Positions 1 to 64,000 of a DNA stretch of 64,000 bases are shown piece after piece; within the stretch, counting starts at the first letter, position 1; each line of letters starts with the position of its first letter. Under the pieces are notes generated by a model. The model was not told the DNA's origin. It did no database searches and saw nothing but the letters and a program-made list of their open reading frames with translations. Made by a program: the position numbers and the translations under genes. The DNA comes from an uncultured Pseudomonadota bacterium. Lineage in GTDB: Bacteria; Vulcanimicrobiota; Vulcanimicrobiia; Eremiobacterales; Eremiobacteraceae. The stretch is taken from contig CAWADW010000005.1 in NCBI GenBank assembly GCA_963781145.1, forward strand, positions 504,423 through 568,422, read 5' to 3'.

Positions 1-758
1 ATAACGTTTGCATGGCACAACGTCACCGCCGTGTCTTCAGCGGTGTACAAATCGGTGCTGCTCTCGCTCGCGGCTTCTAGCAACACGACGTGACAGTTGG
101 GACAAATTGCCGACACCATGTCGAGATCGAGTGATTCCTCTGCCTCCCAGCCTCCCGTTGCGTCGGTACCCGGCAAGGGTGATATACTCCCAGATTCATT
201 GATCTTCAAGAAGCAGCCGTTGGCGGTCGTGCAAGCCGGTAGCGCGAAGGTTGTTCGGTAGACACTTAAGTCGCTCTCTGCTTTGGGATCATCGAAGGCG
301 TCGACAACGGCCACGGTTTGCGAGCCGCCGTTTGCGCTTGCAGCCGAAGTCAGATTGTAGGCCGACTGCAGGTCCGCCGGAGCATAACCCGCGGGACCGG
401 AGATCAACGGCCGTGCAATGTCAGTGCGGATCCAAGCCATGCAGCGCATTCGACCGGTTGCCAAACTTGGGCATACGCGTGCTGCAGGGCCGTTCCCGAT
501 GCGTGCGGGGATGCGAGCCACCGCGCGCACCAGCGCGGCACCCAAGAATGTCGCGCTGTGCCGCGCGGCTGAGCAGGCGGCTGGCGAAGGTGACGGAGCT
601 ACTGTCGGTGTCTGTGTGGGCGTCGGCGATGCTTGCGCGCCCTGCGGCGGCGCCGGCATTGCTGCCCCGCTCCCACCGCCTCCGCCGCACGCGACCGCGG
701 TCGCCGAGAGCAATGCAGCGAGCCAAAGCATGCAGACGATACGGTGCCGATGGAGCAC
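1..758 (-). CDS. peptidase S53 (sedolisin/kumamolisin-like) family protein, N-terminal part; the gene runs off the window start and is not in the ORF track
   Basis: A minus-strand frame open from about 758 to position 1 encodes a signal peptide (..HRHRIVCMLWLAALLSATAVAC), a Pro/Thr/Ala linker, then YAPADLQSAYNL, GGSQTVAVVDAFDDP, FALPACTTANGCF and GGWEAEESLDLDMVSAICPNCHVVLLEAAS. These are typical of the start of the S53/S8 catalytic domain. The start is either GTG near 758 or ATG at 731. Confidence 0.5.
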   Translation of the reverse strand, partial: MLHRHRIVCMLWLAALLSATAVACGGGGGSGAAMPAPPQGAQASPTPTQTPTVAPSPSPAACSAARHSATFLGAALVRAVARIPARIGNGPAARVCPSLATGRMRCMAWIRTDIARPLISGPAGYAPADLQSAYNLTSAASANGGSQTVAVVDAFDDPKAESDLSVYRTTFALPACTTANGCFLKINESGSISPLPGTDATGGWEAEESLDLDMVSAICPNCHVVLLEAASESSTDLYTAEDTAVTLCHANV

Positions 759-900
759 GTTTCCACAACTGCGATAAAGCACGATTCTCACCCGATCCCT
801 GTTTCAACATTATCGGGTGATTATCGCCTCAGTGTTTTGTGTTTGAACTCACAAAAGCGTTGCTCGTTGTTCCCACGGCACAAAGGCTCTTTGGTCGGTC

Positions 901-1449
901 CTATTTTTGAACGCGACCCAGCATAAATTCGTAGACATTCAGACAGCAAGGGCGCCGCTTTCCCGAGGAAAGCTGTTCGACGGTCCGTCTGACCCGGCGG
1001 GCTCTTGTCTGCGGCGTCTTTGCCGAATCGATCCAGCGGATGAAATCCCGACGACCCATGGGCGTGAGGTCCTGCCACAACGTCTTCGCCTCGTGGGAAG
1101 CGGTCAGGGCGACCCGAAGATCGGCGGGGACTGTCGGTGCAGGCTCTGGCCCCAAAATAGCCAGTTTCACCGTGTCGCCCGCGTCGGCGTCAGCGCCGTA
1201 GCGCATGGCGTTGTTCACACGCAGTGAGTGGCCTCCGAGCGTGTTGGATTCGAGTGCCGATCGAAAAGGATGACCATTTATGGTGCCTTCGACCTTGGTC
1301 AGGCCGCGCAGTTTCTTACTGACCACTTTCGGGACGTTGAGTAGACCCCAGGAATCCGTCTTCGCCGCTCTGGAATGTCGAACGAGCCGGGCCTTGAAGC
1401 GAAAGACTAATGGACCGCCGCCCTTGTTCTTATGGTTTGGCAGCAGCAA
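901..1449 (-). CDS. YdeI/OmpD-associated family protein (DUF1905 + OmdA-type C-terminal domain)
   Basis: DUF1905-like N-terminus (VFRFKA..W..L.VP..V..KL...G..KVEGTINGHPF...L....GG) and a C-terminal DFIRWIDSAKTPQTRARRV motif. Confidence 0.6.
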   Translation of the reverse strand: MLLPNHKNKGGGPLVFRFKARLVRHSRAAKTDSWGLLNVPKVVSKKLRGLTKVEGTINGHPFRSALESNTLGGHSLRVNNAMRYGADADAGDTVKLAILGPEPAPTVPADLRVALTASHEAKTLWQDLTPMGRRDFIRWIDSAKTPQTRARRVRRTVEQLSSGKRRPCCLNVYEFMLGRVQK

Positions 1450-2203
1450 GCATCACCTCGTCGGCGTCTCGGAGAAGCACGTCAATGGACTCAAAACCGG
1501 CATTTCTCAAAACCCGGACCCAACCCGATACCGGCATCTCATCGTCTATCAAATGCGAATCTCGCGAGCCCAAGAGCTTCGTGTGATCGTAACCAAGAAT
1601 TTCGTTCGCCCGGCTCCAGAACCGTTCCCAGTTCTCTCGGCTGTAACGGCTCGGCTGCCGCGACTTCCACTCGGCGAATCCGGCGGCGAACGTCGGCTCG
1701 CTGCTGGTAGGCTCGACGAACAAAAACACACCGCCGGGGCGGAGCAGTCGGAACACATCTTCGAATACTTCACAAACGCGTCGCGCGTCGAGCCAATGAA
1801 ATGCGTTCGCCGTAGCGACCACATCGTAGTCACGTTGCAAGCCGCTGCACCAATCAGCGTCCCACAAGTCGCGTACGAAACTCTGACCTGAAACGCCTTC
1901 GCGCCGATTCGTCGCTATGCATATCGAGATCAGGAACACGTCGCGATCGACGCAATCGATCCGTGACTTAGGATAGCGCGCGTGAACGGCTCGCCCGACG
2001 TCCCCAGGACCGCAACACAAATCCAGAACACGAAGAGTCGCGTCTTTGGAAAAGGGAATCGCCGCGGCCATGAGGTCGAGGTCACGGCGCTTCTCGGCGC
2101 CTTGCTCGGTCCGCCACAGGTCCAACAACTCGTCGAGATTCTCATTGCTGAGCTTCTTCTCGATCTGACTCTGCGTAAGCGACATCGAAACACCCTTATT
2201 CAT
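1430..2203 (-). CDS. class I SAM-dependent methyltransferase
   Basis: Motif I VLDLCCGPGD and post-I/II motifs (DYDVVATANAFHWL, LLRPGGVFLF). Confidence 0.7.
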   Translation of the reverse strand: MNKGVSMSLTQSQIEKKLSNENLDELLDLWRTEQGAEKRRDLDLMAAAIPFSKDATLRVLDLCCGPGDVGRAVHARYPKSRIDCVDRDVFLISICIATNRREGVSGQSFVRDLWDADWCSGLQRDYDVVATANAFHWLDARRVCEVFEDVFRLLRPGGVFLFVEPTSSEPTFAAGFAEWKSRQPSRYSRENWERFWSRANEILGYDHTKLLGSRDSHLIDDEMPVSGWVRVLRNAGFESIDVLLRDADEVMLAAAKP

Positions 2204-2319
2204 GCGAGGCGTGAAATCTCGGTCCGATCATCTCTCAGTATTTGTTAAGACAAATCACGCGTAATATGGTTGCTGAACTCGAGCGAGCTGCGCTTCGGTG
2301 TTCGAAGTCGTGCGCCATG

Positions 2320-3369
2320 CTACGGGTGAACAGTAGGTGAACCAACCGGAGAAGGACTTTGGATTTCTTTTACATGCATCTGCACGCCGGCAAGCATGTC
2401 GTTCCATGCTCGCGCAAGCGCGGGCTCGAGACTATCAAGAGAGTGTACCCCGCCGCGCTGTTCGTAATAGTGTGCCTCGACACCACTCGAGTTTAAGTAC
2501 GACACTGTGCCTTGGACATACTGGGCGTTGACCAGCGGATCGTCGCTCCCGATCACGAGGAATGCAGGCTTCATTTGCATAGCTCGGACATATGCGTCTT
2601 TATCGTCATTTCTGAGCGACCCGGCCACGCTGAGCACCGCGGCCCACGCCTGCGAGTTTGATGGCGCAAACGCGAAGGCGTTGAACGCTCCCATCGAAAC
2701 CCCGCCAAGGTACGTATGGCGACGATCGATTCGATAGTTTGCTTGTGCGAATGCGAGCGCATCGGCCAGATCGCTCGTGCTGAGAGAGTTGACGGGCGAG
2801 TCGCCGCGCAGCCAGGGCGCTACAATAACCACGCCGCTCGCATCCGCAAGCTTTCGAAGCACGGGCTGAGAAAGCAACTCCGTCTCCGTTTGCTGTAAAC
2901 CGTGAAGCATGACGATCAATGGGGCTGATTTCTCAAAAGCGTAGCTGGGCGGCAAATAGATTGCGAGCGGTTGTAGCGTTTTATCGGAGCTTGAACCCAC
3001 CAAATCCAATCCAGCGCTGCCGGCCTGTTGAAACGCTTGTAGCGCTTTCGTGCTAATCAGCTGGTCGACGAGGTTAGTGTCCAGCGCAACTCGGACGTCG
3101 AGCCGCTCCATTTCGGCCGCATCTGAACGATCGGCCTGCGTCACTTCCGCCTGATCGGAATCCAGTCGCGCGACGATCTGATCCGCAAAACCCGTTTGCG
3201 ACGCAATGCGGGCAAAGTTTGACAAGGCGCGCGCGCGCGCGGCGGAGAGCTGCGCTTGCAGTGCTGCAACGCCGGCGGCGGGCGGATTTGCAGCCGCGCA
3301 CAGGGCCGTGATGGCGATCGCCGCCAAGGCTATTCGAGCGATCCATAATTTCGGCCAGTGTTTTAACAT
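2320..3369 (-). CDS. secreted alpha/beta-hydrolase esterase (PHB-depolymerase/esterase-like)
   Basis: N-terminal signal peptide (MLKHWPKLWIARIALAAIAITALCAA) starting at an internal ATG of ORF 2320..3696. GGVSMGA nucleophile elbow (GxSxG) and LHGLQQTE / VIGSDDPLV blocks. Confidence 0.6.
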   Translation of the reverse strand: MLKHWPKLWIARIALAAIAITALCAAANPPAAGVAALQAQLSAARARALSNFARIASQTGFADQIVARLDSDQAEVTQADRSDAAEMERLDVRVALDTNLVDQLISTKALQAFQQAGSAGLDLVGSSSDKTLQPLAIYLPPSYAFEKSAPLIVMLHGLQQTETELLSQPVLRKLADASGVVIVAPWLRGDSPVNSLSTSDLADALAFAQANYRIDRRHTYLGGVSMGAFNAFAFAPSNSQAWAAVLSVAGSLRNDDKDAYVRAMQMKPAFLVIGSDDPLVNAQYVQGTVSYLNSSGVEAHYYEQRGGVHSLDSLEPALARAWNDMLAGVQMHVKEIQSPSPVGSPTVHP

Positions 3370-3498
3370 GAAATGTGTCGTGCTTATGGACCGTCTGCAC
3401 ACGGACCTGTGTTGTAACAACAAGAAGTTTGCAATAGCGGTAAGCACCGCTGCTTTAGGAACCGTGCGTTTGTGCAATTTCCAAGAGGACCAATAAGA

Positions 3499-3852
3499 AT
3501 GATTCATACTACGAAGCTCGACCTGTTCGCAGGAATCCCACTCACCGACTACGCGGCCGCGCTGAAGTGGTTCGAACGGCTGCTGGGCTCCCCACCCACA
3601 TTCTTTCGACGCGACACAGAGGCAGTGTGGGAGCTTGCAGAGCATCGGTATGTGTACATTGTGCAGCAGCCGGAGCACGCCGGCCACGCCATGCACACGA
3701 TCTTCGTCGATGACCTCGACGCGGTCGCCGCGCTGATAGCCGATCGGGAACTCGACTCTGTGAAGCGGGAAACTTACTCGAACAGCGCGCGCAAAACCAC
3801 GTACCGCGATCCCGACGGAAACGAGATCGGGTTCGGAGGCGCTCCGCTATGA
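3499..3852 (+). CDS. VOC (glyoxalase/bleomycin-resistance fold) family protein
   Basis: ORF 3472..3852 with a likely start at MIHTTK, preceded by AAGAGGA. VOC-like beta-alpha-beta content. Confidence 0.55.
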   Translation: MIHTTKLDLFAGIPLTDYAAALKWFERLLGSPPTFFRRDTEAVWELAEHRYVYIVQQPEHAGHAMHTIFVDDLDAVAALIADRELDSVKRETYSNSARKTTYRDPDGNEIGFGGAPL

Positions 3853-4226
3853 TAGACCACGTTATTCTCACAGTCACTGATTTCGAGCGTTCAGTCGCTT
3901 TTTACGCCATGGCCCTGAAGCCACTTGGGATCACAAACTTTATAGATTACGAAGGCCAAGACGGACACCCAGATTTGAAGGGTTTTGGTGACGGCAAAAG
4001 AGCTTTTTTCTGGCTCAAAGAAGGAAAGCCCGATCCCCAAGCGGTGCATGTTGGATTTGTGGCGAAAGACCATGCTGAGGTAGATGCATTCTACAAAGCG
4101 GCTGTGAACGCCGGAGGCAAGAGCAAAGAATCACCTCAAGCTCGGCCCGAATACTATCCTGGCTATTATGCGACGTGGGTGTTCGATCCCGACGGCCACG
4201 ATATCGAGGTCGTTCATAAAAGCTAA
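3849..4226 (+). CDS. VOC family protein (glyoxalase-like)
   Basis: MIDHVILTVTDFERSVAFY... and ...YYATWVFDPDGHDIEVV, typical of VOC/glyoxalase I-like proteins. Overlaps the upstream VOC gene by ATGA. Confidence 0.7.
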   Translation: MIDHVILTVTDFERSVAFYAMALKPLGITNFIDYEGQDGHPDLKGFGDGKRAFFWLKEGKPDPQAVHVGFVAKDHAEVDAFYKAAVNAGGKSKESPQARPEYYPGYYATWVFDPDGHDIEVVHKS

Positions 4227-4345
4227 ATTGGTCCGTCTCTCTTAGCCACCATAAAAACAGGTGATCAACATCAGCGGACGTTTGAGGCACCGTTTTTCCG
4301 TTGTTGAGATCGTAATCATACCATGCGTGGGCGCAAAAAACAGTG

Positions 4346-5053
4346 CTAGCGTGTCGCGGCTGCGACCTTCGGAGACTTCGCCGCCGTTTCGATGAGGTTT
4401 GCCACCGCGCGCGGATTGGATACGTAGATCGCGTGGTTCCCGCCGACTTGAGTCGACGTCGAGCCCGCGCGTGTGCACATAAATTGTTGCGCGGGCAGCG
4501 GGATCATTTTGTCGTCTGAGACGAGCAGGTACCAACTTGGTTTGTGCTTCCAGGCCGGGTCGGTGATCTCAGCGCTGAGCGCGTCCACACCCCACGGGAC
4601 CTGCGAATTGGCCATGAAGTTGGCGAGCTCTGGATCTACATCGCCTGCGAACGAAGCGGCGAATTTGCTCTTGTCGAGGAAAAGAAATCCGTTCTCGGGC
4701 GGCAAGAGCGGCGGCACTGGTGCGCCGGGCGGCGGATTTGCAATCAGCGTGTTCACCGACTCACCTTTGTCCGGCGCGAATGCCGTTATGTAGACGAGAG
4801 CATCGACCTTCGGATGGGTGCCCACTTGGGTGATGATCGCGCCTCCGTAGGAGTGACCGACCAGTACCACAGGACCCGGCTGCTCATCGAGCACAATATT
4901 TGTTGCGTCGACGTCGCCTGCAAGGGAAATCGTAGGATTCTGTACGACGCTTACGTTGTAGCCACTTTGTTTCAGTATTTTGTAGACGCCGAGCCAGCCG
5001 GAACCGTCTACAAACCCGCCGTGGACCAGGACGATGTTGTTGATCTTGTCCAT
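4346..5053 (-). CDS. alpha/beta fold hydrolase
   Basis: IVLVHGGF, the nucleophile elbow LVGHSYGG, and a downstream His-containing C-terminus. About 235 aa, typical of small esterases. Confidence 0.7.
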   Translation of the reverse strand: MDKINNIVLVHGGFVDGSGWLGVYKILKQSGYNVSVVQNPTISLAGDVDATNIVLDEQPGPVVLVGHSYGGAIITQVGTHPKVDALVYITAFAPDKGESVNTLIANPPPGAPVPPLLPPENGFLFLDKSKFAASFAGDVDPELANFMANSQVPWGVDALSAEITDPAWKHKPSWYLLVSDDKMIPLPAQQFMCTRAGSTSTQVGGNHAIYVSNPRAVANLIETAAKSPKVAAATR

Positions 5054-5501
5054 TGCTAACTCCAGTCTGCGCTACTGCGCGAGGATGTTCGCGCACGCCC
5101 ATTTTCCTGCTTGAATCGGAGCTGATACGGATCGTGTACGTGGGTCTTAGCTATCCCAGCCACACCTTTGAAAGCCTGGGAGAATAGAATAATACGCCCT
5201 GCGCCGGGAGCCGTCAAGACGAACGTCAATGTGATGATTGCGCGCCAGGTTTAGGGTTCAGGTGTCAAAACCGAATGATTTCATTAGGCGGACGCTCGCG
5301 CTGCGAGATTTCGAACTGGTGTGTGCGGTTCGATTGAGAATCTACTGTTCGCGCACTCAAAGGTGAATTATCCACCCAGCAGCGCTCTCTGATTGGTGGG
5401 AACGGTCCGGCAACAATCATTCTTGCGTCACTTAGTCGCCGCGACGACGACGTCGCGATAAAGACATAAGAGCGACCTCCTCGTCCATTTGAGGATGTGT
5501 C

Positions 5502-5872
5502 GTGATTGAAGCAATCTCTCGTAAGTGGTGGCTGTTCTTGCTACGTGGCTTGTTGGCCATCGGCTTCGCGGTCATCGCGTTCTTACACCCCAGCTCGGCG
5601 CTTCTCACGTTGGTGCTTGTGCTAGGCGCGCATTCTTTTCTAGTTGGCATACTTGCAATTGCCGCGTCCGCAACTGGTATTGCCGGCGAGTTTGGTTCCT
5701 TCTTCAGCTCTTCAGCATCGGCTCCATCACGACGGCCCCGGCGCAGACGGGCGGCGTCGCGTACTTGGCTCATGTTGGCGGCTTCATATTCGGAGCTGTG
5801 ACTTGTCGCCTATTTGAGGATCCCAGACGAATCGCGCGCCAGCCAGTTACTGAAGGTGATTCGCTTCTATGA
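5502..5872 (+). pseudogene. gene remnant: DUF308/HdeD-like membrane N-terminus, frameshifted into a rhomboid-like C-terminal segment
   Basis: Frame 0 gives MIEAISRKWWLFLLRGLLAIGFAVIAF..., which is DUF308/HdeD-like. It turns nonsensical near 5700. Frame +2 then reads ...TGGVAYLAHVGGFIFGAV..., which resembles the catalytic-His helix of rhomboid proteases. Confidence 0.3.
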
Positions 5873-5875
5873 TTA

Positions 5876-6700
5876 TCAGAGAGCTGGCCGGCGCGCCCAT
5901 GTTTCGATGATACGGGGCCCGCTTAGCACTGTATTTGGATCGCGAGCAAAATCGTACAACTCGACCAGGATCCCCTCGACGTCGGCGCGCGACGCGACGC
6001 CTTCAGCGATCACCGCCTCCGCTATGTTCTCCAGCGTGATTGGGCTGATCAGCTTTGTGTCGCCGCTCATTCCCGCGTGCTGAACGACGCTCAGGTGGAT
6101 GTTCTCGAAGCCTGCCTCGGACAGTAGTTCCGCCAAGCGCAGACCTATGTCAGCGTCGCCGTTTCGTCGCTTAAGCGTTTCCGTGTAGAGCTTGACGTAG
6201 CGCTGGACAGCCGGGCTTTCGGGGTGAGAAAATAGTCCGTGAAAGTTTGTGTCGGCAACAACGACGATTCCACCGGGCTTGAGGGCCCCTCGGATCTTTG
6301 TCAGCGCTTCTTTTGGGTTCCGCAGATGCGTGAGAACAAACCTCGCGTGGGCGACGTCGAATTCCTCACCGAGTACGCAATTCTCGAGGTTAGCGACTCG
6401 AAAATCCACGTTTGAGACGTGCTGAGTTGCGGCTTCGTCGCGCGCGATGTCGATCTTGACTTCGTCGAGATCGATTGCGACGACCCTTCCGTTCGGCGCC
6501 ACGAGGCGCGCGAGCTCGACTGATACATCGCCGCCTCCACAACCAACGTCTAAGCATATCATCCCGGGCCTAATGCCAGCACGTCGGAGCAGGTTCAACG
6601 TCGAAAGCTGGTGGATGCCGGCGAGGACGCGCAGCCTTTCTCTTCCTGCAGCTCCGCCGCGGATGATATATGAGGTCTCGCTGGTTTCTGACCTATGCAA
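5876..6700 (-). CDS. class I SAM-dependent methyltransferase
   Basis: MICLDVGCGGGDVSVELA motif I, VVAIDLD, and LKPGGIVVVAD. The probable start is TTG at 6698-6700, preceded by AAGGA and avoiding overlap with the S10 peptidase gene. The ORF-track start is 6778. Confidence 0.65.
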   Translation of the reverse strand: MHRSETSETSYIIRGGAAGRERLRVLAGIHQLSTLNLLRRAGIRPGMICLDVGCGGGDVSVELARLVAPNGRVVAIDLDEVKIDIARDEAATQHVSNVDFRVANLENCVLGEEFDVAHARFVLTHLRNPKEALTKIRGALKPGGIVVVADTNFHGLFSHPESPAVQRYVKLYTETLKRRNGDADIGLRLAELLSEAGFENIHLSVVQHAGMSGDTKLISPITLENIAEAVIAEGVASRADVEGILVELYDFARDPNTVLSGPRIIETWARRPAL

Positions 6701-6735
6701 CGCCGCATCCTTCTGACGACTTGAGCAAGCGCCCG

Positions 6736-8304
6736 CTAACTTTTTGTCGGCACCCGAGTGAGAACGGAGTCGTACCACCGTTCGAGGTCACTTCGGAAAA
6801 CGGCAAGCGCCTCTGCGTGCGCGTAGACCATGTGGCCCGATTGGTAGAATCCGTACGTGATGTGCGACTGCAACGCCGACGGCAAGTTTAGGTGGTTGAG
6901 TGTGTACACAGTGGCAAAATATGGTGTAGCAAAATCGAAGTAACCGTTGGCCGAGAACACTCGCAGGTACGGGTTCTTCGTCATCGCATCCGCGAGATCG
7001 GGGGCGACATTGGTTGGTTCCACTCCATTGTGCTTCCAGTCCCACGGCCTCGTCGCGCTGTAGTTCGTTGGTAAGTAGGGAATCCCGGCATTGTAGTGCA
7101 GATCCGCGCTGATATATTGATTGAAGGTTGCGGTGTATGCATCTCCAATCGCGACATCGGCTGGGTCCCAATTCGGCGACTCGCTCACAATATCCAGGCT
7201 GTACGAATAGTAGCGGCTGTCAAGTCTACCGATGATCTTCCCACTCGTGCGCAAGAGCTCGGCCTGGAAGCGATCGTATGGAATGCGAAGGTTCGATTCA
7301 CTAATATACTGCTCGGAGAGCCCAGTGTACGCGTGCAATTTTCGGATGACGTCGTTGCGCTCGGCGCTGCCGAGCATCGCGCCTTTAGTAAGTGCATCGA
7401 GATATTCACCCATTGCGAAGTGCTCGACCTCGGGGAGAAAGCTAGCAAGATCGCGCGTTGCAACCTGATGGTGATACCAGGCAGTGGCCGCTTCAGTAGG
7501 CAGATATAATGGATATGCCCAGTCTCCTCCGCCAATCGACTCGGGCGCATCTTCGATCTGCCAGTCGAGATTAAAATTGAGGATGGTGGACAGCAGCACG
7601 ACGCCGTTGAAGCCAATGCCCTTGTCTTGCAAATAGTCGACCAGCGCCGCCGAACGAGTCGTGCCATAACTCTCGCCGAAGAGGAATTTTGGTGAATTCC
7701 AGCGCTGGTTTTGCGTGATATAGGTCTGAATAAATTGTCCGAAGGCTGCGATGTCTCCATCGACACCAAAGAAGTCCTTCGGCTTCCCGACGCCGATGAT
7801 GCGGCTAAAGCCCGTGGCCGGAGCGTCGACAAAGACTTCGTCTGTCTTGTCGAGCAACGAGAATTGGTTGTCCCCGTAGCGATAGGGCGCCGGCGGAGTG
7901 ACCTGTGCGTCACTCGTTATCACGCGCACGGGGCCAAACGAACCCATGCGCAGCCATACGGTCGAACTGCCCGGTCCCCCGTTGTAAAAGAACGTTACGG
8001 GTCGTGTCGATGCATCCGCATTATCGAGCGTATAGGCGGTGTAAAACATCCTTGCGGTGGGTTCACCCGTCTCGGTCTTTATCGTAATGGTTCCCGCGAG
8101 CGCAGTATACGCAAGGGTCTTACCGTCGAGCACCAGTGCGTGATGGGTGACCGCATCGGCAACCTGAGGAAGCGGGGCGGAGGCCTTCGCTAACCTCTCC
8201 GGTTGTGAAACTGCATCGCTATTGTTGGCGAATGCTGGAGTTAAGGTGTAGCCTATGAGGAGAAGGCCGATCAGCAAAAATATCCGCTTCAATGTCAACT
8301 CCAT
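6736..8304 (-). CDS. peptidase S10 family (serine carboxypeptidase-like), secreted
   Basis: Signal peptide MELTLKRIFLLIGLLLIGYTLTPAFA. S10 hallmarks FFYNGGPGSST, FLFGESYGT (catalytic Ser) and a 520-aa length. Confidence 0.7.
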   Translation of the reverse strand: MELTLKRIFLLIGLLLIGYTLTPAFANNSDAVSQPERLAKASAPLPQVADAVTHHALVLDGKTLAYTALAGTITIKTETGEPTARMFYTAYTLDNADASTRPVTFFYNGGPGSSTVWLRMGSFGPVRVITSDAQVTPPAPYRYGDNQFSLLDKTDEVFVDAPATGFSRIIGVGKPKDFFGVDGDIAAFGQFIQTYITQNQRWNSPKFLFGESYGTTRSAALVDYLQDKGIGFNGVVLLSTILNFNLDWQIEDAPESIGGGDWAYPLYLPTEAATAWYHHQVATRDLASFLPEVEHFAMGEYLDALTKGAMLGSAERNDVIRKLHAYTGLSEQYISESNLRIPYDRFQAELLRTSGKIIGRLDSRYYSYSLDIVSESPNWDPADVAIGDAYTATFNQYISADLHYNAGIPYLPTNYSATRPWDWKHNGVEPTNVAPDLADAMTKNPYLRVFSANGYFDFATPYFATVYTLNHLNLPSALQSHITYGFYQSGHMVYAHAEALAVFRSDLERWYDSVLTRVPTKS

Positions 8305-8618
8305 GCTTCAGCGCATACCACTGAACTCTGACCTGCGGCCCTAAAGCGCGATTCGAAAACGTCCGGTGCGAAATTGGAAACGTCCGGCGTTTATTCACGT
8401 ACGCCTCGATCCCATACCTGTTAATTGTTGAAGTGGATCGCGCGATAAGGTGTATCAATTTGTGTGCTTTTTACGCGGTTCCGCCGAGAGCCACGGGCCA
8501 AGGGAACGAACGCAGAAATGATATTTAAGCGATCAAGTACGCGAAAAGCATTTTTTGGCATATTGGATGCTGGACGCAGATCGCCGGCGTGCGCCGCGGT
8601 GACGTGGGTGAGGCGAGC

Positions 8619-9512
8619 CTATCGCGTGCCGGTAGTTCGCGGGGGAACGGATCGCAGATATTTGATCAGCGCGGCCATCTCGGTGTCCGTCATTGTGGCT
8701 GTATACTCCCACGGCATGAATTTGTTGATCGTCGTGCCGCCGGGCCGCTTGCCCACACGAAGGGCCCGCACGATGTCCGCGTCGCTCCATTGGCCGATGC
8801 CCGTCGGCGTTATGTTCTGGGGAGACGGGAAGTCCGGTGGTACGCCTGGCAGGGGCCCTCCGGAAAGCCCGGCGCCATGACAGCCGATGCATCCCCCAAC
8901 CTGGGCCATGTAGTGGCCGTAATCTACCGTGTCGGCGGGGGGCATCGCTGCGACTCGCGTCATCGAGTGGTCGATGGATGCCGCATCTGGCATCGGTAGC
9001 TGACCTAGCGCCAGAAGGATGCGACCTAATGGGCGGAGATCGTTCCCCGGCAAGTGGCTGTCTACGGGCGGGAGGCTCTTGATGTAGGCGATGATGTCAG
9101 ACAGATCGGCATTAGAGAGGTAGGTGAAAGCTGCCGACGGCATTACAAGCAGTGCGTGGCCGTCAGGTGCAACACCATCACGGATCGCACGCGCGTAATC
9201 AGCGTCGCTGAACGTCGAGCCAACACCGCCCCTGCCGCGCGTCAGATTCGGTGCGACGAGCCGGAATGGCGGCACATCAAGGAAGACCTTTCCGTTGAGC
9301 CCTTGGCCATGGCACTCGAGACACTTGGTGATCGAAAACGCCAGGTGTTCGCCGCGGGCGATGCTTGCCGGGTCACTCGGAATCACCAGCGCAGGCGTGG
9401 CAATGGTGTACTTCTGGTTCAGCTTCATCGTGCCGATCAGATACAACCCGCCAATACTGACGCCAACGATAATGACCAGCGCTAGCACGATCCGTAACGC
9501 CCAACGCATCAA
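8619..9512 (-). CDS. diheme c-type cytochrome (membrane-anchored)
   Basis: Two CxxCH heme-binding motifs (CLECH, CIGCH) and an N-terminal transmembrane anchor. Confidence 0.7.
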   Translation of the reverse strand: MMRWALRIVLALVIIVGVSIGGLYLIGTMKLNQKYTIATPALVIPSDPASIARGEHLAFSITKCLECHGQGLNGKVFLDVPPFRLVAPNLTRGRGGVGSTFSDADYARAIRDGVAPDGHALLVMPSAAFTYLSNADLSDIIAYIKSLPPVDSHLPGNDLRPLGRILLALGQLPMPDAASIDHSMTRVAAMPPADTVDYGHYMAQVGGCIGCHGAGLSGGPLPGVPPDFPSPQNITPTGIGQWSDADIVRALRVGKRPGGTTINKFMPWEYTATMTDTEMAALIKYLRSVPPRTTGTR

Positions 9513-9812
9513 AACCCCTCACGCGCCGGCAAGACGGTGCATGCCGGCGGTCTTGCCGCAGCCTTGGTGGCCGCGTGCGCATCGTCCTTGTAACGAACGG
9601 GCAGCGAGCGGTGTGACTCGTGCGGCTGCGAACCTGTCCTGCCAACTCGCCCGTTGTGTCGGGACTTTCGTGCCGCAAGAACGTCTGGCGACCGTGTGAA
9701 ATAGGGGAACGTAGCCCAAACCGCGCAAACAAGTCCCCCGGTGCATAGCTACTTCTACGGCGTCGGCTTTAGCCCGTCGCTTGCGCCGCACTCAAGAGCG
9801 AACCCGGCGAGA

Positions 9813-10094
9813 ATGGAAAAACAGACAGTCGTTCCTCAGGTCGCTGACGTCATCTACGTCGACACGCAGCTGTACCTGGGGCGCGGCAAGGACGATTTTT
9901 GCGGCGGTAAGGCGACCGTCACGGCGGTCTCCGCCGGAACCAACCCCTTTATCGAGATCGCTCAGAAACCCGGCATATCGTACAACTGGAAGTACTTGGC
10001 GGACAAGCAGGTAGCGCTCGCGGAGAAGTTCGGCGACGAGTGGGCGCGACCCGATCCAGACGCGCGTCCCGAGTTCAACGAAGACTGGCACTGA
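9813..10094 (+). CDS. hypothetical small protein
   Basis: ORF 9741..10094 with a likely start at MEKQTVVPQ. No recognised domain. Sits immediately upstream of a secreted protein gene. Confidence 0.35.
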   Translation: MEKQTVVPQVADVIYVDTQLYLGRGKDDFCGGKATVTAVSAGTNPFIEIAQKPGISYNWKYLADKQVALAEKFGDEWARPDPDARPEFNEDWH

Positions 10095-10114
10095 CCGTGC
10101 CCGACGGAGGCGCC

Positions 10115-10933
10115 ATGCGCACTCGTGGTTGGAAATCTCTCGCGATCACCAGCCTGTTGTTGGTCTCGTCGCTGCCCGCGCTCGCGCAACCGGGCGACAT
10201 CTACAATAGCGGGTCCGGTCAAAATCAGAATAGCCAAACGTTCAAGCTTGAGATCTCGCAAGCCGCGGCCGACTTGCATCACGGTCTCGCGATCGAGATC
10301 GAGGCCGAGCGCATCACCTCCGGCGCCGAAGACATTTGGAAACGGTCATCGCCGACGGTCGCGAAATACGAGCCGCCGTGCTACACCTACTACAATTCTT
10401 CGCACAATCTCATTCCCGAGCTCAACGCTGAGTTTCTCGCCCACGACTACGCCGGCGCCAACGAGACCGCGAAAAAGGCTGCCGAATTTCTCAACCAAGC
10501 CGACAAGTGCTCCAACAAACCACAAATCGCTCAAAATAGACCCGACAACCCAGCCTGGGGACCGTACTACGTACCACGCCCGGGCGAAAGCCCACCACAG
10601 GATGCGCAGCCCACTAACAATACGACCGCTGCCGATCCGAACCGGGAACCGCTGCCGCCATCGAAGTCGGCGGGGGGACACCCTTACAAAAAGATTCTGG
10701 GCAAGCCCACATGGCTAACACCCTATTCGACATCCGACGGAACTATCTACCCTTACCGCTTTGACAACGGCGACATCGGTGAGTTTCCAGCATATCATGC
10801 GGGTTATGCACTCAACGGCAGGTTCACGCCGCAACTCAAATACGTTAGTGGCAGCGTGGCCCAGGCGATGGCGCAGTATTACAGTAAAATTGAATATCGA
10901 CTTTACGCAGGCACGCTTATCATCCCGAAGTAG
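10115..10933 (+). CDS. secreted hypothetical protein
   Basis: Start at MRTRGWKSLAITSLLLVSSLPALA (signal peptide), preceded by GGAGG. No recognised domain. GC is lower than the surroundings. Confidence 0.5.
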   Translation: MRTRGWKSLAITSLLLVSSLPALAQPGDIYNSGSGQNQNSQTFKLEISQAAADLHHGLAIEIEAERITSGAEDIWKRSSPTVAKYEPPCYTYYNSSHNLIPELNAEFLAHDYAGANETAKKAAEFLNQADKCSNKPQIAQNRPDNPAWGPYYVPRPGESPPQDAQPTNNTTAADPNREPLPPSKSAGGHPYKKILGKPTWLTPYSTSDGTIYPYRFDNGDIGEFPAYHAGYALNGRFTPQLKYVSGSVAQAMAQYYSKIEYRLYAGTLIIPK

Positions 10934-10982
10934 GCAGCGCGCCCTATCTCGCGCACGCGCTCAAGGGTATCCGTGCGTGGTG

Positions 10983-11002
10983 CTTTTTTACACGGTCGCG
11001 AG
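10983..11002. repeat. 20-bp direct repeat, copy 1 (CTTTTTTACACGGTCGCGAG), identical to the secA 3' end
   Basis: Exact 20/20 match to 12232..12251. On the minus strand it encodes ...LATV* like the secA tail. Confidence 0.6.
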
Positions 11003-11021
11003 CGTTCGACCACAAGCCCCA

Positions 11022-12086
11022 CTAGTATGTCAACTGAACCAAGAACTCTCCGCTCCATTTGGTTTCAAGGTTAGCTTGACCCCAGGCGCTCTGTCCGACA
11101 TACATGTCTGTGATTTGCCAGTCTGAAGGGTGTGTATCCATCTTCCCATCGGGAGAGCCCCCACTGATGAGAGCTCTTAGGCGAGGGGCGATGTTAATGC
11201 CATCCATCGTGATCGAGTCCCCTGGATTGAGGAGACTATATCCATAGCTGGTGATGGGGTCGCCAATATCGTACGGATTTGAGCCGTTGCTAAAGTATTC
11301 ACCACGAGTGCCATTGTAACAGCCTGCTCCCGTGTCAGTGCCTGGGTAGCATTCTAAACCGAGTTCCAGTTGGTAAAAAATGGTTTGGCCTGTTCGATAC
11401 GAGCTGAGAATGAGAGACGCTATGACCTGACTTTGATTGACCCCGCATTCAACGCCCGACGTGGGTTGGGATGCTGTCACCACTGTCACGGTTCCTTGGA
11501 AGTTAAGGGCTGTAATCTTTTCTAAAGTAGGAATGCTTCCCGTAGGATAGCCGCTTGCCGACAAAATACCACTTGGGTTTGTCCGGACGAAATTTGTTTG
11601 ATCGTTTGGCTGAAGAAAGAAATCAAACTCTTGGGGGCTTGAGCCGCAGTAAGTTGTTGCGGTTTGACCTAAGGTGGTTGAAGTCCATGCTCCTGTAGCG
11701 GGATTGCTTTGAAAAGACACTGACATTGGATCATAGGCCGTTGCTAAAGTGGATGAGGTGTTTAGTTCCTCAGTCGTCGAAGGATTTGTGATAGTAAAGG
11801 GTTCCCAATTTACTCCGGGCTGCTGACCCCACGATAAGACATTCCAATCAGCTTCAGCGCCCGTTGAATATACGGCTGGATAAGGGGGCTGGGTTTCAAG
11901 GAGAGCAAAGTTGTTTGTGACTTTGAATGGTTCTACAGTACAATTCTTTGTGCAATCCTTTACGGGAGGCGGTGCTGAACTTTCTGATCCGCCGCCACCA
12001 CATGCCGACAGTTGAAAAAGCAAGCATAGGGTTAGAACTTCAGATAATAACAGAGAGAAGCGAACAGCGGCATCCTTCCGGTTCAT
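11022..12086 (-). CDS. hypothetical lipoprotein encoded in a low-GC (about 48%) insert
   Basis: Lipobox LFQLSAC followed by GGGGSES. Ser/Thr/Gly-rich beta-type composition with no known domain. GC is far below the flanks (62-65%). Confidence 0.55.
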   Translation of the reverse strand: MNRKDAAVRFSLLLSEVLTLCLLFQLSACGGGGSESSAPPPVKDCTKNCTVEPFKVTNNFALLETQPPYPAVYSTGAEADWNVLSWGQQPGVNWEPFTITNPSTTEELNTSSTLATAYDPMSVSFQSNPATGAWTSTTLGQTATTYCGSSPQEFDFFLQPNDQTNFVRTNPSGILSASGYPTGSIPTLEKITALNFQGTVTVVTASQPTSGVECGVNQSQVIASLILSSYRTGQTIFYQLELGLECYPGTDTGAGCYNGTRGEYFSNGSNPYDIGDPITSYGYSLLNPGDSITMDGINIAPRLRALISGGSPDGKMDTHPSDWQITDMYVGQSAWGQANLETKWSGEFLVQLTY

Positions 12087-12231
12087 CGGGAAACCTCCGT
12101 AGGGAGCACCACTAGCCGGTCAAGCGGCGCCGTGATAGCGTCGTTGTGTTGAATGCAAAGATGATGTCCAGGCGACGCGGGAAGTTTTCAGCGCCGCGGT
12201 CAAAATCGCTTTCAAAAAGCACGTCGGAAGT

Positions 12232-12251
12232 CTTTTTTACACGGTCGCGAG
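12232..12251. repeat. 20-bp direct repeat, copy 2 (overlaps the secA stop codon and last 4 codons)
   Basis: Identical to 10983..11002. Contains the hairpin CACGGTC-GCGA-GACCGTG. Confidence 0.6.
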
Positions 12252-14909
12252 ACCGTGGCACTTCTTGTATTTCTTGCCAGAACCGCACGGGCAGGGGTCG
12301 TTTCGTCCAACCTTCTTGTCCGCGTGGCGCACCGGTTGTTGCGGCCCCGATGATTCATCGCGATTGGAGCGCAGCCGGTCGAAGCGGCGCAGTGCTGCCG
12401 AATCTGGCTGGGGCATGGTAGAGCTCGGCGTGGGCGCTGGTTGCCCGTCACCCGGTAATGACTGTTGCGGCGGTGGCGGCTGCTGCACGACGATGTGAAA
12501 GTCATCGCCTTGGAACATGCCCGCAAGAAATTCTTCCTGAATCGCAACCTTGAGATCTTCGAAGAGCTCAAACGCTTCTTTTTCGTACTCGACGCGCGGG
12601 TCTTTTTGCCCCCAGCCGCGCAGGCCGATTCCCTGGCGCAGGCTATCCATCGTGTAGAGATGATCGATCCACAAACGATCGATGATCTGCAGCATCGTTG
12701 CGCGTTCGAGGTTGCGGAGTGCCTCGCGTAGGCCCTCCGAATCGAGTTCGGTGTATCGCGCAATCATGCGCTCTTCTTTTGCCGTATACATTGCGTCGGC
12801 TTCGCGTGCCAACAAGTCCACTGCCTCTTCTTTCGACAGCGGCTCTAGTTGCTCGGCGGTCACCCGCTTGCTAATGCCCCTGATGGTTGCTTCCAAGTCC
12901 ACAAGAATCTGCGCGCGATCCCATTCGTGGGGATGCACGTTGTCGGCGCAATTAGCATCCACGGCTTGTTGAGCTTTTTCGCGCAAGATCTCCGTCAAGC
13001 TTGGTCGCAGGTTGTGCCCTTCCAAAACGCGTCTGCGTTCCGCATAGATCACTGCGCGCTGCTTATTCATGACGTCATCGTACTCGAGGACGTGCTTGCG
13101 CTGCTCGTAATTGTGCGCTTCGACTTTCTTTTGCGCGTTCTCGATGCTCTTCGTGAGAATACCGGCCTCGATCGGCGTATCGTCGTCGAGTTTGAACAGC
13201 TCCATCGTCGAGCGAATTCGCTCCCCACCAAAAATGCGCATGAGCTCGTCATCGAGGGCAACGTAGAAACGCGACGAACCTGGGTCTCCTTGTCGGCCCG
13301 AACGCCCGCGCAGTTGATTGTCGATGCGGCGTGACTCGTGGCGCTCGGTACCTAGGATATGCAAACCACCGAGCGTCGTGACGCCCTCACCAAGCTTGAT
13401 GTCGACGCCCCGGCCGGCCATATTCGTGGCGATCGTTACCTTGCCGCGAAGTCCAGCGTCTTTGATGATCTCGGCTTCTTTTTCGTGATACTTCGCGTTG
13501 AGGACGTTGTGCTCGATCCCACGCTTGGAGAGCAGCCCCGAGAGACGCTCTGATTTCTCGATCGAGCGCGTTCCGACGAGCACCGGTTGACCGGCGTTAT
13601 GCCTCTCGACGATCTCGTTGATGACTGCCCGAAACTTGCCTTCTTCATTTTTGTACACGACGTCGTCGTTGTCGGTGCGCCGCACTCCCACGTTGGTGGG
13701 AATCGCAATAACGTCCAACCCATAGATATCGCGGAATTCGCGCTCTTCGGTCTTCGCGGTGCCGGTCATGCCCGCGAGCTTCTTGTAGAGGCGAAAGTAG
13801 TTTTGGAAGGTGATCGTCGCGAGCGTTTGGTCTTCGCTCTTGACTTTGATGCCTTCTTTTGCCTCGATGGCTTGGTGAATACCATCCGAGTAGCGGCGCC
13901 CATACATCAAGCGCCCCGTGAACTCGTCGACGATGATGATCTCGCCGTCTTTGACCACGTACTGCTCGTCTTTGCGGAACAGCTCTTTGGCCTTGAGCGC
14001 GGCTTGCAATTGGTGCGTGAGTTCAAGGTTTGACTGATCGTACAGATTTTGAACGCCGAGGATTTTCTCGACCTTGGCCACGCCAGCTTCGGTGATCGGT
14101 ACCGCGTGCATTTTCTCGTCGACTGTGTAATCTTGTTCTTTGCGCAATTGCGGCATGACGTTTCGTGCAAAGTGTTCGTATAGGTGCGAAGCGTCCTTGT
14201 AATTCGGCCCAAGGACGGCCTCGGGCGAACCGCTGATGATGAGCGGAGTGCGCGCCTCATCAATCAGAATCGAGTCTACTTCGTCAACGATCGCATAGTT
14301 GAGCTCGCGCTGCACGCAGTAGGAAAGATGCGGCGCCATGTTGTCGCGCAAGTAGTCGAAGCCTGCCTCGTTGTTCGTCACGTAAGTGACGTCGCTTGCG
14401 TACGCCGCCCGGCGCTCGGGGGGTGGCATGAAGTGCTGAATGACGCCCACCGATAGGCCAAGGAATCGGTAGATGGGGCCCATCCAGTCGGCGTCTCGTT
14501 TCGCTAGATAGTCGTTGACGGTGACCAGATGCACGCCTTTCCCCAGGAGTGCATTGAGGTACACAGGCAGCGTCGCAACGAGCGTTTTGCCCTCGCCCGT
14601 GCGCATCTCGGCAACTTTGCCATCGTGCAGCACCATGCCACCGATCAGCTGCACGTCAAAGTGGCGCATCGAAAGCGTGCGGCGCGCGGCTTCACGACAA
14701 ACGGCAAACGCCTCGACAAGCAAATCATCGAGGCTTGCGCCGGCGGCAATCCGCTCGCGGAAGAGCACCGTCTTCGCTGCGAGCGCCTCGTCGCTCAGTG
14801 CGATCATGCTGGGCTCGAGCTCGTTGATCTGTACTGCGATCTTGCGCAGGCGGGCGACCTCGCGGTCGTTCCCGTCAACCCACGAGCGTATGTTCTGAAT
14901 CAGGGACAA
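12237..14909 (-). CDS. secA: preprotein translocase ATPase SecA
   Basis: 890 aa. DEAD-like motor motifs, the SecA N-terminus [10 protein letters not shown]... and the C-terminal zinc-binding [14 protein letters not shown]. Confidence 0.95.
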
Positions 14910-14925
14910 GGGTTATTGTTTTCCT

Positions 14926-15486
14926 TTATTGCGAGATTGTTTCGATAAGGCCGAGCTGACCTCCGCGCCTCTTATAAAGAACGTTGACCGCCCCAGTAAG
15001 GTTGTTGACAAACAGGAAGAAGTCGTGCCCGAGCAGGTCCATTTGCAGCACGGCCTCCTGCGGGTCCATTTTCCTGATCTCGATACGCTTTTGGCGAACG
15101 ATATGCAGCTCTTTGTCAGAGCCGTCCGAATCGGGCGCCAGCTCTCGCGCTTGCCGTGTCTGGCGGGCGGGGGGTTTCAGCTTGCCGTTGGTCTTTAAAT
15201 GGTGCGCCCAGTGCTTGGTCTTGAACTTGCGGATTTGCTGCTCCAAGCGGTCGCGCACGAGATCGATTGAAGCATGCATGTCCGGCGAGCGTTCTTCAGC
15301 CTTGATGACGTGGTGCTTGAGGTTCAGCACGACATCCACGATCTGAACCGAGCGCTCCGTTCGCAACGTAACGTGCGCGTCCAAAATCTGATCGAGGTAG
15401 TGGGTGAGGTGGCCGACTTTTTCTTCAACGTAGCCCCGCAGTGCGGAGGTGACCTTTAGGTTGCGGCCTTTGATGTAGATATTCAT
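14926..15486 (-). CDS. hpf: ribosome hibernation promoting factor (long HPF)
   Basis: MNIYIKGRNLKVTSALRGYVEEKV... S30AE-family N-terminus plus a C-terminal dimerisation domain. Confidence 0.9.
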   Translation of the reverse strand: MNIYIKGRNLKVTSALRGYVEEKVGHLTHYLDQILDAHVTLRTERSVQIVDVVLNLKHHVIKAEERSPDMHASIDLVRDRLEQQIRKFKTKHWAHHLKTNGKLKPPARQTRQARELAPDSDGSDKELHIVRQKRIEIRKMDPQEAVLQMDLLGHDFFLFVNNLTGAVNVLYKRRGGQLGLIETISQ

Positions 15487-15731
15487 GAGCCCGATGCTCC
15501 GTTAATGTTAGGATTGGCGCTGTTCGTGCGGCGGGAGGAGCCTCCTGCACCTGGACCGGTAAAGTCGACAGCGGCGCGCCATGGGCCGCATGCGGCTTCA
15601 CGAGCAAGAGCATCGCAACCAAAAGTGCGACCAGCGCGATGATCACAAGCACAATGCGCGCGACGATGTACGGTCGTTGCGATCGAGTCTTGATAATCTG
15701 CCGTTTGGGCGGCTGCATGCTCTTCCCCATT

Positions 15732-16574
15732 TTAGGGTGGGCTCGCAATCGCAACGCGAATTGGATCGTTGATGCTCGCGAGCGGCAAGCGCTGCGTTAA
15801 TTGCGTGAGCGTGACAAACTCGAAGCCTGCGTCGCGATACGCACGAACGATGCGCGGAAGCGCTTCGATGGTCGATTCCTTTCCGTTATGCAGCAAAATG
15901 ACGGCCGGCGAGCGAGCGCGGCTCGTGACAAGGGCGACGATCTCGTCGGCGCTGATCGTGCGCCAGTCTCCTGGGTCCACATCCCAGAGCACCGTGATGG
16001 CGCCTTCCGCGCGAGCAGCGTCGATGGTCGCCTCATCATAGTTGCCATGAGGCGGGCGAAAGAATCGAGGATGCTCGCCGGTCAACGCCTCAATTGCCCC
16101 CGCTCCCGCTGCGATCTCTTGGCGCTGCCCTGCCATGCTCAGCGTCGACAACTCGGGATGCGTATTCGTATGGTTGCCAATTTCGATGCCTGCTGCGCGG
16201 GCGCGTATAGTGATCGCCGGCTGCATCGTTGCGTCGCGACCGATAAGGAAGAACACGGCCGGAACCTTGAGCGCCTGGAGTTGCGCCAGCAACAGCGGCG
16301 TCAGCACGGGGAAGGGTCCATCGTCGAACGTGAGAACGGCGAGCCGCGGCCGTTGTGGAGGACGCACGCTTTCGTTTGCCTCGAGCAGCATGCGCTGCGC
16401 GATCTGTACTGCCGACGGCGCAATGACCTGGGCCGCGGCGACGTCCGGGGGAACGATCACCGGTACTAATTCGAGCTGCGCATGGTGGATCCAGCGGCGC
16501 ATGCCAATGACGCCTAGCACCAAGAGGACAAGAAGCGCCCACGAGAGCGGGCGCTTCCACCAAGGGACCTTCAC
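15732..16574 (-). CDS. polysaccharide deacetylase family protein (NodB domain)
   Basis: TFDDGP, NHTNTHP motifs and an N-terminal transmembrane anchor. Confidence 0.8.
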   Translation of the reverse strand: MKVPWWKRPLSWALLVLLVLGVIGMRRWIHHAQLELVPVIVPPDVAAAQVIAPSAVQIAQRMLLEANESVRPPQRPRLAVLTFDDGPFPVLTPLLLAQLQALKVPAVFFLIGRDATMQPAITIRARAAGIEIGNHTNTHPELSTLSMAGQRQEIAAGAGAIEALTGEHPRFFRPPHGNYDEATIDAARAEGAITVLWDVDPGDWRTISADEIVALVTSRARSPAVILLHNGKESTIEALPRIVRAYRDAGFEFVTLTQLTQRLPLASINDPIRVAIASPP

Positions 16575-16580
16575 GTTTGC

Positions 16581-17861
16581 TTAAATGCGGTAATCGCGGC
16601 CGACGACAATGACGACGTCGACGCCATCCACGGGCGCGACATTGATGTGCGGATTCTTGACCGGCAGCGCCTTTGCAACTTCGCCCGCAACTTTCTGGTC
16701 CGAGGTTTCGATGGTCGTCGTTTGATAGCCGAAGCTTGCGGCGTTGCTGGTGTCGACGACGTCGAAGCCGCGCTGTCGCAGGAAATCGGCCATCGCCGAC
16801 GCTGCACCGGGCGTACCCGAACCATTCTCAATGCGCACGTGGACATTCGACGGGTCGAACTTCGAGCCGAAGCCCACAACGAGATACTGATGCACGGTCT
16901 TGCTGGCATCGCTTGACGCGAAGAGGACGGACTCGCCGTTCGTCCAGCCGATTTCTACCGGGAGCACCGAACTGTGCACCGATTGCGGCGAGACGCCGCG
17001 CATGCCGAGTGCTAAATCGTAGAGTTTGCCGAAGGTCATGTCGCTGCGAATGTTATCTTTCACGACCGCCAGCAGCGCCGGGAGATGAAGCGCGATGTTT
17101 GGATCGCGGAAGCGCTTGGCGAGAATTTGTACGACCTGGCGCTGTCGTCGCATCCGTCCGAAGTCCCCTTCGGGATCGTGGCGGAAACGAATGTAGCCAA
17201 CAACCTGGTCGCCATTCAGATGCTGCATGCCTTTGCGCAGATGAATATGCAGTTGACCCCACGTGTCATCGTAGTCCATGTCTTTCTCGACGCTCACATC
17301 CAGACCACCAATCGCATTGATAATGTTTTTGGTCGCGTCAAGCCGCAAGACCACATAATAATCGAAGGGAGGCACACCGAGATTTTTTTGAACCGTTGTT
17401 TCCGTCCGCTCGGGCCCGCCGTCCCCATACGCCTCGTTGATCTTGCCGTAACCACTTTTTGGAATGTAGACCCAGAGGTCGCGGGGGATCGAGAGGACGC
17501 TGATCTGCTTGGTCGCAAGGTCGATGTTGACCCCGATCAGCGTGTCGGTTCGCGCTCCGGCCGTGTAGGCGACATCGCTGTCAGTCCAGTTTTCGTCAAG
17601 ACCCATGACGAGCACGCGCAAGTTTGGTTTGCCGAACACTTGCACAAGATCCGGCGCAGGCAGGAACGGAGCGAGCGCGCTACCGACGCCCCCCTTATAC
17701 TTGACATAGCCGGTTGCTGCAATCAGGGCGATGAAAAGAATTGCCGCGATAAACACAAAGCGCCGGCCCCATCCCGGTGTGGGCGGCAGGGTGGGCGGCT
17801 GGCCCGGTCCTGGCTGCGCTGCTGTCTTTGGGGCATTGCCGGTGTAATCGAGATCAGCCAA
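16581..17861 (-). CDS. LCP family protein (LytR-CpsA-Psr) with LytR_C domain
   Basis: Transmembrane anchor, an LCP catalytic core (RTDTLI..., GGLDV...) and a C-terminal LytR_C-like domain. Confidence 0.8.
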   Translation of the reverse strand: MADLDYTGNAPKTAAQPGPGQPPTLPPTPGWGRRFVFIAAILFIALIAATGYVKYKGGVGSALAPFLPAPDLVQVFGKPNLRVLVMGLDENWTDSDVAYTAGARTDTLIGVNIDLATKQISVLSIPRDLWVYIPKSGYGKINEAYGDGGPERTETTVQKNLGVPPFDYYVVLRLDATKNIINAIGGLDVSVEKDMDYDDTWGQLHIHLRKGMQHLNGDQVVGYIRFRHDPEGDFGRMRRQRQVVQILAKRFRDPNIALHLPALLAVVKDNIRSDMTFGKLYDLALGMRGVSPQSVHSSVLPVEIGWTNGESVLFASSDASKTVHQYLVVGFGSKFDPSNVHVRIENGSGTPGAASAMADFLRQRGFDVVDTSNAASFGYQTTTIETSDQKVAGEVAKALPVKNPHINVAPVDGVDVVIVVGRDYRI

Positions 17862-17935
17862 CGGATGTAACCTCTCGGTGGTTGGAGGGCGACTTGACCG
17901 CCCACTACATGAATTTATCGGTCGTTTATCGGCGG

Positions 17936-18424
17936 CTATCGGTAATTAACGAACTGTACTGGAAAGTCTAGGGGCATTTCCTTCACAATCGTAATGGCTT
18001 TTTGCAGTTCGTCCTTCGATCTGCTGGACACCCTGACTTGCTCGTCCTGGACTTGGCTCGCGACCTTTAGCTTAGAATTCTTTAGCGCCTCGGTGATTTT
18101 CTTGGCCCGGTCGCGGTCGATGCCCTGCGCAGCGGTTACCGTTTGTCGCAGCGTGCCGCCCGCAGCCGGTTCCGCTTTTTCGAATCGCAGGGCTTTGAGG
18201 GCAACTTGGCGCTTGACGCACCGGCTCTGCAAAATGTCAACGACGTTGCGCAGCTTGAGATCGTCGTCAGCGACGATCGTGATCGTCAAATCGGCGAGTT
18301 CGATCGACGATTTAGAGTTCTTCAAATCAAAGCGCGTGGCAATTTCTCGCTGCGCTTGATTGACTGCGTCCGCAAGATTTTGTCGATCGATGCGTGAGAC
18401 GATATCGAACGAGAAATCACTCAT
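17936..18424 (-). CDS. yajQ: YajQ family cyclic di-GMP-binding protein (UPF0234)
   Basis: MSDFSFDIVSRIDRQNL... a 162-aa YajQ signature. Confidence 0.85.
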   Translation of the reverse strand: MSDFSFDIVSRIDRQNLADAVNQAQREIATRFDLKNSKSSIELADLTITIVADDDLKLRNVVDILQSRCVKRQVALKALRFEKAEPAAGGTLRQTVTAAQGIDRDRAKKITEALKNSKLKVASQVQDEQVRVSSRSKDELQKAITIVKEMPLDFPVQFVNYR

Positions 18425-19208
18425 GCGGGCCGGTCAGCTGGCTGGAAGAAGTCTTCGCTGCAAAGACACGATCTTCCACTTGGCCGGCCGTCCCGAGCCT
18501 GCCGAGGTCCTTGCCGTCGAAATTTGCGACGACACCCCCTGCATTGCCCGCGCGCATCGAGATTTCGCGCGCACCATGGAACTCGCGGACCGTGCCTGCG
18601 GGCAATGTTTCATACACGACGCGTTTGCCGTCAACCGTGATAGAGAGCCAACTCGGCTCGGTCAATTGCAGACGCAAGTTGACGCCACCCTGACTTTGCG
18701 CATCCGCCGCCGCTTGCAGCGTATTCGAAGTGCCCGGCCCTCCCGCGGAGAAAATGTGGGGAGCTTGCGCGACGTTCATTTGCGCATTTTGATTTGACGG
18801 CGGGTGCAAAACGCCGAACAAACCAACCGCAACGTTGATGACTAAAATTCCCGCAATGACGGTAAGCGCTCCGAGCAACCATGGATACCAGGGTGCCGAT
18901 CGTAGCATTCGATCGGAGCGCGTAAGAAAAATGCTGTTGCCGACAAACGCGTCATCCGACTGCGTCGGCGCCGGAGTGTCTTCGGGAAGCTGTGCGACGA
19001 GTGCAACAGGATCGAGGCCCAACAATCGCGCGTAGTTGCGCAGGAAGCCGCGGACATACACGGGTTCGCCCACCGCCGACCAATCCTCGCGTTCCATTGC
19101 TTCGACGAACATAGTGCGGATGCGCAGGCGTGCTGCCGCCTCACCAGCGGTGAGCCCGAGTTGTTTGCGTGCAGTTGTGAGTTGTTCGCCTAGAGCTTCC
19201 ATGGCCAA
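18417..19208 (-). CDS. rodZ: RodZ-like helix-turn-helix domain protein (DUF4115)
   Basis: N-terminal HTH (LGEQLTTARKQLGLTAGEAAARLRIRTMFVEAME), a transmembrane segment and a C-terminal DUF4115-like region. Confidence 0.7.
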   Translation of the reverse strand: MAMEALGEQLTTARKQLGLTAGEAAARLRIRTMFVEAMEREDWSAVGEPVYVRGFLRNYARLLGLDPVALVAQLPEDTPAPTQSDDAFVGNSIFLTRSDRMLRSAPWYPWLLGALTVIAGILVINVAVGLFGVLHPPSNQNAQMNVAQAPHIFSAGGPGTSNTLQAAADAQSQGGVNLRLQLTEPSWLSITVDGKRVVYETLPAGTVREFHGAREISMRAGNAGGVVANFDGKDLGRLGTAGQVEDRVFAAKTSSSQLTGPHE

Positions 19209-19283
19209 TTCGCTCTTCGAAGTCTAAAAGAAGGGAAGGGAAACTGGGCCCGCGCACGGTGCGCGCGGCCGGCTCCCAATAGG

Positions 19284-20504
19284 ATGAACGGGGTACTCAT
19301 GAAAGGAATTGGGAATGTTCGCACACAGTCCTTTCCTGGACCGTTTGCCCCAACCAAAGCTGTGCAGCCTGTGATAACGGACAACCGACTAAGGGCCAGA
19401 CCCCACAATCGTCCCTCGGGGCGCGCCGCGGCCTGCCTCGCCGCCATGAGCGGGGGCGTCGACAGCTCGGTGGCGGCCGCCCTGCTTGCTCGTGACGGCG
19501 AAAATCTGCTGGGCATGACCATGCGTTTGTGGAGCCCCGGGCCCGGTTTGTTGAGCGAAAAGGTTCGCCAATGCTGCGGACCGACCGCTTATGAGGACGC
19601 AAAGAGCGCCGCTGAAGTAGCCGGCATACCTCACTATATCGTCAATTTTGAAGCGGCGTTCAGCCGCGCCGTCATCGAGTACTTTTGCGCAGAATATCTA
19701 GCCGGGCGCACGCCCAATCCGTGCGTGGCCTGCAACAATTTCGTCAAGTTCGGAGCGCTCCTTGATTTCGCGCGAGCGCTCGGGATCGTGACTCTGGTCA
19801 CCGGGCACTACGCGAAGGTGATCGTTGACGACGACGGCCCTCACTTGTATCGGGCGGACGATCGTTCCAAGGATCAATCGTACATGCTCGCAGGACTGCG
19901 ACGCGATCAACTCACCTCCATCATCATGCCACTCGGCACGTACACGAAGGAGCACACGCGAACTGCCGCGCGCGAACTTGGCTTGAGCGTTGCGGACAAG
20001 CCTGACTCGGTGGATTTATGTTTTGTCGACGGCGATTATCGCTCGTTCATCGCGGAGCGTTTTCCCGACAGCGCGACGCCCGGTCCGGTTCTCACGCTGG
20101 ACGGGCACATCGTCGGCACGCACGATGGATTGCTCGGGTACACGGTCGGTCAGCGGCGAGGATTGCCCGCGGATCTCCTCGACGGGCCCTGGTACGTCGT
20201 GGGCATCGACCGCTCGGCCAACGCCGTGGTGATTGGTCATCGTGACGAGCTTGCCAAACATTCCGCGTCATGCAGTACGACAAATATTCTTCGCCCCGAC
20301 TTCTTCGAGCGCGAACCCGTGCGTGGCGTCGCGGTTGCCCGCTACAGAAGCCGCGGCATCCCTGCGCTCGCGCGCACCACGTCTCGTGGCGATCTTGTGG
20401 TTGATTTCGATGAGCCGGTGCCGATGCTGACACCCGGGCAGCTTCTCGTGCTGTACGATCCAGACGACTGCGAAGTGCTTGCGTCGGGCATCATCGAGTC
20501 ATGA
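19284..20504 (+). CDS. mnmA: tRNA 2-thiouridine(34) synthase MnmA
   Basis: PP-loop AMSGGVDSSV, CCGPTAYEDA, NPCVACNNFVKFGALLDFA. The start is uncertain; the conserved core begins near 19446. Confidence 0.85.
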   Translation: MNGVLMKGIGNVRTQSFPGPFAPTKAVQPVITDNRLRARPHNRPSGRAAACLAAMSGGVDSSVAAALLARDGENLLGMTMRLWSPGPGLLSEKVRQCCGPTAYEDAKSAAEVAGIPHYIVNFEAAFSRAVIEYFCAEYLAGRTPNPCVACNNFVKFGALLDFARALGIVTLVTGHYAKVIVDDDGPHLYRADDRSKDQSYMLAGLRRDQLTSIIMPLGTYTKEHTRTAARELGLSVADKPDSVDLCFVDGDYRSFIAERFPDSATPGPVLTLDGHIVGTHDGLLGYTVGQRRGLPADLLDGPWYVVGIDRSANAVVIGHRDELAKHSASCSTTNILRPDFFEREPVRGVAVARYRSRGIPALARTTSRGDLVVDFDEPVPMLTPGQLLVLYDPDDCEVLASGIIES

Positions 20505-20598
20505 CGTGTGCAAGATAGATCACGCATTGCGAGGGATTTCCGGCTTGAGGCCCGCGACGAACAAGCCGATGACTTCTAGCGAGGATGGGAAGGTTAGC

Positions 20599-21210
20599 AT
20601 GAAGCTTGCTCCGCTGATTGCCATTCTGCTTGTCCTCGGCGCGTGCGCGCCACATGTCGTGCCATCGTTCGGCTACAAACCAGAAGCCGTGCCAGGCATC
20701 ACGCGTGCGCGCTGCATCGAGATTCTAGGTAAGCCGCAAGATTCACAGCCTTTCTCCATGCCGGGCACGAATCTGGCGGCGGAGGCGATGACGTATCAGT
20801 TTGGACAGGTGTTGGTGGAAGATGGCATCGTTGTGGCTGTCTCCGTGAACAACGACCCTGCGTTTGTCGGACCGTTTGGGATCAAAATCGGCATGTCCGA
20901 AGATGATCTTCGCTCGGCGCTCGCTCATCATGCCCACCACGCCGGCCATATCGAGTTGTACGACGCGATCGGACGCCAAAGCGATACTCGCACGAAAGAC
21001 ATTTACGACGATACGGACCACCTGATGATCGAATTGACCGCCGCCAACGCGAACGACCCGCTGGCACCTTTTAATGTCGCCCAAGTGACCCTCGCAAACC
21101 ACGCCGGGATGATCCTCATCGACGCCTTCACGAAGGCCAGAATCGCCGGACTCTACCCTGACGTGCACGTTGACAACTTTGTTTCAAATACTTGGCAGAT
21201 CGGACGCTGA
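20599..21210 (+). CDS. hypothetical lipoprotein
   Basis: Start MKLAPLIAILLVLGAC (lipobox), preceded by GGGAAGG. No known domain. Confidence 0.5.
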   Translation: MKLAPLIAILLVLGACAPHVVPSFGYKPEAVPGITRARCIEILGKPQDSQPFSMPGTNLAAEAMTYQFGQVLVEDGIVVAVSVNNDPAFVGPFGIKIGMSEDDLRSALAHHAHHAGHIELYDAIGRQSDTRTKDIYDDTDHLMIELTAANANDPLAPFNVAQVTLANHAGMILIDAFTKARIAGLYPDVHVDNFVSNTWQIGR

Positions 21211-21213
21211 CGA

Positions 21214-21801
21214 ATGACCGACGAACCGCTTCACCAGCAGTCAGATGAGGATTTCGGCGTCACCATGCCGCCGAACGCCCGTATCGGCACCTTGGTCTTC
21301 GAAAAGCCATCGCGCACGGTGCACGTGCAATTAGCAGATGGCGGGGAGGAGAGAGTTATCGCAGCCCACGACCTGCGCTCGCTCTATGGCGCCCGCATCC
21401 GGCATGTCTCAGTGTCGCGCGTGCCGCCGAAATCTCAAGGCATCGCCTTGAGTTCAACTGCATTGAAAGCGACAGGTCACTTGCCGCAGGCCGCGCTTGA
21501 CCCGAGTCACCGAACCGGCACGGAGGTGGTGCGCGAAGATCTGTATTACGCGATTGCCATGCGTATTGAGAAGCTGCCCGAGCTGTGGTACCTCAATGCC
21601 AGTTCGTTTAATTTTCGCAAGGCGCTCGGTGCCGATGCAACCTACTCGACTGAAATCAACTTGCGCGAGTTCGTGCGCCGGCTCGCTCAATTCTCCCCAG
21701 ATGCCGTTCGCGACGGTTTCTTTACGGCGATCCTCCAGAGTTCGCCGCTGCCGCCTCCGCTCGAAAGTCTGCTTGAGTTCTTCCGTATCGTCGCGCGCTA
21801 A
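21214..21801 (+). CDS. hypothetical protein
   Basis: 195-aa ORF, good coding composition, no recognised domain. Confidence 0.45.
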   Translation: MTDEPLHQQSDEDFGVTMPPNARIGTLVFEKPSRTVHVQLADGGEERVIAAHDLRSLYGARIRHVSVSRVPPKSQGIALSSTALKATGHLPQAALDPSHRTGTEVVREDLYYAIAMRIEKLPELWYLNASSFNFRKALGADATYSTEINLREFVRRLAQFSPDAVRDGFFTAILQSSPLPPPLESLLEFFRIVAR

Positions 21802-21803
21802 CG

Positions 21804-22889
21804 TTACGCCGAGGTTGCGAGCGGGTAATCGCGGCGCTGGAAATACGTGTCGCGGACAACCGGAACGTAACCAGCTTGCCGAATAGCGCGCTCGAGATCC
21901 GCGCGCGTTGCGTGGTTGGTGCTGCCGGCCAGGGTGACGACACGCTCCTCTAAGATCGTGCCGCCCATATCGTCGGCTCCGTGGAGGAGGGCGAGTTGCC
22001 CGAGTTTGAGTCCGGGCGTTAGCCACGAGGACTGAACGTGCGGGAAATTATCGAGGTAGAGCCGGCTGATCGCGATGACCCTCAAGTAGTCAATTCCTGA
22101 AGCCTCGCGCCCCCGCAGCGGGGTCTTGTGCGGCACGTAATACCAAGGGATGAAGGCCAAGAACCCATTGGTTTCGTCCTGCAGTTCTCGCAAAACTTCC
22201 AGATGAGTGATTCGTTCGGCTTCGGTTTCCACCGACCCGAACATCATCGTTGCCGTCGTAGGCATGCCAAGTCGTTGCGCGACACGCATGACCTCGAGCC
22301 AGCGGTCGTCGTTGATCTTCCGTGCCGAAATTCTCTTGCGCACGCGCTCCACCAAAATTTCGGCACCCGCCCCGGGCAACGATTTGAGGCCCGCCGCGCG
22401 CAAGGTAGAAAGCACATCTTCAACGCTCATGTTCTCGCGTTTGGCGATGCCGCAGATCTCGCTTGTCGAAAGCGAATGGATGTCGACCCCGGGAAATTGC
22501 TCGCCGATCCGCTGGAACAGCTCCACGTAATATTGGATCGCGAGATCTGGATTTACGCCACCCTGAACCATGATTTGCGTTGCGCCTTGATCGACCGCCC
22601 ACTTCACCCGAGCGAGCACCTCGTCATGGGTCATCGTGTAGCCTTCGGCGTGACCCTCGGGACGGAAAAACGCGCAAAACGAGCAGTGGACGTTGCAAAT
22701 GTTCGTATAGTTGATCGTGGTATCGATGACGTAGGAAACTTCGCGCCCGGGATGCATGGCACAGCGTCGGCGGTGGGCCGCAGCTCCCAAGTCGTGCAGC
22801 GAGGCTTCGCGATACACAGCGAGCCCTTCGTCATACCTGAGACGCTCGCCGCGCGCGGCGCGCTCGAGAAGTTCGTCGACGTCAAACAC
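21804..22889 (-). CDS. mqnC: radical SAM menaquinone-biosynthesis enzyme, MqnC/MqnE family (futalosine pathway)
   Basis: CNVHCSFCAF radical-SAM motif and a CofH/MqnC-like body. GTG start at 22889 (VFDVDELLER...) overlaps the mqnA stop (GTGTTTGA). The ORF-track start at 23201 is not coding-like. Confidence 0.8.
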   Translation of the reverse strand: MFDVDELLERAARGERLRYDEGLAVYREASLHDLGAAAHRRRCAMHPGREVSYVIDTTINYTNICNVHCSFCAFFRPEGHAEGYTMTHDEVLARVKWAVDQGATQIMVQGGVNPDLAIQYYVELFQRIGEQFPGVDIHSLSTSEICGIAKRENMSVEDVLSTLRAAGLKSLPGAGAEILVERVRKRISARKINDDRWLEVMRVAQRLGMPTTATMMFGSVETEAERITHLEVLRELQDETNGFLAFIPWYYVPHKTPLRGREASGIDYLRVIAISRLYLDNFPHVQSSWLTPGLKLGQLALLHGADDMGGTILEERVVTLAGSTNHATRADLERAIRQAGYVPVVRDTYFQRRDYPLATSA

Positions 22890-23730
22890 GCTGGGGCACC
22901 TTCTCAAAGAAGCGCATCGGAGGTGCCTCACGCAACACGCCCGCTTCCTTTGCGCTGGCAAAAAAAGTCGCGAGTGCGGCGAGAGCTTCCTCGTCGAGGC
23001 GGAAGTTGAGCGCGCGATAGTACTCAGCGTAGAAGCCAGCGCGGCGCGGATGAACCCTTTGGGCCTTGCGAATGACGTGTTCGATGTTCTCCAAGCCCCA
23101 CGCCAGGGATGCGGCGAGCGCGCTTGCGACTGCACGAGTCGCGTCCGGCGCCGTACGGGCGTACTCGGCGCGGACCGCCCAAACGGCAAACACCATGCCA
23201 CTCCCAGACAGGGCGCGCCACAGCGTGCCGAGATCGAAGAGGCTTGCCTCTGGCAGCATCTCAGATGCGTCGACGGCCTTGTCTCCGATCAGAAGACAGG
23301 GCGAACCGTCTTTGAGATACGATGCCAGCGGATCGTCGCTTTCCGTCATGACCGGATCAAAACCGTACCATGTCCGACAAATCACTCGCAGGAGCGTCCG
23401 CGCCGTGAGCGATTCCTTGGTCACCGCAATGGTCGTGCCGGCGAGCGTTGCGGGTTCGCGCGCGGAAATGCAGTAGATACTGCGCACCGCATCGCGTGCG
23501 CCGACGCAGATGTCGGGTAAGAGCAACAGCTCATCCGCGTGCGCGGCGTACAGCGCGGATGAGATCGGGCTGATGTCGAGCTGGCCTTCGAGCAGCGCGC
23601 GGTTCAATTCGGACGGCACATCTGCCACGAGCGTGCCGGGAAAGGCCAATACGTCGTCGTCGATCGCCGCGTAGACTGGAAGATCGTTTGTGTACGAAAT
23701 TCGACCGCAGCGCGGGGGGGCGAATGACAT
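22882..23730 (-). CDS. mqnA: chorismate dehydratase MqnA (futalosine pathway)
   Basis: Start MSFAPPRCGRISYTNDLPVY..., the MqnA family (about 280 aa, periplasmic-binding-protein-like fold). Confidence 0.8.
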   Translation of the reverse strand: MSFAPPRCGRISYTNDLPVYAAIDDDVLAFPGTLVADVPSELNRALLEGQLDISPISSALYAAHADELLLLPDICVGARDAVRSIYCISAREPATLAGTTIAVTKESLTARTLLRVICRTWYGFDPVMTESDDPLASYLKDGSPCLLIGDKAVDASEMLPEASLFDLGTLWRALSGSGMVFAVWAVRAEYARTAPDATRAVASALAASLAWGLENIEHVIRKAQRVHPRRAGFYAEYYRALNFRLDEEALAALATFFASAKEAGVLREAPPMRFFEKVPQRV

Positions 23731-23735
23731 GCTCT

Positions 23736-24848
23736 TTAGACCGGTTCGAGAACTTTGTAAAGTAAGTTGCGGCGTGTGGGCTCGAAGCCTGCCTCCGCGA
23801 TCGCGCGTTTGAGTTCGACGATTGGCGTACTTTGATCGGTCGTGCTGCCCGCGTCGCGATAAATCTGTTGCTCGTTGTGCACCGTGCCGTCGATGTCGTC
23901 GGCACCGTAATGCAGCCCAAGCTGCGCCATCTTGATGCCGTACGATATCCAATACGCTTTGATGTGGTCGATGTTGTCGAGCATGAGGCGCGAGACCGCG
24001 ATGGTTTTGAGGTCGTCGATGCCGCCCGTCCAGCCGCACGCTTCCAACTCGTTGCCATCAGGATGAAAAGCAAGCGGAACGAAACATTTGAAGCCGCCTG
24101 TTTCCGCTTGCAGGGCGCGCAAAAGGATCAGATGCTCCACCCGCTCTTGGATCGTTTCGATGTGACCGTAGAGCATGGTGCAATTGGTTCGGATGCCAAG
24201 CCCGTGGGCCACGCGGTGCACGGCGAGCCACTCTTCAACGTTGGCTTTGTGAGGGCAGAGAATGTCGCGAACACGCTTGACGAGAATTTCCGCGCCGCCG
24301 CCGTTGAGGGAAGTGAGACCGGCGTCGCGCAGCTGGCGCAGACCTTCTTCGTACGTGCAGCGCGCTCGCTTGCACATGTAGTCAATTTCGGCCGCTGTGA
24401 AGAGGGCGAGTTGGACGTGGGGGATGCGCTCGTGCAGCTCCGCAATGGCGGGAATCCAAAACTCGAGGCTCGTCTGCTTGGGGTCGTGACCACCAACGAT
24501 GTGGAGCTCGTCGTAGTCATTGGGCTCGGCGCACGCCTTCTCCAAGATCGTCTCGAGCGACATCCGGTACGATCGCGGCTCCTTCTCGTGCGCAGCGAAC
24601 GAACAAAATTTGCAGCCTGCGTAGCAGACGTTGGTGGTGTTTAGGTAGCGCTTGACGACGTAATATGCGCGCTTGCCGTTCTTTTTGGTTCGCAGGCCCT
24701 GCGCGAGTTTGCCCACGGCGTGAAACGGGGCTTCGGTATAAAGAAAAACACCGTCGGGGAGGGTCAAAGGAACGCCGGCATCCACCTTTTCCGCAATCGC
24801 GTCGAACCGGGTCTGGGCGCTCATGATGTGCGCGGGTTCGTCAGGCAT
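23736..24848 (-). CDS. mqnE: radical SAM menaquinone-biosynthesis enzyme, MqnE/MqnC family (aminofutalosine synthase-like)
   Basis: CYAGCKFCSF radical-SAM motif, paralogous to the downstream gene. Confidence 0.8.
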   Translation of the reverse strand: MPDEPAHIMSAQTRFDAIAEKVDAGVPLTLPDGVFLYTEAPFHAVGKLAQGLRTKKNGKRAYYVVKRYLNTTNVCYAGCKFCSFAAHEKEPRSYRMSLETILEKACAEPNDYDELHIVGGHDPKQTSLEFWIPAIAELHERIPHVQLALFTAAEIDYMCKRARCTYEEGLRQLRDAGLTSLNGGGAEILVKRVRDILCPHKANVEEWLAVHRVAHGLGIRTNCTMLYGHIETIQERVEHLILLRALQAETGGFKCFVPLAFHPDGNELEACGWTGGIDDLKTIAVSRLMLDNIDHIKAYWISYGIKMAQLGLHYGADDIDGTVHNEQQIYRDAGSTTDQSTPIVELKRAIAEAGFEPTRRNLLYKVLEPV

Positions 24849-24890
24849 TTGAGGCCGGCCTGTACCAGTCGTACTTATGTAGCAGCCCGT

Positions 24891-27110
24891 CTACATATCC
24901 GTCGTTCCGTCAGATGGCGCGAGCATGTCGGCTAACTGATCGATATCGGCGACGCCAACAAGAATCTTGCGCGGCTTCGTTCCCTCGGTGGGTCCCACGA
25001 CGCGATATTCCTCGAGAATCTTCATGAGGCGCACGGCGCGGGGATGGCCGACTTTCAACTCGGCTTGCAGCAGCGCAACCGATGCCATCTGTCGCTCGAT
25101 GATGATCCGCGCAGCCTCAAAGGCAAGCTCGTCTTGCGGAGCACGGCCATCCTCTTCCACTTCACTGAGCGTCATCTCGATGCGGTTGGCCGGATCTTCT
25201 TGATCACGCCAGAACTCGCACAGGCGCTCGAGCTCGTCACCGGTCACCAGCGCCCCCTGCACGCGAATAGGTTTGGGCGCGTCGATCGGGAGAAACAGCA
25301 TGTCGCCGCGCCCAAGCAAGCGCTCCGCCCCCGCCATGTCGATGATCGTTCGCGAATCGACTTGCGATGAGACGGCGAAGGCAATGCGTGAGGGAATGTT
25401 GGCTTTGATCAACCCGGTGATCACGTCAACGGACGGTCGCTGCGTGGCGACGACTAAGTGGATGCCGGTCGCCCGGGCGAGTTGCGCGATGCGGCAAATG
25501 CTGGTCTCAACGCGCGTGGGCGCCACCAGCATGAGATCGGCGAGCTCGTCGATGACGACGACGATATAGGGCAACGGCTCCTCGCGATAATTCGCGTTGT
25601 ATTCTTCGATCTTGCGCACGCCGGCTTTGGCAAACACTTCATAGCGCGCATCCATCTCTCTCGTGAGTTCGAACAGTGCCCCCGCAGCAAGCTTGGGGTC
25701 GGTGATGCATTCACGGATAAGGTGCGGTATGCCGTTGTATGAGGTCAGCTCAACCCGTTTTGGGTCGATGAGCATCAACTGCATTTGATCGGGCGTGCAG
25801 GTGGCCAGCAGCGACGTGATAATTACGTTGAGACACACGCTCTTGCCCGCACCGGTTGCGCCCGCAACGAGTAAATGCGGCATGCGCGTGAGGTCGCCGA
25901 TGATCGGGCGTCCGGTAATATCTTTACCAAGCGCAAAAAAGAGCTTGCCCTCGCCGCGAGGCAAATAATCCAAAATCTCCCGAACGCTCACGTTCGCAAC
26001 CGCGCTGTTCGGCACCTCAATGCCAACGGCGGCTTTTCCGGGAATGGGTGCCTCAATACGAACGCTCTGTGCTGCAAGCGTGAGTTGAATATTGTCCGCG
26101 AGCGATTTGATGGCGCTGACCTTGACGCCCTTGGCCGGCGTGATTTCGTACCGCGTGACGCTGGGTCCGCGCTCGATATGCGTGACCTTGGCTATGACGC
26201 CGAACGACGCAAGTGTTTCCTCCAAAATCAGCGCAGCGCTCGCCTGGTCTTGGACGCGTTTCTCGGGCGGATTAAATAAGGCGTAGTCAGGCAATCGGTA
26301 TTCCGCGGAACCGAGTGCGCGTTGTTCAGACGGAGTCGCGGTGATTCGTCTTGGCTCGCGGTGACGCTCCGGCTGCGGGCCGACAACCTTTGGGCCTTCT
26401 TGAACTGGCGATCGAAACGATGCTTCAACCTGCGGTTGCGCAAGCATTGGATCTGTGATCGCGACGTCGCTTGCAACCGTTGGTGGCACAAAGAGTGTGG
26501 GAGCTTGCGTCGGTTCGAGGGCCTGTTGTACCTCCGAAGCACTCGGCGTGCGCCGGACAAACGTTGACCTCGACCACGGAGCGAGCATAGCCGCAACGCG
26601 ATTCCAAACATTCACCGCGAAGCCGCTGATGGTGGCGACGAGCGACTTGAGTGATATTCTTGTCGGGGCAACAATAAACGCCAATGCACCAAACGCGAAG
26701 ACGACGCGGGCGCCGGCAGGTCCAAGAAGCCAGACGCAACCATGCCCAATGGCGTTGCCAATGTAGCCACCGTGCTGGCTGAGTCCAAGCCAGCCGGCGA
26801 CGACAAGAAATTCCCCCACGGCGCACAGCGCAAAAAGTGCCAGCCTTCGCATCGCGTGCAGCTCGAGAAAAACAATCGCCGCCACTGCCGCGAGGAGCGC
26901 GATGGCAAGCCAGGCGGCTGCCCCAAATCCACCACGGAGCATATCGGCGACAATCGGGCCGAGCGAGCCCGTGCGACCGGCTGGCAATACGAGAGCAAGC
27001 GCGAGCAACACCGCGAGAGACAGCAGGGCGACGCCCACGATTTCTAAGTTGAGCGTTAACCCGGGGAGTGGATCGACTCGCCGGGAACGCGCCGCCTTCG
27101 TTTGTTTCAT
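24891..27110 (-). CDS. ftsK: DNA translocase FtsK (SpoIIIE family)
   Basis: N-terminal transmembrane helices, Walker A AGATGAGKSV, Walker B VVVIDELAD, and a C-terminal gamma winged-helix. Confidence 0.9.
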   Translation of the reverse strand: MKQTKAARSRRVDPLPGLTLNLEIVGVALLSLAVLLALALVLPAGRTGSLGPIVADMLRGGFGAAAWLAIALLAAVAAIVFLELHAMRRLALFALCAVGEFLVVAGWLGLSQHGGYIGNAIGHGCVWLLGPAGARVVFAFGALAFIVAPTRISLKSLVATISGFAVNVWNRVAAMLAPWSRSTFVRRTPSASEVQQALEPTQAPTLFVPPTVASDVAITDPMLAQPQVEASFRSPVQEGPKVVGPQPERHREPRRITATPSEQRALGSAEYRLPDYALFNPPEKRVQDQASAALILEETLASFGVIAKVTHIERGPSVTRYEITPAKGVKVSAIKSLADNIQLTLAAQSVRIEAPIPGKAAVGIEVPNSAVANVSVREILDYLPRGEGKLFFALGKDITGRPIIGDLTRMPHLLVAGATGAGKSVCLNVIITSLLATCTPDQMQLMLIDPKRVELTSYNGIPHLIRECITDPKLAAGALFELTREMDARYEVFAKAGVRKIEEYNANYREEPLPYIVVVIDELADLMLVAPTRVETSICRIAQLARATGIHLVVATQRPSVDVITGLIKANIPSRIAFAVSSQVDSRTIIDMAGAERLLGRGDMLFLPIDAPKPIRVQGALVTGDELERLCEFWRDQEDPANRIEMTLSEVEEDGRAPQDELAFEAARIIIERQMASVALLQAELKVGHPRAVRLMKILEEYRVVGPTEGTKPRKILVGVADIDQLADMLAPSDGTTDM

Positions 27111-27166
27111 GTCTTAGCGTACAAGCGTTCGATGCAAGTGTAGCAACGGACCTTTAGACCGCTGCG

Positions 27167-28096
27167 CTAGTGAATGGATTTTGGGTCGAGCGCATCGCGC
27201 AATCCATCACCCAATAAGTTGAATCCCAAAACGGTGATGGAGATGGCAAGTCCGGGGAAGAGCAGCGCCCAAGGTGCGTTCAACCAATAATCTCTTGCAT
27301 CGTTGAGCATCGAGCCCCATTCGGGCGTTGGCGGTTGGATTCCCAAGCCCAGATAGGAAAGGCCAGCGGAATCGAGTTCGGCAGTGCCGATGCCGAGAGT
27401 CGCTTGCACGATGAGGGGCGCGAGAATATTCGGCAAGATATGTTTCGAGAGCAGGCTGAGGGTGTTGTTGCCGACCGCCCTTGCGGATTCGACGAACTCT
27501 TGTTCCTTGACAGCGAGTACCGACGATCTCGCGATGCGCGCGTAGATGGGTATCGCAACGATACCAATCGCAAAAAAAAGTTTGACGACGTCGCTCACTC
27601 GCTGGTCGAGAATTGCTGAAATCGCGATGGCCAAAATGATGGTGGGGAAGGCGAGCATGACGTCCACCAGCCCCATCAGGGCAACGTCAAGCGAGCCGCC
27701 CCAGAATCCGGAGACAATGCCGATCAGGGTGCCAATGGCGAGTGCGATACCTACCGAAACGAATCCGATCTCGAGCGACAGTCGCGCTCCAAAGAGCAAA
27801 CGCGTAAAGATATCGCGACCGAGTTTATCGGTGCCAGCCAAGTGTTCAAAAGAGGGAGGCAAGACGGTCGTTCCAAGATTTGTGAACAGCGGGTCAGTGT
27901 GTCCGGAGACGATCGGCGCAAAGATCGCCGCGACGCCAAGCACTGCAATGATCACCATCCCGATCACTGCAGATGGACTGCGGCGGAAACTGCGCCAGGC
28001 TCTCGCGCCGACCGAAGCGTAGGGTCCGATAGCCGTAACGTCGGAAACCGCCACGCTGTCTATAAGGAAGGGACTTGCAGCCGTAGGCTCGGGCAT
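27167..28096 (-). CDS. ABC transporter permease (DppC/OppC-type peptide/nickel permease), orphan
   Basis: BPD-transport signature around LEIGFVSVGIALAIGTLIGIVSGFWGG...ILAIAIS. No adjacent DppB/A/D/F genes. Confidence 0.8.
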   Translation of the reverse strand: MPEPTAASPFLIDSVAVSDVTAIGPYASVGARAWRSFRRSPSAVIGMVIIAVLGVAAIFAPIVSGHTDPLFTNLGTTVLPPSFEHLAGTDKLGRDIFTRLLFGARLSLEIGFVSVGIALAIGTLIGIVSGFWGGSLDVALMGLVDVMLAFPTIILAIAISAILDQRVSDVVKLFFAIGIVAIPIYARIARSSVLAVKEQEFVESARAVGNNTLSLLSKHILPNILAPLIVQATLGIGTAELDSAGLSYLGLGIQPPTPEWGSMLNDARDYWLNAPWALLFPGLAISITVLGFNLLGDGLRDALDPKSIH

Positions 28097-28266
28097 CGCC
28101 GCTGGTTCACCGGTTAGCCCGGAAATTCCGGGTGCGGGGGATCAACCTTTTTCATAGTGCCACTATGATCCCCAACTAGCACTGGGGAAACCACTGGTCC
28201 ATAAGATCACGTCGCCTGGTACAATATCACCAAGGCCTGGAGCTATCGTCAAGGAGGTAACTGATC

Positions 28267-28560
28267 ATGGCAGCGTACGCAGTGGCTAAAATGAAGTGGA
28301 CCGAGATGCAAGGTCCTGAACGTTACCTGAAGCTTGTGCAGAACACGCTGAAGTTATTTGGTGGAAAATATCTTGCTTTCGGGCCCGTCACTGTTATGGA
28401 GGGCAGTGACGCCCCGCTTGACTTAGCAATCGTAGAATTTCCTTCGCTCGATGCGGCGAAACAGTTTTACGAATCGGAGGACTACAGTCTCCCGCGCAAG
28501 ATTCGGGCGGTCTCCGCAAAAACGGATTGGGTTGTTTTTGTCGACGGCCTGAAAATCTAG
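28267..28560 (+). CDS. DUF1330 domain protein
   Basis: MAAYAVAKMKW...YLK...FGGKYLA.G..VMEG.....LAIVEFPSLDAAKQFYES.DY. Preceded by AAGGAGG. Confidence 0.6.
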   Translation: MAAYAVAKMKWTEMQGPERYLKLVQNTLKLFGGKYLAFGPVTVMEGSDAPLDLAIVEFPSLDAAKQFYESEDYSLPRKIRAVSAKTDWVVFVDGLKI

Positions 28561-28562
28561 CA

Positions 28563-30137
28563 TTAGACTTCCATCACCACGGGCACGATCATGGGGCGCC
28601 GCTTCGTCCGATCGTAAATGAATTTTTGCAATTCTTTATGCACGTGCTCGCGAATGGTGGTCCATTCGGTGAGTCCTTCCTTGGCGCCGCGCTCCATGAT
28701 GCTAACTGCTTCACGCCGCACTTCCTCTAAGACCCCGTCTCCGTCCGACGATCCATACGTGAATCCGCGTGAGGTAATATCCGGACCGGCTAATACTTTG
28801 CCGTCCTCGCTATCGACGGTAACGGTTACCACGATCATGCCATCGCCCGATAGATGTCGCCGATCCCGTAATACGACGTTGCCAACATCGCCCACGCCCA
28901 GACCATCGACGTACACGGGCGCGCCTGAGATCCTCCCGCCAAATCGCGCACCGGAACTTGTGATTTCAAGCGCGTCGCCGTTTTCGCTCACAAATATATT
29001 TTTCGGAGAGATGCCGATACGCTCGGCTAAACGCGCGTGCTGCACGAGCATGCGATACTCACCGTGGACTGGCAAGAAATATTTCGGACGCGTTAGATTG
29101 AGCATGAGGAGCAGTTCTTCTTGGCGACCGTGACCTGAAACGTGCGCCAGGCGCTGCTGCCCGTAGATAACGTTGATCCCGAGCTTGAAGAGGTTGTTGA
29201 TCGTTCGGCCGACGCTCCGCTCGTTGCCGGGGATCGGCGTCGCCGAAATGATCACCGTGTCGCCGCGTTTGAGCTTCACTCGCTTGTAGTCGTTGGACGC
29301 CATGCGCACGAGCGCAGACATGGGCTCGCCTTGCGAGCCGGTCGTGCAGATGACAAGTTGATCGTCACGGTAGTTTTCCAGTTCGTGATCGCGAATTTGT
29401 ACGCCAGGAGCAATCTCCAGATACCCGTGCTCTAGGGCAATCGAGCTGACGTTTTGCATGCTGCGCCCTACAAAACACACTTTGCGGCCGTAGCGGCTTG
29501 CCGCATCAACCGTTTGCTGCAGCCGCGGCACGTTCGAGGCAAACATCGTGATAATGATGCGGCCCGCACATTGCGCAAAGATGTCGTTGAAGGTCTCCCC
29601 TACGACTCGCTCGGAGAGCGTGTGCCCGGGCAATTCGGCATTGGTCGAGTCCGACGCGAGCAGCAGCACGCCTTCGCGTCCATGAGCCGCAAGCGTGGCC
29701 ATGTCTGTTGGCTGGCCGTCGATTGGCGTTTGATCGAACTTGAAGTCACCCGTGTGAATCACCGTCCCCAGTGGGGTGCGAAGCGAGATGCAGCACGAGC
29801 CCGACACGCTATGGGTGACGGCGATGAAGCCAACATCGAAAGCGCCAAGCATCACCCGTTCGCCTGGGTCGACAATACGGAGATCCGCGCGCTCCAGCAA
29901 TTTGTGCTCTTTCAGCTTGCCGCGCAGTAAGGCGAGGGTGACGTCGGTGCCATACACAGGCACGTTGAGTTGAGCCAAGAAAAATGGCACGCCGCCAATA
30001 TGATCCTCGTGCGCATGGGTCAGCACGAGGCCTCGAACTTTGTTGCGCCGCTCGATAAGGTATGAGATATCGTTGATGACGAGGTCGACGCCCAGCATCT
30101 CTTCTTCTGGAAATTGGACGCCGGCATCGACGATCAC
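28563..30137 (-). CDS. rnj: ribonuclease J (metallo-beta-lactamase/beta-CASP RNase)
   Basis: HAHEDHIGG, the beta-CASP and C-terminal domains, and the C-terminal RRPMIVPVVMEV. The conserved N-terminus (SRSSIQKRPFLRVIPLGGCGEIGRNTTVY...) continues in frame up to 30242, upstream of the ORF-track GTG start. Confidence 0.85.
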   Translation of the reverse strand: MIVDAGVQFPEEEMLGVDLVINDISYLIERRNKVRGLVLTHAHEDHIGGVPFFLAQLNVPVYGTDVTLALLRGKLKEHKLLERADLRIVDPGERVMLGAFDVGFIAVTHSVSGSCCISLRTPLGTVIHTGDFKFDQTPIDGQPTDMATLAAHGREGVLLLASDSTNAELPGHTLSERVVGETFNDIFAQCAGRIIITMFASNVPRLQQTVDAASRYGRKVCFVGRSMQNVSSIALEHGYLEIAPGVQIRDHELENYRDDQLVICTTGSQGEPMSALVRMASNDYKRVKLKRGDTVIISATPIPGNERSVGRTINNLFKLGINVIYGQQRLAHVSGHGRQEELLLMLNLTRPKYFLPVHGEYRMLVQHARLAERIGISPKNIFVSENGDALEITSSGARFGGRISGAPVYVDGLGVGDVGNVVLRDRRHLSGDGMIVVTVTVDSEDGKVLAGPDITSRGFTYGSSDGDGVLEEVRREAVSIMERGAKEGLTEWTTIREHVHKELQKFIYDRTKRRPMIVPVVMEV

Positions 30138-30370
30138 GATATCGTCGGCAGTCTCATAGACGGTCGTGTTGCGCCCGATTTCCCCGCAGCCGCCAAGCGG
30201 GATGACTCGGAGAAACGGTCGTTTTTGGATCGACGAGCGGCTCTAGACTTGCCCCCTGTTGGGAGGCTGGGAAAAATTCGTGCAGCATGCACGATGCATT
30301 TAGGCGGCCCCCGCATTTGGCCTGCTGCTTACGTGTCCATGGGCGACTTGACACTCGCCCGCTACGGGTC

Positions 30371-30400
30371 GTAGGGGGCGATTTTCCAATCGCCCCCTAC
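30371..30400. repeat. REP-like palindromic element, family A (GTAGGGGGCGATT-TTCC-AATCGCCCCCTAC), copy 1
   Basis: Perfect 13-bp inverted arms in an intergenic position. Confidence 0.7.
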
Positions 30401-30408
30401 AGAGCGTA

Positions 30409-30966
30409 TTAGAGCGGCAGCGTACTCCATGTGAGCGCTCGAGGCGTAATGCTCTCTGGGCATAACAGTTCGATCGTCCGCGTTTCAAATGCGTGCAAGA
30501 GCACGACCGTGCTCGCACCACTTTGCGCGCCGCGGTCCGACGCGATGCTCGCCGAAAGCAAGAACGAAACCTCGACGCCCCTTTGGTTGCTGACCTTTGC
30601 GCGGATGATGGGACTTCCCACGAAATCCTTTGTGACGACGACTGGCCCGATCGTGACGCCCACGCCCAACGGGTAGGCACGCGCATCGACAAACTCCGGA
30701 GTTTCCGTTCGCGCCCGAACGAGAAAGTCGTGGAGCAACGCTTCGCGGCGCTGCAGCACCGCGTAGCGAATGCACCGAGAGATAGCCGCGCTTGAGTTGC
30801 GCCGACCCACCTTTCGCCGCTTTCTCTTGTAGCCAGGCAGGGACGGAGTGGGAGCGGCCTGGGTGTTCTCTGCGAATCCCGGCGCGCCGGAAATACCGTC
30901 GCAGACTTTTTGAGGTGATGGAAACGCAAGGGCGGCGAGAAGCGGAAGAATCACCAAAGGCATCAA
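30409..30966 (-). CDS. hypothetical secreted protein (weak call)
   Basis: Signal-like N-terminus MMPLVILPLLAALAFP. Overlapping alternative ORFs exist in this GC-rich region. Confidence 0.3.
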   Translation of the reverse strand: MMPLVILPLLAALAFPSPQKVCDGISGAPGFAENTQAAPTPSLPGYKRKRRKVGRRNSSAAISRCIRYAVLQRREALLHDFLVRARTETPEFVDARAYPLGVGVTIGPVVVTKDFVGSPIIRAKVSNQRGVEVSFLLSASIASDRGAQSGASTVVLLHAFETRTIELLCPESITPRALTWSTLPL

Positions 30967-31005
30967 GGCCTCTATCCCGCATCAGCTTGTGGAGTCAAGG
31001 GCGGC

Positions 31006-31034
31006 TTGACAGACGGTCAGAGCCTCAGTATAAT
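31006..31034 (+). promoter_or_regulatory. sigma70-type consensus promoter TTGACA-N17-TATAAT upstream of the GntR gene
   Basis: Exact consensus hexamers with 17-bp spacing. Confidence 0.55.
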
Positions 31035-31054
31035 TGTCTTAAAACATTAAGACA
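31035..31054 (+). promoter_or_regulatory. palindromic operator candidate TGTCTTAA-AACA-TTAAGACA spanning the predicted transcription start site
   Basis: 8-bp perfect inverted arms immediately downstream of the -10 element. Likely a GntR autoregulation site. Confidence 0.45.
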
Positions 31055-31138
31055 ATAGGACAACAACCAACGGCCACACGATTTCACCTCAACGACTCAA
31101 GCGGCATACCGGTCTACCTGCAGTTAAGGGAGCAAATC

Positions 31139-31441
31139 TTGCACGCCATCTCAAGCGGCCTACTGCATCCGGGCGACCAGCTGCCGACGGTTCGCGAAGT
31201 AGCCATTGACCTGTCCATTAATCCCAACACCGTGAATCGGGCGTACGCGGAGCTCGAGCGCGACGGCACCCTGACCAGTCGTCGAGGAAAGGGCACCTTT
31301 ATCGCAGAGCCCACTGCCAGCAGTGCGCCAAAGCGAGACCGGCTCGTGGACATCGGGCGGCGCGCGCTGGCCGAGTGCCGGATGTTCGGGTTCACGACGG
31401 ACGATTTGCTCAGCGCAATAAAACGCTTAAAGGAGGTCTGA
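31139..31441 (+). CDS. GntR family transcriptional regulator (short, HTH only)
   Basis: LPTVREVAIDLSINPNTVNRAYAELERDG HTH. The in-frame upstream sequence (from 31043) encodes a conserved helix 1 (SGIPVYLQLREQI), so the true start is probably upstream of the TTG at 31139. Confidence 0.8.
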   Translation: MHAISSGLLHPGDQLPTVREVAIDLSINPNTVNRAYAELERDGTLTSRRGKGTFIAEPTASSAPKRDRLVDIGRRALAECRMFGFTTDDLLSAIKRLKEV

Positions 31442-31585
31442 CAAACCCATGCCGACTGTCACCGATCGCAAACCCCACCGAGTGGACCCTCTGGCGCCGT
31501 CATCGCCGGCGGTCAGTCCGTTCACTTCGGCAATGCGATCTCGTGGCTGCTCGCGTTCCTGCTCTTCATCGCCGGCGTCTGGCTC

Positions 31586-32459
31586 TTGGCGTCAACGGGA
31601 TCGATTATTTATGCCATTGTTGGGATCATTTTGGCCTTGCTTTCGCTCGCGTCGATTCAAGTCGCCAAAGCGTGGGAGAAGGCAATCGTGCTGCGGCTCG
31701 GTCGATTCCATCGCCTCGCCGGCCCAGGCATCTTCTTCATCATTCCGGCGTTCGACGCCGTTGCGTCGTGGATCGATCAACGCGTGCAGACGAGCACCTT
31801 CGTCGCCGAGCAAACGCTGACCAAAGATACCGTTCCGGTGGACGTCGACGCCGTGCTTTTCTGGGTCGTTTGGGACGCCAAGAAAGCCGCCTTGGAAGTG
31901 GCATCGTATCGCGATGCAATCGGTTGGGCCTCCCAAACAGCGCTGCGCGACATTATCGGCACCACGTTTCTCGCCGACTTGCTCTCCAATCGCCAGGCAA
32001 TTGACAGCAACCTTCAACAAGCAATCGATGGCCGCACGACTCCATGGGGCATAACGGTACAGTCGGTTGAGATTCGCGACATCAAGATTCCTGAGAACTT
32101 GCAAGACGCGATGTCGCGCCAGGCCCAGGCGGAGCGCGAGCGCCAGGCTCGCGTCGATTTTGGGCGATGCCGAGCGGCAAATCGCGGAATCCTTCCTCGA
32201 GGCCGCGAAGTCATACGCCGGGAATCCAGTCGCGCTTCATCTGCGCGCCATGAACATGCTCTACGAAGGACTCAAGGAAAGAGGAGCGATGATCATCGTG
32301 CCGAGTACGGCGGTCGAAACAATGGGGCTAGGCACGATCACTGGATTAGCTTCGCTGGGGACGGCGCAAGGCATCGCTTCACCCCTGTCCGGCGCGAGCG
32401 CCCCAGGCGGGGCTGACGCCGGCGCAGCTAACACCTCATCCACTACTGGAGGGTCGTAA
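31586..32459 (+). pseudogene. SPFH/band-7 (stomatin-like) protein, disrupted by a +1 frameshift near 32156
   Basis: The N-terminal frame gives ...KAIVLRLGRFHRLAGPGIFFIIP...QAQAERERQARV. The C-terminus continues in frame 32067..32459 (ILGDAERQIAESFLEAAKSYAGNPVALHLRAMNMLYEGLKE...). There is one extra G after ...CGCGTC. Confidence 0.75.
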
Positions 32460-33173
32460 ATGTTTCTTGTTGCAGTCGTTGTTGCGCCGCTGTGAGCGCT
32501 GCAGGGTCTTCCGGAGGCCGGGTACTCCGCCCGATGGCACGTACAATTATTCGATCACGCAAGCCGGCGCCCGATCGGAACGAGCACAGTCACGATCAAG
32601 AGAAGTCCTGACAATATCTCGCTCCACGAAACCGAGACGCTCGGACAGTTGAGCTACGTCGTAGACGAAACACTCGATACAAATACGCTGAATCCAAAAA
32701 CATACGTCGCAACCTATACCAAGGGGACCGGATCGCAAACCGCGCGCGTTGCGTTTGACCGACACGGGTGCGACCGTCACTTTTGATGGCGTTGCAGGCA
32801 ACGAATTTTTCGCTTTCCCGGCAGGCAACAAGAATGCGTACGTCCTCGAGTCGTCAATCATGACGGGTTTTCTCATGCTCCCAGCCCAGCTCCACGCGAG
32901 CAGGGCGAACCAATTCCTCCAAGTCATGCCGAGTGAGGTTGCCCGCCTCACCGGCCGCGTGAGCGGGCAACCGCTGGCCCGCGACCGGCTGGCCTGCCCT
33001 CAAATGACGTGTCCCTCTCGATCGGCGGGCGAGTCAGTTTCGACGAATGGTACGATCCCAATACGTACGTCTTGCACGCGGTTTCCGTGCCCATCGAAGA
33101 CGTGCTCATCCAAGCTAACAAAATAGCCCATCGGGGTCAAGGGTATGGCCGCTACATTGGTTCTGCAGGTTGA
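32460..33173 (+). pseudogene. degraded secreted-protein gene (signal peptide + beta-rich domain) with at least 4 frameshifts; lower GC
   Basis: GGAGGG-N6-ATG start encoding MFLVAVVVAPL followed by a stop. Protein-like segments then alternate between three frames (PIGTSTVTIKRSPDNISLHETETLGQLSYVVDE..., TDTGATVTFDGVAGNEFFAFPAGNKNAYVLESS..., VSLSIGGRVSFDEWYDPNTYVLHAVSVPIEDVLIQANKIAHRGQGYGRYIGSAG*). Confidence 0.35.
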
Positions 33174-33204
33174 CGCGTTAGCACTCTCGATGCTATAGTG
33201 CTAA
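33170..33204 (+). promoter_or_regulatory. heat-shock promoter: TTGACG-N18-TATAGT overlapped by a CIRCE inverted repeat TTAGCACTC-N9-TAGTGCTAA
   Basis: Matches the CIRCE consensus TTAGCACTC-N9-GAGTGCTAA at 17/18 positions. The -10 element lies inside the element, 175 bp upstream of htrA. Confidence 0.7.
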
Positions 33205-33378
33205 GGTAGCATGGATTTCGGTTCCCGACCGCATCTCGGGACATAGGGGCGGCCAGGCCAGCCCCGGCAACAATTCCGTCTATCGATCAGGTAGAAATTT
33301 TAGGCGGTCGTTCTCGCCATGGCCCTCGTGCGGGACTTCCGCGCCTTTAAGCAAGTTCATAGGAGTAGAGTAAACAAG

Positions 33379-34587
33379 ATGAGTTCGCAAACCCGCACGT
33401 CGCTCGGCTTCCTTCTTATAGGAGTGCTCGGCGTGCTCATCGGTGCAGTCGTGATCACCCTTCTCGCCCCCAAATTCTGGCCCGCGCAACAGGCGTCGCT
33501 CAGCTCGAATGTCGCGTCGGCAGAGCCCCTTGCGCCCATCGGTACGGACAATCTCGAACAGCGCATCATTAAAGTCGTCAAGCAGAGCGAGCCCTCGGTC
33601 GTGTTGATCAAGACCACCGTGCACGGGGTCCAGCAAATTTACAACCCCTTCCAAAATGATCCGTTCTTCCGCCAGTTTTTTGGCGACCAAGGCCCCCAAA
33701 GCCAATCATTTACCGTCCAAGCGTCTGGGTCTGGGTTCGTGATCAAGCGCGAAGGCGACACAGCGTACGTGGCGACCAATGCCCACGTCGTTTATCATGC
33801 GGACAAAGTCCAAGTCTTGCTCTCAACCGGGCGCCAAGTCGACGCCGAGGTCGTGGGATCGGACGATGACGCGGACCTCGCGATTTTGAAGATTCGCGGT
33901 TCGAACTTACCATCCGCGCTGCCGCTTGGTAATTCCAGCGCTTTGCAGCAGGGCCAATTCGTGCTCGCGATTGGTGAACCGGAATCATTTCAGAACTCGG
34001 TGAGTTTGGGAATCGTTTCTGCGATCCACCGCAGCGGCATCGACGCCGGCGGTGGTGCGGGCTTCCCGACGTTCCACTACAGCGACATGATCCAAATTAC
34101 GACGCCGATTAACCCGGGCAACTCCGGTGGACCGCTCATCACAACCGGCGGCCAAGTGGTCGGCATTAATGCAGTCGTCGCCGAAGAGGCGCAGGCGATC
34201 GGGTTCTCGATTCCGATCAACGCTGCCGCGCCGGTGCTGGCGGAAATCGAAACGACCGGACATGGCATTCACGTGCAGCACCCGTTCATCGGCATTCAGA
34301 TGCGCGCACTCAATACGCAGATCGCCAACTACCTAGGTTACAATGGAGCGCAGGGCGTCGTCGTCACGGACGTCGTCGCGCAGAGCCCGGCCGACAAAGC
34401 CGGCCTGCAAGCCAGCGACATCATTTTGGAACTCAATCACCAAAAGGTCGCAAGCGCGGATCAAATCCGCAATGCCATTGCCAAGATGAAGGTGGGAGAC
34501 AAAATCACCTTGCTGGTCTGGAGAAATGGCAGCCTGCAGCCCGTCAACGTCACCCTGGGTGACCGGCCCGAGACAGTCCAAGGCTAA
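33379..34587 (+). CDS. htrA: HtrA/DegP family serine protease (S1C, trypsin-like domain + PDZ)
   Basis: N-terminal transmembrane/signal segment, TNAHVV (His), D, GNSGGPL (Ser) and a C-terminal PDZ domain. Start at MSSQTRTSLGF, preceded by AGGAG. Confidence 0.85.
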   Translation: MSSQTRTSLGFLLIGVLGVLIGAVVITLLAPKFWPAQQASLSSNVASAEPLAPIGTDNLEQRIIKVVKQSEPSVVLIKTTVHGVQQIYNPFQNDPFFRQFFGDQGPQSQSFTVQASGSGFVIKREGDTAYVATNAHVVYHADKVQVLLSTGRQVDAEVVGSDDDADLAILKIRGSNLPSALPLGNSSALQQGQFVLAIGEPESFQNSVSLGIVSAIHRSGIDAGGGAGFPTFHYSDMIQITTPINPGNSGGPLITTGGQVVGINAVVAEEAQAIGFSIPINAAAPVLAEIETTGHGIHVQHPFIGIQMRALNTQIANYLGYNGAQGVVVTDVVAQSPADKAGLQASDIILELNHQKVASADQIRNAIAKMKVGDKITLLVWRNGSLQPVNVTLGDRPETVQG

Positions 34588-34599
34588 GACGATCCCGCC

Positions 34600-34628
34600 A
34601 AGGGGCGATTTTCCAATCGCCCCCTACA
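34600..34628. repeat. REP-like element, family A, copy 2 (between htrA and dnaK)
   Basis: AAGGGGCGATTTTCCAATCGCCCCCTACA. Confidence 0.65.
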
Positions 34629-34724
34629 AACAGGTGGCCCGGGGGTCCCGGCCACTGCCAATAGAAGCACATCAGGCCGGGATACACGATATGCCCGGCC
34701 TGGTCATCAGAGGAGTAAACAAAA

Positions 34725-36588
34725 ATGGCTAAAGTTGTCGGCATTGACCTCGGGACGACCAATTCGGTTGTCGCCTACATGGAAGGCGCGACGCCAACGG
34801 TCATCACGAACGCAGAGGGAAGCCGGCTCACCCCATCCGTTGTTGCGTTCACGAAGAGCGGCGAGCGGCTCGTTGGCCAACTCGCGAAGCGGCAAGCGAT
34901 CACCAATCCCGATCGCACGATTTCGTCGATCAAGCGCTATATGGGGACCGACCACAAGGTGACAATCGACGGCAAAGCCTACACGCCGCAAGAAATTTCT
35001 GCGATGATTCTCCAGAAGCTCGCCGCAGATGCGAGTACCTACCTTGGTGAAAAAGTCACACGAGCCGTGATCACGGTGCCCGCGTACTTCAATGATGCGC
35101 AGCGCCAAGCCACGAAGGATGCCGGCCGCATCGCAGGCCTCGACGTCCTGCGCATCATCAACGAGCCGACGGCTGCCGCGCTCGCGTACGGCCTGGACAA
35201 AAAGGGCAATGAAACGATTTTGGTCTGGGATCTCGGCGGCGGAACCTTCGACGTTTCCATCCTGGAAGTTGGCGACGGTGTTTTCGAAGTTAAATCCACC
35301 AACGGCGACACGCATCTCGGTGGTGACGACTATGACAAGCGCATCGTCGATTGGCTCGTGACCGAATTCAAGAAAGATCAAGCTATCGATCTTGCCAACG
35401 ATCGCCAAGCGTTGCAGCGCCTTACCGAAGCCGCTGAGAAAGCAAAAATCGAACTCTCGTCTATGGTGCAGACCTCCATCAATTTGCCCTTCATCACGGC
35501 AGATCAGAATGGACCGAAGCATCTGGACTATACGCTGACGCGCGCTAAATTCGAACAATTGACGGCGGATCTCACGGAGCGCTGCATCAAACCTTTCGAA
35601 AACGCGATTCGCGATGCCAAACTGTCAGTCGAGGACATAAAAGAGGTCGTCTTGGTCGGCGGTGCAACGCGCATGCCCGTGGTTGTGGAACTGGTCAAGC
35701 GCCTCACCAAGAAAGATCCAAACCAAAGCGTCAATCCCGACGAAGTGGTGGCGGTGGGTGCTGCCATTCAGGCCGGCGTACTCGCAGGCGAAGTCAAAGA
35801 CGTTGTCCTGCTCGACGTTACGCCGCTCACGCTCGGACTTGAGACCCTCGGCGGCGTTCGCACGCCGCTCATCGAGCGCAATACGACGATCCCAACGCGC
35901 AAGTCGCAGACCTTTACCACGGCGGATGACGGTCAAACCTCGGTCGATATCCACGTGCTCCAGGGCGAGCGCGACATGGCGGCCGACAATAAGACGCTCG
36001 GGTCGGTTCAGACTCGAGGGCATTCCCCCGGCACCGCGCGGCGTACCGCAAGTCGAAGTGACGTTCGATATCGACGCGAACGGCATCACGCACGTTGCCG
36101 CGAAAGATCTCGGAACCGGCAAAGAGCAGCGCATCACCATCACGGCATCAAGCAACCTCAACAAAGATGAGGTCGATCGCATGGTCAAAGACGCGCAATC
36201 CCATGCTGATGAGGACAAGCGCAAGCGTGCTGAAGCAGAGATCCGCAACCAGGCGCAAACCCTCGAGTATTCGGTCGAAAGGACGCTCAAAGATCTCGGC
36301 GACAAAGTGCCGGCGTCTGACAAAGCTGACGTCGAGAAAGCGCTCGATAACGTCCGCGCGCTGCTCAAGAGCGGCAGCTCGGACGAACTCAAGCGTGCTG
36401 CCGATCGCCTGCAAGAACTCTCGTATAAGCTCGCGCAAAACGTCTATCAAAGCACGGGGCAGTCGGCCGGTGACGGGCAGCCCAATGGCGCTGCCGGCGA
36501 GCCGCAAGGAGCGCCGAGCGGCGCGACCAGCTCCGGTGGCTCGGGTCCGCAAGGCGATGTCATCGACGCTGAGTATAAAGAAACATAA
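34725..36588 (+). pseudogene. dnaK: molecular chaperone DnaK, interrupted by a single-base insertion near 36003 (probably a sequence error)
   Basis: Full DnaK N-terminus ([17 protein letters not shown]...) runs to ...ADNKTLG. The C-terminus ([28 protein letters not shown]...EYKET*) is in the +1 frame. An extra T follows CTCGGG. Confidence 0.9.
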
Positions 36589-36605
36589 AGGCGCGAGACT
36601 GACGC

Positions 36606-37169
36606 ATGGCTGGTAGCGACGAGTTCGACTCGCTCTCGAGCGCAGCAGTTCCCGGAATCGATGAGGCGCCGGCCGATGGCCAGGCGCCTGTCGATCCGGC
36701 GAGCTCGCTGCGCGCGCAGCTCGACCGGGCCAAAGCAGAGGTGGAAGAACAGCGCAACCTGTACTTGCGCGCTCTTGCCGACTTCGAAAACTTCAAGCGA
36801 AGAACAGAGCGAGAGAGCCTCGCGCGATCCGATAGCGCTCGGCGCAAACTGCTGCTGCGCGTGCTTGACGTCTTGGATAACTTCGAGCGCGCCGCGTCCT
36901 ATCGACAGGCCGGAACGCCTCCCGATCAACTGGTGGATGGCGTCCTCGCGACGGTCAAGCAACTGGGGTCGTTGCTCGACGCCGAAGGCGTGCGGCCAAT
37001 CGAGGTTGCGGGCAAACCTTTTAACCCAACCATTTCAGAAGCAGTGGGCACGCGTTCGCAACCCGGTAAGCCCGCGAATATCGTGCTCGATGAAGCGCGC
37101 AAGGGTTATACGATCGGGGACGACTTGCTTCGCCCCGCGCAGGTTATTGTCTCGACGGCATCCGAATGA
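36606..37169 (+). CDS. grpE: nucleotide exchange factor GrpE
   Basis: The GrpE coiled-coil and beta-domain motifs (RALADFENFKRR..., GKPFNP..., GYTIGDDLLRPAQVIV). Confidence 0.9.
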   Translation: MAGSDEFDSLSSAAVPGIDEAPADGQAPVDPASSLRAQLDRAKAEVEEQRNLYLRALADFENFKRRTERESLARSDSARRKLLLRVLDVLDNFERAASYRQAGTPPDQLVDGVLATVKQLGSLLDAEGVRPIEVAGKPFNPTISEAVGTRSQPGKPANIVLDEARKGYTIGDDLLRPAQVIVSTASE

Positions 37170-37181
37170 CGGGCCGCCACT

Positions 37182-38102
37182 ATGCCCGTACAATATAAGG
37201 ACTACTACAAGACGCTTGGCGTCCCTAAGACTGCGTCGACGAAAGAGATCAAGTCGGCGTATCGCAAGCTAGCGCGTCAATGGCATCCGGATGTCAATCC
37301 AACCAAAAAGAAAGAGGCCGAGGAGAAATTCAAAGAGATCTCTGAGGCCTACGAAGTTCTAAGCGACGCCCAAAAGCGCAAGACCTACGATTCGCTCGGC
37401 AGCGACTGGCAACAGCGCGCGAGAGACTTCCAGGGCGGCGGCGTCCGTTATGGCGCACCGCCTGGTGACGGCGGCGTTCAATTCGATTTTGGCGATCTCG
37501 GCGAAGGCGGATTTTCGGAATTCTTTCAAAGCATCTTTGGAGGGATGGGCCGTCAGGGCGGTGGCTTCACCGCACGTGCGCGCCGCAGTCGCGGCTCCGA
37601 CCTAGAGAGCGAGATCGAACTCGCTCTTCGCGATGCATACTCGGGTGGCAAGCGTCATTTGAGTTTACCGAACGGGAAATCGCTCGAAGTCCAAATACCG
37701 GCCGGCGTTCGAGACGGACAGCGCATAAGGCTTGCGGGGCAAGGCGAGCCAGGTTCCGGCGGCGGCCCAAATGGCGACCTGTTTCTTGTCGTACGGATCG
37801 CCCCGGATGCAACGTTTCGGCGTGAGGGTGACGATTTGTACGTCGAGCAACCCACTAGCGTGTACACGCTGGTGCTCGGTGGCGAGGTGACGGTGCCGAC
37901 CGTGACGGGTCGAATCAAGGTCAAAGTTCCAGCCGGTTCGCAAAACGGGCGCAAGCTGCGCATTCCCGGCAAAGGGATGCCGAAGCTGCGGGGGACCGGT
38001 CACGGCGACTTGTACGTGACGCTCGTCGCCCAGGTGCCCACAAGCCTCAGCGAGCGCGAGCGCGAACTTTTCCGCGAACTCGCCGACCTCAACAAATCAT
38101 AG
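37182..38102 (+). CDS. cbpA: J-domain co-chaperone, DnaJ class II / CbpA-like (no zinc-finger domain)
   Basis: J domain with HPD ([13 protein letters not shown]), a Gly-rich linker and DnaJ C-terminal domains. No CxxCxGxG repeats. Confidence 0.8.
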
Positions 38103-38166
38103 CTCAAGGGCGCGCCCGAAACAGAAACGAACCTTAGCGATGAACATCAGGAGGGAGCATTATAAC

Positions 38167-39321
38167 ATGCTCGCACCAGAGCGCAGTCCCGAAGTCATCG
38201 AAGCCGAGAAAATGGTCCTGGACACCGTGCGGCAGCTCGTGCAGGAAAAAGTTGCCCCGCGGGCTGCAGCGATCGATGCAACAGGCGAGTATCCACGCGA
38301 CATCCGAGAGTTGTTCGCCAAGAACGACCTGCTGGGCATCCCCTTTCCTGAGGAGTATGGAGGCCTGGGCAGCTTCCTCACCTACGTCAAAGTCGTTGAG
38401 GAAGTTTCAAAGGCCTGCGCCACCAGCGCGCTCATCATCGCAGTGCAAGAGTTGGGCGCCCTCCCGATCATGATTGCTGGAAGCGCCGAACAAAAAACGA
38501 AATATCTCCCGAAACTCGCTAGCGGCGAAATAATGACGTCGTACGCGTTGAGTGAATCGACGTCAGGATCGGATGCCGCCAACATGCGAACGACTGCGGT
38601 GCGCGATGGCGATTCGTACGTGTTGAACGGGACCAAAGTGTTCATCACCAATGTAGCGGTCGCCGATCTTTGCATCGTTTTTGCCGCTACCGATCCGTCG
38701 GCTGGACCGAAGGGCATTTCTGCGTTCATCTGCCACACCGACGATCCGGGCTTTCGTTTGGGCAAGGTCGAGCACAAAATGGGTATACGGGGATCGCCGA
38801 CCAACGAGGTCGTGCTCGAGGGTTGTCGCATACCCGCCGACCGCTTGCTCGGAAGCGAAGGCGAAGGGTTCAAGATTGCCATGGCAACCTTGGATAAGTC
38901 GCGACCAGGCATCGCAGCGCAAGCGCTCGGGTTGGCACAAGGTGCGCTCGATTTTGCGGGGCGCTATCTTCAAGAGCGAGTTGCCTTCGGCAAACCACTC
39001 GCGAAGCAGCAAGGCCTGCAATGGATGATTGCGGACATGGACCTCGAGACGCAAGCGGCGCGCCTGCTGCTCTACGAGTCAGCACACCGATGCGATATCG
39101 GCGCCGAAGATGTCACCTACTGGGGTGCGCTGTGCAAACTCAAGTGTGGCGACGTGGCCATGCGCGTGACGACCGACGCTGTGCAGTTGCTCGGCGGATA
39201 CGGATACATGACCGAGTATCCAGTAGAACGCATGATGCGCGACGCAAAGATCACGCAGATCTACGAGGGCACGCAACAGATCCAGCGAATCGTCATTGCT
39301 CGCAAGATTCTCGGTAAATAA
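38167..39321 (+). CDS. acyl-CoA dehydrogenase
   Basis: ACAD N/M/C domains with the C-terminal YEGTQQIQRIVIAR. Start at MLAPERSPEV, preceded by CAGGAGGGA. Confidence 0.85.
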   Translation: MLAPERSPEVIEAEKMVLDTVRQLVQEKVAPRAAAIDATGEYPRDIRELFAKNDLLGIPFPEEYGGLGSFLTYVKVVEEVSKACATSALIIAVQELGALPIMIAGSAEQKTKYLPKLASGEIMTSYALSESTSGSDAANMRTTAVRDGDSYVLNGTKVFITNVAVADLCIVFAATDPSAGPKGISAFICHTDDPGFRLGKVEHKMGIRGSPTNEVVLEGCRIPADRLLGSEGEGFKIAMATLDKSRPGIAAQALGLAQGALDFAGRYLQERVAFGKPLAKQQGLQWMIADMDLETQAARLLLYESAHRCDIGAEDVTYWGALCKLKCGDVAMRVTTDAVQLLGGYGYMTEYPVERMMRDAKITQIYEGTQQIQRIVIARKILGK

Positions 39322-39336
39322 GGGGTCGAAAGCATC

Positions 39337-41620
39337 TTGGCAATCGCACATACTCTTGGATTTCCCCGCATAGGCCACAAGCGAGAGCTCAAGCGCGCTC
39401 TCGAATCTTATTGGAAAGGCGACATCGGCGCAGACGATCTCAAAGCGGTGGGGCGCCAGCTCCGTAGCCGCCATTGGCAGCTGCAGCGTGATGCCGGCTT
39501 GGACAACGTTGCTGTCGGTGATTTTTCGTTTTACGACCAGATGCTCGACACGAGCGCCATGGTCGGCGCGATCCCCGCGCGTTACGGTTTCTCCGGCGAA
39601 ACCGTCGATTTCGATACATATTTTGCGATGGCACGTGGCTCAGCCGCATCGCCTGCCATGGAAATGACCAAATGGTTCGATACGAACTACCACTATATCG
39701 TTCCCGAGTTTACCCCAGAGATGTCCTTCGCGCTCCGCAGCGCAAAGATGATCGCCCAAACGCGCGAGGCGATCGACGCCGGCTTTGTCCCCAAGCCCGT
39801 GCTCATCGGTCCAGTTACCTATCTGTGGCTTGGCAAAGAGCGCGCGACAAATGGCAAGCCATTCTCGCGCTTGTCGCTTCTCGAGCGCCTGCTCCCCGTG
39901 TACCAAGAAGTGCTGCGGCAGTTGAAAGGCCTTGGCGTTCGCTTGGTTCAGATGGACGAGCCTGCGCTGGTCGCGGACTTGCCCGCTCCCTGGCAACAAG
40001 CGTATCAGAGCGCGTACGAGGTGCTTGGTGCAGCTTCGGTAGACATCTTGCTCGCCACGTACTTCGGTGCCGTTGACGAGCACATCACTTTACTTGGGTC
40101 GCTGCCGGTGGCGGGCATCCATCTGGATCTCGTGCGTTCACCCGAACAACTCGATGCTGTGCTCGGAAGCTGGCGGCCGGGCAGGTCCCTCTCGCTCGGC
40201 GTTGTTGATGGACGCAATGTCTGGCGCACCGATCTTCGGCGCGCGCTCACGCTGCTCGAACGCGCACACGACGTTGTCGACGATGTTTGGGTTGGACCGT
40301 CCTGCAGCCTTATGCACGCCCCGGTCGATCTTACCCTCGAGTCGAAACTCGATGTCGAACTGCGTTCTTGGCTTGCCTTCGCTGTGCAAAAGCTGCACGA
40401 GCTCGCGATCCTCAAACGCGGCGTCGAGCACGGCAGCGAAGCGATCGAAGACGAGCTGCAACTATCGGATATCGTGCAACGCAGCCGCGAACAATCCAAA
40501 CTTATTCACAACAAAGCTGTCGCCGAGCGGGTCGCGCATCTGACCCAAGACGACGAGCGGCGACGCGAGCGATTTTCGGACTCGGCAGCGGCGGCAGCGC
40601 GAACAGCTCAACCTGCCTGCTTTTCCCACGACCACTATCGGAAGCTTCCCACAGACGCCGGCAATTCGCGAAGCGCGAGCCAAGTTCAAGAAAACCGAAC
40701 TTGACGAGAAAGCCTACGAGAAGGCGATGCAAGCGGAGATCGAGCACGCGATTCGCGAGCAGGAAAAACTTGGCATTGACGTCCTCGTTCACGGCGAAGC
40801 TGAACGCAACGACATGGTAGAGTACTTCGGAGAGCAGCTGTCAGGCTTTGCCTTCACGCAACACGGCTGGGTGCAAAGCTATGGTTCGCGCTATGTCAAG
40901 CCGCCGATCATCTACGGGGATGTCGAACGACCGACGCCGATGACCGTTCGCTGGATCGAGTACGCCCAATCCCTGACCGACAAGCCGATGAAGGGGATGC
41001 TCACTGGACCTGTGACTATTTTGCAGTGGTCTTTTGTGCGCGACGATCAGCCCCGTTCGGAAACCGCCACGCAAATCGCTCTGGCCATCCGGGACGAGGT
41101 TCGCGATCTCGAGCACGCCGGCATCCGCATCATTCAAATCGACGAGCCCGCGTTTCGTGAAGGCTTGCCGCTCAAACGCAAAGACTGGAAATCGTACATC
41201 GAATGGGCATCGCGCGTGTTTCGGATTGCCTCCTCGCCGGTGGACGACGCTACTCAGATCCACACCCATATGTGCTACTCGGAGTTTAACGATGTCTTCG
41301 AGGTTTTGGCACTGCTTGACGCCGACGTCATTACGATCGAATCGTCGCGCAGCGGCATGGAGTTGCTCGACGCATTCAAGAAGTTTCGTTATCCAAACGA
41401 AATTGGTCCAGGCGTATACGACATCCACTCGCCGCGCATCCCGAGCTCCGAAGAAATGCACGCTCTCTTAGAGAAGGCCGCAAACTTCCTTTCGCCCGAT
41501 CAACTCTGGGTCAATCCGGATTGTGGTTTGAAGACGCGGCGCTGGGAAGAGGTTTTGCCTGCCTTGCGCAACATGGTCGCCGCGGCGAAGCGCATGCGCG
41601 GAAAAGTTGCGGCGGTTTAA
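39337..41620 (+). pseudogene. metE: cobalamin-independent methionine synthase MetE, frameshifted near 40600 (probably a sequence error)
   Basis: The N-terminal Meth_synt_1 domain runs to ...DSAAAAAR. The C-terminal domain ([19 protein letters not shown]...[13 protein letters not shown]...) is in another frame (ORF 40727..41620). The lesion is one extra base, or 2 missing, within a GCGCG run. Confidence 0.9.
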
Positions 41621-42156
41621 GGTCGCGGGCGGGGCTCCTCGAAGAGCATTCTCGCCTGAAACGTAAAACCGGGCAAGGCCGGATCTCGAATTTCGTCGCC
41701 GCGGGCAAACGTTTGCCCGCCGTTTTTCCGCCGCGCAGTCACCGTTTGCAAATCTGTGTCGACGAGAAACACGACGGTCGTTCCAGCAGCCAGATAGGCG
41801 CGGACCTTCTCCTCAATGTCTTTAACCGCGTCCCCAGATGATAGGATTTCGACGACCACATCGGGCGCAACGCGAGGAATGTCGGCGTCTGTCGCATTCT
41901 CATACGGTATTCGCCCGTAGGAAAGGTATGCAACGTCCGGGACGAGCGGACGGCGCGCTTGGCCCGGTGGTTGGATGCGAAATTCCCACTCGGTGCCGAC
42001 TCGACCCGAACCTTGTCGGTTCGCCCAGTCGAGAAGCCTGCTGACAAAAACGCTTTGCGCCAGCGCGTGCTTGCGCTGCGGACTCACCTTTTGCAGTGCG
42101 CGTCCGTTGACCCATTCTGTCGCGGGCTTGGTTTCCGGCAAAACGATCTCAAACAT
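41617..42156 (-). CDS. Uma2 family endonuclease (DUF820, restriction-endonuclease-like fold)
   Basis: About 180 aa with conserved acidic/Lys residues (..PDVAY.., ..DVVVEILS..). Confidence 0.7.
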
Positions 42157-42201
42157 GGCACTCAGATTATATCACGCGAATGCGCTTGGCGGCTAGCAGG
42201 T

Positions 42202-42226
42202 CACGCGCGAATAAAATTCGCGCGTG
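42202..42226. repeat. REP-like element, family B variant (CACGCGCGAATAAAATTCGCGCGTG)
   Basis: Palindrome related to CGCGCGAAT-TTA-TTCGCGCG, abutting two family-A copies. Confidence 0.55.
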
Positions 42227-42252
42227 GGGCGATTTTCCAATCGCCCCCTACA
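42224..42252. repeat. REP-like element, family A, copy 3
   Basis: GTGGGGCGATTTTCCAATCGCCCCCTACA. Confidence 0.7.
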
Positions 42253-42257
42253 TGATC

Positions 42258-42286
42258 GTGGGGCGATTTTCCAATCGCCCCCTACA
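42258..42286. repeat. REP-like element, family A, copy 4 (its CTAC/GTAG tetramer supplies the acs TAG stop codon)
   Basis: Identical to copy 3 and directly repeated 34 bp downstream. Overlaps the acs stop at 42282-42284. Confidence 0.7.
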
Positions 42287-44237
42287 GGGCGTTGTCGATC
42301 GCTTCGAGCGACGCGGGATTTTCCAAAGCAGTCAAGTCGCCTAAATCGAGCTTGAGGTAGCGCGCTCGCGCTACCCGGCGCATCAGTTTTGCGTTGCGCG
42401 TTCGGGGCAGATCGGTCACAAAGAGAATGGCCTTAGGCGCGAGCGCCTTCCCCATCGCCGCGACGACCGCGTCCATCAACGCAAAGCGAAGCTCGTCACT
42501 GCCTTGCCAACCTGGGCGCAAGACCGCGAGGCAGACAACGGCATCACCTTTGATTTGGTCGGGAACGGCGATGGCCGCCGCTTCGCGGACCGACCCGTGG
42601 CCAACGAGTGCGCTCTCATACTCCGCTGGCCCAACTCGCTTGCCTGCAACGTTGATTGTGTCGTCCGAGCGCCCATGGATGAACCAGAAATTGTCATCAG
42701 AGATGCTGGCCCAGTCGCCGTGCACCCAAACATTTTCAAACTTCGACCAGTAGGTCTGCACATAGCGCTCGTCGTCGTGCCAAAAGCCGAGCGTCATGCC
42801 TGGCCACGGTTGCCGGACAACGAGCTCTCCCACCTGTCCGCGCACACTGTTGCCCTGCTCGTCAACGACGTCGGCATCCATGCCCGGCACCGGTCCGTGG
42901 AAGGCACACGGTACCAGCGGACGGATCGGGAAACACCCAAGAATGCCACCGCTGATTTCGGTGCCGCCGGAGTAGTTGATGATCGGCAGCTTCCCGTTGC
43001 CCACGTTGATCGAGAACCACCGGTACGGCTCGGGATTCCACGCTTCACCGGTCGATCCCAAGATGCGCAGCGCCGACAGGTCGTGTTTGCGCGGCACCTC
43101 ATCGCCGTGCACCATCAGAGAGCGAATGGCTGTCGGGGCGATGCCAAGATGCGTTACCTTGTGACGTCCACACACTTCCCAAAGCCGGCCAGGGTGCGGG
43201 AAATCAGGCGTACCGTCATAGAGCACTGCGGTTGCGCCAAGGCCCAGCGCCCCAAGCACCAAAAACGGCCCCATCATCCAGCCCATATCCGTGAACCAAA
43301 GCATTCGATCATTCGGCTTGACGTCAAAGCACAAATATTGATCGATGATCACCTTCACTGGGAAGCCGGCGTGTCCGTGAACGGCTCCCTTGGGCTTACC
43401 CGTGGAGCCTGATGTATAGAGCAGAAGGTAGGGGTCGTTCGCGTCCGTTGGTTCGGGAGCGAAATAGTTTGGCTGCGACCACGTCGACTGGTGCCAATCC
43501 ACGTCGCGATGCTCGTGCCAGTCGATCGGTGCGTCGTTGTGGCGCAGCACCACCGCGTGTTTGATGCTCGCGACCATATCGCACGCAGCGTCGGCAACGC
43601 TCTTCATGTTCACAAATTTGCCCCGCCGAAGCGCGCCGTCCACCGTGAGCAAGACTTTCGCTTTCGCATCATCCAAGCGCGTCGCGAGCGCTTGAGCCCC
43701 ATATCCTGAGAAGGCCGGTACGGCGATCGCCCCCATGCGCCCAATGGCAAGCAGCGCAATCGCGGTCTCTGGAATGAGCGGCATGAACATGCCCACGGTC
43801 TCGCCCCGGCGAACCCCGAGATCGCTCAACGCTCCACACAGCTTTGAAACCTGCACAAGCAATTGCTCGAACGTCAGCGTGCGGGTGGCGCCGTTTTCAG
43901 ATTCCGAGATGATCGCCGGCGCGTGCGCTCGGCCCTCTTCAATGTGGCGATCGATGCAGTTATACGATGCGTTGTATCGCCCGCCCACAAACCAGCGTGC
44001 GAACGGCGTTCCGCGCGAGAGATCCAACGCTTGGCGATAAGGGGTCAGCCACGCGAGCTGCAGATGCAAAACAAGCCGATCGTAAAACGAGGCGATATCG
44101 CGGTGCGCAAGCTCCCAGAGCTCGTCTAACGAAGCAACGCCAGCCTCGCGCATGAACTGCGTGATGTTGGCGTTTTCTTTTGTCTGGGAGGTCGGCTCCC
44201 AAGTGAATGCGGCGCCGACGTCGTTGCGGATCGCCAT
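42282..44237 (-). CDS. acs: acetate--CoA ligase (AMP-forming acetyl-CoA synthetase family)
   Basis: 650 aa, AMP-binding motif YTSGSTGKPKG, Acs-like N- and C-terminal regions. Confidence 0.85.
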   Translation of the reverse strand: MAIRNDVGAAFTWEPTSQTKENANITQFMREAGVASLDELWELAHRDIASFYDRLVLHLQLAWLTPYRQALDLSRGTPFARWFVGGRYNASYNCIDRHIEEGRAHAPAIISESENGATRTLTFEQLLVQVSKLCGALSDLGVRRGETVGMFMPLIPETAIALLAIGRMGAIAVPAFSGYGAQALATRLDDAKAKVLLTVDGALRRGKFVNMKSVADAACDMVASIKHAVVLRHNDAPIDWHEHRDVDWHQSTWSQPNYFAPEPTDANDPYLLLYTSGSTGKPKGAVHGHAGFPVKVIIDQYLCFDVKPNDRMLWFTDMGWMMGPFLVLGALGLGATAVLYDGTPDFPHPGRLWEVCGRHKVTHLGIAPTAIRSLMVHGDEVPRKHDLSALRILGSTGEAWNPEPYRWFSINVGNGKLPIINYSGGTEISGGILGCFPIRPLVPCAFHGPVPGMDADVVDEQGNSVRGQVGELVVRQPWPGMTLGFWHDDERYVQTYWSKFENVWVHGDWASISDDNFWFIHGRSDDTINVAGKRVGPAEYESALVGHGSVREAAAIAVPDQIKGDAVVCLAVLRPGWQGSDELRFALMDAVVAAMGKALAPKAILFVTDLPRTRNAKLMRRVARARYLKLDLGDLTALENPASLEAIDNAL

Positions 44238-44250
44238 GCGCCGCGCTTAT

Positions 44251-45711
44251 CTACTGAGGGGTGGTTCCCTGCGTCTGCGGTGCGGGGCTGCTCGAGCCTG
44301 TTGCGCCAGCCGTGTTGCCTGTGCCAGTGGTGGTCGGCGGCACCGTGCCATCGTGCACCGTGGCGGCTGCAATCCGGTCCGCAATGTACGACATTGCTCG
44401 CTGCAGCTGCGTATCGGTTTCTGGTCTACCAAAATCCGCAGGTTTCACATCGTCGACCGCAATGTCCGGCGCGATGCCAACAGAGTTGATATCGCGGCCG
44501 CTTGGCGTGAGATACCGAGCTGTGGTGATCTTAATGGCGCTACCGTCCGGCAACGGATAGATGGTCTGCACGACCCCTTTGCCAAACGTTCGCGTTCCGA
44601 TGAGCACGCCAGCCCCTGAGTCTTGAATCGCGCCTGACGTAATCTCAGAAGCGCTGGCTGTGTATTCATTGACGAGCACCGCAAGCGGGAGTTGGGGAGC
44701 TGCGATGTTCTCCGCATCGTAGGTAGTCAAGGGTTTCGTGCGCGCATCGATGGACACGATCGGCCCTTCCGGGATGAAGAGCGAAGACACATCGATGGCC
44801 GCGTTGAGGTAACCACCACCGTTGTTGCGCAGATCCAAGATCACGCCTTTGACGCCTTGCTTGTCCAGCTTCTCAATCGCGCTGGCGAGCTCTTGGCCGG
44901 TCGTGAGACCGAAGACGAGCACCTGAACATACCCGATGTCGTTATCGATAACCCGCTCGCGCACGCTTGGCGCATGAATGGTTTCGCGAGTGATCATGAA
45001 GGTCATCGGCTTGGGTTCGTCTTTGCGCTGCACGGTCAGTTGCACCGTCGTGCCTGCTTTGCCGCGAATCAGCGAACTGTCTTGTTCGATGGAGAGGCCC
45101 GCGGTCGACTTGGCATCGACGTTGAGAATCACATCGCCTGCCTGAAGTCCGGCCTTGTCCGCCGGGCCGCCGTCGATCGTTTGCACGACGAGGAGCGATT
45201 TCGAAATCGGATCAACATCGAGCACGATCCCGACGCCAGCGAAGTTTCCGCCGTCCAAGCCTTCATTGAGGCTGCGAAAATCCTTGGGTGACATGAAGAC
45301 GGTCCACCGATCGTGGAGCGAGTCCATCATGCCGGCGATAGCTGCGTAGGCGAGGTTGCGGTTGCCCAAGGTCGAGCCAAACTTTTGGTCGGCAAGGGCG
45401 AGCGTGTTGTTCAGCACGGCAATGTCTGACTCGTCGCTGCCCGAACCGTGCGCGGTCGGGATTTTGTTCGGATCGCCGCCGTGGCTCTTGATGTAGTCGC
45501 GCAAGCCCGTGATGGCGCCGCTGAGGAGCGTTTGATCGGTGGTCGACTTGTAAAACTCAGAAATTGCTTGCTCGAAGGAGTAGTCCAGCATGGACCGCCC
45601 GACTTCATCGGACGACGCACGCGAGGGACTCGCGAACACACCGAAGGTCAGGCTGAATGCGAACGCCGCAGCGACGAGCCTTGCGGCGATTCTACGAATG
45701 GGTTGGGTCAT
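44251..45711 (-). CDS. S41 family C-terminal processing peptidase (CtpA-like), paralog 1
   Basis: PDZ domain (GGPADKAGLQAGDVIL) and S41 catalytic core (TASASEITSGAIQD...GKGVVQT). Pro/Thr/Gly-rich C-terminal tail. Confidence 0.85.
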   Translation of the reverse strand: MTQPIRRIAARLVAAAFAFSLTFGVFASPSRASSDEVGRSMLDYSFEQAISEFYKSTTDQTLLSGAITGLRDYIKSHGGDPNKIPTAHGSGSDESDIAVLNNTLALADQKFGSTLGNRNLAYAAIAGMMDSLHDRWTVFMSPKDFRSLNEGLDGGNFAGVGIVLDVDPISKSLLVVQTIDGGPADKAGLQAGDVILNVDAKSTAGLSIEQDSSLIRGKAGTTVQLTVQRKDEPKPMTFMITRETIHAPSVRERVIDNDIGYVQVLVFGLTTGQELASAIEKLDKQGVKGVILDLRNNGGGYLNAAIDVSSLFIPEGPIVSIDARTKPLTTYDAENIAAPQLPLAVLVNEYTASASEITSGAIQDSGAGVLIGTRTFGKGVVQTIYPLPDGSAIKITTARYLTPSGRDINSVGIAPDIAVDDVKPADFGRPETDTQLQRAMSYIADRIAAATVHDGTVPPTTTGTGNTAGATGSSSPAPQTQGTTPQ

Positions 45712-45747
45712 GCTGTTCCTCTCTTTTTATGGGGCGAGTTTTCTACG

Positions 45748-47178
45748 TTAGACGCTGGGATTTGTGAGGGCGATCTGGCGCTTCAGGTAGCGCAGGGCTG
45801 CTTGCAGCTGAGTATCTTTGCCAGTGACGCCGACGTCTCTGTAGTCCATCGGCACTACGATGTTAGGCTCGATGCCCTTTTTATTGATGTCGCGGCCGTC
45901 CGGCGTCACGTACCGCTGGGTCGTGACTTTGATTGCGCTGCCCCCCGGCAAGTCATAGATCGTCTGCACGACTCCCTTGCCAAAGGTCTTGACACCCACG
46001 AGAATCCCAATCTTTGAATCCTGGATCGCGCCGGCAGTGATCTCAGAAGCGCTGGCCGAGTATTGATTCACGAGAACGACCAGCGGGTGTGGCGGAATCG
46101 CATCTTGGTTGGCGTCATCCGTTTCCACATGCCCGTCGCGGTCGATCCGCGAAACAATTGGTCCATCCGCGATGAATTTCGACGAGATGTCCACCGCGGC
46201 ATCAAGTAGTCCTCCGCCGTTGTCGCGCAGATCCAAGACAAAGGCTTTGGCGCCTTGCTTCAGTAGCCGATCGAGCGCGTCGGTCACTTCTTGCGCCGAG
46301 TGTTCACCGAAATCGTAGAGTTGAATGTATCCGACGTTCCCGTCAATCATGTGTGACGTCATGGACGGCACTTCGATCACTTCGCGCTCGATCGCATAGT
46401 CGCGAACGTCATTCTTGCCGCGGAGAATCGTCATGTGCACCGTTGATCCCGCTTTGCCACGGATCAGGTTCATCACGAGATCGAGGTCGATGCCCTTTGT
46501 TGCTTTGCCGTCGACCGACACGATCACGTCGCCCCGCTTTAACCCTGCGCGAGCAGCCGGGGTGCCGTCAATGGGTTGGATGACGTTGACTTCGTGCGTC
46601 TTTGGATCTTTGCCGATGTACACGCCAATGCCGCCGAAATCGCCCCCTTGAATGAATTCCGAGAGTGACGTCTTGTCGCGCGGGCTCAAGAACACCGTGT
46701 ACGGATCGCGCAGCGAATCGAGCGCGCCCTCGATCGCAACGTACGTCAAATCTTGGGAGCCGGCTTGCTTGCCATAGTTGTGCAACGCCGTGGAGAGCAG
46801 GGTGTTGGCGTCTGCGTCAACTTGAGCCCCAGATGCCGAGGCGGTGATTGCCGGCAGGCTCAAGGTTCCGTTGATGTGCTTGGTCTTGAGGAACTCGAGC
46901 AAGCCTTTTCGCTCGCCACTGAGGAGCTGCGATTCATCAATGGGCTTGTAGTACACGTCGCGGACCTTATCCAGCGACATGTCGAGCATATCGAGGTCTT
47001 TTTGCTCGTCATTTCCTGCGCCCTCGCTGCCGTCAAAAGCTATGTTGCCGAGATCCCAGGCCAAAACTGCGCGCCGTTCACCCAACCGCTCGCGCAGCGG
47101 CGCGGCGTGCTGAAGCGCAAGGGTGGCTACGACCAGCGCGGCCGCAAGGGTGAAGAGAAGGAGGGCTTTACGAACCAC
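45748..47178 (-). CDS. S41 family C-terminal processing peptidase, paralog 2
   Basis: Same architecture (GTPAARAGLKRGDVIVSVDG; SASASEITAGAIQDSKIGILVGVKTFGKGVVQTI). Confidence 0.85.
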   Translation of the reverse strand: MVRKALLLFTLAAALVVATLALQHAAPLRERLGERRAVLAWDLGNIAFDGSEGAGNDEQKDLDMLDMSLDKVRDVYYKPIDESQLLSGERKGLLEFLKTKHINGTLSLPAITASASGAQVDADANTLLSTALHNYGKQAGSQDLTYVAIEGALDSLRDPYTVFLSPRDKTSLSEFIQGGDFGGIGVYIGKDPKTHEVNVIQPIDGTPAARAGLKRGDVIVSVDGKATKGIDLDLVMNLIRGKAGSTVHMTILRGKNDVRDYAIEREVIEVPSMTSHMIDGNVGYIQLYDFGEHSAQEVTDALDRLLKQGAKAFVLDLRDNGGGLLDAAVDISSKFIADGPIVSRIDRDGHVETDDANQDAIPPHPLVVLVNQYSASASEITAGAIQDSKIGILVGVKTFGKGVVQTIYDLPGGSAIKVTTQRYVTPDGRDINKKGIEPNIVVPMDYRDVGVTGKDTQLQAALRYLKRQIALTNPSV

Positions 47179-47282
47179 GGGCGGGACAGTTTCCTTTCAA
47201 TTCTGCTATTTATTTCTTCGGCGGCTGGGGTCATCATGCCCGCAATCCGCCTCCCTATCATAACGAATCGGCAGCCCGCTTG

Positions 47283-48569
47283 TTACAAGCGAGTGAGGGG
47301 GTTCACCGGTACGCCGTTCACCCGAATTTCAAAATGTAAGTGTGGTCCCGTAGCGTAGCCCGTGGCCCCGACGGCCCCGATAACCTGGCCCCGCTGAATA
47401 TGCTGATTGACCGATACGTACATTGCCGAGCAGTGAGCATAAAGCGTCGATAGTCCCGATCCGTGGTCTAGAATGATGGCATTGCCGTATCCGCCGTACC
47501 AACTTGCGTACAGGACGACGCCGTCGGCGGCTGCTTGAATCGGCGTGCCATAGTCGGCACCGATATCGATGCCCGAATGGAGCGCGTAGCGCCCGGTAAT
47601 TGGATCCACCCGCATGCCGAAAGGCGAGGTGATCGGACCTCGCACAGGCCACGCAAAGACGACCGGACCGAATTCCGAACAGACGGGCGGAGCCAGACCC
47701 GCCGCCATCGCAGCCATCCGACGAGCTTGGCAAGCCTCGTATCGGGCGCGCAGCGTGACCGCCTCGTCCTCGCGCTGTTTTTCTTGGATCAACGCCTGGA
47801 GCCGGGCCTCCTCCGCAGCGCTCAACCCTTCAAGCTCGTACACCTGTTGGGCGATGATCGAGCGCTGACTTGACGCAATAGCAAGCAAGGAGCGTCGCTG
47901 GTCGGCGAGTTGGCCAAGCTCCTGCTTGCGTGCAAGCTCGTCTTCTTGCTCTCGCACCAACGCTGCTTGCGTGCTCTCCAAGCCGAGCACGATCGTTTCG
48001 TAACGCGCTTGCTCGGAGTTCACCGTCGCGATGAGCCGCGAGTCGGAACGCAAAATAGCGCGGATGAAATCCCAGCGTTCGATAAAGTCGACGAATGAGG
48101 TCGCACTCAAAAGCACGTCGAGGTACGATGTTGCGCTCCCGTATTCATACACGTCAACAATCCGGTGATTGAGCGCATCGCGATGGCGGTCGAGACTGGC
48201 TTGCGCGGCTGCAAGTTGGCGTTTGCGAATAGCCAAGCGCAGTTGCGTCTGTGTAATGGCGCTGCCAAGCGCACCCAAATCGCCGCGCACCCGAATAATG
48301 CTGTACTGCACGGATTCGAGTTGTTGCGAGATCGTCTGCTCTTTGAAGCGCGCGACGTGGAGTTTGAGACGGCTCTCGTGCAGCTTACGCTGCGTTGCCT
48401 CGAGCAGCGCTTTCTTTTCTTGAATCTTTTCGCTGATCGGCACCGGGGTCGCGGCCAGCGCGACCGGTGCGAATGCGCTTGCAAATGGCTGGACACTAAG
48501 GATGACAACCGCGAGGACAACAAGACGTAGTCGCGCGAATTTATTCGCGCGTGCGCGCTGGATGTTCAA
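47283..48569 (-). CDS. M23 family metallopeptidase with N-terminal coiled coil (EnvC-like murein hydrolase activator)
   Basis: Signal peptide, long coiled-coil region and a C-terminal LytM/M23 domain (HSGIDIGADYGTPI...GPHLHFE). TTG start overlaps the ftsX stop. Confidence 0.8.
   Translation of the reverse strand: MNIQRARANKFARLRLVVLAVVILSVQPFASAFAPVALAATPVPISEKIQEKKALLEATQRKLHESRLKLHVARFKEQTISQQLESVQYSIIRVRGDLGALGSAITQTQLRLAIRKRQLAAAQASLDRHRDALNHRIVDVYEYGSATSYLDVLLSATSFVDFIERWDFIRAILRSDSRLIATVNSEQARYETIVLGLESTQAALVREQEDELARKQELGQLADQRRSLLAIASSQRSIIAQQVYELEGLSAAEEARLQALIQEKQREDEAVTLRARYEACQARRMAAMAAGLAPPVCSEFGPVVFAWPVRGPITSPFGMRVDPITGRYALHSGIDIGADYGTPIQAAADGVVLYASWYGGYGNAIILDHGSGLSTLYAHCSAMYVSVNQHIQRGQVIGAVGATGYATGPHLHFEIRVNGVPVNPLTRL
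48526..48550. repeat. REP-like element, family B (GTAGTCGCGCGAATTTATTCGCGCG), located inside the N-terminal coding region of the M23 gene
   Basis: Exact family-B sequence. It encodes RARANKFARL of the signal-peptide n-region. Confidence 0.6.
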
Positions 48570-49453
48570 GCGGTCTTCAGGTATCGTCCGATAGAGAGCA
48601 TGCTCGAAAGCATCCCAACAAGGACGCCGACCAAAACCAGTTCGAGCGCGAGGTGCGGCAGCGGTACGCTTGCCGGATTGAACGGAATAAACGGCAGATT
48701 GAGAATGAATTTGGGAGCCAGCGAGCGATAGCCCGCGTCCAAGACCAGCAATCCGATGGTTGCCCCGAAGAGTCCTGAGAGAATGCCTTCGAACACGAAC
48801 GGCCAGCGCACAGCCCAGCCGGTTGCGCCGACCAGTTGCATAATGCCAATCTCGCGCTGCCGCGCGAACACCGTGAGGCGAATCGTATTGTACATGATCA
48901 GCGCCGTAGCCAAGAGCAGCAGTGCCACGACGCCAAGCCCTGCCGCGCTAAAGAGCGCCTCGGCTCGGAGCAGCTTCTGGGTCACGCTGCTGCCGTAGTT
49001 AATATTGGCCACCCCAGGTTTGTGGCCCATTTCCCCGGCAAGCGGGGGAACGTCCGTCGGCGCATACGTGTGGACGACAATGGTGTTTGGCAACGGATTA
49101 GTATTGAGAAGTCCCAAATTAAATTGGCCGCGCAGCGACTGACGCAGATTGATCATGGCGCGCTTCTTGCTCACATAGCGAACTGTGTCCACCCGCGGGT
49201 CTGCTTGCAGCGACCGGATGAGCGCATCGACGTCCGGACCCTTCGCGTCATCCCGAAGATAGATCGCGATTGCGACTTGACCGACGATGTTCTTCATCAC
49301 GATGTCGAACGACGTTCGCAGGAACAAGAAAACGCCAAGCAAGATGATGGAGATAGCGATCGTGCCGATGGCGGTGAGTGCCATCGTGATGTTCCGCGTG
49401 AAGTTTTGGGCCACCTCAGCCCAAAAAAAACGAACCTTACCCCAGTCCAACAT
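48566..49453 (-). CDS. ftsX: cell division permease FtsX
   Basis: FtsX topology (TM1, large periplasmic loop, three C-terminal transmembrane helices) and the conserved C-terminus. Internal start MLDWGKVRFF chosen to limit overlap with ftsE. Confidence 0.85.
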   Translation of the reverse strand: MLDWGKVRFFWAEVAQNFTRNITMALTAIGTIAISIILLGVFLFLRTSFDIVMKNIVGQVAIAIYLRDDAKGPDVDALIRSLQADPRVDTVRYVSKKRAMINLRQSLRGQFNLGLLNTNPLPNTIVVHTYAPTDVPPLAGEMGHKPGVANINYGSSVTQKLLRAEALFSAAGLGVVALLLLATALIMYNTIRLTVFARQREIGIMQLVGATGWAVRWPFVFEGILSGLFGATIGLLVLDAGYRSLAPKFILNLPFIPFNPASVPLPHLALELVLVGVLVGMLSSMLSIGRYLKTA

Positions 49454-50127
49454 GATAACGTCCGCGCTCTTCGTCGCGCGCGATGCGGCCATTGACCAAG
49501 CGCACGACCCGGCGCCGCATGCGGTCGACGATGGCTTGATTGTGGGTGGCGACGATCGTCGTCGTGCCCTTGGCGTTGATGCGCGAGAGCAGCGCCATGA
49601 TTTCGCTCGAGGTCTCGGGGTCGAGGTTGCCGGTGGGTTCGTCGCACAAGAGAATGAGGGGATTGTTGACGAGCGAGCGCGCGATGGCTACGCGCTGCTG
49701 CTCTCCGCCGGAGAGCTCTTGGGGAAACATCTTGGCTTTGTGCGCGATGCCGACGAGCTCCAGCATGCGAGGAACGCGCCGCAGCACTTCGCGAGAGCTC
49801 GCCCCCGTCACTTGCAAAGCGTAAGCAACATTTTCCCACACCGTCTTTTGATAAAGCAGTTTGAAATCTTGAAAGACGACGCCAACCTTGCGCCGCAAGA
49901 ACGGAACGTCCCCGGGGCGCAGCGTCGTGAGACTCTGACCATCGACCTCGACGGTCGCCTTCGGTGGGCCGCACCTCGCGGATAATGCACGAAAGCAGGC
50001 TCGACTTACCCTGCCCCGTGCTGCCGACCAGGAACATGAACTCGCCGCGGGCGACCGTGAGCGAAATCTCGGTCAGCGCGTGAACGCCGTTCGGGTAGAC
50101 GAGGCTGACGTCTCGAAAAACGATCAT
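49437..50127 (-). pseudogene. ftsE: cell division ATP-binding protein FtsE, frameshifted near 49955 (probably a sequence error)
   Basis: N-terminus MIVFRDVSLVYPNGVHALTEISLTV..GSTGQGKSSLL (Walker A) in ORF 49297..50127, up to ...RPTEG. The remainder (ATVEVDGQSLTT...[15 protein letters not shown]...[11 protein letters not shown]) is in frame 49437..49898. Confidence 0.85.
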
Positions 50128-50245
50128 GCCGCGCCTTGTATGCCCACAGCGTGAGAAATGGCCATCTGTAACGATTTATTCGCCGCCTGGGGACGCGGCC
50201 CTCGCGGAGTGGGGAACCAGCGCTTGGAATGGCAAAAGGGTTGCT

Positions 50246-51397
50246 ATGGACTTCGACCTCTCGACCGAACAGCAAGACGTCGCGAATCTATGTCGCGAAT
50301 TCGCCGAGGGCGAAATCGCGCCCCACGCCCAAGAATGGGATGCAAAAGCAGAATTTCCGCTTGCCACCGTGCGCAAGATGGGTGAGCTCGGATTTTTGGG
50401 TTTGCCCTTTCCTGAGAAATATGGCGGAGCCGGATGCGGACACCGTTTCGTACGCACTAGCCGTCATGGAAATCGGAAAAGCCGACGCTTCTGTGGGCAT
50501 CACTATGGCAGCGCATGTGTCGCTTGGATCACAGCCCTTCTTTGCATTTGGCAGCGAGGCGCAAAAACAAAAATATCTCGTGCCGCTGGCGCGAGGAGAA
50601 CGCTTGTGGGCATTCGGACTTACCGAAGCACAGGCCGGTTCTGACGCGGGTGCGACGCAGACGACGGCTCAAGTGCACGATGGACGCTGGACGATCAACG
50701 GATCAAAGTGTTTCATCACCAATGCGGGTACGCCGATGACCGGAGGCGTGACGATCACCGCCGTGACGGGGCGCGGTAACGGCCGTTCGGAAATCAGCAA
50801 CATCATCGTCCCTCAAGACATCCCTGGGTACACGCAGGCGGCTCCGTATAAGAAGATGGGTTGGCGCGCATCGGATACGCGCGAACTGTCACTTCGACAA
50901 CGCAGAGGTGCCGGAGGAAAACCTGCTTAGGCGAGCGCGGACGAGGCCTTAAGCAGTTTCTCGAGATTCTCGACGGTGGACGGATCAGCGTCGGTGCACT
51001 TTCCGTGGGTCTCGCGCAAGCCTGTTATGAGGCTGCTGCGAAGTACGCGAAAGAGCGCCATCAATTCGGCCAACCCATTGCGAAGTTCCAGGCCGTGCAG
51101 TTTCAACTCGTCGACATGGCGGTGGAAATCGAACTCGCGCGCTCTGCCGTGCTCAAAGCAGCGTGGCTCAAAGACCAAGGGCGTGATTTCGCCACCGCGG
51201 CGGCAATGGCGAAGCTTTTTTCGGGCGAGGTCTCTCGGCGCTGCGCGAATGCCGCGGTGCAGATTCACGGCGGTTACGGGTTTATGGACGAGTATCCCGT
51301 GTCGCGTTACTGGCGCGACTGCAAGATCAACGAGATCGGCGAGGGCACAAACGAAGTGCAGCGCATGGTGATCGCGCGCCAACTCGGTCTGTCGTGA
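50246..51397 (+). pseudogene. acyl-CoA dehydrogenase interrupted by three +1 indels (about 50432, 50893, 50930)
   Basis: MDFDLSTEQQDV...EKYGGAG | ADTVSYALAVMEIGK...DTRELS | FDNAEVPEENLL | GERGRGLKQF...EGTNEVQRMVIARQLGLS*. The protein continues through three frames. Confidence 0.8.
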
Positions 51398-51398
51398 T

Positions 51399-51423
51399 GT
51401 AGTCGCGCGAATTTATTCGCGCG
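51399..51423. repeat. REP-like element, family B (GTAGTCGCGCGAATTTATTCGCGCG)
   Basis: Intergenic, immediately after the ACAD stop codon. Confidence 0.65.
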
Positions 51424-51446
51424 TTCATTCTACTCCGATTTAGCGG

Positions 51447-52527
51447 CTAGTGGGTCGTGTCGACTGCAATCCCGAACCCGGCGAGACCCACGCTCGAATC
51501 GCCTATCTCCCGATGATTGAGTATCGACGTCACGGGGCCGCTTGCAACCTCAGGTCCGGGGATGACGTGGATGACCGATCCGTCGTAGACGAAGAGCAGA
51601 TCGCGGACCGAATCGTAGGCCATTCCTGACGGGCCGCTCGAAAAGCCGTTGATAACTTGGCCGTGAGCGTTGGGGCCGCTCGCGGTACTCGGCTTATGGA
51701 CGACGTCGATTTGCCCGACAATGTTGCCTCCCACCTTCACGATTCTCAGCCACGAATAATTTGTCGTTCGCAGCGCTGTACGCCATGCCTTGGGGGAAGA
51801 ACAGGGCGCTCACCTCGCGGCTTGCTGCTATGGTGGGGTTCGTCATGGAAGTAACAGCTGTTTGGGCCGCCGCACCGAAATTGTCAAACGAAGCAACGAC
51901 CGCACCGAAATCGCTGACAAACAGCCGGTCGTTCACCGGATCATAGATCATTTCGACTGCGCGCGGCGTGCCGGCGATGCTCGAATCGGTGATCGTTAGG
52001 GTGATGTTCGCCGCTGGCACCGAACTGCCGGTCATCGAGTGCGCATTTGCAAACACTTGGATCGTCGAGCCATTAACGTTGGAAACATAGAGGAGATCGT
52101 GGTTGACATCGTATGCGGCCGTCCCTTGACCGTTCATGTAGGGGACGAGCGAGTTCGGGTTCATGCCGCCCTCCGCCCCGGGGTTGTTCCAAACCCTAAT
52201 CGGGGTGGAAAAGTTCCCGCCGCCTCCCATTGTAGGATAGGCGGTGGGATACCACAGCACGTTGTAAAGCGGCGAGAAGACGACATCCGGGTTGCTGAGG
52301 TCGCTCGTTGGCAGAACCACCGCAGCCGCGATGAATCCGTTGGCGGTGGAAGCATGCGTGTACACGCGTATCTGCTGCACGGTTTGAACGTAGAGCGTGT
52401 CCGGACCGGTTCCGGTTGGGGTCGGCGTGGGAGATGGGGACGTGCTTGCAGTGCTATGGCAACCGTAGCCACCTGAGGCGACAATGATGCACGCCAGAGT
52501 AAAGCAGATTCCCAGTTTGGGATTCAT
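51447..52527 (-). pseudogene. secreted repeat (beta-propeller-like) lipoprotein, one frameshift near 51720
   Basis: Signal/lipobox-like N-terminus MNPKLGICFTLAC, Thr/Pro linker, then repeated ...LYV/LFV..D.. motifs. The C-terminal part continues in ORF 51447..51740. Confidence 0.5.
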
Positions 52528-52711
52528 CGGGGTTTGGGTTCTCCTCGATTAGGGAAAGGCGCGCTTGAGAAAGCGGCAGCCATACTATTTAAGAGAGAAC
52601 TAGGCCCGCCTCTTCGCTGGTTTAGTCGCGCGCCCTGCCCCATTCTCTGGTTGGCAAGTCGAAGGCTGCCGGTTTCCCAGCAGCCTTCTCCATTGAATGT
52701 TCAGTTCGCGC

Positions 52712-55700
52712 TTACAGTTTTGTGGACAAACTGAACACGTACGTGCGTACCGGAATCGCTCCACCACCAGCTAGTGCAGCAGAGGCGCCGACGTACGGGA
52801 AGTAGTCATCGCCGTAGTAGGCGTTCGCTGGGTTAGCCGATTTCGCAGCGAAAGCGCCCATCCCAAGCGGCGACAATGCGTAGAACGGATTGTCTGCGTA
52901 GGAGATGATACCCTGACTCGCCGGCTGCTCCCAAGCATAGCCTTGATTGTGAACACCCCAGAGGAGGTTCGTTCCTAGGATCGATGCTTTCAGGTTGTGG
53001 CCGATGTCGTGAGAGATGCCCAAGTTGAGCGCCCACCACGACGGCCCTTTGAAGGCGCCTGGGGCATCGAATTGGCTTGTGTATGGATCTGGCCCCAGCG
53101 CACCCGGCAATGGGGCTGTGCAAGGACTGATCGTGCCGTGCTCGCAGGTAGCGGGCAACGGAGTGCAGCCGGGTGCATTGCCCCCAACCCCGGGCGGGCC
53201 AGCAGCAAAGCAGTGCGCGTCTGAGAAGAGTTGCGGGTCTCCGTACGGGTTGCCGGATTGATAGTTCAACGTCGGTAGAATATCAAATCCATGCTCCCGC
53301 ACATCGAGCCCCACGTTGAGTCACGAATCGCACATCGTACGACGGCGATGCTGGCACCGCCTGATCGTAAGATGGCGAGTAGTACGCGTTCGGATCGAGC
53401 GTCGCGAAGTGTGTGCCGTAGTAGTTGTTGTAGGCGGAGATCTGGCTATTAATTGTGTCGATGTACGATGCTCCGCTCGGACCCTTCCAGAACCTGATCT
53501 TGGAATTGGTGTAGGTCGCGGCTATCACGCCCCCAATGCCGTTCTCACTGGACACATTCTTGCTCAGTAAGAACTCGGCTCCCGAAACGCGCGCATTGCC
53601 GAAGTTGTATCCGGTAACGAAGCTCGGCGATGCGGGATTCACGGGCAAGTTAAGGATCTGGTTTTGCGTATCTCTATAGAACGGCGTGATCTTCATGGAC
53701 AAGCCAGCTGAAAAGTCGTGCTCGACCGATAAGTCGTAGTTCGTGCTGTTTTCGGGTTGCACGTTGTGAACCGTCAAGAACCCCAGGCCATCGTAGAATC
53801 GATTCAGCAGTTGAACCGTGTCGCCCGGTCCCCAGAACGGGGCTTCCCGGTACTCTACGAACGCAGAGTCCGGAGGCTGAACGTAGCGTCCAACTGAGAA
53901 CCGAAGGATGTTGGTTGGATCAAACGTGTACGTGAAGCCGAATCGTGGGCTTATCGCCTCATACGAGATGGAGGTCGGCGGATTGCTCCACCCCCCTGCT
54001 CCCGGTGCATCTTTTGCGCTCAAACCCACGCCGCCAGGATCAGTCCCCGGGGGACTGTTTGGCGTGCTCCCGTTGGTGAGGATCGAGAAGCAGTTCGTTC
54101 CCGCTGGATAGCCGGGGATACTCGGATCGCCTGGCGAGTATGCGAAACCATGCAGGCACTGCCCGTTTTGTTCTTCAGCCATGTATGCTAGACCGTTGAG
54201 ACCGGTGATCTGCATATCGGGCATCAGCACGAAACGGAACTCATCCCAACGCGCTCCGAAGTCGAACAACAGCTTGTCGCTGGGTTTGAACTGGTCGTCG
54301 ATGACACCATCGTAGGTTATAGGCGTCGTGCTCGACCAATATCCGAACGGCGAGCCTACGTAGGTGACGGGGCTGTCCCGCCGTGCATGCCATGCCCACA
54401 CCTCCGCAATTGGGGTGCGTTCCCCAAAAGTTGAATGCCGGCTGGTAATTGTAGCGCAGCGTCAAGTCGCGCGTCCAGTCGGTGTCGATCTTCAGAAGGT
54501 TCTGCGCGTTGAGCTGGTTTTGGTAGTTGAGCGTGACCCCTGTCGCGTTGTCGTGCAGTTGGTAGAATGTGAAACCGACCCAGCCGTTGATTGGCTGGTC
54601 GAGGCTCCAACCCGAAAACAAGTTGTACTCGTACAGGCGCAAGAACGAATTGTCGTTCAGAGCTCGAGTGTAGGACAGCTTTGTAATCGAGTACTGCGTA
54701 TTTTGGCTGTCTTGGAATGTTGGCGGGATCGGGCCGCCAAGGCTGCCACCGGACGTTGGCCAGGTGAGCGGCGTGAGCAGCGCTGGGTTGTATGGTTGCC
54801 CAGCGTTGCCTTTGTAGAACAGACCCGTCGGCCACGTGAGATTCGTCGCCGATTGAAACCGGTGTTGCTCGTGAAGGTCGACACGGTTGGGTCCGAATTG
54901 AATGTGCCTTCTGGGGCATACGGAGCCGACTGGGTCGAACCGACCACATACAGTGCTTGCAGGTCGTCGCTCAGACCATTGTGCTGGAGCGTCCAGTGCA
55001 GATTCGTCACGGTGTCGCGTTGTGCGGTCCACGGAATGTCCGAATACGCGGCCAATGACTGCGGCTGCATCAGGGAGTTGGCCACCGAGCAGTTGAGGAA
55101 ACCGCCGCCTGGCGTTAACCCTGGAATCGTAGAACCAAAGACGTCGTGAGAATTCCAGGCGCCGCAACCAGGATCGTTCGCCGGAACACTGATCGCGGTT
55201 CCCGCCAGGTTGCTCCGGTCGCCGAAGTTGTAGTCGGCGTTCAAAGCCAACGTCGAGACGTAGTAGGTAAACCGATTGTCCGGTGTGCCACCGTAGATGT
55301 CCGCTTGGACTGAGTGGTTGAAGAGCGGTGAGCCGACGATGCCCGTAAAGTCAGCACCGCCTGGATATTTTCCACGCGAAACGACTTCGTTGACATAGCC
55401 GGACATGGCGCGACCCGCATCTGCCGGAGCGCCGCCGGTGTAGACTTCCAAGCTCGAAAGGCCATTCGTCAAACCTGCTGTGGAATTGTAAAAGTCAAAT
55501 CCGCGGTTAAGCGGAATGCCTTCAAGTTCGAATCCGATTTGGTCGAACGAACCGCCGCGCATGGAGAGCGAACCCTGGCCTGCGTAGCCACCGCCCGATC
55601 CAACTTGCCGCACAACGCCCGGCATCGAGCCGACAACGCCGTTTTGGCTATACATCGTCTCTGAGCCGCCTTGCGAACCTTGCAAGTTGGCGATGGCGCG

Positions 55701-56123
55701 CGAGTTGACGGCATAGAGGTCGCCCGTCACCGTCTTACTCACGACGCTCGCAGTTGCAGTGGTCGTAACGTGGCCGATGGTCTTGATGGATTGCCGCATG
55801 TGGATATCTGCGGAGGCTGTTTGGTCAGCCGTAACTGTGATGCCGTAGATGGTTGCGGTGTCGTAACCGTCTTTGCTCCCAGTTATGCTGTAGGTGTCCG
55901 GAGAGAGGTTGAGGATCGAATAGAAACCATTCGACCCGGTCGTTGAACTTTGCGATTGGCTGGGTGACGAAGCCGTCACCTTAGTGCCAGTTAGTGGGTT
56001 GCCATTTTGATCCGTCACCTTGCCCTGAATGTTGCCAGTCGTGCCGGCCAGTGCCCATGTTCCCTGGACGAGCAAAACCGCGACCGTCAGAAGCGCGGTG
56101 CGGAGTAGGCCCTTAGTGGTCAT
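52712..56123 (-). pseudogene. TonB-dependent receptor with N-terminal carboxypeptidase-regulatory-like domain, split by at least 3 frameshifts
   Basis: Strong RBS AAGGAGG + ATG at 56123. Signal peptide, a CarboxypepD_reg-like segment (GNIQGKVTDQNGNPLTGTKVTA...GFYSILNLSPDTYSITGSKDGY), plug and beta-barrel segments spread over ORFs 54657..56198, 54241..55167, 53283..54401 and 52712..53314. Confidence 0.7.
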
Positions 56124-56311
56124 CAAGGGTTTCCTCCTTAAGTGAGTGAGAATGCTTAACCGACGAACCAGCCACTGCGGTCGGCCGAGCCGATGCACGC
56201 GCCGTCGTCCCGATTAAGGTGAGTTTAAGGTTCGAACGGTGACTTCGCACACCTGCTCGCAGCGCGTCTTGCGGGACGGATAAGGGCGACAGCGGACCTA
56301 AAGGTCCGCTG

Positions 56312-57223
56312 CTACATTGCGTTAGCGGGTGTATTTTTCAGTGGCGGGCGTGGTTGGCGGAGAATCAATCGCACGAGATCCGGAATGTGCGCCGGACTCT
56401 CGGCGACTGGTACATTAACTTTTTCAAACGCTTGAACTTTTGCTTGCGCCGTGCCGCTGCTGCCACTGACGATTGCCCCCGCGTGACCCATGCGCTTGCC
56501 TTCGGGTGCAGAACGTCCACCGATGAACGCCACCGCTGGTTTTGTGAATTCTCGACGTGCAATCATCGCGGCGGCATCTTCTTCGTCGGTACCACCGATT
56601 TCGCCGACGACAACCACGGCGTGAGTCTCAGGATCTTCCTGGAAAGCCTGCAAGCAGTCAGTGAAGACGGTGCCGATGATTGGATCGCCGCCGATACCCA
56701 CGCACGTGCTCTGGCCGATGCCCGCGCGCGTCAACTGATCGACGATCTCGTACGTTAGCGTGCCACTGCGCGATACGAGCCCGACGTTGCCCGCGGAGAA
56801 CACATGGCCCGGCATAATACCCACGAGCGACTGGCCGGGCGTGACAAGGCCAGGACAATTAGGTCCGATGAGTCGAGCGTCTGGGGGTATGACAGCAACT
56901 GCTTTGAGCATGTCGTGCACTGGAATGCCTTCTGTGATGCAAACGATCAGCTTGATCCCCGCATCGGCTGCCTCTAAAATTGCATCGGCGGCGAACGGTG
57001 GTGGAACGAATATGATGCTTACCGTCGCACCGGTTTTGGCAACCGCCTCGCTCACGGTGTTAAAGACATCGAAGCCTTCTACGGTTTGGCCGCCTTTGCC
57101 GGGCGTGACGCCGCCGGCTATGTTCGTGCCGTAAGCGCGCATGCGGTTGGCGTTGTGCAAGCCCTCGCGACCGGTGATGCCTTGAACGAGGACGACGCCT
57201 GTACGGTCGAGATAGATGGACAA
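56312..57223 (-). CDS. sucD: succinate--CoA ligase subunit alpha
   Basis: CoA-binding and CoA-ligase motifs ([17 protein letters not shown], the His-phosphorylation loop GHAGAI). TTG start. Confidence 0.9.
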
Positions 57224-57242
57224 CTGCTTCCTCCTATCGGGT

Positions 57243-57268
57243 ACGCGCGAATAAATTCGCGCGACTAC
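57243..57268. repeat. REP-like element, family B (minus-strand GTAG head provides the sucC TAG stop codon)
   Basis: On the minus strand reads GTAGTCGCGCGAATTTATTCGCGCGTAC. Overlaps the sucC stop at 57265-57267. Confidence 0.65.
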
Positions 57269-58413
57269 GTTTTGGCGATGGCGACTGCGCGCGCAGCGCC
57301 GTCGTTCATCGTTTCAACTGCCGCAATGCCGGCGGCTTCCAAGACGGCTCGCCCTTCCTTTTCATTGGTGCCTGTGAGCCGCACGACCAGTCGATCCTTT
57401 TTCCATTTGCCACCGTCAAGGGCGGCAATCAAACCGCGTGCCACTTCATCACCGCGCGTAATGCCGCCAAAAATGTTGATGAACAAAGCCTTCACTCGCG
57501 GATCAGAGGTCACAATATCCACTGCGTTCCGAACGACATCGGCCTTTGCGCCGCCACCAATGTCGCAGAAATCGGTCGCTTCGCCGCCCGCAGCTCGCAC
57601 CGCGTCCATCGTCCCCATGACAAGTCCGGCCCCGTTTCCGATCACGCCAACGCTTTCGTTCCCTTTGCCGCTTAGGTAAGCGTAGTTGAGATTGGTCTGC
57701 CGAGCGCGCTGTTCGAGCACGTGGTCTGGCAAGTCGGTTCGCCATGCCTCGAGTTCCGGGTGACGAATCAAACCGTTGTCGTCAATGTCGACCTTCGCAT
57801 CCGAGGCGACGAGCTTCCCGTCTTTGGTGATGGCGAGCGGATTGATTTCGAGCAGCATCGCGCCGATGTCAAAGAACAGCGCGTACAGCTTACCGAGAAT
57901 CCCGACGAATTGGTTGGCGATCTCGGCTGGGATGCGGGCTTCTCGAGCGACGCGCCGCCCGATGAACGGCCAATACCCACCCGCAGGATTGATGCAGTAC
58001 TTCGCGATCGCAGAGGGATTCGTGGCGGCGACTTCCTCGATGTCCATGCCTCCCATGGCCGAGGCGATGATAATGGGGCGCTTGCTCGCGCGATCGACCG
58101 TTATGGATAGGTACAGCTCGCGTTCAATGTCCATTCGCTGCTCAATCAGGATGCGTTTGGCAACCTCGCCCTTGATATTCATGCCGAGGATGGCTTGAGC
58201 CGGTTCGCGGACGTCGTCCGCGCTCGTGCAGAACTTGATCCCGCCTGCCTTGCCTCGTCCGCCGACGAGCACTTGCGCTTTCACCACGGAGGGCGCCGGA
58301 TTCTCACGCATGATCTGCACGGCTTCCTCTACCGAAGACGCGACGCGACCACGCGGCACGGGAATGCCCGCTTTGGCAAATAGTTCTTTCCCTTGGTATT
58401 CAAGTAGACGCAT
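57265..58413 (-). CDS. sucC: succinate--CoA ligase (ADP-forming) subunit beta
   Basis: Start MRLLEYQGKELFAKAGIPVP, preceded by GGAGAG. ATP-grasp and CoA-ligase domains. C-terminus ...AIAKT*. Confidence 0.9.
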   Translation of the reverse strand: MRLLEYQGKELFAKAGIPVPRGRVASSVEEAVQIMRENPAPSVVKAQVLVGGRGKAGGIKFCTSADDVREPAQAILGMNIKGEVAKRILIEQRMDIERELYLSITVDRASKRPIIIASAMGGMDIEEVAATNPSAIAKYCINPAGGYWPFIGRRVAREARIPAEIANQFVGILGKLYALFFDIGAMLLEINPLAITKDGKLVASDAKVDIDDNGLIRHPELEAWRTDLPDHVLEQRARQTNLNYAYLSGKGNESVGVIGNGAGLVMGTMDAVRAAGGEATDFCDIGGGAKADVVRNAVDIVTSDPRVKALFINIFGGITRGDEVARGLIAALDGGKWKKDRLVVRLTGTNEKEGRAVLEAAGIAAVETMNDGAARAVAIAKT

Positions 58414-58435
58414 GACGCTCTCCGGTTGATGGGCG

Positions 58436-58467
58436 CTGTGCGGGCGATTTTCCAATCGCCCTCTACA
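58436..58467. repeat. REP-like element, family A, degenerate copy 5
   Basis: GTGCGGGCGATTTTCCAATCGCCCTCTACAT. Confidence 0.55.
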
Positions 58468-58482
58468 TATCTGTTGGTGCGG

Positions 58483-59712
58483 TCAATCCTTTTCTGCGGG
58501 GTCGCGAGTCGTGCGGGCGCCGTTGCCGCTTCTGCGCGGAGAGCGTGGCGGGCGATCGTGGCCGGTCCGTTCGTCCAGCCGCCCGAGCAGTTCTCGAGCG
58601 ATGACGATGCGCTGCACCTCAGACGTTCCTTCGTAAATCTCCGTGATCTTCGCGTCGCGATAGTACCGCTCGGCTGGAAACTCGGTTGTGTACCCGTAGC
58701 CGCCCAGAATCTGGACGCACTCGTTTGCATGCCTGCGTGCCGCAGTTGAGGCAAAAAGTTTTGCCTTGGACGACGCATCGATTGAAGGTTTGCCTCGATC
58801 GCGCAACCACGCCGCGCGATACAGCAAAAGTCGCGCCGCATCGAGGTCGACGGCCATGTCGGCAATCTTAAACGAGACCGCCTGAAATGCGCCAATCGGT
58901 CGACCGAATTGAAAACGCTCGAGCGCGTAGCGCTGCGACGTTTCGAGGCAAGCGGCGAGGATCCCCACGGCCTGCGCGGCGATCCCAAGCCGGCCAGCGC
59001 CCAAGTTGGAAAGCGCGATTTTGTATCCCGCTCCCTCTTCTGCCAGTAACCGAGCTGACTCGACCCGGGCGTCCGAGAGCACGAGATCGACCGTGTTCGA
59101 CGAGTGAATGCCCAACTTGTCGGCAACGCGCCCTATGCTCAAGCCAGCGGTCTGCTTGTCCACGAGAAATGCGGAAAGGCCCTTGGGCCCCTCTGCTCCC
59201 GTTCTGCCGAAAACGATAAGCGCAGTAGCGTATCCGCCGTTTGTGACCCATTGCTTGGTACCGTTGAGCACATATTCGTTACCGCGCTTTTCTGCTCGCG
59301 TCCGCAAACTCGACGCGTCCGAGCCAGACTCGGCTTCGGTCAGAGCGAAAGCGCCCAACCACTTCCCCGCGCACATTGGAGGCAAGTAGGTGCGCTTGAG
59401 GTCATTCGACGCAAATGCCTCGATGATGCGCGATGCAAGGCCCTGCACCGACACCGTCACCCCGACCCCCGCATCTGCGCGGCTCAACTCTTCGATCGCG
59501 AGTACCGTGCTGACCGTGTCGAGCGCCGCGCCTCCATATTCGTCGGAGGTAAACATTCCCATGATCCCGAGGTCGCCGAGTTTGCGAAAGACGTCCAATG
59601 GAAACTCGCGATCGCGATCCCACCGGGCAGCGTGCGGTGCGATCTCTGCCTTGGCGAAAGCAGCAACCATCTCGCGGACGGCCTTTTGATCGTTGGTGAG
59701 CTCAAAGTTCAT
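58483..59712 (-). CDS. acyl-CoA dehydrogenase (short/branched-chain type) with a charged C-terminal extension
   Basis: MNFELTNDQKAVREMV..., ACAD domains, YEGTSEVQRIVIARELLG, then a roughly 35-aa Arg/Pro-rich tail. Confidence 0.85.
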   Translation of the reverse strand: MNFELTNDQKAVREMVAAFAKAEIAPHAARWDRDREFPLDVFRKLGDLGIMGMFTSDEYGGAALDTVSTVLAIEELSRADAGVGVTVSVQGLASRIIEAFASNDLKRTYLPPMCAGKWLGAFALTEAESGSDASSLRTRAEKRGNEYVLNGTKQWVTNGGYATALIVFGRTGAEGPKGLSAFLVDKQTAGLSIGRVADKLGIHSSNTVDLVLSDARVESARLLAEEGAGYKIALSNLGAGRLGIAAQAVGILAACLETSQRYALERFQFGRPIGAFQAVSFKIADMAVDLDAARLLLYRAAWLRDRGKPSIDASSKAKLFASTAARRHANECVQILGGYGYTTEFPAERYYRDAKITEIYEGTSEVQRIVIARELLGRLDERTGHDRPPRSPRRSGNGARTTRDPAEKD

Positions 59713-60551
59713 GAGTAGCTAAAGAACCCGCGCCCGGTCTTCTTGCCGAGATATCCAGCGGCAACCATCTTGCGAAGCAGCGGGCACGGGCGATACTTCG
59801 AATCGCCCAACCCATCGTGCAAGACTTCCATGATGGCCAAACACGTATCCAAGCCGATAAAATCGGCCAGCTCCAGGGGCCCCATTGGGTGGTTCATGCC
59901 GAGTTTCATCACCGTGTCGATGGCTTCCGCGCTGGCGACACCTTCCATGTATGCGAAAAATGCTTCGTTCAGCATCGGCATGAGAATGCGATTGCTTACA
60001 AACCCCGGGTAGTCATTGACTTCCACCGGTATTTTATCGAGCTCTTTGACGAAACGCTTGGTGGCATCGAAAGTGTGATCTGATGTGGCCAGTCCACGAA
60101 TCACTTCCACCAGCTTCATAACCGGCACGGGGTTCATGAAATGCATGCCGATGACTCGATCTGCCCGCCGGGTCGCGGCACCGAGAAGCGTGATCGAGAT
60201 CGATGAGGTGTTGCTTGCAAGAATGGCGGGGGCGGGGAGCGCGGCATCCAGGTCTGCGAACAAGCGTTGTTTCAGGCCGGTGTCTTCACTTGCGGCTTCG
60301 ATCGCTATGTCAACCTCGATCCCTTTGGAAATCAGCGGTTGTGCGCCGATGTGCGCCTCGATCGCGCGAGCTTGCGGCTCGCTGAGTCGCTTTTTCTCTA
60401 GCTGCCTCTCGAGAGTGCGCCCGATGGACGCTTTTCCTCGCTCGATCGCCGCGGCGTCAACGTCGTTGAGAAGCACCGTATGGCCGGCCGCCGCACAAAC
60501 AAAAGCGATGCCGCTGCCCATTTGGCCGGCGCCTATGACCAAAACGCGCAT
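59709..60551 (-). CDS. hbd: 3-hydroxybutyryl-CoA / 3-hydroxyacyl-CoA dehydrogenase
   Basis: Rossmann VLVIGAGQMGSGIA, plus NTSS and the C-terminal 3HCDH domain. Start at the internal MRVLVIG. Confidence 0.85.
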   Translation of the reverse strand: MRVLVIGAGQMGSGIAFVCAAAGHTVLLNDVDAAAIERGKASIGRTLERQLEKKRLSEPQARAIEAHIGAQPLISKGIEVDIAIEAASEDTGLKQRLFADLDAALPAPAILASNTSSISITLLGAATRRADRVIGMHFMNPVPVMKLVEVIRGLATSDHTFDATKRFVKELDKIPVEVNDYPGFVSNRILMPMLNEAFFAYMEGVASAEAIDTVMKLGMNHPMGPLELADFIGLDTCLAIMEVLHDGLGDSKYRPCPLLRKMVAAGYLGKKTGRGFFSYS

Positions 60552-60592
60552 AAGATATCTTTTGTTCACGCATGCACTGTGGTGGTCCCGCA

Positions 60593-60623
60593 CAAAAAAA
60601 AGGCCGCCCGATTGGGAGCGGCC
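60593..60623 (-). terminator. rho-independent terminator (minus strand): GGCCGC-loop-GCGGCC hairpin followed by U8
   Basis: Plus strand CACAAAAAAAA GGCCGC CCGATTGGGA GCGGCC. On the minus-strand RNA this is hairpin + UUUUUUUU, upstream of hbd. Confidence 0.5.
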
Positions 60624-60892
60624 TCGTCACGGATGCTCGTCGATATTGCTGATTGACGCCTTGCTCGCGGCCATATTGAAAGGTTGCGAGCCGGTCATCC
60701 CGGCGGCGGCGCTCGCCGGATCTCCGCAGAACCGGCCACCTATGCGTCGACGGCAAACCGCCTTTGAAGAATAGCATCCGGCCGCTTGACCCTTCAAGGC
60801 AACGAGTGTTCGGCTACCCTTATGGTCTCGTCCCTAGCCGTGGAATTTTTGGAGCCAACGCCAAGAATGGAGCCTTGGTCTCAGGCTTTGTC

Positions 60893-61510
60893 CTACCTGG
60901 CGGCCCGAAGTTTAACGATCACCGCCACGACCATTAGGGCAAAATAGGCGAGGGTAATGACCTCGGCACGGGCGATAACCCGCCTGTTCCATCCCCCTTG
61001 GCGCTCGTCTCGAGGCAGTGGAGCGGAAAGCGGCACGATTCGCGCGACCGCTTGGCGATAACTTTCAAACTCGCCGCCGAAAGTTTGAGCGAGATACGAT
61101 TCTTCCAGCGGGATGATGGTGGCGTACACGCCTACGATCAAGACAGCAACAACAGCAAACATGAGGAGCGACGTCGCCATCGGCACGTTGCCCGAGAACG
61201 CAAGCCAAAAACCAAGAGCGATGATCGCATTTCCAACGTAGAGTGGGTTGCGCACGAACGCGTATGGTCCGCCAGTCACGAGTTTCGGAGCCGTGACGAC
61301 GTCCGAGCGGGTGGTGACTCCTGAATATCCGACCGCCCAGATTCGGATAAGCTCGCCGAGACCCGCAACGGCAATACCGACGACCGCGCTCCGCAGCGAA
61401 GGCGAGCCGAGTAGCACGAGAACCAGTGCCACGGGAACAAGCAGTAGGCCGCGATTTTTGAAAACCCAGGTTTGCCACTCGCTGGGAGGCGGTGCGTTAA
61501 GCCGCGGCAT
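60893..61510 (-). CDS. isoprenylcysteine carboxyl methyltransferase (ICMT)/PEMT-family membrane methyltransferase
   Basis: Multi-transmembrane protein with GPYAFVRNPLYVGN and the C-terminal EE..L...FG.E...Y motif. Confidence 0.7.
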   Translation of the reverse strand: MPRLNAPPPSEWQTWVFKNRGLLLVPVALVLVLLGSPSLRSAVVGIAVAGLGELIRIWAVGYSGVTTRSDVVTAPKLVTGGPYAFVRNPLYVGNAIIALGFWLAFSGNVPMATSLLMFAVVAVLIVGVYATIIPLEESYLAQTFGGEFESYRQAVARIVPLSAPLPRDERQGGWNRRVIARAEVITLAYFALMVVAVIVKLRAAR

Positions 61511-62456
61511 GAGAAAAATACTCGAGCATATCTGCCAAAGTGCGTTCAATTGGCGTGACGGCCCTCCAGCCCACCTGTCGCTCTATTAATGAGGGGTCGC
61601 CGCGTAGCACGGGCGTTTCTACGGGCCTCACGAGCTCGGGCTTGCGCCGAACCTCAGCTTTGACGCAGGCGATGCGCATCAACTCGCGGACGATCTCCTC
61701 CATGCTCCGATCCTTGCCGCTGCACACGTTATAGACGCAGCCGGTTTCACCAGCTTGCACTAGCCGCAGATATGCATCGACAACATCGCGGACATCGGAA
61801 AAATCGCGTCGTGGCGTGAGATCGCCAACGTCGAGCACGGGTTCTTTCTGCTTCGCCTTGATGGCCGCAATCTGGCTCGCAAACGCGGGGACGGCAAAGG
61901 CCGAACTTTGACCCGGGCCTGTGTGATTGAAAGATCTTGTTGCCATGACGCGACACCAACCGGCGCGCGCGTACTGCAGCGCAATGACCTCGGCCGCGGC
62001 CTTCGACGCGGCATACGGGTTTCGGGGAGAGATCGGAGCATCTTCGCGCAACGGCAGTTGGTCGACGCTTACCGCGCCGTACGTGTCGGACGAGCCCACG
62101 ACGAGCACGGTCGCCTTGGAAGCTTCGGCGCGAACGGCTTCGAGTAAGAACGTCGTCCCCATGACATTCGTTTCGATAGTCGAGAGTGGGTGATCCTGAC
62201 TGGCCGGCACGAAGGATTGCGCGGCCAAGTGAAAGACAACATCCGGTGCGCACGAGCGCGCGAGCGATCGCAGCCCATGTGCATCGGCGATGTCACACGT
62301 GCGCCATACGACGCGCTGCGCGAGCGTTGCGTCAAGCGTCACCAGCGCAGGTTTGGGAGCGCGAATTAAGCCTGTGACCTGCGCATTGTCGCGCAGCAGT
62401 CTACGGAGCAGCCACTGCCCGACAAAGCCGTCGGCACCAGTGACAAGCGCATGCAT
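61497..62456 (-). CDS. rmd: GDP-4-dehydro-6-deoxy-D-mannose reductase (Rmd-like NAD-dependent epimerase/dehydratase)
   Basis: GxxGxxG (VTGADGFVGQWL), YxxxK (YAASKAAAE), FNHTGPGQ; overall collinear with Pseudomonas Rmd. Adjacent to gmd. Confidence 0.75.
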   Translation of the reverse strand: MHALVTGADGFVGQWLLRRLLRDNAQVTGLIRAPKPALVTLDATLAQRVVWRTCDIADAHGLRSLARSCAPDVVFHLAAQSFVPASQDHPLSTIETNVMGTTFLLEAVRAEASKATVLVVGSSDTYGAVSVDQLPLREDAPISPRNPYAASKAAAEVIALQYARAGWCRVMATRSFNHTGPGQSSAFAVPAFASQIAAIKAKQKEPVLDVGDLTPRRDFSDVRDVVDAYLRLVQAGETGCVYNVCSGKDRSMEEIVRELMRIACVKAEVRRKPELVRPVETPVLRGDPSLIERQVGWRAVTPIERTLADMLEYFSHAAA

Positions 62457-64000
62457 TAGGCAGTGTTTCGTCGATGTCGCTCGAGGTCGGCCTCGACCAT
62501 CTTTCCTATCATGTCCTCAAAACCGACGGTTGGCGCCCAACCAAGTTTGTGCTTCGCCTTCGAAGCGTCGCCGACGAGCACGTCAACCTCGGCTGGGCGA
62601 ATGAACTTCGGATCCGGCACGACGTGTGTGCGCCAATCGAGGCCCACGCATTGAAAAGCGACTTCGACAAGCTCGCGCACGGTGCGCGTCACACCTGTGG
62701 CGATCACGTAGTCGTCCGGCCGCTCTTGCTGCAGCATAAGCCACATGGCCCGCACATAGTCGGGCGCATAGCCCCAATCGCGTCGCGCGTCGAGGTTGCC
62801 CATGTGTACGTCCTTGGCTTTGCCGAGCTTGATGCGCGCAGCCGCATCGGTGATCTTGCGAGTCACAAACTCCAAACCTCGCCGCGGTGAATTGTGAATG
62901 ACCCACTCGCCCACGCCGGCATGAAATCGCCCAGAGGTGGTGGTGAGATCGTAGAGCCATCCATCATAATCAGGGAGCGGAACAACCTTTTTGACCTCAG
63001 CGCGGTCGCGCCGAAGATGCGCGCCCTTGCCTGTGATCATCGGCGTCCGAAGGTTGATGGAATAAAAGGGACCCGGTCTTTCCCGCGGGCCTATATCGAG
63101 GTTGAGGACTGGCTCTTGGCCGAGTGCTTTGCTTGCGAGCCACCAAAGCCCCATGGCAAGAACGGGAGAATTCGTTTTGAAATTCTTAAAAGGATACCGT
63201 GGGCTGCCAGCCTTGAGGCCATCGGTCGCGTTGTATCCTTCGAGGAAGTGAACCCATGTTTGCTCGTCGCCATTCAAAACTATGGTGGGCACCCGTTTGT
63301 GACCGCTGTGCGTGTAGCACATCTCGTGCAGCCACGACGTAAAAGCGGCGTTGCCGTTGAGCGCCAGCGCCCCAACGGTTGCGCCGATATGAAATCCTGA
63401 GGCGGTGGCACTTTCGGTAGCCCAACCACAAGCGACCTGACGCCATACTTCCTCGAACCGCCGGCGGAGGGCGACGTCGTTGTTGGTAAATCTGGCCGCC
63501 ACGCGCCCGCCGGACATATAAGCAGAGCCATCACCAACAAACGCGCCGAGAAGCCATGCGAGTTCAGGTCTGATTTTGGTGACGTTTGGGGAGCACGGCA
63601 GGGAGGCTTGCAGGACACGATCGCCAGGGGCAACCAGCGCCGCCGGGCGCTCGTCTTGCGCCAGGAACACGACATGATCCGCCGTTGTGGTGATCGTTCC
63701 ACAACGGGCTTCGATTCTTGTGACCCCCTTATTGCGTTTCAAAGGAGCATGATGGTAGGCAGTTCCCTGCAGCACGTCAACAAATCGCTCGCCATCCCAC
63801 ACTTCGAGATCTTCCACGTCAAAGCGCTGGTAGGCGGGTCCTTTCGGGCGAGCATGAAGAACTTCGTCGATGGAAACGACATCGATGAGGCCGCGCCGTC
63901 GAATGATGACGGGTGTACGGCCTGGGATGCTTTCGTGGTTAAACAGGATTCCGGAGCACGCAAACAAGCCGTAGGACTCGCGATAGTTGACCGTGATCCA
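62456..64000 (-). CDS. gmd: GDP-mannose 4,6-dehydratase, intein-containing, 5' end beyond the window
   Basis: Extein N-part ...[23 protein letters not shown], then a 347-aa insert, then [14 protein letters not shown]...[22 protein letters not shown]. The extein segments are collinear with E. coli Gmd (...NHESPRRGETFVTRKIT...). Confidence 0.85.
62891..63931 (-). mobile_element. intein (347 aa) with LAGLIDADG homing-endonuclease domain, inserted between NHE and SPRRG of Gmd
   Basis: Ser1 ([10 protein letters not shown] = block A), block [13 protein letters not shown] (TxxH), LAGLIDADG motifs [15 protein letters not shown] and [12 protein letters not shown], block [17 protein letters not shown], terminal VIHN followed by a +1 Ser. 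Confidence 0.8.

Follow-up and report, generated by a model that had tools for sequence, protein, structure and literature searches.

A second copy of the secA gene end beside a laterally exchanged lipoprotein gene in Eremiobacterota: evidence favouring a recombination scar over an integrating cassette

This study examined a stretch of 64,000 nt of DNA (64 kb, here called the window) in which a perfect 20-nt direct repeat brackets an AT-rich lipoprotein gene next to secA. The secA gene, which begins with a TTG start codon, encodes a genuine SecA protein (890 aa) that carries the SEC-C zinc motif at its C-terminus, and the relatives of this protein put the window in Eremiobacterota, with L082 as the sister genome (SecA 98.7% identical in amino acids and about 92.6% in nucleotides). 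Read in the secA sense, the locus runs from secA through x1, E1 (34 nt), the B unit (a 115-nt upstream region, the ORF and its TAG), n2 (19 nt), x2 and n1 (20 nt) to the 3' flank of A and to A itself, which points back towards secA. The B unit extends over about 11021-12200. The features are as follows, where x1, x2 and x3 are the copies of the secA tail.

9683..9704, plus strand: x3, third copy of the secA tail, degenerate (19/22) and inverted
9813..10094, plus strand: small ORF of 93 aa directly upstream of A, species-specific
10115..10933, plus strand: A, secreted-protein gene with no known domain, convergent with secA and found in the hotspot of L082 and L103
10963..10982, no strand: n1, 20 nt between x2 and the 3' flank of A, origin not traced, with no other copy in the window or the fetched loci
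10983..11002, minus strand: x2, ectopic copy of the secA tail, whose first 5 nt on this strand, CTCGC, are 10998-11002 (GCGAG on the plus strand)
11003..11021, minus strand: n2, remnant of B's own 3' flank, whose last 7 nt with the first 5 nt of x2 make tcgaacgCTCGC
11022..12086, minus strand: B, AT-rich lipoprotein gene of 354 aa with a signal peptide and an LSAC lipobox
12087..12192, minus strand: native 5' region of the B unit with RBS and probable promoter, common with L104/L105 up to about 12200 and with L082 no further than about 12139
12193..12200, minus strand: the 8-nt microhomology ACCGCGGC of the upstream joint, common to the native secA-downstream sequence (L001 as proxy) and the B-upstream sequence (L104 as proxy)
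12198..12231, minus strand: E1, native secA-downstream element of 34 nt, homologous to the post-secA sequence of L001, L082 and L084
12232..12251, minus strand: x1, resident secA tail and right copy of the 20-mer (last 4 codons, stop and AAAAG)
12237..14909, minus strand: secA, the conserved anchor gene
12240..12257, minus strand: hairpin over the last secA codons with a 7-bp stem and a 4-nt loop (CACGGTC-TCGC-GACCGTG)

The 20-mer CTTTTTTACACGGTCGCGAG was matched perfectly at 10983-11002 (x2) and 12232-12251 (x1) in the 64-kb window, which confirms at 20 of 20 positions the identical flanking repeats reported in the first-pass annotation. That annotation had also placed the right copy over the last four secA codons with their stop, and it did so correctly, since x1 reads CTC GCG ACC GTG TAA plus AAAAG on the minus strand, the ...LATV* end of SecA. 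Dinucleotide-preserving shuffles yielded a mean of 0.02 matches to the 20-mer, even with up to 3 mismatches, and at 20 nt it is the longest direct repeat around B, against a maximum of 12 in shuffled flank pairs. A chance origin of the pair is thereby ruled out.

A third copy, x3, was absent from the first-pass annotation. It matches the 20-mer at 17 of 20 positions (9685-9704), or at 19 of 22 when two extra bases are counted. All three copies lie within 2.6 kb. Placed 110 nt upstream of the small ORF and then A, and co-oriented with both, x3 mirrors the placement of x1 towards B, and x2 and x3 therefore form an imperfect inverted pair around a module of the small ORF and A. Its flanks have no similarity to secA or E1, and its orientation is identical in all five contigs that cover it.

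No further copy of the 20-mer was found in the 64 kb, and a degenerate pattern of it, run against viral and metagenome collections, recovered only the secA end of L082 and, by chance, matches within other genes such as glyA and groEL. These scans rule out a generic genomic repeat, which the first-pass annotation had named as fatal to its reading. An assembly artefact is ruled out as well, since two Logan contigs from other samples (L107 and L108, 99.9% identity) carry x2 and x3 in the same arrangement, L107 with one SNP inside x2; this polymorphism also indicates that x2 is unconstrained. All three copies are likewise present in a separate assembly, L081, 99.1% identical to the window. A longer, decayed duplication was considered and rejected, as x1, x2 and x3 show no significant similarity among their flanks, and so was a secA pseudogene remnant upstream of x2 or x3, where similarity never extends beyond 2-6 nt.

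The sequence that follows secA was compared with that of the relatives. The 38 nt after x1 resemble the E1 of these relatives with p=0.002 in an anchored test against random 38-mers of the window, whereas the same test on the flanks of x2 and x3 gave p=0.29 and 0.92. In L001, L082 and L084, E1 comes directly after the secA tail (pairwise p<0.001), contiguous with an x-like sequence in L084; these three genomes have no duplication of the tail, and unrelated genes come after E1 in each. Past the A-run, the secA-downstream sequences of L002 and L103 are unlike E1. As judged from these alignments, secA-x1-E1 is evidently the native arrangement. Among 77 other secA loci, fetched with 10 kb on each side, none had a second copy of its own secA tail, and the divergence profile of secA against L082 has no visible recombination breakpoint.

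The hairpin over the last secA codons is only partly contained in the repeat, as x1 holds its 3' arm and loop alone. The copies x2 and x3 are without the 5' arm and fold no better than shuffled sequence, and an Rfam search returned no match. In L002 the hairpin is retained through a compensatory pair.

Gene B, the cargo between the repeats, encodes a protein whose signal peptide ends in ...LLFQLSAC-GGGG; read in the translation, this fits the bacterial lipoprotein pattern [LVI][ASTVI][GAS]C, and the lipobox is present in most homologs. With 49.0% GC, B falls 4.6 sd below the mean, and no other 1065-nt segment of the 64 kb is lower. The AT-richness described in the first-pass annotation (roughly 48% GC) therefore stands, but its 62-65% background does not, as the window has 58.5% GC; nor is gene A GC-poor, as had also been stated, with 56.7%. 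The low GC is a family trait of B, at 0.49-0.56 against 0.56-0.62 in the flanks in all six contexts.

No Pfam or NCBIfam family matched B, and its AlphaFold model is poor (mean pLDDT 52), with weak GH11/GH12 jelly-roll matches alone. A profile search extended the family to 259 representatives, whose multidomain members combine the B domain with modules of the CE2_N, ricin-B lectin, Big_7, chitobiase C-terminal or peptidoglycan-binding type. A role in binding or cleaving glycans at the cell surface is a reasonable guess.

The synonymous divergence of B sets it apart from its neighbours. Against L082, dS is 0.04 for B and 0.10 for A, compared with 0.32-0.37 for the core genes secA, hpf, pda, lytR and yajQ; when the L084 and L001 genomes are compared, B gives 0.25-0.38 and core genes give 1.2-2.0. 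Within any one pair of genomes, B lies 5-9 times below the core genes, and its synonymous sites are free to change, as indicated by a dS of 1.2 between B and its homolog in L092.

The close homologs of B, only 23 in number, stand in unrelated contexts in other Eremiobacterota: beside large HTH_28/29/32 proteins in L086, beside an NB-ARC regulator and multicopper oxidases in L092, and 240 kb from secA in L085 (the L001 genome). Among six B contexts, homology is confined to a stretch that begins at the RBS and includes a single base beyond the stop codon, and in the five contexts other than the window no direct or inverted repeats above chance were found around B. From the dS below core and the differing contexts, we conclude that B is a laterally exchanged accessory gene, and the lateral acquisition proposed in the first-pass annotation is upheld.

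The gene is also a mosaic, with 900 nt at its 3' side 99% identical to L082 and 100 nt at its 5' side about 14% different. The 115 nt upstream of B match the L104/L105 allele and are absent from L082. The 99%-identical tract seems to stem from a later, independent gene conversion that stayed within the ORF.

The region in which B lies is itself variable. A lytR-pda-hpf-secA block is syntenic in L001, L002, L082, L084 and L103, and just downstream of secA the gene content shifts in these genomes, with A and/or B recurring there. In L082 the order is A ->, B ->, <- 306 aa, <- 187 aa, <- secA, so that A and B are adjacent and co-oriented, B is opposite relative to secA as compared with the window, and the secA-tail sequence is single. 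In L084 the order is B ->, CMD ->, <- 163 aa, <- secA, and L103 has A ->, five small genes and then secA, without B. Beyond the variable region, a conserved block with a release factor, UDG and a radical SAM gene is present in L082 and L103, and the first 857 nt of the window match the L082 gene adjoining this block.

With this block on the far side and secA on the other, the 7-11 kb between them make up a small hotspot. Its cargo consists mostly of genes for secreted proteins of unknown function, as judged from the signal peptides that several products show. A further gene of the hotspot has opposite orientations in L001 and L082 which, together with the flip of B, indicates that inversions are frequent there. 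The empty site expected in the first-pass annotation, with secA followed directly by the cytochrome c region, was seen in no relative. A gene-exchange hotspot of this Eremiobacterota lineage is the best explanation for the stretch from secA to A.

Both ends of the B unit could be read against proxies. At the upstream joint, L001-like native sequence ..AGCGACCGCGGCC switches to L104-like B-upstream sequence ..CACCGCGGCGCAGAAAAC inside the 8-nt microhomology, where the L104 type reads ...CACCGCGGCGCAGAAAACTTCCCGCG... At the downstream joint, the window reads TAG...tcgaacgCTCGC|gaccgtgtaaaaaag, with gaccgtg directly after tcgaacgCTCGC. The corresponding stretch downstream of B in L082 is tcggacgCTCGC|cggtcat, located 22-34 nt after the B stop, and 11 of 12 positions agree with the window (empirical p=0.004). 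In the secA tail the sequence is ggtCTCGC|gaccgtg. The first five bases of x2, CTCGC, are therefore common to B's 3' flank and the secA tail. These microhomologies are read from the diverged proxies L001, L104 and L082, which are not the true parents. Microhomology at both joints is a signature of illegitimate, not site-specific, recombination.

Taken together, the evidence supports a repeat that is real and specific and a gene inside it that was laterally exchanged, and a scar in the hotspot beside secA fits it better than a dedicated integrating cassette does. That x2 is the scar of illegitimate, homology-facilitated recombination (HFIR) in the hotspot downstream of secA, and not an att core, is in our judgement about evenly poised between true and false. 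In such an event, two versions of the hotspot would have met, namely H1 with the order secA-x-E1-B-(B flank ...acgCTCGC...) and H2 with the order secA-x-n1-<-A. The B unit would have been joined to the native x1-E1 at the 8-nt ACCGCGGC, and x2 would be the truncated 3' tail of a second secA end, either resident or imported from a related strain with a secA-tail-n1-A hotspot, which would have been fused to B's 3' flank at the 5-nt CTCGC.

One crossover could have been anchored in the highly conserved secA, while the other end would have been joined at microhomology inside the last codons of the other allele. A Campbell-type route, in which a circle closed at CTCGC is inserted, would be formally equivalent, and either route would leave an intact secA, E1, B and a leftover 20-nt tail. 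The 5' boundary of the repeat would then be the joint, and its 3' boundary the point after the A-run where E1 and n1 diverge.

The involvement of two hotspot haplotypes, their donor and resident roles and the choice of RecA-anchored HFIR over other microhomology pathways are parts of this account that we infer. As x-E1 is present in the sister lineage, x1-E1 may well belong to the resident haplotype. The inverted copy x3 may have been left by a similar event at an earlier time and then been inverted. Several observations count against the scar: neither predicted parental haplotype (secA-x-E1-B with an intact B flank, or secA-x-n1-A) was among the loci fetched, n1 has no match, the proxies are diverged, secA has no breakpoint against L082, and x3 is left unexplained. 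In addition, insertion by an integrase would classically leave the same trace, a 20-bp direct repeat restoring the 3' end of a gene.

The features of other elements were sought at the same boundaries. The features of HFIR are present, with microhomology at the novel joints (against the proxies) and a conserved anchor on one side of added DNA of other ancestry. Those of a transposon or MITE are not, as the longest inverted match of the flanks is 9 nt, at chance level, no transposase was found in the scanned ORFs, and 20 bp is outside the usual range of target-site duplications. An integron cassette is not indicated either, with no attC after the ORF, no attI nearby and no intI in the Pfam scans.

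A rearrangement within a single lineage could also have produced the repeat, and we consider this unlikely, but the least so of the other explanations. In it, microhomology-mediated template switching would have taken place while a break was being repaired or replication restarted: the end of B's 3' flank would have annealed at CTCGC on the nearby secA tail, been extended by a further 15 bases copied from there and switched once more, which would make x2, and perhaps x3, short copied patches. The sharp 20-nt boundaries without flank similarity, the start exactly at CTCGC and a template that lies in a hairpin about 1.2 kb away are in keeping with such copying, as are the orientation of B, opposite relative to secA to that in L082 and L084, and the existence of the inverted degenerate copy x3.

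However, 20-nt templated patches are, to our knowledge, poorly documented in bacteria, and no template for n1, n2 or n3 was found elsewhere. The differences of x3 at 3 of 20 positions mean that it does not stem from the same recent event. Moreover, B's upstream region of about 115 nt is of the L104 type and missing in L082, which makes an in-place inversion of an L082-like arrangement unlikely.

The site-specific integration at the 3' end of secA proposed in the first-pass annotation would here involve a small integrase-less cassette E1-B-n2, whose attP core is the last 20 nt of the secA region and which was inserted by a recombinase acting in trans, the core being duplicated as attL and attR. 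We regard this as improbable. Its appeal is that identical repeats stand at both ends, with 20 of 20 matches and x1 covering and rebuilding the stop codon of a conserved gene, that x1 lies within a 7-4-7 inverted repeat and so in a candidate core site for a recombinase, that a third related copy is nearby, and that the cargo is AT-rich and laterally exchanged.

An att site or a target-site duplication, however, calls for element DNA at the proximal repeat and for the native flank at the distal one. Here it is E1, native to the region downstream of secA, that adjoins x1, and the flank of x2 is not E1-like. Since the native flank stays with the proximal copy and is not displaced, a simple att site or target-site duplication does not fit, and integration in trans would be possible only if E1 were borne by the element and all its other traces had decayed. 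The B flank of L082, too, has just CTCGC of the core and then diverges, which fits microhomology and not a 20-bp attP.

The first-pass annotation had noted that no integrase lies between the repeats, and this holds well beyond them: no integrase, transposase or invertase domain was found in 56 large ORFs scanned across the 64-kb window. Neither recurrent attB use nor an attP or an empty site was found among the 77 secA loci or in the pattern scans of the viral and metagenome collections. With native E1 at x1, microhomology at the joints, no recombinase in the scanned ORFs, no recurrence and no repeats flanking B elsewhere, an att-like event at the secA end is not supported.

A bolder form of the same idea takes the hairpin with its 20-nt flank as the target of a putative trans-acting recombinase, which would insert, and sometimes invert, integrase-less single-gene modules for secreted proteins. 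The copies x1, x2 and x3 would then be the boundaries of two modules, B and the small ORF with A, in a new cassette system of Eremiobacterota. We hold this to be highly doubtful; if true, it would be a new kind of trans-mobilised single-gene cassette.

The least credible explanation, that the copies are a regulatory or structural element of about 20 nt (a protein-binding site or an RNA 3'-end element) of which three copies are under selection, could draw on their clustering, on the location of x1 and x3 110-150 nt upstream of co-oriented secreted-protein genes and on the compensatory pair in L002, but the gene after x2 is convergent and x2 itself varies in L107, x2 and x3 have neither the hairpin's 5' arm nor a position conserved in L082, no other copy exists in the 64 kb or outside secA ends in public collections, and Rfam gave no match. 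A search for intrinsic terminators or promoters as an explanation of the motif gave nothing above background.

With the recombination scar as the favoured reading, the locus shows cleanly how, in nature, a gene for a surface protein can be exchanged laterally and stitched beside an essential, highly conserved gene without mobile-element machinery, here in an uncultured phylum, Eremiobacterota, and a fossil gene tail marks the joint. For annotation it carries a caution, as a direct repeat that rebuilds the 3' end of a gene is insufficient for calling an att site. The two cases can be told apart by which flank stays with which repeat and by microhomology at the junctions.

Among known systems, integron cassettes resemble the B unit in being single-gene units, with a conserved part from RBS to stop codon, but no attC-like conserved or foldable site follows B in any context, and intI, attI and the GTTRRRY core are missing. 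Tyrosine integrases insert att-flanked islets and cis-mobilisable elements (CIMEs) at the 3' end of a tRNA or protein gene; there, too, the 3' end and stop are restored by a direct repeat of about 20 bp, and the cargo has an atypical composition. Unlike in these, no integrase occurs here in the scanned ORFs, the native flank stays at the proximal repeat, the site is not reused in 77 related and unrelated secA loci, and B moves without repeats elsewhere.

Chromosomal integration hotspots between core genes are reportedly known from comparative genomics, such as the 2017 work of Oliveira and colleagues. The stretch downstream of secA is like them in its conserved blocks on both sides, its variable and mostly secreted accessory genes in between and its alleles younger than the core genome; it differs in being very small (7-11 kb), in having no mobile-element genes and in being documented in only about five genomes.

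The closest comparison for the favoured reading is with HFIR, which was described in the transformation of Acinetobacter baylyi, Streptococcus pneumoniae and Pseudomonas stutzeri and usually deletes some recipient DNA. The present case differs in that the event is deduced from sequence alone, its parents not being recovered, and in that 20 nt from the gene end of the other allele were kept. Its likeness to HFIR lies in foreign DNA beside a conserved anchor, in GC-rich microhomology joints of 5 and 8 nt and in needing neither a dedicated recombinase nor dedicated end sequences. Both joints fall within the 3-10 bp established experimentally for HFIR (PMC6382021). On the favoured reading, the locus adds one more case to a kind of event already known, and a fairly ordinary one.

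The 3' end of secA in the window carries two features, namely a hairpin formed by the last codons of the gene and a conserved noncoding element (E1) immediately downstream, and the secA tail is also present as a degenerate third copy (x3), in addition to the resident tail (x1, 12232-12251) and its perfect ectopic copy (x2, 10983-11002).

9683-9704, inverted: x3, matching the secA tail at 19/22 positions, GTCTGGCGACCGTGTGAAATAG
12198-12231: E1, conserved noncoding element (also L001, 12686-12725; L082, about 13230-13270, minus strand; L084, about 2900-2940, minus strand)
12240-12257: hairpin of the last secA codons, 7-bp stem and 4-nt loop, CACGGTC-TCGC-GACCGTG

In another Eremiobacterota locus, L002 (about 12672-12690), the stem at the secA end is retained as ACGGCC/GGCCGT through a compensatory change of T-A to C-G, and it is kept even though the terminal peptide reads LATV in the window and LTAV in L002. 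E1, with a consensus of about GAYWTCCGMCCGGGCATTNTGGGACAGCG, lies directly 3' of secA in several Eremiobacterota, independent of the identity of the next gene; in L084, where the secA stop comes earlier, the A-run and E1 are located 5 nt past that stop. A comparison of E1 with Rfam gave no match.

The x3 copy is intergenic, with cytochrome c on one side and a small ORF (9813-10094, plus strand) on the other, and it was found in all five of the contigs examined from other samples. Together, x2 and x3 form an imperfect inverted pair flanking the module of the small ORF and the secreted-protein gene (10115-10933, plus strand).

The AT-rich lipoprotein gene between x2 and x1 (11022-12086, minus strand) is a mosaic, as revealed by comparing 11021-12200 with the sister genome (L082) and L104: 11021-11920 is 99% identical to the sister genome, 12021-12120 diverges from it by ~14%, and for the upstream segment 12111-12200 the L104 allele is the closest. 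Members of this gene family have exchanged signal-peptide regions, carrying either a lipobox or a plain signal peptide. At least 259 representatives make up the family defined by the lipoprotein's uncharacterised domain of roughly 300 aa, a family without a Pfam model; longer proteins, distant relatives of the lipoprotein (P0051, P0119, P0120, P0148, P0150, and P0163), combine this domain with modules that bind carbohydrate or the cell wall. In L086, from another Eremiobacterota genome, a homolog with 78% identity adjoins two proteins with transposase-like domains.

L086 3029-5347 and 6958-9288, mutually opposite orientations: proteins of 772/776 aa with HTH_28/29/32 domains

Elsewhere in the window, dnaK (34725-36600) and metE (39337-41620) each seem to be interrupted by a frameshift: from about 36052 the C-terminus of DnaK resumes in a different frame, and MetE breaks at about 40650-40730. 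These splits are either indel errors of long-read assembly or pseudogenes. A separate assembly, 99.1% identical to the window (L081), has many comparable breaks, with SecA in three pieces. Further ORFs appear truncated (50229-50930, 53283-56198, and 62456-63967). An acyl-CoA dehydrogenase ORF of truncated appearance has only N-terminal and middle domains, a TonB-dependent receptor is in two parts (CarboxypepD_reg and barrel), and the GDP-mannose dehydratase match of a 503-aa ORF is confined to its C-terminal third.

Downstream of secA, L001 (12901-14016) and L082 (11252-12172) carry a homologous gene of 306/371 aa (86% amino acid identity), which runs in the same direction as secA in L082 and convergently with it in L001. 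This flip is a further inversion within the secA-adjacent hotspot.

Follow-up and report, generated by a model that had tools for sequence, protein, structure and literature searches.

A REP is defined as a stem-loop of 20-40 nt whose basal stem is paired throughout and at least 7 bp long, and whose loop has 2-5 nt (PMC6006769). In E. coli, GTAG-tagged extragenic hairpins and a single-copy HUH-Y1 nuclease, TnpA_REP (RayT/YafM; 4ER8), form a REPtron (PMC3479197, PMC3333891). The REPtrons of Stenotrophomonas maltophilia and Marinomonas sp. MWYL1 have REPs with a short perfect stem and a small, conserved loop; GTAG immediately precedes the foot on its 5' side, one RAYT is flanked by its REPs, and the enzymes cut at CA or CT (PMC8266576). 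Pseudomonas fluorescens SBW25 also has a vertically inherited RAYT in single copy, accompanied by a population of short cognate palindromes; there the REPs are inverted doublets forming a long hairpin, the REPINs (Bertels and Rainey 2011, PMC3116915). The GTAG super-family (Di Nocera et al. 2013, PMC3733652) already includes perfect palindromes as single units and head-tail (HT) tandems, with several GTAG-ended families per genome placed between unidirectional and convergent ORFs and with TAG often serving as a stop codon. IS200/IS605 elements (IS608, ISDra2) also use a Y1 HUH enzyme, which acts on subterminal hairpins that have a guide tetranucleotide on their 5' side, and an orientation bias is expected from their strand-specific single-stranded DNA chemistry.

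Family A, the repeat that we analysed in a 64,000-nt stretch of DNA from an uncultured bacterium (the window), resembles each of these systems in the traits given above, apart from the inverted doublets, and differs from them in others. First, E. coli REPs are imperfect, bulged palindromes in alternating BIMEs, whereas family A has perfect stems that occur as singletons or head-to-tail. Second, it carries the same CA or CT at its 3' edge as the Stenotrophomonas and Marinomonas units, although the host phylum (here most likely Eremiobacterota) and the stem and loop sequences are different, the RAYT is only about 40% identical, and activity is predicted here. Third, its repeats are 28-nt units and not IS ends. 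An IS200/IS605 insertion sequence, a multi-copy unit whose own tnpA lies between different left and right hairpin ends, was rejected because the transposase gene is single-copy in fixed synteny and does not move with the hairpins, which alone are dispersed. Within the GTAG super-family, the single-unit-dominated GTAG-14, -16 and -24 are nearest, and neither the family-A stem-loop nor the host appears in the main text of that catalogue, as distinct from its supplementary lists (PMC3733652). The first-pass annotation did not recognise a described REP family, which is right for the sequence itself and wrong for the type, since family A is an ordinary kind of element, a REP, in a new host.

A 24-nt pattern with up to 3 mismatches matched the window exactly five times, always on the + strand (at 30374, 34601, 42225, 42259 and 58440), while none of 100 dinucleotide-preserving shuffles of the window contained a match. 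The consensus is GGGGCGATT-TTCC-AATCGCCCC-CTACA, and both the loop TTCC and the tail CTACA are present in all five copies. The 18-nt core GGCGATTTTCCAATCGCC is identical in 5/5 copies, against a chance expectation of 0.15 matches, and has zero occurrences on the - strand of the window. The flanking genes encode RNase J, HtrA-like protease, DnaK, acetyl-CoA synthetase and SucC according to Pfam; the assembly contains single-base errors, for example a frameshift in dnaK. The first-pass annotation had thus been correct on the five copies, their loop and tail and the neighbouring genes, and its coordinates were accurate to within 1-6 nt. Its description of the copies as always intergenic stands for all of them except the CTA of copy 4, which overlaps the stop codon of acs (42282-44237, - strand) and supplies its TAG. 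Of the proposed arm lengths of 9-13 bp, 9 bp is the rule (8 bp in copy 5), and 13 bp is reached only in copy 1, where GTAG pairs with CTAC below the 9-bp stems around TTCC.

Table 1. Family-A copies and other REP-like hairpins in the window
Feature	Position	Strand	Remarks
Family-C REP (GGGCGACTTGACACTCGCCC-GCTAC)	30341..30365	+	adjoins copy 1
Family-A copy 1, 'double-foot' GTAG-GGGGCGATT-TTCC-AATCGCCCC-CTACA	30371..30401	+	upstream of rnj, directly after family-C REP
Family-A copy 2	34602..34628	+	htrA-dnaK spacer
Family-B-like hairpin (CGCGCGAATAAAATTCGCGCG), without CTAC tag	42204..42224	+	fused to A-A pair
Family-A copy 3	42226..42252	+	first of head-to-tail pair, 34-nt period
Family-A copy 4	42260..42286	+	CTA at 42282-42284 complements the TAG stop of acs
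Family-B REP (CGCGCGAATAAATTCGCGCG-ACTAC)	48527..48551	-	
Family-B REP	51399..51423	-	
Family-D REP (CAGCGGACC-TAAA-GGTCCGCTG-CTACA)	56290..56315	+	family recurs in relatives
Family-B REP	57244..57268	+	
Family-A copy 5	58442..58467	+	8-bp stem, TCTACA tail (T before CTACA); flanked by the stop of acyl-CoA dehydrogenase (58483) and the likely start of sucC (about 58412)

Read on the GTAG strand, family A is T-GTAG-G-GGGCGATT-GGAA-AATCGCCC-C-(A/T), a sharply bounded 28-nt unit in which the 9-bp stem and 4-nt loop are of REP dimensions, including the 8-bp stem of copy 5. REPs have GTAG or GTGG 0-2 nt 5' of the hairpin foot, and the distance is 0-1 nt in all five window copies. A census of a related 2.8-Mb genome, in which 70 exact-core copies lie at 66 sites, gave T at 84%, GTAG at 93-96% per position, an invariant core and the closing C at 91%, followed by A (61%) or T (27%) and then by random flanks. 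With a tag-free pattern, CTAC was found in 48 of 55 copies from the lineage versus 1 of 12 chance-identical hairpins from other phyla, in agreement with the earlier assignment to a GTAG/CTAC-tagged REP family. DNA folding predicts a hairpin on both strands, at -11.1 (z = -5.3) and -10.6 kcal/mol (z about -5). An intrinsic (Rho-independent) terminator was rejected, since the stem is followed by CTACA and random sequence with no T/U run; a terminator scan of 30000-44500 placed no family-A copy among terminator-like sites, while the chance-identical hairpins from other phyla do carry T-runs.

Four different stems, families A to D, coexist with the tag in common. Variants of the family-B stem still pair through compensatory changes (CGCGCG, CTCGCG and GTCGCG arms). 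Family A is abundant only in related MAGs, and the 70 copies in the related genome bear out the suggestion that it is genome-wide and not a local duplication. A classical REP family has over 100 copies. Although about 70 exact copies per genome are fewer than that, family A is dispersed and extragenic as REPs are. In a first sample of 102 copies classified by our own rough gene calls, 59 lay between co-directional, 22 between convergent and 5 between divergent genes, so that 81 of the 102 were downstream of a gene. At the census sites, 62 of 66 were singletons and four were direct arrays. We rejected REPIN identity, because an inverted REP pair with a short spacer was found at none of the 66 sites, and the nearest inverted pairs were 0.6-1.7 kb apart and enclosed ordinary genes. 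We also rejected BIME identity, because the REPs of a BIME cluster alternate in orientation and are joined by set linkers, and the arrays here are head-to-tail (for example A+A+, C+A+A+, B+A+ and A-A-A-A-).

The first-pass annotation had suggested looking for a RAYT/TnpA_REP gene flanked by inverted copies, and the search was positive in five related genomes, including the window's species. The genes (L048/L057, L052, L053, L058 and L059) encode proteins of 151-153 aa. The L048 protein (3015-3470, - strand) reached 99.4 bits with the model NF047646 REP_Tyr_transpos, whose cut-off is 80, and also matched Pfam Y1_Tnp, and its four orthologues scored 99.7-104.7 bits against NF047646, while the scores against the IS200 transposase model NF033573 were weak (20-28 bits, below the cut-off of 55). 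In the PDB it is related only to E. coli TnpA_REP (4ER8, E = 6.7e-8), and among named RAYTs the protein search placed that of the xanthomonad Pseudomarimonas closest (40% identity). The HUH motif (PDHLHLL) and RYILANP are kept, and Y126 and N130 correspond to Y115 and N119 of 4ER8, that is, to the catalytic Tyr and the Asn of the YxxxN motif whose roles in TnpA_REP have been described together with that of HUH (PMC6006769). At all five loci GTAG-hairpin copies lie 5' and family-A hairpin-CTAC copies lie 3' of the gene, which is the REPtron layout, and all five are located between the same amine-oxidase and DsbH/YyaL genes across 73-90% DNA identity. A protein search (E up to 1e-10) gave one homologue per large contig, so the gene is single-copy and syntenic. 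The 5' flank is family C in a Centralia relative, and families B and D were never seen beside the gene at the five loci. The RAYT of the window's species was seen on L059, outside the window and its own 1.33-Mb contig; another contig from the L059 sample matches the window at 99.4% identity, and L059, like the window, is 89.7% identical to the sister. In the sister genome the RAYT gene is about 450 kb from the region homologous to the window. The RAYT ORF on the same-species contig was missed by the gene caller.

Based on these observations, we suggest with high confidence that the five copies represent a GTAG-type REP family of an uncultured lineage, non-autonomous and partnered by a single-copy, syntenic RAYT. 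The lineage is most likely Eremiobacterota and mislabelled 'proteobacterium' in public records. The RAYT, an HUH-Y1 nuclease encoded elsewhere on the chromosome, forms a REPtron with family A as its partner. By analogy with the E. coli, Stenotrophomonas and Marinomonas TnpA_REP enzymes, it would bind the folded hairpin and the GTAG guide on single-stranded DNA, cut at the CA/CT dinucleotide at the unit edge and rejoin the ends, and cutting and rejoining may spread copies, duplicate them head-to-tail and remove them. From the association of gene and repeats and from published REPtron work (PMC3479197, PMC8266576), we infer mobilisation by this enzyme, and the single-stranded substrate, the cleavage positions and any effect at the RNA level are likewise predicted. 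Most copies are probably transcribed as stable 3' hairpins, because they sit just downstream of genes, and some, as at acs, provide the TAG of GTAG as a stop codon.

The literature search returned no paper linking RAYTs to Eremiobacterota, and the REP/RAYT partnership is hereby extended to an uncultured soil lineage, most likely of this phylum. For strain typing and synteny in these MAGs, the 28-nt unit together with its three sister families would provide good markers, and REP families account for small intergenic differences between close strains. Annotators should be aware that the RAYT ORF and some stop codons, such as that of acs, depend on the repeats. The bias relative to genes described below is a small, clean data set on how REPs spread, obtained in a singleton family.

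The first-pass annotation had described one chromosomal orientation whatever the gene direction, and had argued from it against an RNA-level element. Neither statement survived, because both orientations occur elsewhere (32 + and 16 - sites on the sister's 2.05-Mb contig, and about 49 + and 21 - copies in the related-genome census) and a copy's orientation follows the direction in which its neighbouring genes run, so that a uniform chromosomal orientation is no genome-wide rule. Minus-strand genes flank 18 + and 4 - copies, whereas plus-strand genes flank 3 + and 8 - copies (Fisher p = 0.005). The GTAG-hairpin is on the mRNA-sense strand at 25 sites and on the opposite strand at 7 (p = 0.002), and about one copy in four or five has the disfavoured orientation. 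The window, in which minus-strand genes prevail, follows the gene-direction rule at three of four sites, and its uniformity arises because three sites lie between minus-strand genes and the fourth, htrA-dnaK, is an exception; copy 2 is the only window copy with the hairpin-CTACA on the mRNA-sense strand.

Here, we need to consider, as a refinement of the chromosomal reading in the first-pass annotation, that orientation might be set by replication and not by transcription, with the active GTAG strand on the lagging-strand template as in IS200/IS605, so that the link to genes would reflect co-orientation of genes and replication. The sense strand of co-oriented genes is the lagging-strand template, and the bias is as the IS608 model predicts (PMC6006769). 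On the sister contig + is dominant from 0.48 to 1.9 Mb (32 vs 16), a stretch rich in minus-strand genes up to about 1.6 Mb, and in the first sample, which was incomplete, + prevailed among copies between plus-strand genes (7 vs 3). In the full census, however, such copies on minus-dominated contigs were mostly - (6 vs 3), indicating, in small numbers, that local gene direction is a better predictor of orientation than region. A clean switch of orientation was not observed, and the GC skew (absolute value below 0.03) is too weak for placing the origin or terminus, hence for the direction of replication. We therefore regard control by replication as possible and somewhat doubtful.

A further proposal is that the proliferating unit is the single 28-nt REP and not a REPIN, that one RAYT serves several families that share only TGTAG, stem length and a 4-nt loop (A and C at a minimum, B and D perhaps as well), and that insertion is directed by gene direction, for example through the exposed non-template strand or TAG stop codons, and not by replication. 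We put this combination forward only tentatively and think it unlikely as a whole; if true, it would offer a natural system separating transcription-coupled from replication-coupled single-strand transposition.

The hairpins might also be primarily host RNA elements (3'-UTR stabilisers, processing or translation-coupling signals) kept by selection, the RAYT association being incidental to their spread. The downstream placement of 81/102 copies, the 25-to-7 orientation bias and the compensatory changes in family-B stems fit such a role, as do the GNRA-type loop GGAA and the RNA hairpin 2 kcal/mol more stable on the favoured strand (-17.4 vs -15.4 kcal/mol), and the literature argues that REPs are transcribed (PMC3733652). 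However, no copy is followed by a U-tract or appeared in the terminator scan, a sizeable minority of copies has the disfavoured orientation, and the unpaired TGTAG, more than 90% conserved, is without an obvious RNA role but equals the known TnpA_REP guide. A purely RNA role would moreover leave the flanking of the RAYT in five genomes unexplained. RNA and RAYT roles are not exclusive of each other, and a primarily RNA-level role appears improbable to us.

In E. coli, gyrase, IHF and Pol I bind to REP/BIME according to work cited in PMC3733652 and PMC6006769, and this analogy is the one argument for a reading in which the copies exist mainly as DNA-level sites for gyrase, IHF, nucleoid or segregation factors. 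Nothing in the sequence data points there, the head-to-tail arrays are not the alternating BIME layout used by gyrase and IHF, and four stems with one tag fit recognition of structure and tag, not a sequence-specific duplex binder; we consider this reading very improbable. A local duplication or assembly artefact confined to the window, which single-base errors such as the one in dnaK might suggest, is already refuted by the occurrence of family A in independent assemblies (ENA, NCBI, JGI, Logan) from at least five species-level lineages with unrelated flanks, and we give it practically no weight.

Comparison of orthologous sites in the window, the sister species and its strain revealed differences in copy number and occupancy, indicating that family A turns over. 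The acs site is B-A-A in the window and B-B-A in the sister species, with a family-B unit at the position of copy 3. The rnj site has one A copy in the window, while relatives have C and three A copies. At htrA-dnaK the window and L061 have the copy, and the sister strain L060 has an empty site. This one clear loss takes out about 39 nt in L060, exceeding the length of the 28-nt unit, and lacks clean CA/CT ends. It may therefore reflect an ordinary deletion stimulated by the hairpin and not excision by the RAYT.

The 64-kb window was searched with a 24-nt hairpin pattern allowing at most three mismatches, and this revealed exactly five family-A sites (30374, 34601, 42225, 42259 and 58440), all on the + strand, while none of the 100 shuffled windows used as a control had a hairpin match. 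The 18-nt core of family A was exact in all five copies. Every copy is intergenic, and Pfam identified the neighboring genes as those of RNase J, an HtrA-type protease, DnaK, acetyl-CoA synthetase and SucC, in agreement with the names rnj, htrA, dnaK, acs and sucC in the first-pass annotation. In copy 4, CTA is read on the opposite strand as the stop codon of acs, and copy 1 has the 'double-foot' form described in PMC6006769, in which GTAG also stands before the stem. No T-run follows the copies, a terminator scan of 30000-44500 caught none of them, and the Rfam search of the window gave no match. Families B, C and D are built like family A, with a stem of 8-9 bp, a loop of 4 nt and a tail of CTAC, and the four families coexist in the genomes of relatives as well as in the window, where the copies of families B-D lie on both strands. 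The family-B variants found in relatives keep their pairing via compensatory changes.

Coordinates of REP copies in the window and of RAYT (TnpA_REP, REP-associated tyrosine transposase) loci in related DNA
Feature	Position or locus	Strand	Description
Family-A copy 1	30371-30401	+	9-bp stem, loop TTCC, then CTACA; extra GTAG before stem
Family-A copy 2	34602-34628	+	9-bp stem, loop TTCC, then CTACA
Family-A copy 3	42226-42252	+	9-bp stem, loop TTCC, then CTACA
Family-A copy 4	42260-42286	+	9-bp stem, loop TTCC, then CTACA
Family-A copy 5	58442-58467	+	8-bp stem, loop TTCC, CTACA tail
Family B REP	48527-48551	-	hairpin with CTAC tail
Family B REP	51399-51423	-	hairpin with CTAC tail
Family B REP	57244-57268	+	hairpin with CTAC tail
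Family-B-like hairpin	42204-42224		
Family C REP	30341-30365	+	hairpin with CTAC tail
Family D REP	56290-56315	+	hairpin with CTAC tail
RAYT locus	L048:3015-3470	-	151-aa ORF
RAYT homologue locus	L052		sister MAG
RAYT homologue loci	L053 and L058		two short metagenome contigs
RAYT locus	L057		JGI Centralia contig, counted with L048 as one locus
RAYT homologue locus	L059:5853-6311	-	153-aa ORF, window's species

A scan of the JGI metagenomes for the core followed by NCTAC, with a complete listing of matches, found the combination in two genomes only. Family A extends well beyond the window, since Ga0185299, a related genome of 2.8 Mb in eight contigs that is 97.5% identical to the sister MAG (MFD02248.bin.2.139), contains 70 exact-core copies at 66 sites. 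When we aligned the Ga0185299 copies on the GTAG strand, the 5' boundary showed an abrupt onset at T (84%) with random positions outside it, followed by GTAG (93-96%), G (90%), an invariant 20-mer and C (91%), and the unit ended with A (61%) or T (27%), beyond which the positions were again random. These sharp edges and random flanks indicate that the family-A unit is a discrete 28-mer in unrelated flanks, a pattern characteristic of dispersal by insertion and not of segmental duplication. Characterized TnpA_REP enzymes cut at a CA/CT dinucleotide (PMC8266576), and the CA/CT at the 3' edge of the unit is a putative RAYT cut dinucleotide. The hairpin folds on both strands, and the copies are placed mostly between co-directional or convergent genes. 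Among the 66 sites, 62 were singletons and the remainder were head-to-tail arrays with no inverted doublets, indicating that family A does not consist of REPINs or BIMEs. Inverted family-A pairs in three stretches (L015, L026 and L032) were considered as flanks of a RAYT and rejected, because the genes between each pair are ordinary ones (a sugar-kinase-like gene, an NAD kinase gene and a glyoxalase-like gene).

A six-frame motif search of the retrieved DNA revealed a single ORF that carries both an HUH and a YxxxNP motif (L048), which scored 99.4 bits against the NCBIfam equivalog 'REP-associated tyrosine transposase' (cut-off 80) and matched Pfam Y1_Tnp. Three family-C GTAG-hairpin units lie on its 5' side, and three family-A hairpin-CTAC units with a fourth copy bearing a variant TGCC loop lie on its 3' side; this location of a RAYT gene between REP copies is the REPtron arrangement of PMC6006769. 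All five RAYT proteins passed the RAYT model and failed the IS200 model. A structure is available for a single relative, E. coli TnpA_REP (4ER8, E = 6.7e-8), whose HUH, Tyr and Asn residues line up with those of the RAYT. At all five loci the gene lies between the same two neighbors, one amine-oxidase-like and the other DsbH/YyaL-like, and in each case it is preceded by GTAG-hairpin copies and followed by family-A copies, the first of which overlaps the RAYT stop codon. A RAYT flanked by inverted copies, which the first-pass annotation had proposed to look for, is therefore present at five related loci, including L059 from the window's own species. The L059 sample also contains a contig that matches the window at 99.4%, and to the sister L059 shows 89.7% identity, close to the value for the window. 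Its RAYT is an intact ORF, 91% identical to that of the sister; it is uncalled in the public assembly, where a 68-aa ORF is called on the opposite strand, indicating that RAYTs are under-annotated in these MAGs. The tag, the discrete 28-mer, the dispersed copies and the RAYT partner bear out the first-pass identification, and family A is a genuine REP family accompanied by a RAYT, of the perfect-palindrome, single-unit type. We suggest that it may be mobilized by this RAYT. The literature searched contained no report of a REP family with a RAYT in the host lineage.

The first-pass annotation had taken the uniform orientation of the window copies as an argument against RNA terminators. The five copies do share one orientation, but this is not a chromosome-wide rule, since both orientations occur and orientation tracks gene direction; the chance of four independent sites sharing one orientation is 1 in 8. 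On the 2.05-Mb contig of the sister, oriented as the window, family-A sites were 15 + and 7 -, and the sites of all families were 32 + and 16 -. In the Ga0185299 census, copies between two minus-strand genes were 18 + and 4 -, and those between two plus-strand genes were 3 + and 8 - (Fisher p = 0.005); counted by site, the GTAG-hairpin was on the sense strand at 25 and reversed at 7 (binomial p = 0.002), although the genes were called with a home-made codon-usage filter and these context counts carry some error. Thus, the inference drawn from uniform orientation fails, and the copies show an orientation bias of about 3-4 to 1 relative to their neighbor genes and do not keep to one chromosomal direction. 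Of the window sites, the three between minus-strand genes obey this direction rule and the htrA-dnaK copy is the exception. The bias may come from transcription or from selection on RNA, and any RNA role of family A is putative. It may also come from replication, since in co-oriented genes the sense strand is the template of the lagging strand, which matches the IS608 model, but the informative copies, which are few (6 vs 3), lean to local gene direction. GC and AT skew, computed for the window and for 26 blocks along the sister contig, had absolute values below 0.03, too weak to place an origin or terminus. A single orientation map of the Ga0185299 contigs on the sister contig, for which anchors were present, was set aside because colinearity beyond the anchors is unproven and filled sites differ between strains.

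GTAG REPs are already known to supply stop codons through the TAG in their tag (PMC3733652). Among the 26 copies that lie between co-directional genes with GTAG on the sense strand, 7 directly abut the stop codon of the upstream gene, and the TAG of the tag thus serves as that stop. Of the 66 copies, 15 had a TAG that closed an ORF of 100 codons or more, compared with 2 and 9 for the other frames. In the window, acs ends in such a TAG.

The genomes compared are related as (window, (L060, L061)), with identities of 90.5% and 97.5%, and three orthologous sites differed between the window, the sister MAG (L046, L060) and L061, a strain of the sister species. Downstream of acs, the order is B-A-A in the window and B-B-A in the sister. 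Upstream of rnj, the window has C and one A, while the other two genomes have C and three A with a 28-nt period. The htrA-dnaK spacer has a copy in the window and L061 and none in L060, and by parsimony the empty L060 site reads as a recent loss. About 39 nt are gone there, more than the 28-nt unit, so turnover is seen but clean enzymatic excision is not. A model in which the hairpin inserts behind a GTAG already present as a target, for example a stop codon, was contradicted at this single empty site, since the missing segment includes GTAG and 5-9 extra bases on each side. Just after copy 2, the same spacer contains two GC-rich hairpins (34634-34658 and 34676-34702) that all three genomes retain, the REP-less strain among them, and they may be a terminator or heat-shock leader structure.

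In species-representative genomes, the 20-nt core was found in at least 51 blocks, most of which, among the matches listed, came from MFD02248.bin.2.139 and Centralia_MAG_155. Positions 35744-43745 of the window are 90.4% identical to a block of MFD02248.bin.2.139, indicating that the window comes from a sister species. The proteins of the window map to an NCBI/ENA contig of 1,325,926 bp. The records of these two MAGs (CAVTNB01 and JAJPHJ01, respectively) are titled 'proteobacterium' or 'Proteobacteria bacterium'; this label is probably wrong, judging from a conserved neighbor gene whose named closest homologues are all from Candidatus Eremiobacterota (55-62% identity). Among the matches listed, 12 were in other phyla, mostly ordinary terminator-type hairpins, several with T-runs, and CTAC was present in 48 of 55 lineage copies but in 1 of these 12. 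Chance identity of the latter is plausible since only about 12 positions of a 20-nt hairpin can vary freely, and exact 20-mer hairpin matches across phyla need not mean homology. The 20-mers followed by a T-run at L001:747, L016:777, L018:5171 and L030:5275 (Chitinophagaceae, Zetaproteobacteria, Verrucomicrobiota and Anaerolineae) are chance-identical intrinsic terminators. An identical 20-nt hairpin in four Verrucomicrobiota MAGs (L008:1302, L019:2178, L029:1512 and L050:3424) lies within about 70 nt of conserved context (GAATGAGCCG..ACTTCAAGGAG-hairpin-..CGAATTAA..GGTCCCGC); it is without the CTAC tag and had no Rfam match, and it could represent either a structured RNA not yet described or a conserved 3' end.

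Several genes of the window's species differ in length from their relatives. A single-base insertion near 35999 breaks dnaK (34725-36588, +), a 620-aa gene in relatives, into a pair of overlapping ORFs, the ORF of rnj has 524 aa compared with 574 aa, and the DsbH-like gene on the window's own contig has 456 aa compared with 597; these differences are most likely long-read consensus errors, not pseudogenes. An exact 20-nt direct repeat, CTTTTTTACACGGTCGCGAG, at 10983-11002 and 12232-12251 flanks a gene at 11022-12086 (-). The adjacent paralogues at 44251-45711 and 45748-47178 (-), of 486 and 476 aa with stretches of about 75% identity, are a tandem gene duplication.

Follow-up and report, generated by a model that had tools for sequence, protein, structure and literature searches.

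Results

Genes of the locus and quality of the window

A short regulator gene of the GntR family lies at the head of a putative operon in the window, by which we mean the whole 64-kb stretch of DNA that was analysed. The genes concerned are as follows:

31070..31441, + strand: proposed full-length ORF of a YtrA-type GntR regulator, 123 aa and a TGA stop
31449..32459, + strand: SPFH/Band_7 gene, downstream and apparently co-transcribed, with the SD sequence AAGGAGG in the last GntR codons
32460..33126 (approximate), + strand: third gene of the operon, product of about 220 aa; the window copy is split between several frames

The SPFH/Band_7 gene is intact in relatives (330-335 aa, PF01145), and three single-base insertions break the window copy. 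No Pfam match was obtained for the third gene, whose product is probably exported. At least five frame-breaking single-base indels were counted in about 4.5 kb around the regulator (in rnj, three times in the SPFH gene and in the third operon gene), and one further indel in the GntR leader distinguishes the window from the related loci L081 and L082. Indel sites are 30220, 31062, 31465, 31478 and 32156, and these may be assembly errors or true pseudogenisation. The first-pass annotation of this DNA had described rnj as another gene one substitution away from a proper start; rnj instead carries a single-base frameshift in the window, and the parallel with the missing start of the regulator therefore fails.

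The regulator belongs to the short YtrA-type GntR proteins

The Pfam GntR profile (PF00392) matched the regulator with E = 2.1e-16 and 59.8 bits (cut-off 27) over profile positions 2-64 of 64, and the alignment begins 8 residues upstream of the TTG at 31139. An AlphaFold2 model (pLDDT 87.6) has the topology H-H-H-E-E, and its C-terminal helices comprise residues 88-105 and 110-122. This short two-helix region takes the place of an effector domain of the FadR, HutC or MocR type, and the regulator's best structural and sequence matches have a chain length of 121-134 residues (4ham, 3by6, 3neu, 4r1h and 6sbs). The NCBIfam equivalog cut-offs were missed (70.5 against 170 bits for the Rv1152 family, 67.9 against 200 bits for PmtR). 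The earlier identification as a GntR regulator is borne out by the profile match and the short C-terminal region, and these data support a short YtrA-type GntR regulator in Eremiobacterota (Vulcanimicrobiota), an uncultured soil lineage that has a relative in culture, Vulcanimicrobium alpinum.

Members of the YtrA subfamily (PDB 4ham, which is Lmo2241, 3by6 and 3neu) share with it the N-terminal wHTH, the two C-terminal helices, a length of about 120-130 aa, the position as first gene of an operon and a palindromic site at the regulator's own promoter. In contrast to the ytrABCDEF archetype, the operon partners here are the SPFH/Band_7 and 220-aa proteins rather than an ABC transporter, a feature typical of the subfamily but not strictly defining it. 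The regulator also differs in its non-canonical start and its conserved internal start, which are described below.

Promoter and operator

31006..31011, + strand: -35 hexamer TTGACA, consensus match
31029..31034, + strand: -10 hexamer TATAAT, spacer 17 nt
31033..31056, no strand: predicted operator palindrome ATTGTCTTAA-AACA-TTAAGACAAT, 10-nt arms, 100% complementary
31034..31055, no strand: 22-nt operator core TTGTCTTAAAACATTAAGACAA
31056..31063, + strand: third half-site TAGGACAA, direct repeat of TAAGACAA; includes AGGA (31057-60), at SD distance from the ACG at 31070

The consensus sigma-70 promoter claimed earlier at 31006-31034 has the correct coordinates, and its hexamers together match the consensus at 12 of 12 positions. 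TTGACA-N17-TATAAT is the sole such site in the 64-kb window when one mismatch is permitted (expected 0.05). The -35 and -10 elements, in the same upstream context, were present in 28 of 28 relatives with coverage. The -35 hexamer was TTGACA or TTGACG in all 28 promoter-bearing relatives reaching so far, the -10 variants were TATAAT, TATACT, TATATT, TAGAAT, TACACT and TACTTT, and the spacers measured 16-19 nt. Transcription would start at about 31041-31043, as placed from the -10 position alone.

The palindrome at this promoter is real, but it is longer than first described (10+4+10, 31033-31056), and the third half-site had been missed. It was found in 29 of 32 distinct orthologous loci, and its start coincided with the last T of the -10 hexamer in 25 of the 28 loci showing a promoter, so that the promoter and an operator overlapping -10 and +1 are both kept in relatives. 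Each of the 29 loci with the operator has TAGGACA, TGAGACA, AGGGACA or GGAGACA after the palindrome, even where the start codon comes 15-31 nt later. A search of the 64 kb that allowed up to 3 mismatches (expected 0.05) returned the 22-nt core once only, with no further operator copies that would point to a regulon. We propose that the operator consists of the 22-24 bp palindrome and the third, directly repeated half-site. Because it extends from the last -10 base across the predicted transcription start, the regulator should obstruct RNA polymerase at the promoter of its own gene, and we infer that it represses this promoter through a predicted operator conserved in 29/32 loci.

Loss of the canonical start codon

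31079..31081, + strand: CGA at the ancestral TTG/GTG start position, now an ordinary sense codon
31112..31153, + strand: helix α-1 VYLQLREQILHAIS, residues 15-28 counted from the ACG, according to the AlphaFold2 model and the Pfam GntR alignment

The reading frame of the regulator is open from 31043, following a TAA at 31040-42, and ahead of TTG 31139 it reads NIKTIGQQPTATRFHLNDSSGIPVYLQLREQI. As had been claimed, no canonical start precedes this TTG: ATG, GTG and TTG are absent between 31035 and 31138 in all three frames. At the position of the CGA, the 17 canonical-start relatives have TTG (14) or GTG (2), and the remaining one (L006) has a TTG three codons upstream. The ancestral start was therefore not at the ACG that the first-pass annotation had singled out, but three codons downstream of it. 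The startless orthologues comprise 15 distinct sequences from about 11 lineages and form one clade in a neighbour-joining tree. Long contigs of this clade are CAVTNB010000001.1 (2.05 Mb) and Ga0185299_10000035 (427 kb). At the ancestral position they carry CGA, TTT, TTA, CTA, CTC, ATA or ATT, and initiation at the old start position was rejected in view of this variation. Upstream of the internal TTG, none of the 15 has an in-frame ATG, GTG or TTG, save a derived ATG at codon 22 of L170. These comparisons rest on the loci of relatives, and the 100-aa product of the window is without an exact match in the sequence collection.

Sequencing error does not account for the missing canonical start. 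In a window so prone to indels, in the GntR leader as well as in the neighbouring genes, one might suspect a misassembly, or a pseudogene made by a recent inactivating mutation in this genome. However, the regulator's coding sequence contains no indel relative to L081 or L082, and ACG GCC ACA CGA is identical in the window and these two loci, which come from independent assemblies and separate sequencing runs. The startless state also spans about 11 lineages with 74-97% protein identity and is under purifying selection, and we regard this highly improbable reading as already refuted. Neither doubt that the first-pass annotation had raised against itself held, since orthologues keep the residues upstream of the TTG and the independent assemblies read ACG, not ATG.

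A conserved internal TTG with its own SD-like motif

31126..31132, + strand: internal SD-like AAGGGAG within the codons Leu-Arg-Glu, 6 nt before the TTG
31139..31141, + strand: internal in-frame TTG (Leu24 of the long form), probable second start, 100-aa product

The TTG at 31139, which lies inside helix α-1 in the AlphaFold2 model, had been treated as a mere call of the ORF track. It is present in 32 of 32 distinct orthologues, whereas 4-6 different codons occur at each of the seven other conserved Leu columns, TTG making up about 13%. A GGGAG or AGGAG motif stands 6 nt upstream in 31/32, and in the 22 sequences scored the anti-SD duplex energies at this site all lie between -6.6 and -8.1 kcal/mol. 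The codon of Arg29 is xGG in 31/32, whereas AGG occurs only once among 88 codons at other conserved Arg columns, and GAG30 is invariant. Of 81 codon columns, just 3 show no variation over 22 sequences, GAG30 and TTG33 among them. The conserved in-frame codon and its SD thus go with low synonymous variation, in line with the Ribo-RET criterion for internal starts, namely suppressed synonymous-site variation around the start (bioRxiv 10.1101/520783). We conclude that TTG 31139 is probably also used as an internal start, from which a 100-aa protein without most of helix α-1 would be made. Distant YtrA homologues (Firmicutes, Chloroflexota, Planctomycetota and Eremiobacterota paralogues) do not have the internal SD-TTG, which is therefore specific to this orthologue group. 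Among the 120 closest protein clusters, gene callers picked the internal TTG for about 16, which are called at 100-105 aa and without helix 1.

A different role is conceivable for the conserved nucleotides around TTG33, for example in a candidate hairpin in which codons 20-22 pair with codons 33-35 and bury the internal SD and TTG. This hairpin is the MFE fold in 25 of 32 sequences. Covariation support is lacking, as no pair changes on both sides and 500 of 500 shuffles are as good, and the leader folds no better than its shuffles (z = +0.68). No Rfam match was found in 30800-31600 at E <= 1. A conserved RNA hairpin over the internal start was rejected for the want of covariation and the leader z-score, and it is kept as a lead only.

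The codons upstream of the internal TTG appear to be translated

Across 45 within-clade sequence pairs, codons 14-32 (the 19 before the TTG) had a pN/pS of 0.09 and codons 14-21 one of 0.18. The values were 0.20 in codons 33-94 and 0.56 in codons 11-13, the tail. For codons 14-32, single deep pairs gave binomial p = 0.0006-0.006. Substitutions in the upstream segment fall mostly at third positions, indels are absent within the clade, and synonymous turnover is seen at Phe14, His15 and Asn17. Conserved, selected coding sequence thus reaches upstream of every canonical start. The pN/pS of 0.09 strongly indicates that the codons upstream of TTG 31139 are translated, which supports the earlier argument that helix 1 must be. 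A predicted tryptic peptide from this region is FHLNDSSGIPVYLQLR (or ...NESSGIPVYLQLR). Codons 14-21 alone are borderline (p = 0.025-0.29 per pair), so the start could lie a few codons downstream of the ACG.

These data bear on a simpler explanation, in which TTG 31139 is the sole start, only the 100-aa protein is made, and the sequence upstream is an untranslated leader conserved at the RNA level or a recent relic. In its favour, this TTG is the sole canonical codon, is invariant, has by far the stronger SD and is chosen by gene callers, and the hairpin is the MFE fold in 25/32 sequences. We nevertheless consider it unlikely. The low pN/pS, the third-position substitutions and the lack of indels are a coding signature rather than that of an RNA structure, and the hairpin shows neither covariation nor unusual leader folding. 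Furthermore, the product would lose 9 of the 14 residues of wHTH helix α-1, and an invariant ACG at a fixed 12-nt spacing would be left unexplained.

ACG as the candidate start codon

31070..31072, + strand: ACG, proposed initiation codon of the full-length regulator, with AGGA (31057-60) 9 nt upstream

All 15 distinct sequences in the startless clade keep the ACG. Its distance to Phe14 is 12 nt in every one, although the preceding leader varies by 5 nt. Three other conserved Thr columns are split about 50:50 between ACC and ACG, and each of the four columns flanking the ACG shows 2 to 7 different amino acids. In L173, only GCC ACG GCC CCG CTC is open behind an in-frame TAA, and in L081 a TAG stands four codons before the ACG, which is the only near-cognate codon open in these two loci. 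An SD-like motif precedes the ACG by 6-10 nt in all 15 (AGGA-N7-10, AAGGGA-N8 or, in L170, AAGGAG-N6). The near-cognate codon is thus conserved at the nucleotide level, in frame and with an SD-like motif. The first-pass annotation had correctly noted the AGGA 9 nt before the ACG, but its view of the ACG as a near-miss for ATG was not borne out, because a codon invariant over the whole clade is a maintained feature and not a lesion. From these comparisons, the regulator most likely starts at ACG 31070, the best-supported candidate.

The AGGA is not independent evidence, since it belongs to a half-site that is conserved even where it is useless as an SD. An in-frame ACG is found at this place in one canonical-start lineage too (L007/L089/L091); the ACG is therefore older than the loss of the TTG and may be partly inherited rather than selected. 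ATT 31046 and ATA 31055 were also tried as starts and rejected, as a 1-nt indel in L081/L082 brings a TAG into frame downstream of them and further members of the clade carry stops there as well.

Codon 22 (31106-08) is ATA in 13 of 15 clade members (ATG in L170, ATT in L168) as opposed to 2 of 17 in the sister clade, an excess that could mark a second near-cognate start. The long form might even begin there or at another near-cognate codon, with AUA at codon 22 the most plausible; this would give 112 aa with α-1 intact, and in L170 the gene is called from its ATG at this codon. AUA also initiates better than ACG in E. coli (1-2% against 0.1-1% of AUG; bioRxiv 10.1101/063800). Nevertheless, all three Ile codons are near-cognate, so the comparison at codon 22 discriminates little, and codon 22 has no SD-like motif upstream. 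Codons 14-21 look translated, with a pN/pS of 0.18 and synonymous turnover at Phe14, His15 and Asn17, and a start elsewhere would not explain why the ACG is invariant, in frame at a fixed spacing and equipped with an SD. We give this start only a low probability.

In E. coli, translation can begin with Met at an ACG codon, at about 0.1-1% of the AUG level (bioRxiv 10.1101/063800). ACG is among the poorest near-cognates in that organism. A conserved ACG could be reconciled with efficient initiation if it were edited C-to-U to AUG in the manner of plant organelles, or read by an initiator tRNA with a CGU anticodon. The 64-kb window contains no tRNA gene, and we know of no bacterial precedent for either route, to which we attach next to no credence.

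Discussion

Taking these results together, we propose an autoregulated operon in which an ACG-started 123-aa repressor is accompanied by an internal TTG product, and we regard this overall explanation as fairly probable. A consensus sigma-70 promoter would drive the regulator, the SPFH/Band_7 membrane protein and the ~220-aa protein, in that order, and one mRNA would carry two in-frame initiation sites. At ACG 31070, decoded by the initiator tRNA with AGGA 9 nt upstream, a 123-aa regulator with an intact α-1 and the predicted N-terminus (f)Met-Ala-Thr-Arg-Phe-His would start, and AAGGGAG-N6-TTG (31126-31141), a much stronger site inside α-1, should yield the 100-aa product. In the ancestor and the sister lineages, initiation would have relied on a weak TTG or GTG, which appears to have decayed in the window's clade, leaving it to the ACG; functional repressor should then be very scarce.

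The role of the short product is speculative. It might be a poison subunit or an anti-repressor acting through the C-terminal dimerisation helices; alternatively, it might be inert, its translation keeping ribosomes on a weak leader cistron so that the downstream genes are expressed. More tentatively, the locus may be a deliberate two-product cistron, with a scarce repressor and an abundant, heterodimerising antagonist or tuner that lacks α-1, or the clade as a whole may tolerate ACG more broadly; we think one or the other possible but doubtful. A two-product cistron would resemble the Tnp/Inh pair of Tn5, but within a one-component transcription factor, and the broader version would imply relaxed IF3 discrimination in this Eremiobacterota clade and other apparently startless genes in these genomes.

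Near-cognate starts are known from infC, which encodes IF3 and starts with AUU, and from other bacterial genes with AUA, AUC, AUU or CUG. As in these cases, a near-cognate codon with a well-spaced SD is conserved here for a regulatory protein, and weak initiation could keep or regulate a low protein level. The codon here differs in being ACG, with a mismatch at the second position, and in having no known link to IF3 feedback. Hecht et al., surveying the annotations of model genomes, found CTG, ATT, ATC and ATA as the only non-canonical starts, ACG not being among them (bioRxiv 10.1101/063800). No natural bacterial ACG start was found in the literature searched, which does not prove that none exists, and such a start is very rare for bacteria. 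In AAV VP2, Sendai virus C' and plant organelles (where ACG is edited to AUG), a weak ACG likewise sets the stoichiometry of long and short forms; those systems work by scanning or RNA editing, in contrast to the SD-directed initiation by the bacterial 30S subunit proposed here.

A conserved in-frame start with its own SD within an ORF is also known from the Tn5 transposase and inhibitor, IF2 alpha/beta, ClpB and CheA-L/S. The Tn5 inhibitor Inh is without the DNA-binding N-terminus, and the truncated regulator would similarly lose an N-terminal functional element. In contrast to these systems, the truncation here would fall within a helix of the DNA-binding fold rather than at a domain boundary, the primary site appears far weaker than the internal one, and the short protein is predicted from sequence.

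If the model is correct, selection maintains ACG throughout a clade as the sole route to a functional DNA-binding domain, and the locus would be a natural test case for the lowest usable strength of a bacterial start codon and for IF3 stringency beyond model organisms. The clusters called without helix 1, about 16 of the closest 120, expose a systematic annotation error, and to our knowledge ACG is never considered by gene finders. The conserved internal SD-TTG suggests two proteoforms of a small repressor per mRNA, a compact regulatory design. The consensus promoter, the 22-bp operator and the tiny repressor could also serve as practical parts from a phylum with almost no genetic parts.

Identity and translation of the regulator

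From comparative sequence evidence, on which every mechanistic step below is based, we concluded that the locus encodes a putatively autoregulatory YtrA-type protein behind a consensus promoter and an operator of three half-sites, and that a conserved ACG, found clade-wide, is most likely where the functional protein starts. The reading frame is open from 31043 and encodes NIKTIGQQPTATRFHLNDSSGIPVYLQLREQI up to the TTG at 31139, and no ATG, GTG or TTG occurs between 31035 and 31138 in any of the three frames, which bears out for every frame a claim of the first-pass annotation. The extended translation matched Pfam GntR (E = 2e-16) from eight residues upstream of the TTG onward, and the closest solved structures were short YtrA-type proteins of ~125 aa (4ham, 3by6, and 3neu), residue 4 of the 4ham chain being aligned with the residue directly preceding Phe14 (alignment numbering). 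In an AlphaFold2 model from 58 orthologues (pLDDT 87.6), helix alpha-1 consisted of the 14 residues VYLQLREQILHAIS, with the internal TTG codon at residue 10, and two C-terminal helices followed the wing. The Pfam domain, the structure matches and the modeled helix all extend upstream of the TTG, which upholds the earlier argument that translation must include helix 1.

The orthologous DNA set contained 32 distinct loci. The orthologous proteins were mostly 121–130 aa long and began with Met-Phe-His-Leu-Asn, so the possibility that relatives start at the TTG-equivalent and lack the upstream residues was not borne out. A canonical start was present in 17 loci, directly before Phe14 in 16 of them (TTG in 14, GTG in 2) and in the remaining one (L006) as a TTG that lies another three codons upstream. 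The window has CGA at this position (31079–31081) and falls within the start-less clade, which is monophyletic and comprises 15 distinct sequences (~11 lineages, 74–97% protein identity); the old start position there reads CGA, TTT, TTA, CTA, CTC, ATA or ATT. No canonical in-frame start was found upstream of the internal TTG in this clade, except in L170, whose codon 22 is a derived ATG.

Within the start-less clade, pN/pS from 45 pairs was 0.09 for codons 14–32 (0.18 for codons 14–21), 0.20 for codons 33–94 (the remaining wHTH) and 0.56 for the N-terminal tail (codons 11–13). The synonymous excess at codons 14–32 gave a binomial p of 0.0006–0.006 in deep single pairs, and five of five changes in Ser20–Ile32 were synonymous in the first six-sequence comparison. 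Judged by these substitution patterns, the codons upstream of the TTG are translated.

ACG as the probable start codon

The codon four positions before Phe14, 31070–31072 in the window, was ACG in all 15 clade sequences, whereas the other three conserved Thr columns used ACC and ACG about evenly and the four columns flanking the ACG varied in amino acid (2–7 different residues each). Its distance to Phe14 was fixed at 12 nt although the 9 nt between them were highly variable, and the leader before it varied by 5 nt. In-frame stops further narrowed the choice: a TAA in L173 leaves only GCC ACG GCC CCG CTC open, L081 has a TAG four codons before the ACG, and no near-cognate other than ACG is available in these two relatives. 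The ATT and ATA codons upstream of the ACG in the window were likewise excluded as starts by stops in close relatives. An SD-like motif preceded the ACG in all members: most lineages have AGGA-N7-10 (spacing of 9 nt in the window), L167, L168, and L172 have AAGGGA-N8, and L170 has a consensus AAGGAG-N6. Considering the invariance, the fixed spacing, the stops and the SD-like motifs, a 123-aa protein most likely starts at ACG 31070. The conservation of this codon may in part be inherited, since a canonical-start lineage (L007/L089/L091) has an in-frame ACG at the equivalent place, which makes the ACG older than the loss of the TTG. In Escherichia coli, ACG initiates at ~0.1–1% of AUG and yields an N-terminal Met, and the model-genome annotation survey of Hecht et al. 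listed only CTG, ATT, ATC, and ATA as non-canonical starts (10.1101/063800).

A sequencing or assembly error at the start was ruled out, as L081 and L082, two contigs from separate sequencing runs that match the window at 99% identity, both have ACG GCC ACA CGA TTT CAC just as the window does, with zero indels in the regulator coding sequence; the ATG that had been envisaged at 31070 is thus ACG in both. The leader of the window lacks one C at 31062 (GGACAACAACC versus GGACACACAACC in L081/L082), so that its frame is open back to 31043, whereas that of these closest relatives is closed by the TAG.

Promoter and operator

All elements of the first-pass annotation (promoter, palindrome, frame, TTG, and ACG) were found at their positions; the palindrome, however, is longer than had been described. 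The features are as follows.

31006–31011 and 31029–31034: sigma-70-type promoter, TTGACA, 17-nt spacer, TATAAT, 12/12 consensus
31033–31056: operator palindrome, ATTGTCTTAA-AACA-TTAAGACAAT, 10-nt arms fully complementary
31048–31063: third half-site, direct repeat (TAAGACAA-TAGGACAA), 3' of the palindrome in all 29 loci with the operator

The promoter pattern occurs once in the 64 kb with one mismatch allowed (expected 0.05), as does the 22-nt operator core with up to three mismatches (expected 0.05). The operator was present in 29 of the 32 loci, 28 of which also had the −35/−10 pair, and in 25 of these 28 it began at the final T of the −10. Autorepression by RNA polymerase occlusion is the standard reading of such a layout and would apply here. 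The third half-site is kept even where the start codon sits 15–31 nt further downstream, and its retention in all 29 loci identifies the AGGA as part of a conserved DNA element. This AGGA appears to have been co-opted as an SD in the start-less clade, where the start, shifted 9 nt upstream, has good spacing; the leader from the −10 to the start codon is 31–36 nt there versus 36–57 nt elsewhere.

L087, L088, and L090 are without promoter and operator: the sequence upstream is of another kind, their TTG start is preceded by a strong SD (GAGGGA), and their regulator seems to form part of a different transcription unit.

Internal TTG and codon 22

The first-pass annotation had named TTG 31139 the ORF-track start, and its conservation with an SD shows that it is no artifact. 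In a per-column codon scan of 22 sequences, only Val24, Glu30 (GAG), and Leu33 (TTG) were codon-invariant among 81 columns. Leu33 was TTG in 32/32 sequences, whereas the seven other conserved Leu columns used 4–6 codons each (TTG ~13%). The Arg29 column was AGG, CGG or AAG (as Lys) in 31 of 32, compared with 1/88 AGG at other conserved Arg columns. The resulting GGGAG/AGGAG motif, 6 nt 5' of the TTG, had a duplex energy of −6.6 to −8.1 kcal/mol with a generic anti-SD in all sequences scored, against −1.5 to −4.2 for most upstream starts and a background mean of −2.8. The same conservation signature has served elsewhere as an argument that internal initiation sites are functional (10.1101/520783), and the family-wide SD-TTG is a probable second start; the signal was absent from distant YtrA homologues.

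This SD-TTG explains why gene callers shorten the regulator to 100–105 aa in ~16 of the 120 closest protein clusters (P0001, P0015, P0028, P0047, P0049, P0064, P0066, P0081, P0084, P0099, P0104, and others). P0104 probably derives from the contig of L004, which has a canonical upstream TTG. These short public calls are a systematic annotation error that deletes helix 1.

In the short product, the recognition helix, the wing and both C-terminal helices would be preserved and 9 of the 14 alpha-1 residues would be missing; it may act as a poison subunit or anti-repressor. Alternatively, it may be an inert by-product, whose translation would keep the weakly translated first cistron occupied by ribosomes and thereby maintain expression of the SPFH genes. 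Non-canonical and internal starts are both already known kinds; what would be new is their combination in a bacterial repressor, with an ACG under selection as the primary start and a stronger internal start within the DNA-binding fold.

Codon 22 was the rare Ile codon ATA in 13/15 clade members versus 2/17 in the sister clade, and Ser20 (AGC) and Gly21 (GGC) were codon-invariant within the start-less clade (Ser20-Gly21-Ile22, 31097–31108). The ATA could be a secondary near-cognate start, a hairpin strand with 31140–31146, or a slow codon. RNAalifold paired GCGGCA (codons 20–22) with UGCaCGC (codons 33–35), and placed an inner CCU/AGG stem across the SD; this hairpin was the MFE fold in 25/32 sequences, with neither covariation support nor thermodynamic distinction.

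In L170 (1477–1530), codon 22 is ATG and the gene is called from there (112 aa); its internal SD is weakened (AGG to CGA; CGA GAG), as in no other sequence. This co-occurrence hints that the two initiation sites may be functionally linked and compensate for each other.

Neighboring genes

By its homologues, the locus belongs to Eremiobacterota (= Vulcanimicrobiota), and the relatives share its synteny, with rnj and a 180-aa gene divergent upstream and Band_7/SPFH followed by a ~220-aa gene downstream. The rnj gene (RNase J) had been described as one substitution away from a proper start, which is wrong: an extra base near 30220 (minus strand, ACGACCG in the window versus ACACCG in L083 and L001) shifts the frame, from −3 to −1 at 30220–30224 by tblastn, and accounts for the GTG 30137 start of the ORF finder. 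The relatives have a single continuous frame of 573–577 aa (...LEPLVDPKTPFLRVIPLGG), and the true start is probably ATG 30288 (MLHEFF...; MLHEFFPASQQG...), within the affected stretch 30215–30292. Three single-base insertions (31465 A, 31478 C, and 32156 G, called against two independent 99%-identical assemblies) distribute the SPFH/Band_7 gene (31449–32459) among three frames; L083, L166, L168, and L170 have an unbroken ORF (330–335 aa). The third operon gene (~32460–33130, ~220 aa, with a hydrophobic N-terminus and no Pfam match) is broken up into four or more ORF fragments that differ in frame and is intact in L083 (3887–4555). These breaks suggest either an indel-prone assembly, perhaps from long reads, or real gene decay, and on either reading every start-less or split ORF in the window needs external confirmation; the regulator, by comparison with its relatives, is the one that comes through this check.

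The two closest relatives from the genome collection are titled "uncultured proteobacterium" (L001) and "Candidatus Acidiferrales bacterium" (L002), yet their rnj-regulator-SPFH locus shares 79–91% identity with those of Eremiobacterota/Vulcanimicrobiota; these titles probably reflect an error of taxonomy or binning. A second promoter-like site (33170–33199, TTGACG-N18-TATAGT, extended −10 TG, 10/12) lies ~120 nt 5' of an intact ORF for a 422-aa HtrA/DegP-like serine protease (33319–34587).

Follow-up and report, generated by a model that had tools for sequence, protein, structure and literature searches.

Strain-oblivious long-read assembly merges close strains that co-occur, and the resulting consensus departs from every single strain. 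In the Strainberry paper, Flye collapses strains of ~98.7% identity and indels are linked to frameshifted ORFs (PMC8302730). Two other systems give a comparable picture, namely the homopolymer errors of Nanopore, 454 and Ion Torrent sequencing, where single-base indels break ORFs in long-read-only assemblies, and the pseudogene clusters of decaying (e.g. host-restricted) genomes, where many frameshifted genes lie close by.

The 64-kb stretch of DNA analysed here, referred to as the window, resembles all three. Unlike homopolymer errors, its insertions extend no run, outnumber deletions ~4:1 and are clustered rather than genome-wide; unlike the pseudogenes of decaying genomes, its lesions are absent from conspecifics, strike essential genes, come without nonsense codons or larger deletions and lie in genes under purifying selection. 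It departs from the strain-oblivious consensus as described in that SNP alleles stand in tandem, with +1 insertions at synonymous third positions. Sequence comparison suggests that the frameshifts are not part of the organism's DNA but probably a consensus artefact that arose where a strain mixture had been collapsed, while the organism itself almost certainly has intact dnaK, metE, ftsE, rnj and sucD, as well as the rest of the affected genes.

Frameshifts in two patches of the window

The coding indels (n=24) are listed in Table 1 together with the sites at which frameshifts had originally been predicted from the window sequence. Every gene-level prediction was recovered, for the most part within a few nucleotides of the position given or, where a minimum number of shifts had been given, with at least that number. 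In dnaK, the predicted extra T at 36003 is equivalent to a +1 at 35999, because removal of either base yields L-G-R-F. The expectation that nearly all events would be 1-nt insertions holds for 19 of the 24 coding indels, but not for the four deletions in the 222-aa gene.

The shifts had been assigned to a single block at 31500-56200, with 0-31 kb (including secA, ftsK and rnj) and 56-64 kb free of them. The clustering was borne out and the limits were not: the additional sites in rnj (30219), sucD (56350) and the intergenic region (58441) extend the block to 30.2-58.4 kb, in which the indels form two patches, at 30.2-40.6 and 49.9-58.4 kb. On the left flank, secA and ftsK are indeed intact in the window but the 5' end of rnj is shifted, so that the rnj ORF starts on the Lactamase_B profile at position 19, versus position 5 for the 574-aa protein of the sister contig S (see below). 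On the right flank, only 58.5-64 kb is clean. A three-way classification of the window, S and a further contig, T, left both 1-30.2 kb and 58.5-64 kb without any window-private indel. Under uniform placement, the probability that all 24 coding events fall within 28 of the 64 kb is, by our own arithmetic, p ~3e-9.

Table 1. Indel sites and related features of the window, with the original predictions. Bases joined by a hyphen are adjacent in the window; S, T, Logan, L007 and L057 are the compared sequences described in the text.
Feature	Position	Strand	Observation	Originally predicted
rnj, +T	30219	-	~codon 23 of the 574-aa S gene; N-terminus truncated; S only	
SPFH/Band_7 gene	31449..32459	+	335 aa in S; +1 at 31465 (A), 31478 (C), 32156 (G); at 32156 window C-G, S has C, T has G	extra G at ~32156
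222-aa hypothetical ("secreted") protein gene	32460..33126	+	5-6 indels; deletions near 32485 (?), 32518, 32568, 32966; insertions 32761, 33114	at least 4 shifts
Noisy intergenic stretch	33128..33164	.	~19 scattered extra bases over 40 nt vs S and T	
dnaK, +1	35999..36003	+	window CT[C]GGGT vs S CTG GGT; C-G pair compatible with synonymous CTC/CTG doublet	extra T at 36003
metE, +1	40567	+	window C-G; S and Logan contig C; outgroup L007 G	~40600
Clean interval	40600..49900	.	9.4 kb, no window-private indel; 0-2 SNPs per 2 kb vs S and T; Uma2, acetyl-CoA synthetase, two S41 peptidases, M23 peptidase, FtsX	
ftsE, +1	49957	-	not in S, T, L007, L057; compatible with synonymous GGG/GGC third-position doublet	~49955
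Acyl-CoA dehydrogenase (ACAD)	50246..51397	+	382 aa in S and T; +G at 50436, 50888, 50925	~50432, 50893, 50930
Lipoprotein gene (359-365 aa in T, L007)	51690..51739	-	+C 51690, base missing 51693-51695, +A 51739	~51720
TonB-dependent receptor	52712..56123	-	+1 at 53322, 54375, 54848, 54851; 4/4 are doublets, second allele in T and/or outgroup	at least 3 shifts
sucD, +1	56350	-	12 nt before stop; window G-T; S and Logan T; T and L007 G	
Intergenic +C	58441	.	start of 27-nt hairpin repeat; not in S, T, Logan contig	

A Viterbi scan of codon usage detected same-strand frame switches at the indel sites, independently of any sister comparison. Repair by deletion of the listed insertions results in stop-free dnaK (622 aa), metE (765 aa), ACAD (387 aa) and TonB receptor (1165 aa) genes, and no nonsense codon remains in the repaired frames. 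No shift had been seen in a long homopolymer, and none of the insertions lies in a homopolymer at all, the sole dinucleotide run being at 31478 (C beside C); in the sequence contexts of the window-private insertions the inserted base is mostly unlike either neighbour. This context rules out homopolymer-length errors. A basecalling artefact at methylation motifs was also rejected, since the contexts have no common motif and confinement to patches is not expected from it. Among the insertion sites three 5-mers recur, CT[G]TC, TC[G]CC and CT[C]GG, each of them twice, which may be coincidence.

Related sequences and their own error patches

The main reference was the sister contig S (ena:ERZ25039506:contig_25187), which displays 99.3% identity to the window over 28112-49337. 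It was compared along with T, the two being long-read contigs of the window's own population (99.3-99.8% identical), and with Logan contigs, which are short contigs from other sequencing runs, the outgroup MAG L007 (89% identical) and the JGI contig L057 (91% identical). Judging from contig naming, ERZ25039506 and ERZ25039587 appear to be Microflora Danica (MFD) assemblies; names are likewise the only source for the platform on which the Logan runs were sequenced and for the assembler behind S and T. In a genome-contig scan, the profile of relatives comprised only the 89% relative MFD02248.bin.2.139 and Vulcanimicrobiota/Eremiobacterota MAGs, none of them identical. Exact-protein look-ups with window 58483-59712, ftsK, 23736-24848, GrpE and 19284-20504 gave no match, nor did a scan of JGI metagenomes with the dnaK site pattern, while the same scan with the ftsE site recovered one 91% relative (L057), without the insertions.

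A check against a sister assembly had been suggested with the original prediction, and S and T both lack every window-private indel that they cover. The same is true of L007, L057 and the Logan contigs, and at the covered sites these sequences have full-length genes. Thus, dnaK (620 aa), metE (760 aa) and Band_7 are intact in S, ftsE (229 aa) and ACAD in both S and T, and the TonB receptor (1056 aa) in T. The Logan contigs have no insertion at 40567, 56350 or 58441, and L007 and L057 have none at 49957, 50436, 50888 or 50925. Coverage differs between sites: 30219-31478 is covered by S only, and the dnaK site only by S and by the error-prone divergent haplotype of T, the latter site being without Logan support because the Logan contig concerned begins at 36058, 55 nt short.

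The sister contigs have error patches of their own. In S, secA is split into 177+170+240 aa, ftsK into 288+248 aa, and the mqn genes are broken, all of which are intact in the window; in T, the broken genes are LytR, S30AE, secA, metE, ACAD, dnaK and an epimerase. By the three-way classification, private indels are found at 30.2-58.4 kb only for the window, at 11.6-14.5 and 21.9-26.9 kb for S, and at 8-17.4, 32-41 and 60.5-64 kb for T. Over 14.6-25.4 kb, Logan contigs show 0 indels versus the window and 19-30 gaps versus S. All three contigs, although from one population, are thus mosaic in structure, each with its own private SNP and indel patches.

Strain polymorphism and allele doublets

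SNPs between the window and S comprise 108 synonymous and 35 non-synonymous changes, and 104 of the 143 occupy third codon positions. They are mostly synonymous (3:1) and are therefore real variants and not noise. The indels lie close to them: their median distance to the nearest SNP is 30.5 nt, while that of random positions is 168 nt (p = 3e-6), and the per-kb counts of indels and SNPs are correlated (rho 0.49). Concomitantly, the indel-free interval at 40.6-49.9 kb coincides with near-identity of the contigs. Where the window departs from S within 31.8-40.1 kb, it does so almost always at lone sites, with the base that T's divergent haplotype has there. Real short recombination tracts were rejected as the origin of these T-like alleles, since each is confined to one site and has S-like alleles at most a few bases away on either side.

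We also observed that many insertions can be read as allele doublets, in which the window has two bases in succession, the first found in some of the compared sequences and the second in others. This is the case at 32156, 40567, 53322, 54375, 54848, 54851 and 56350, i.e. at 7 of 16 testable sites (null 0.056, p = 1.3e-5). At the other nine testable sites, which include the four G insertions of ftsE and ACAD, the second allele was not seen among the fetched sequences, so that the doublet reading there rests on codon position only. In 14 of the 19 coding insertions the added base is itself a synonymous third-position alternative (null 0.36, p = 9e-4), the five that do not fit as a synonymous doublet being 31465, 31478, 32761, 50436 and 51690. 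When applied to the private insertions of S, the doublet test was weakly positive (16/30, p = 0.03), with one allele matched. Tandem-allele insertion at heterozygous sites is known polisher behaviour; in the collapsed-strain assembly literature examined, we found no description of both SNP alleles being written in tandem as +1 insertions.

These observations are consistent with a process in which, where the contigs differ, the reads of two co-occurring haplotypes, or a draft and its reads, would have been combined into a single consensus. One allele would prevail at most polymorphic sites, resulting in an allele mosaic, while at some sites both alleles would be written in tandem, adding one base and shifting the frame. 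The deletions, the 33128-33164 stretch and the neighbours of the hairpin repeats make up a smaller share of the errors and may be ordinary unpolished long-read noise in these poorly resolved stretches.

As the cause, the original prediction had offered either a stretch of locally low quality or poor polishing, or a strain mixture that had been collapsed. Both belong to the kind of explanation that the data support, and we prefer the strain mixture because the indels adjoin real SNPs and many insertions are tandem SNP alleles. Plain residual long-read error, due to local low coverage or failed polishing and with no strain mixture, is unlikely as the whole explanation. It would account for the intergenic stretch at 33128-33164, whose density of extra bases looks like raw-read noise from unpolished reads, for the errors that adjoin the hairpin repeat at 30373 and 58441, and for the five coding insertions and all deletions that fall outside the doublet pattern. 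In agreement with this, the published pipeline of the related MFD MAGs consists of Flye and a single Medaka round on Nanopore-only data (PMC12313526). However, random hits would neither give a synonymous third-position base as often as observed nor reproduce the other lineage's allele at nearly half of the testable sites; moreover, the accompanying substitutions have the synonymous excess of real variants, and the interval without indels is exactly the one in which the contigs are nearly identical.

With the collapsed strain mixture as the preferred reading, the frameshifts would have no biological significance for the organism and would instead be a practical warning to anyone working with metagenomes assembled from long reads. 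Over patches of tens of kilobases, such contigs may give wrong gene calls, pseudogene counts and estimates of completeness, and the patches vary between assemblies of one population. They are recognisable by sequence alone, from +1 insertions at synonymous third positions, often as tandem alleles, beside clusters of synonymous SNPs.

Genuine lesions and recoding as improbable alternatives

That the affected genes are genuine pseudogenes, produced by genome decay or tolerated owing to a second intact copy elsewhere, is highly improbable. Nothing speaks for it directly, the nearest point being that the window has private, real-looking SNP alleles in the affected genes. Against it, the essential dnaK and ftsE as well as metE, rnj and sucD would all have been struck together, and once the insertions are removed there are neither nonsense codons nor larger deletions. 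The excess of synonymous over non-synonymous SNPs reported above indicates strong purifying selection on these genes, and none of the lesions recurs in an independent sequence. Lesions of this kind also occur in the sister assemblies, where they break secA and ftsK, likewise essential. Both flanks are syntenic with S, which identifies the region as the orthologous locus and not a spare copy. The original prediction had judged a real loss of dnaK, ftsE and metE implausible, and the independent sequences without these lesions support that judgement. It is just as hard to believe that the inserted bases are real and belong to a lineage with >20 frameshifts that is rescued by polyploidy or merodiploidy (a second intact copy) or by recoding.

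Programmed recoding, in which the proteins would be restored by transcriptional slippage or by +1 ribosomal frameshifting, has nothing in its favour and is close to inconceivable. Programmed shifts are conserved, but the frames run on unbroken at the covered sites in the relatives of 99%, 91% and 89% identity; the sites show no common slippery motif and no homopolymers, and the >20 sites lie in unrelated genes of one block with none elsewhere.

Frame disruptions in the window

Scanning the window with a Viterbi model of codon usage detected frame switches within one strand, clear of stop codons, near 32145, 36010, 40597, 49953, 50423, 50915, 51741, 53319, 54426 and 54858. Upon translation, the conserved DnaK protein runs in one frame and then resumes in the next, and in the Pfam search the metE halves fall on separate, neighbouring ORFs. 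Alignment with S, a long-read contig of the same population (ena:ERZ25039506:contig_25187, 759 kb; loci L001, L002, L005, L044, L049, L052, L054; 99.33% identity across 28112-49337), located single extra bases in the window at 32156, 35999 and 40567 and an indel cluster at 32485-33351; the remaining loci have extra bases at 49957, 50436, 50888, 50925, 51690, 51739, 53322, 54375, 54848, 54851, 56350 and 58441. Insertions account for 19 of the 24 coding indels. No inserted base lengthens a homopolymer, as the original prediction had held in placing no insertion in a long homopolymer. Deletion of the listed inserted bases restored stop-free frames (Table). The frameshifts exist at the named loci, and every position first given is within a few bases of the one determined here.

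The block had been placed at 31500-56200. Its core is confirmed but its boundaries are not: since rnj and sucD are also affected, the stretch spans 30.2-58.4 kb, with a clean interval at 40.6-49.9 kb. The stated absence of shifts from 56-64 kb does not hold, as sucD carries an insertion at 56350, 12 nt from its stop, and a further extra base lies at 58441. While secA (890 aa) and ftsK (739 aa) are intact as proposed, rnj is not; it loses its 5' end to an extra T at 30219, and its longest ORF enters the Lactamase_B profile only at position 19, versus position 5 for the contig S protein (574 aa).

Table. Allele doublets, private indel patches, repaired frames and hairpin elements (window coordinates).
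Feature	Position	Observation
Allele doublet	56350	Window GC[GT]GG; base T in contig S and one Logan contig, G in contig T and Out
Allele doublet	54848/54851	Window TCGT C G CC G A TTG; TCGTCCCATTG in contig S, TCGTGCCGTTG in contig T and Out
Allele doublet	32156	Window C then G; C in contig S, G in contig T
Allele doublet	40567	Window C then G; C in contig S and one Logan contig, G in Out
Allele doublet	53322	Window T then C; base T in contigs S and T, C in Out
Allele doublet	54375	Window G then T; base T in contigs S and T, G in Out
Indel patch private to the window	30.2-58.4 kb	
Indel patches private to contig S	11.6-14.5, 21.9-26.9 kb	
Indel patches private to contig T	8-17.4, 32-41, 60.5-64 kb	
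dnaK frame		483 aa as assembled, 622 aa repaired
metE frame		460 aa as assembled, 765 aa repaired
ACAD frame		232 aa as assembled, 387 aa repaired
TonB receptor frame		518 aa as assembled, 1165 aa repaired
27-nt hairpin element	30375-30401, 34602-34628, 42226-42252, 42260-42286, 58441-58467	+ strand, n=5

Reciprocal lesions in sister assemblies

Contig S, a second long-read contig of the population, T (ena:ERZ25039587:contig_205731, 101 kb; L045, L050, L055), and short Logan contigs from runs ERR10755940, ERR12036785, ERR12036779 and SRR22500529 (L003, L004, L006, L046-L048, L051, L053, L056) were retrieved by exact-protein look-ups using intact window proteins. A genome-collection scan with a fragment of the acyl-CoA dehydrogenase gene (ACAD) yielded Out (L007, MAG MFD02248.bin.2.139, CAVTNB010000001.1; 89% identity across 40231-60836), and a pattern scan yielded L057 (JGI contig Ga0185299_10000035; 91% identity, 47075-51092). 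The closest named relatives of the ACAD query, sharing 82% and 77% of its amino acids, were MAGs of Vulcanimicrobiota/Eremiobacterota, the phylum to which the organism of the window probably belongs as well.

In contig S, dnaK (620 aa), metE (760 aa), the SPFH gene Band_7 (335 aa), ftsE (229 aa) and ACAD (382 aa) are single genes; ftsE, ACAD, the lipoprotein (359 aa) and the TonB receptor (1056 aa) are intact in contig T, and the frames of metE, ftsE, lipoprotein and TonB are continuous in Out. The extra bases at 40567, 56350 and 58441 are missing from Logan contigs, and those at 49957, 50436, 50888 and 50925 from Out and L057. These intact copies of dnaK, metE and ftsE (all three in contig S, ftsE in contig T, metE and ftsE in Out) bear out the view that their real loss is implausible. 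Conversely, in contig S secA is in pieces (177+170+240 aa), as are ftsK (288+248 aa) and the mqn (futalosine-pathway) genes, whose window counterparts are intact (361/282/370 aa); contig T, too, carries broken genes, at still different loci. From 14.6 to 25.4 kb, Logan contigs show 0 indels against the window versus 19-30 gap positions against contig S. A three-way classification of every indel gave each long-read contig its own private patches, and neither sister assembly has any of the window-private indels that it covers. This reciprocity is decisive: the frameshifts are assembly errors, because one population cannot have lost a different set of essential genes in each of its three assemblies.

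An extra base at 54820-54822 splits the TonB receptor gene of contig S (444 + 703 aa), a few tens of bases from the window insertions at 54848 and 54851; one SNP-dense spot thus gave rise to errors in both assemblies.

Many insertions as tandem alleles

Many of the insertions are allele doublets, in which both alleles of a SNP stand in tandem (Table); we grade this the most telling evidence. The inserted base is the allele of another lineage at the exact position in 7/16 testable sites (simulated null 0.056, p = 1.3e-5). In a test free of comparators, 14/19 coding insertions are the synonymous alternative third-position base (null 0.36, p = 9e-4); five coding insertions and all deletions do not fit. 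At 9/16 testable sites, including four G insertions (ftsE and ACAD), the second allele was not found in S, T, Logan contigs, Out or L057. As the window carries private, mostly synonymous SNP alleles in the ftsE/ACAD patch, absent from S, T, Out and L057, the second haplotype there may simply be unsampled. The doublet test on private insertions of contig S was weakly positive (16/30, p = 0.03).

The indels also follow polymorphism, with a median distance to the nearest SNP of 30.5 nt versus 168 nt for random positions (p = 3e-6) and correlated SNP and indel counts per kb (rho = 0.49). Coding substitutions between the window and contig S are 108 synonymous to 35 non-synonymous, with 104/143 at third codon positions; those private to contig S in its bad patches are 119 to 43, with 119/162 at third positions. 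Such an excess indicates real variants that passed through selection, not sequencing noise. The frameshift patches of contig S (L002, L044) carry about 160 mostly synonymous private SNPs.

From 31.8 to 40.1 kb, contig T represents a haplotype about 12% divergent from the window and contig S, and at nearly every site where the window differs from contig S the window has the contig T allele. These are isolated single sites with S-type alleles within a few bases, a sprinkled mosaic that led us to reject recombination tracts as their origin. Against the window, contig T reaches an identity of at least 99.5% across 41.6-60.5 kb but only about 88% across 31.6-41.5 and 61.7-64 kb, where differences fall on every third base. 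Since its identity changes at about 41.55 kb and 61.7 kb (L055, L050), it switches between two haplotypes or species; either the assembly path is chimeric or the genome is a true mosaic.

Origin of the errors and other sequence elements

We propose that reads of two co-occurring haplotypes were merged in the affected stretches or, with the same outcome, that a draft from one haplotype was polished with reads from another; the second allele would have been added at the consensus step and the first kept, giving a +1 insertion. For the related MAG catalogue, Nanopore-only data were processed with Flye and a single Medaka round (PMC12313526), and Flye collapses strains of ~98.7% identity into one consensus (PMC8302730); the errors here are of the kind known from strain-oblivious assembly of long-read metagenomes. 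Between a low-quality or mis-polished stretch and a collapsed strain mixture, the alternatives originally offered, the strain mixture is favoured by SNP linkage and the doublets. Residual long-read noise of the ordinary kind is probably a further contributor in these poorly resolved stretches; at 33128-33164, about 19 scattered extra bases in 40 nt resemble unpolished read sequence. Genuine pseudogenisation was rejected, the lesions not being common to relatives and showing neither relaxed selection nor nonsense mutations, as were programmed frameshifting (sites not conserved in relatives) and homopolymer error (wrong sequence context). The frameshift block is not a biological feature, and its value is only practical: tandem-allele insertions adjoining synonymous SNP clusters mark such patches from sequence alone.

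Besides, an intergenic element of 27 nt, GGGGCGATTTTCCAATCGCCCCCTACA, consists of a perfect hairpin (9-bp stem, 4-nt loop) and a trailing CTACA, and all copies lie between two same-direction genes. Four of the five share an exact 13-mer, and the fifth is exact in contig S. The tandem pair at 42226-42286 is present in the window and contig T, with one copy in contig S; 3/5 copies are at or adjoin assembly indels. A 354-aa ORF (11022-12086, - strand) matches no Pfam family and is located where the G+C drops to 0.53-0.54, versus ~0.59 elsewhere, in a stretch scored non-coding by the codon model; the ORF is intact in the window and contig T and split in contig S. Finally, because a putative CIRCE-like inverted repeat identified by eye, TTAGCACTC-N9-TAGTGCTAA (33178-33204), lies upstream of the htrA-dnaK-grpE-dnaJ cluster, it suggests control of this cluster by HrcA.
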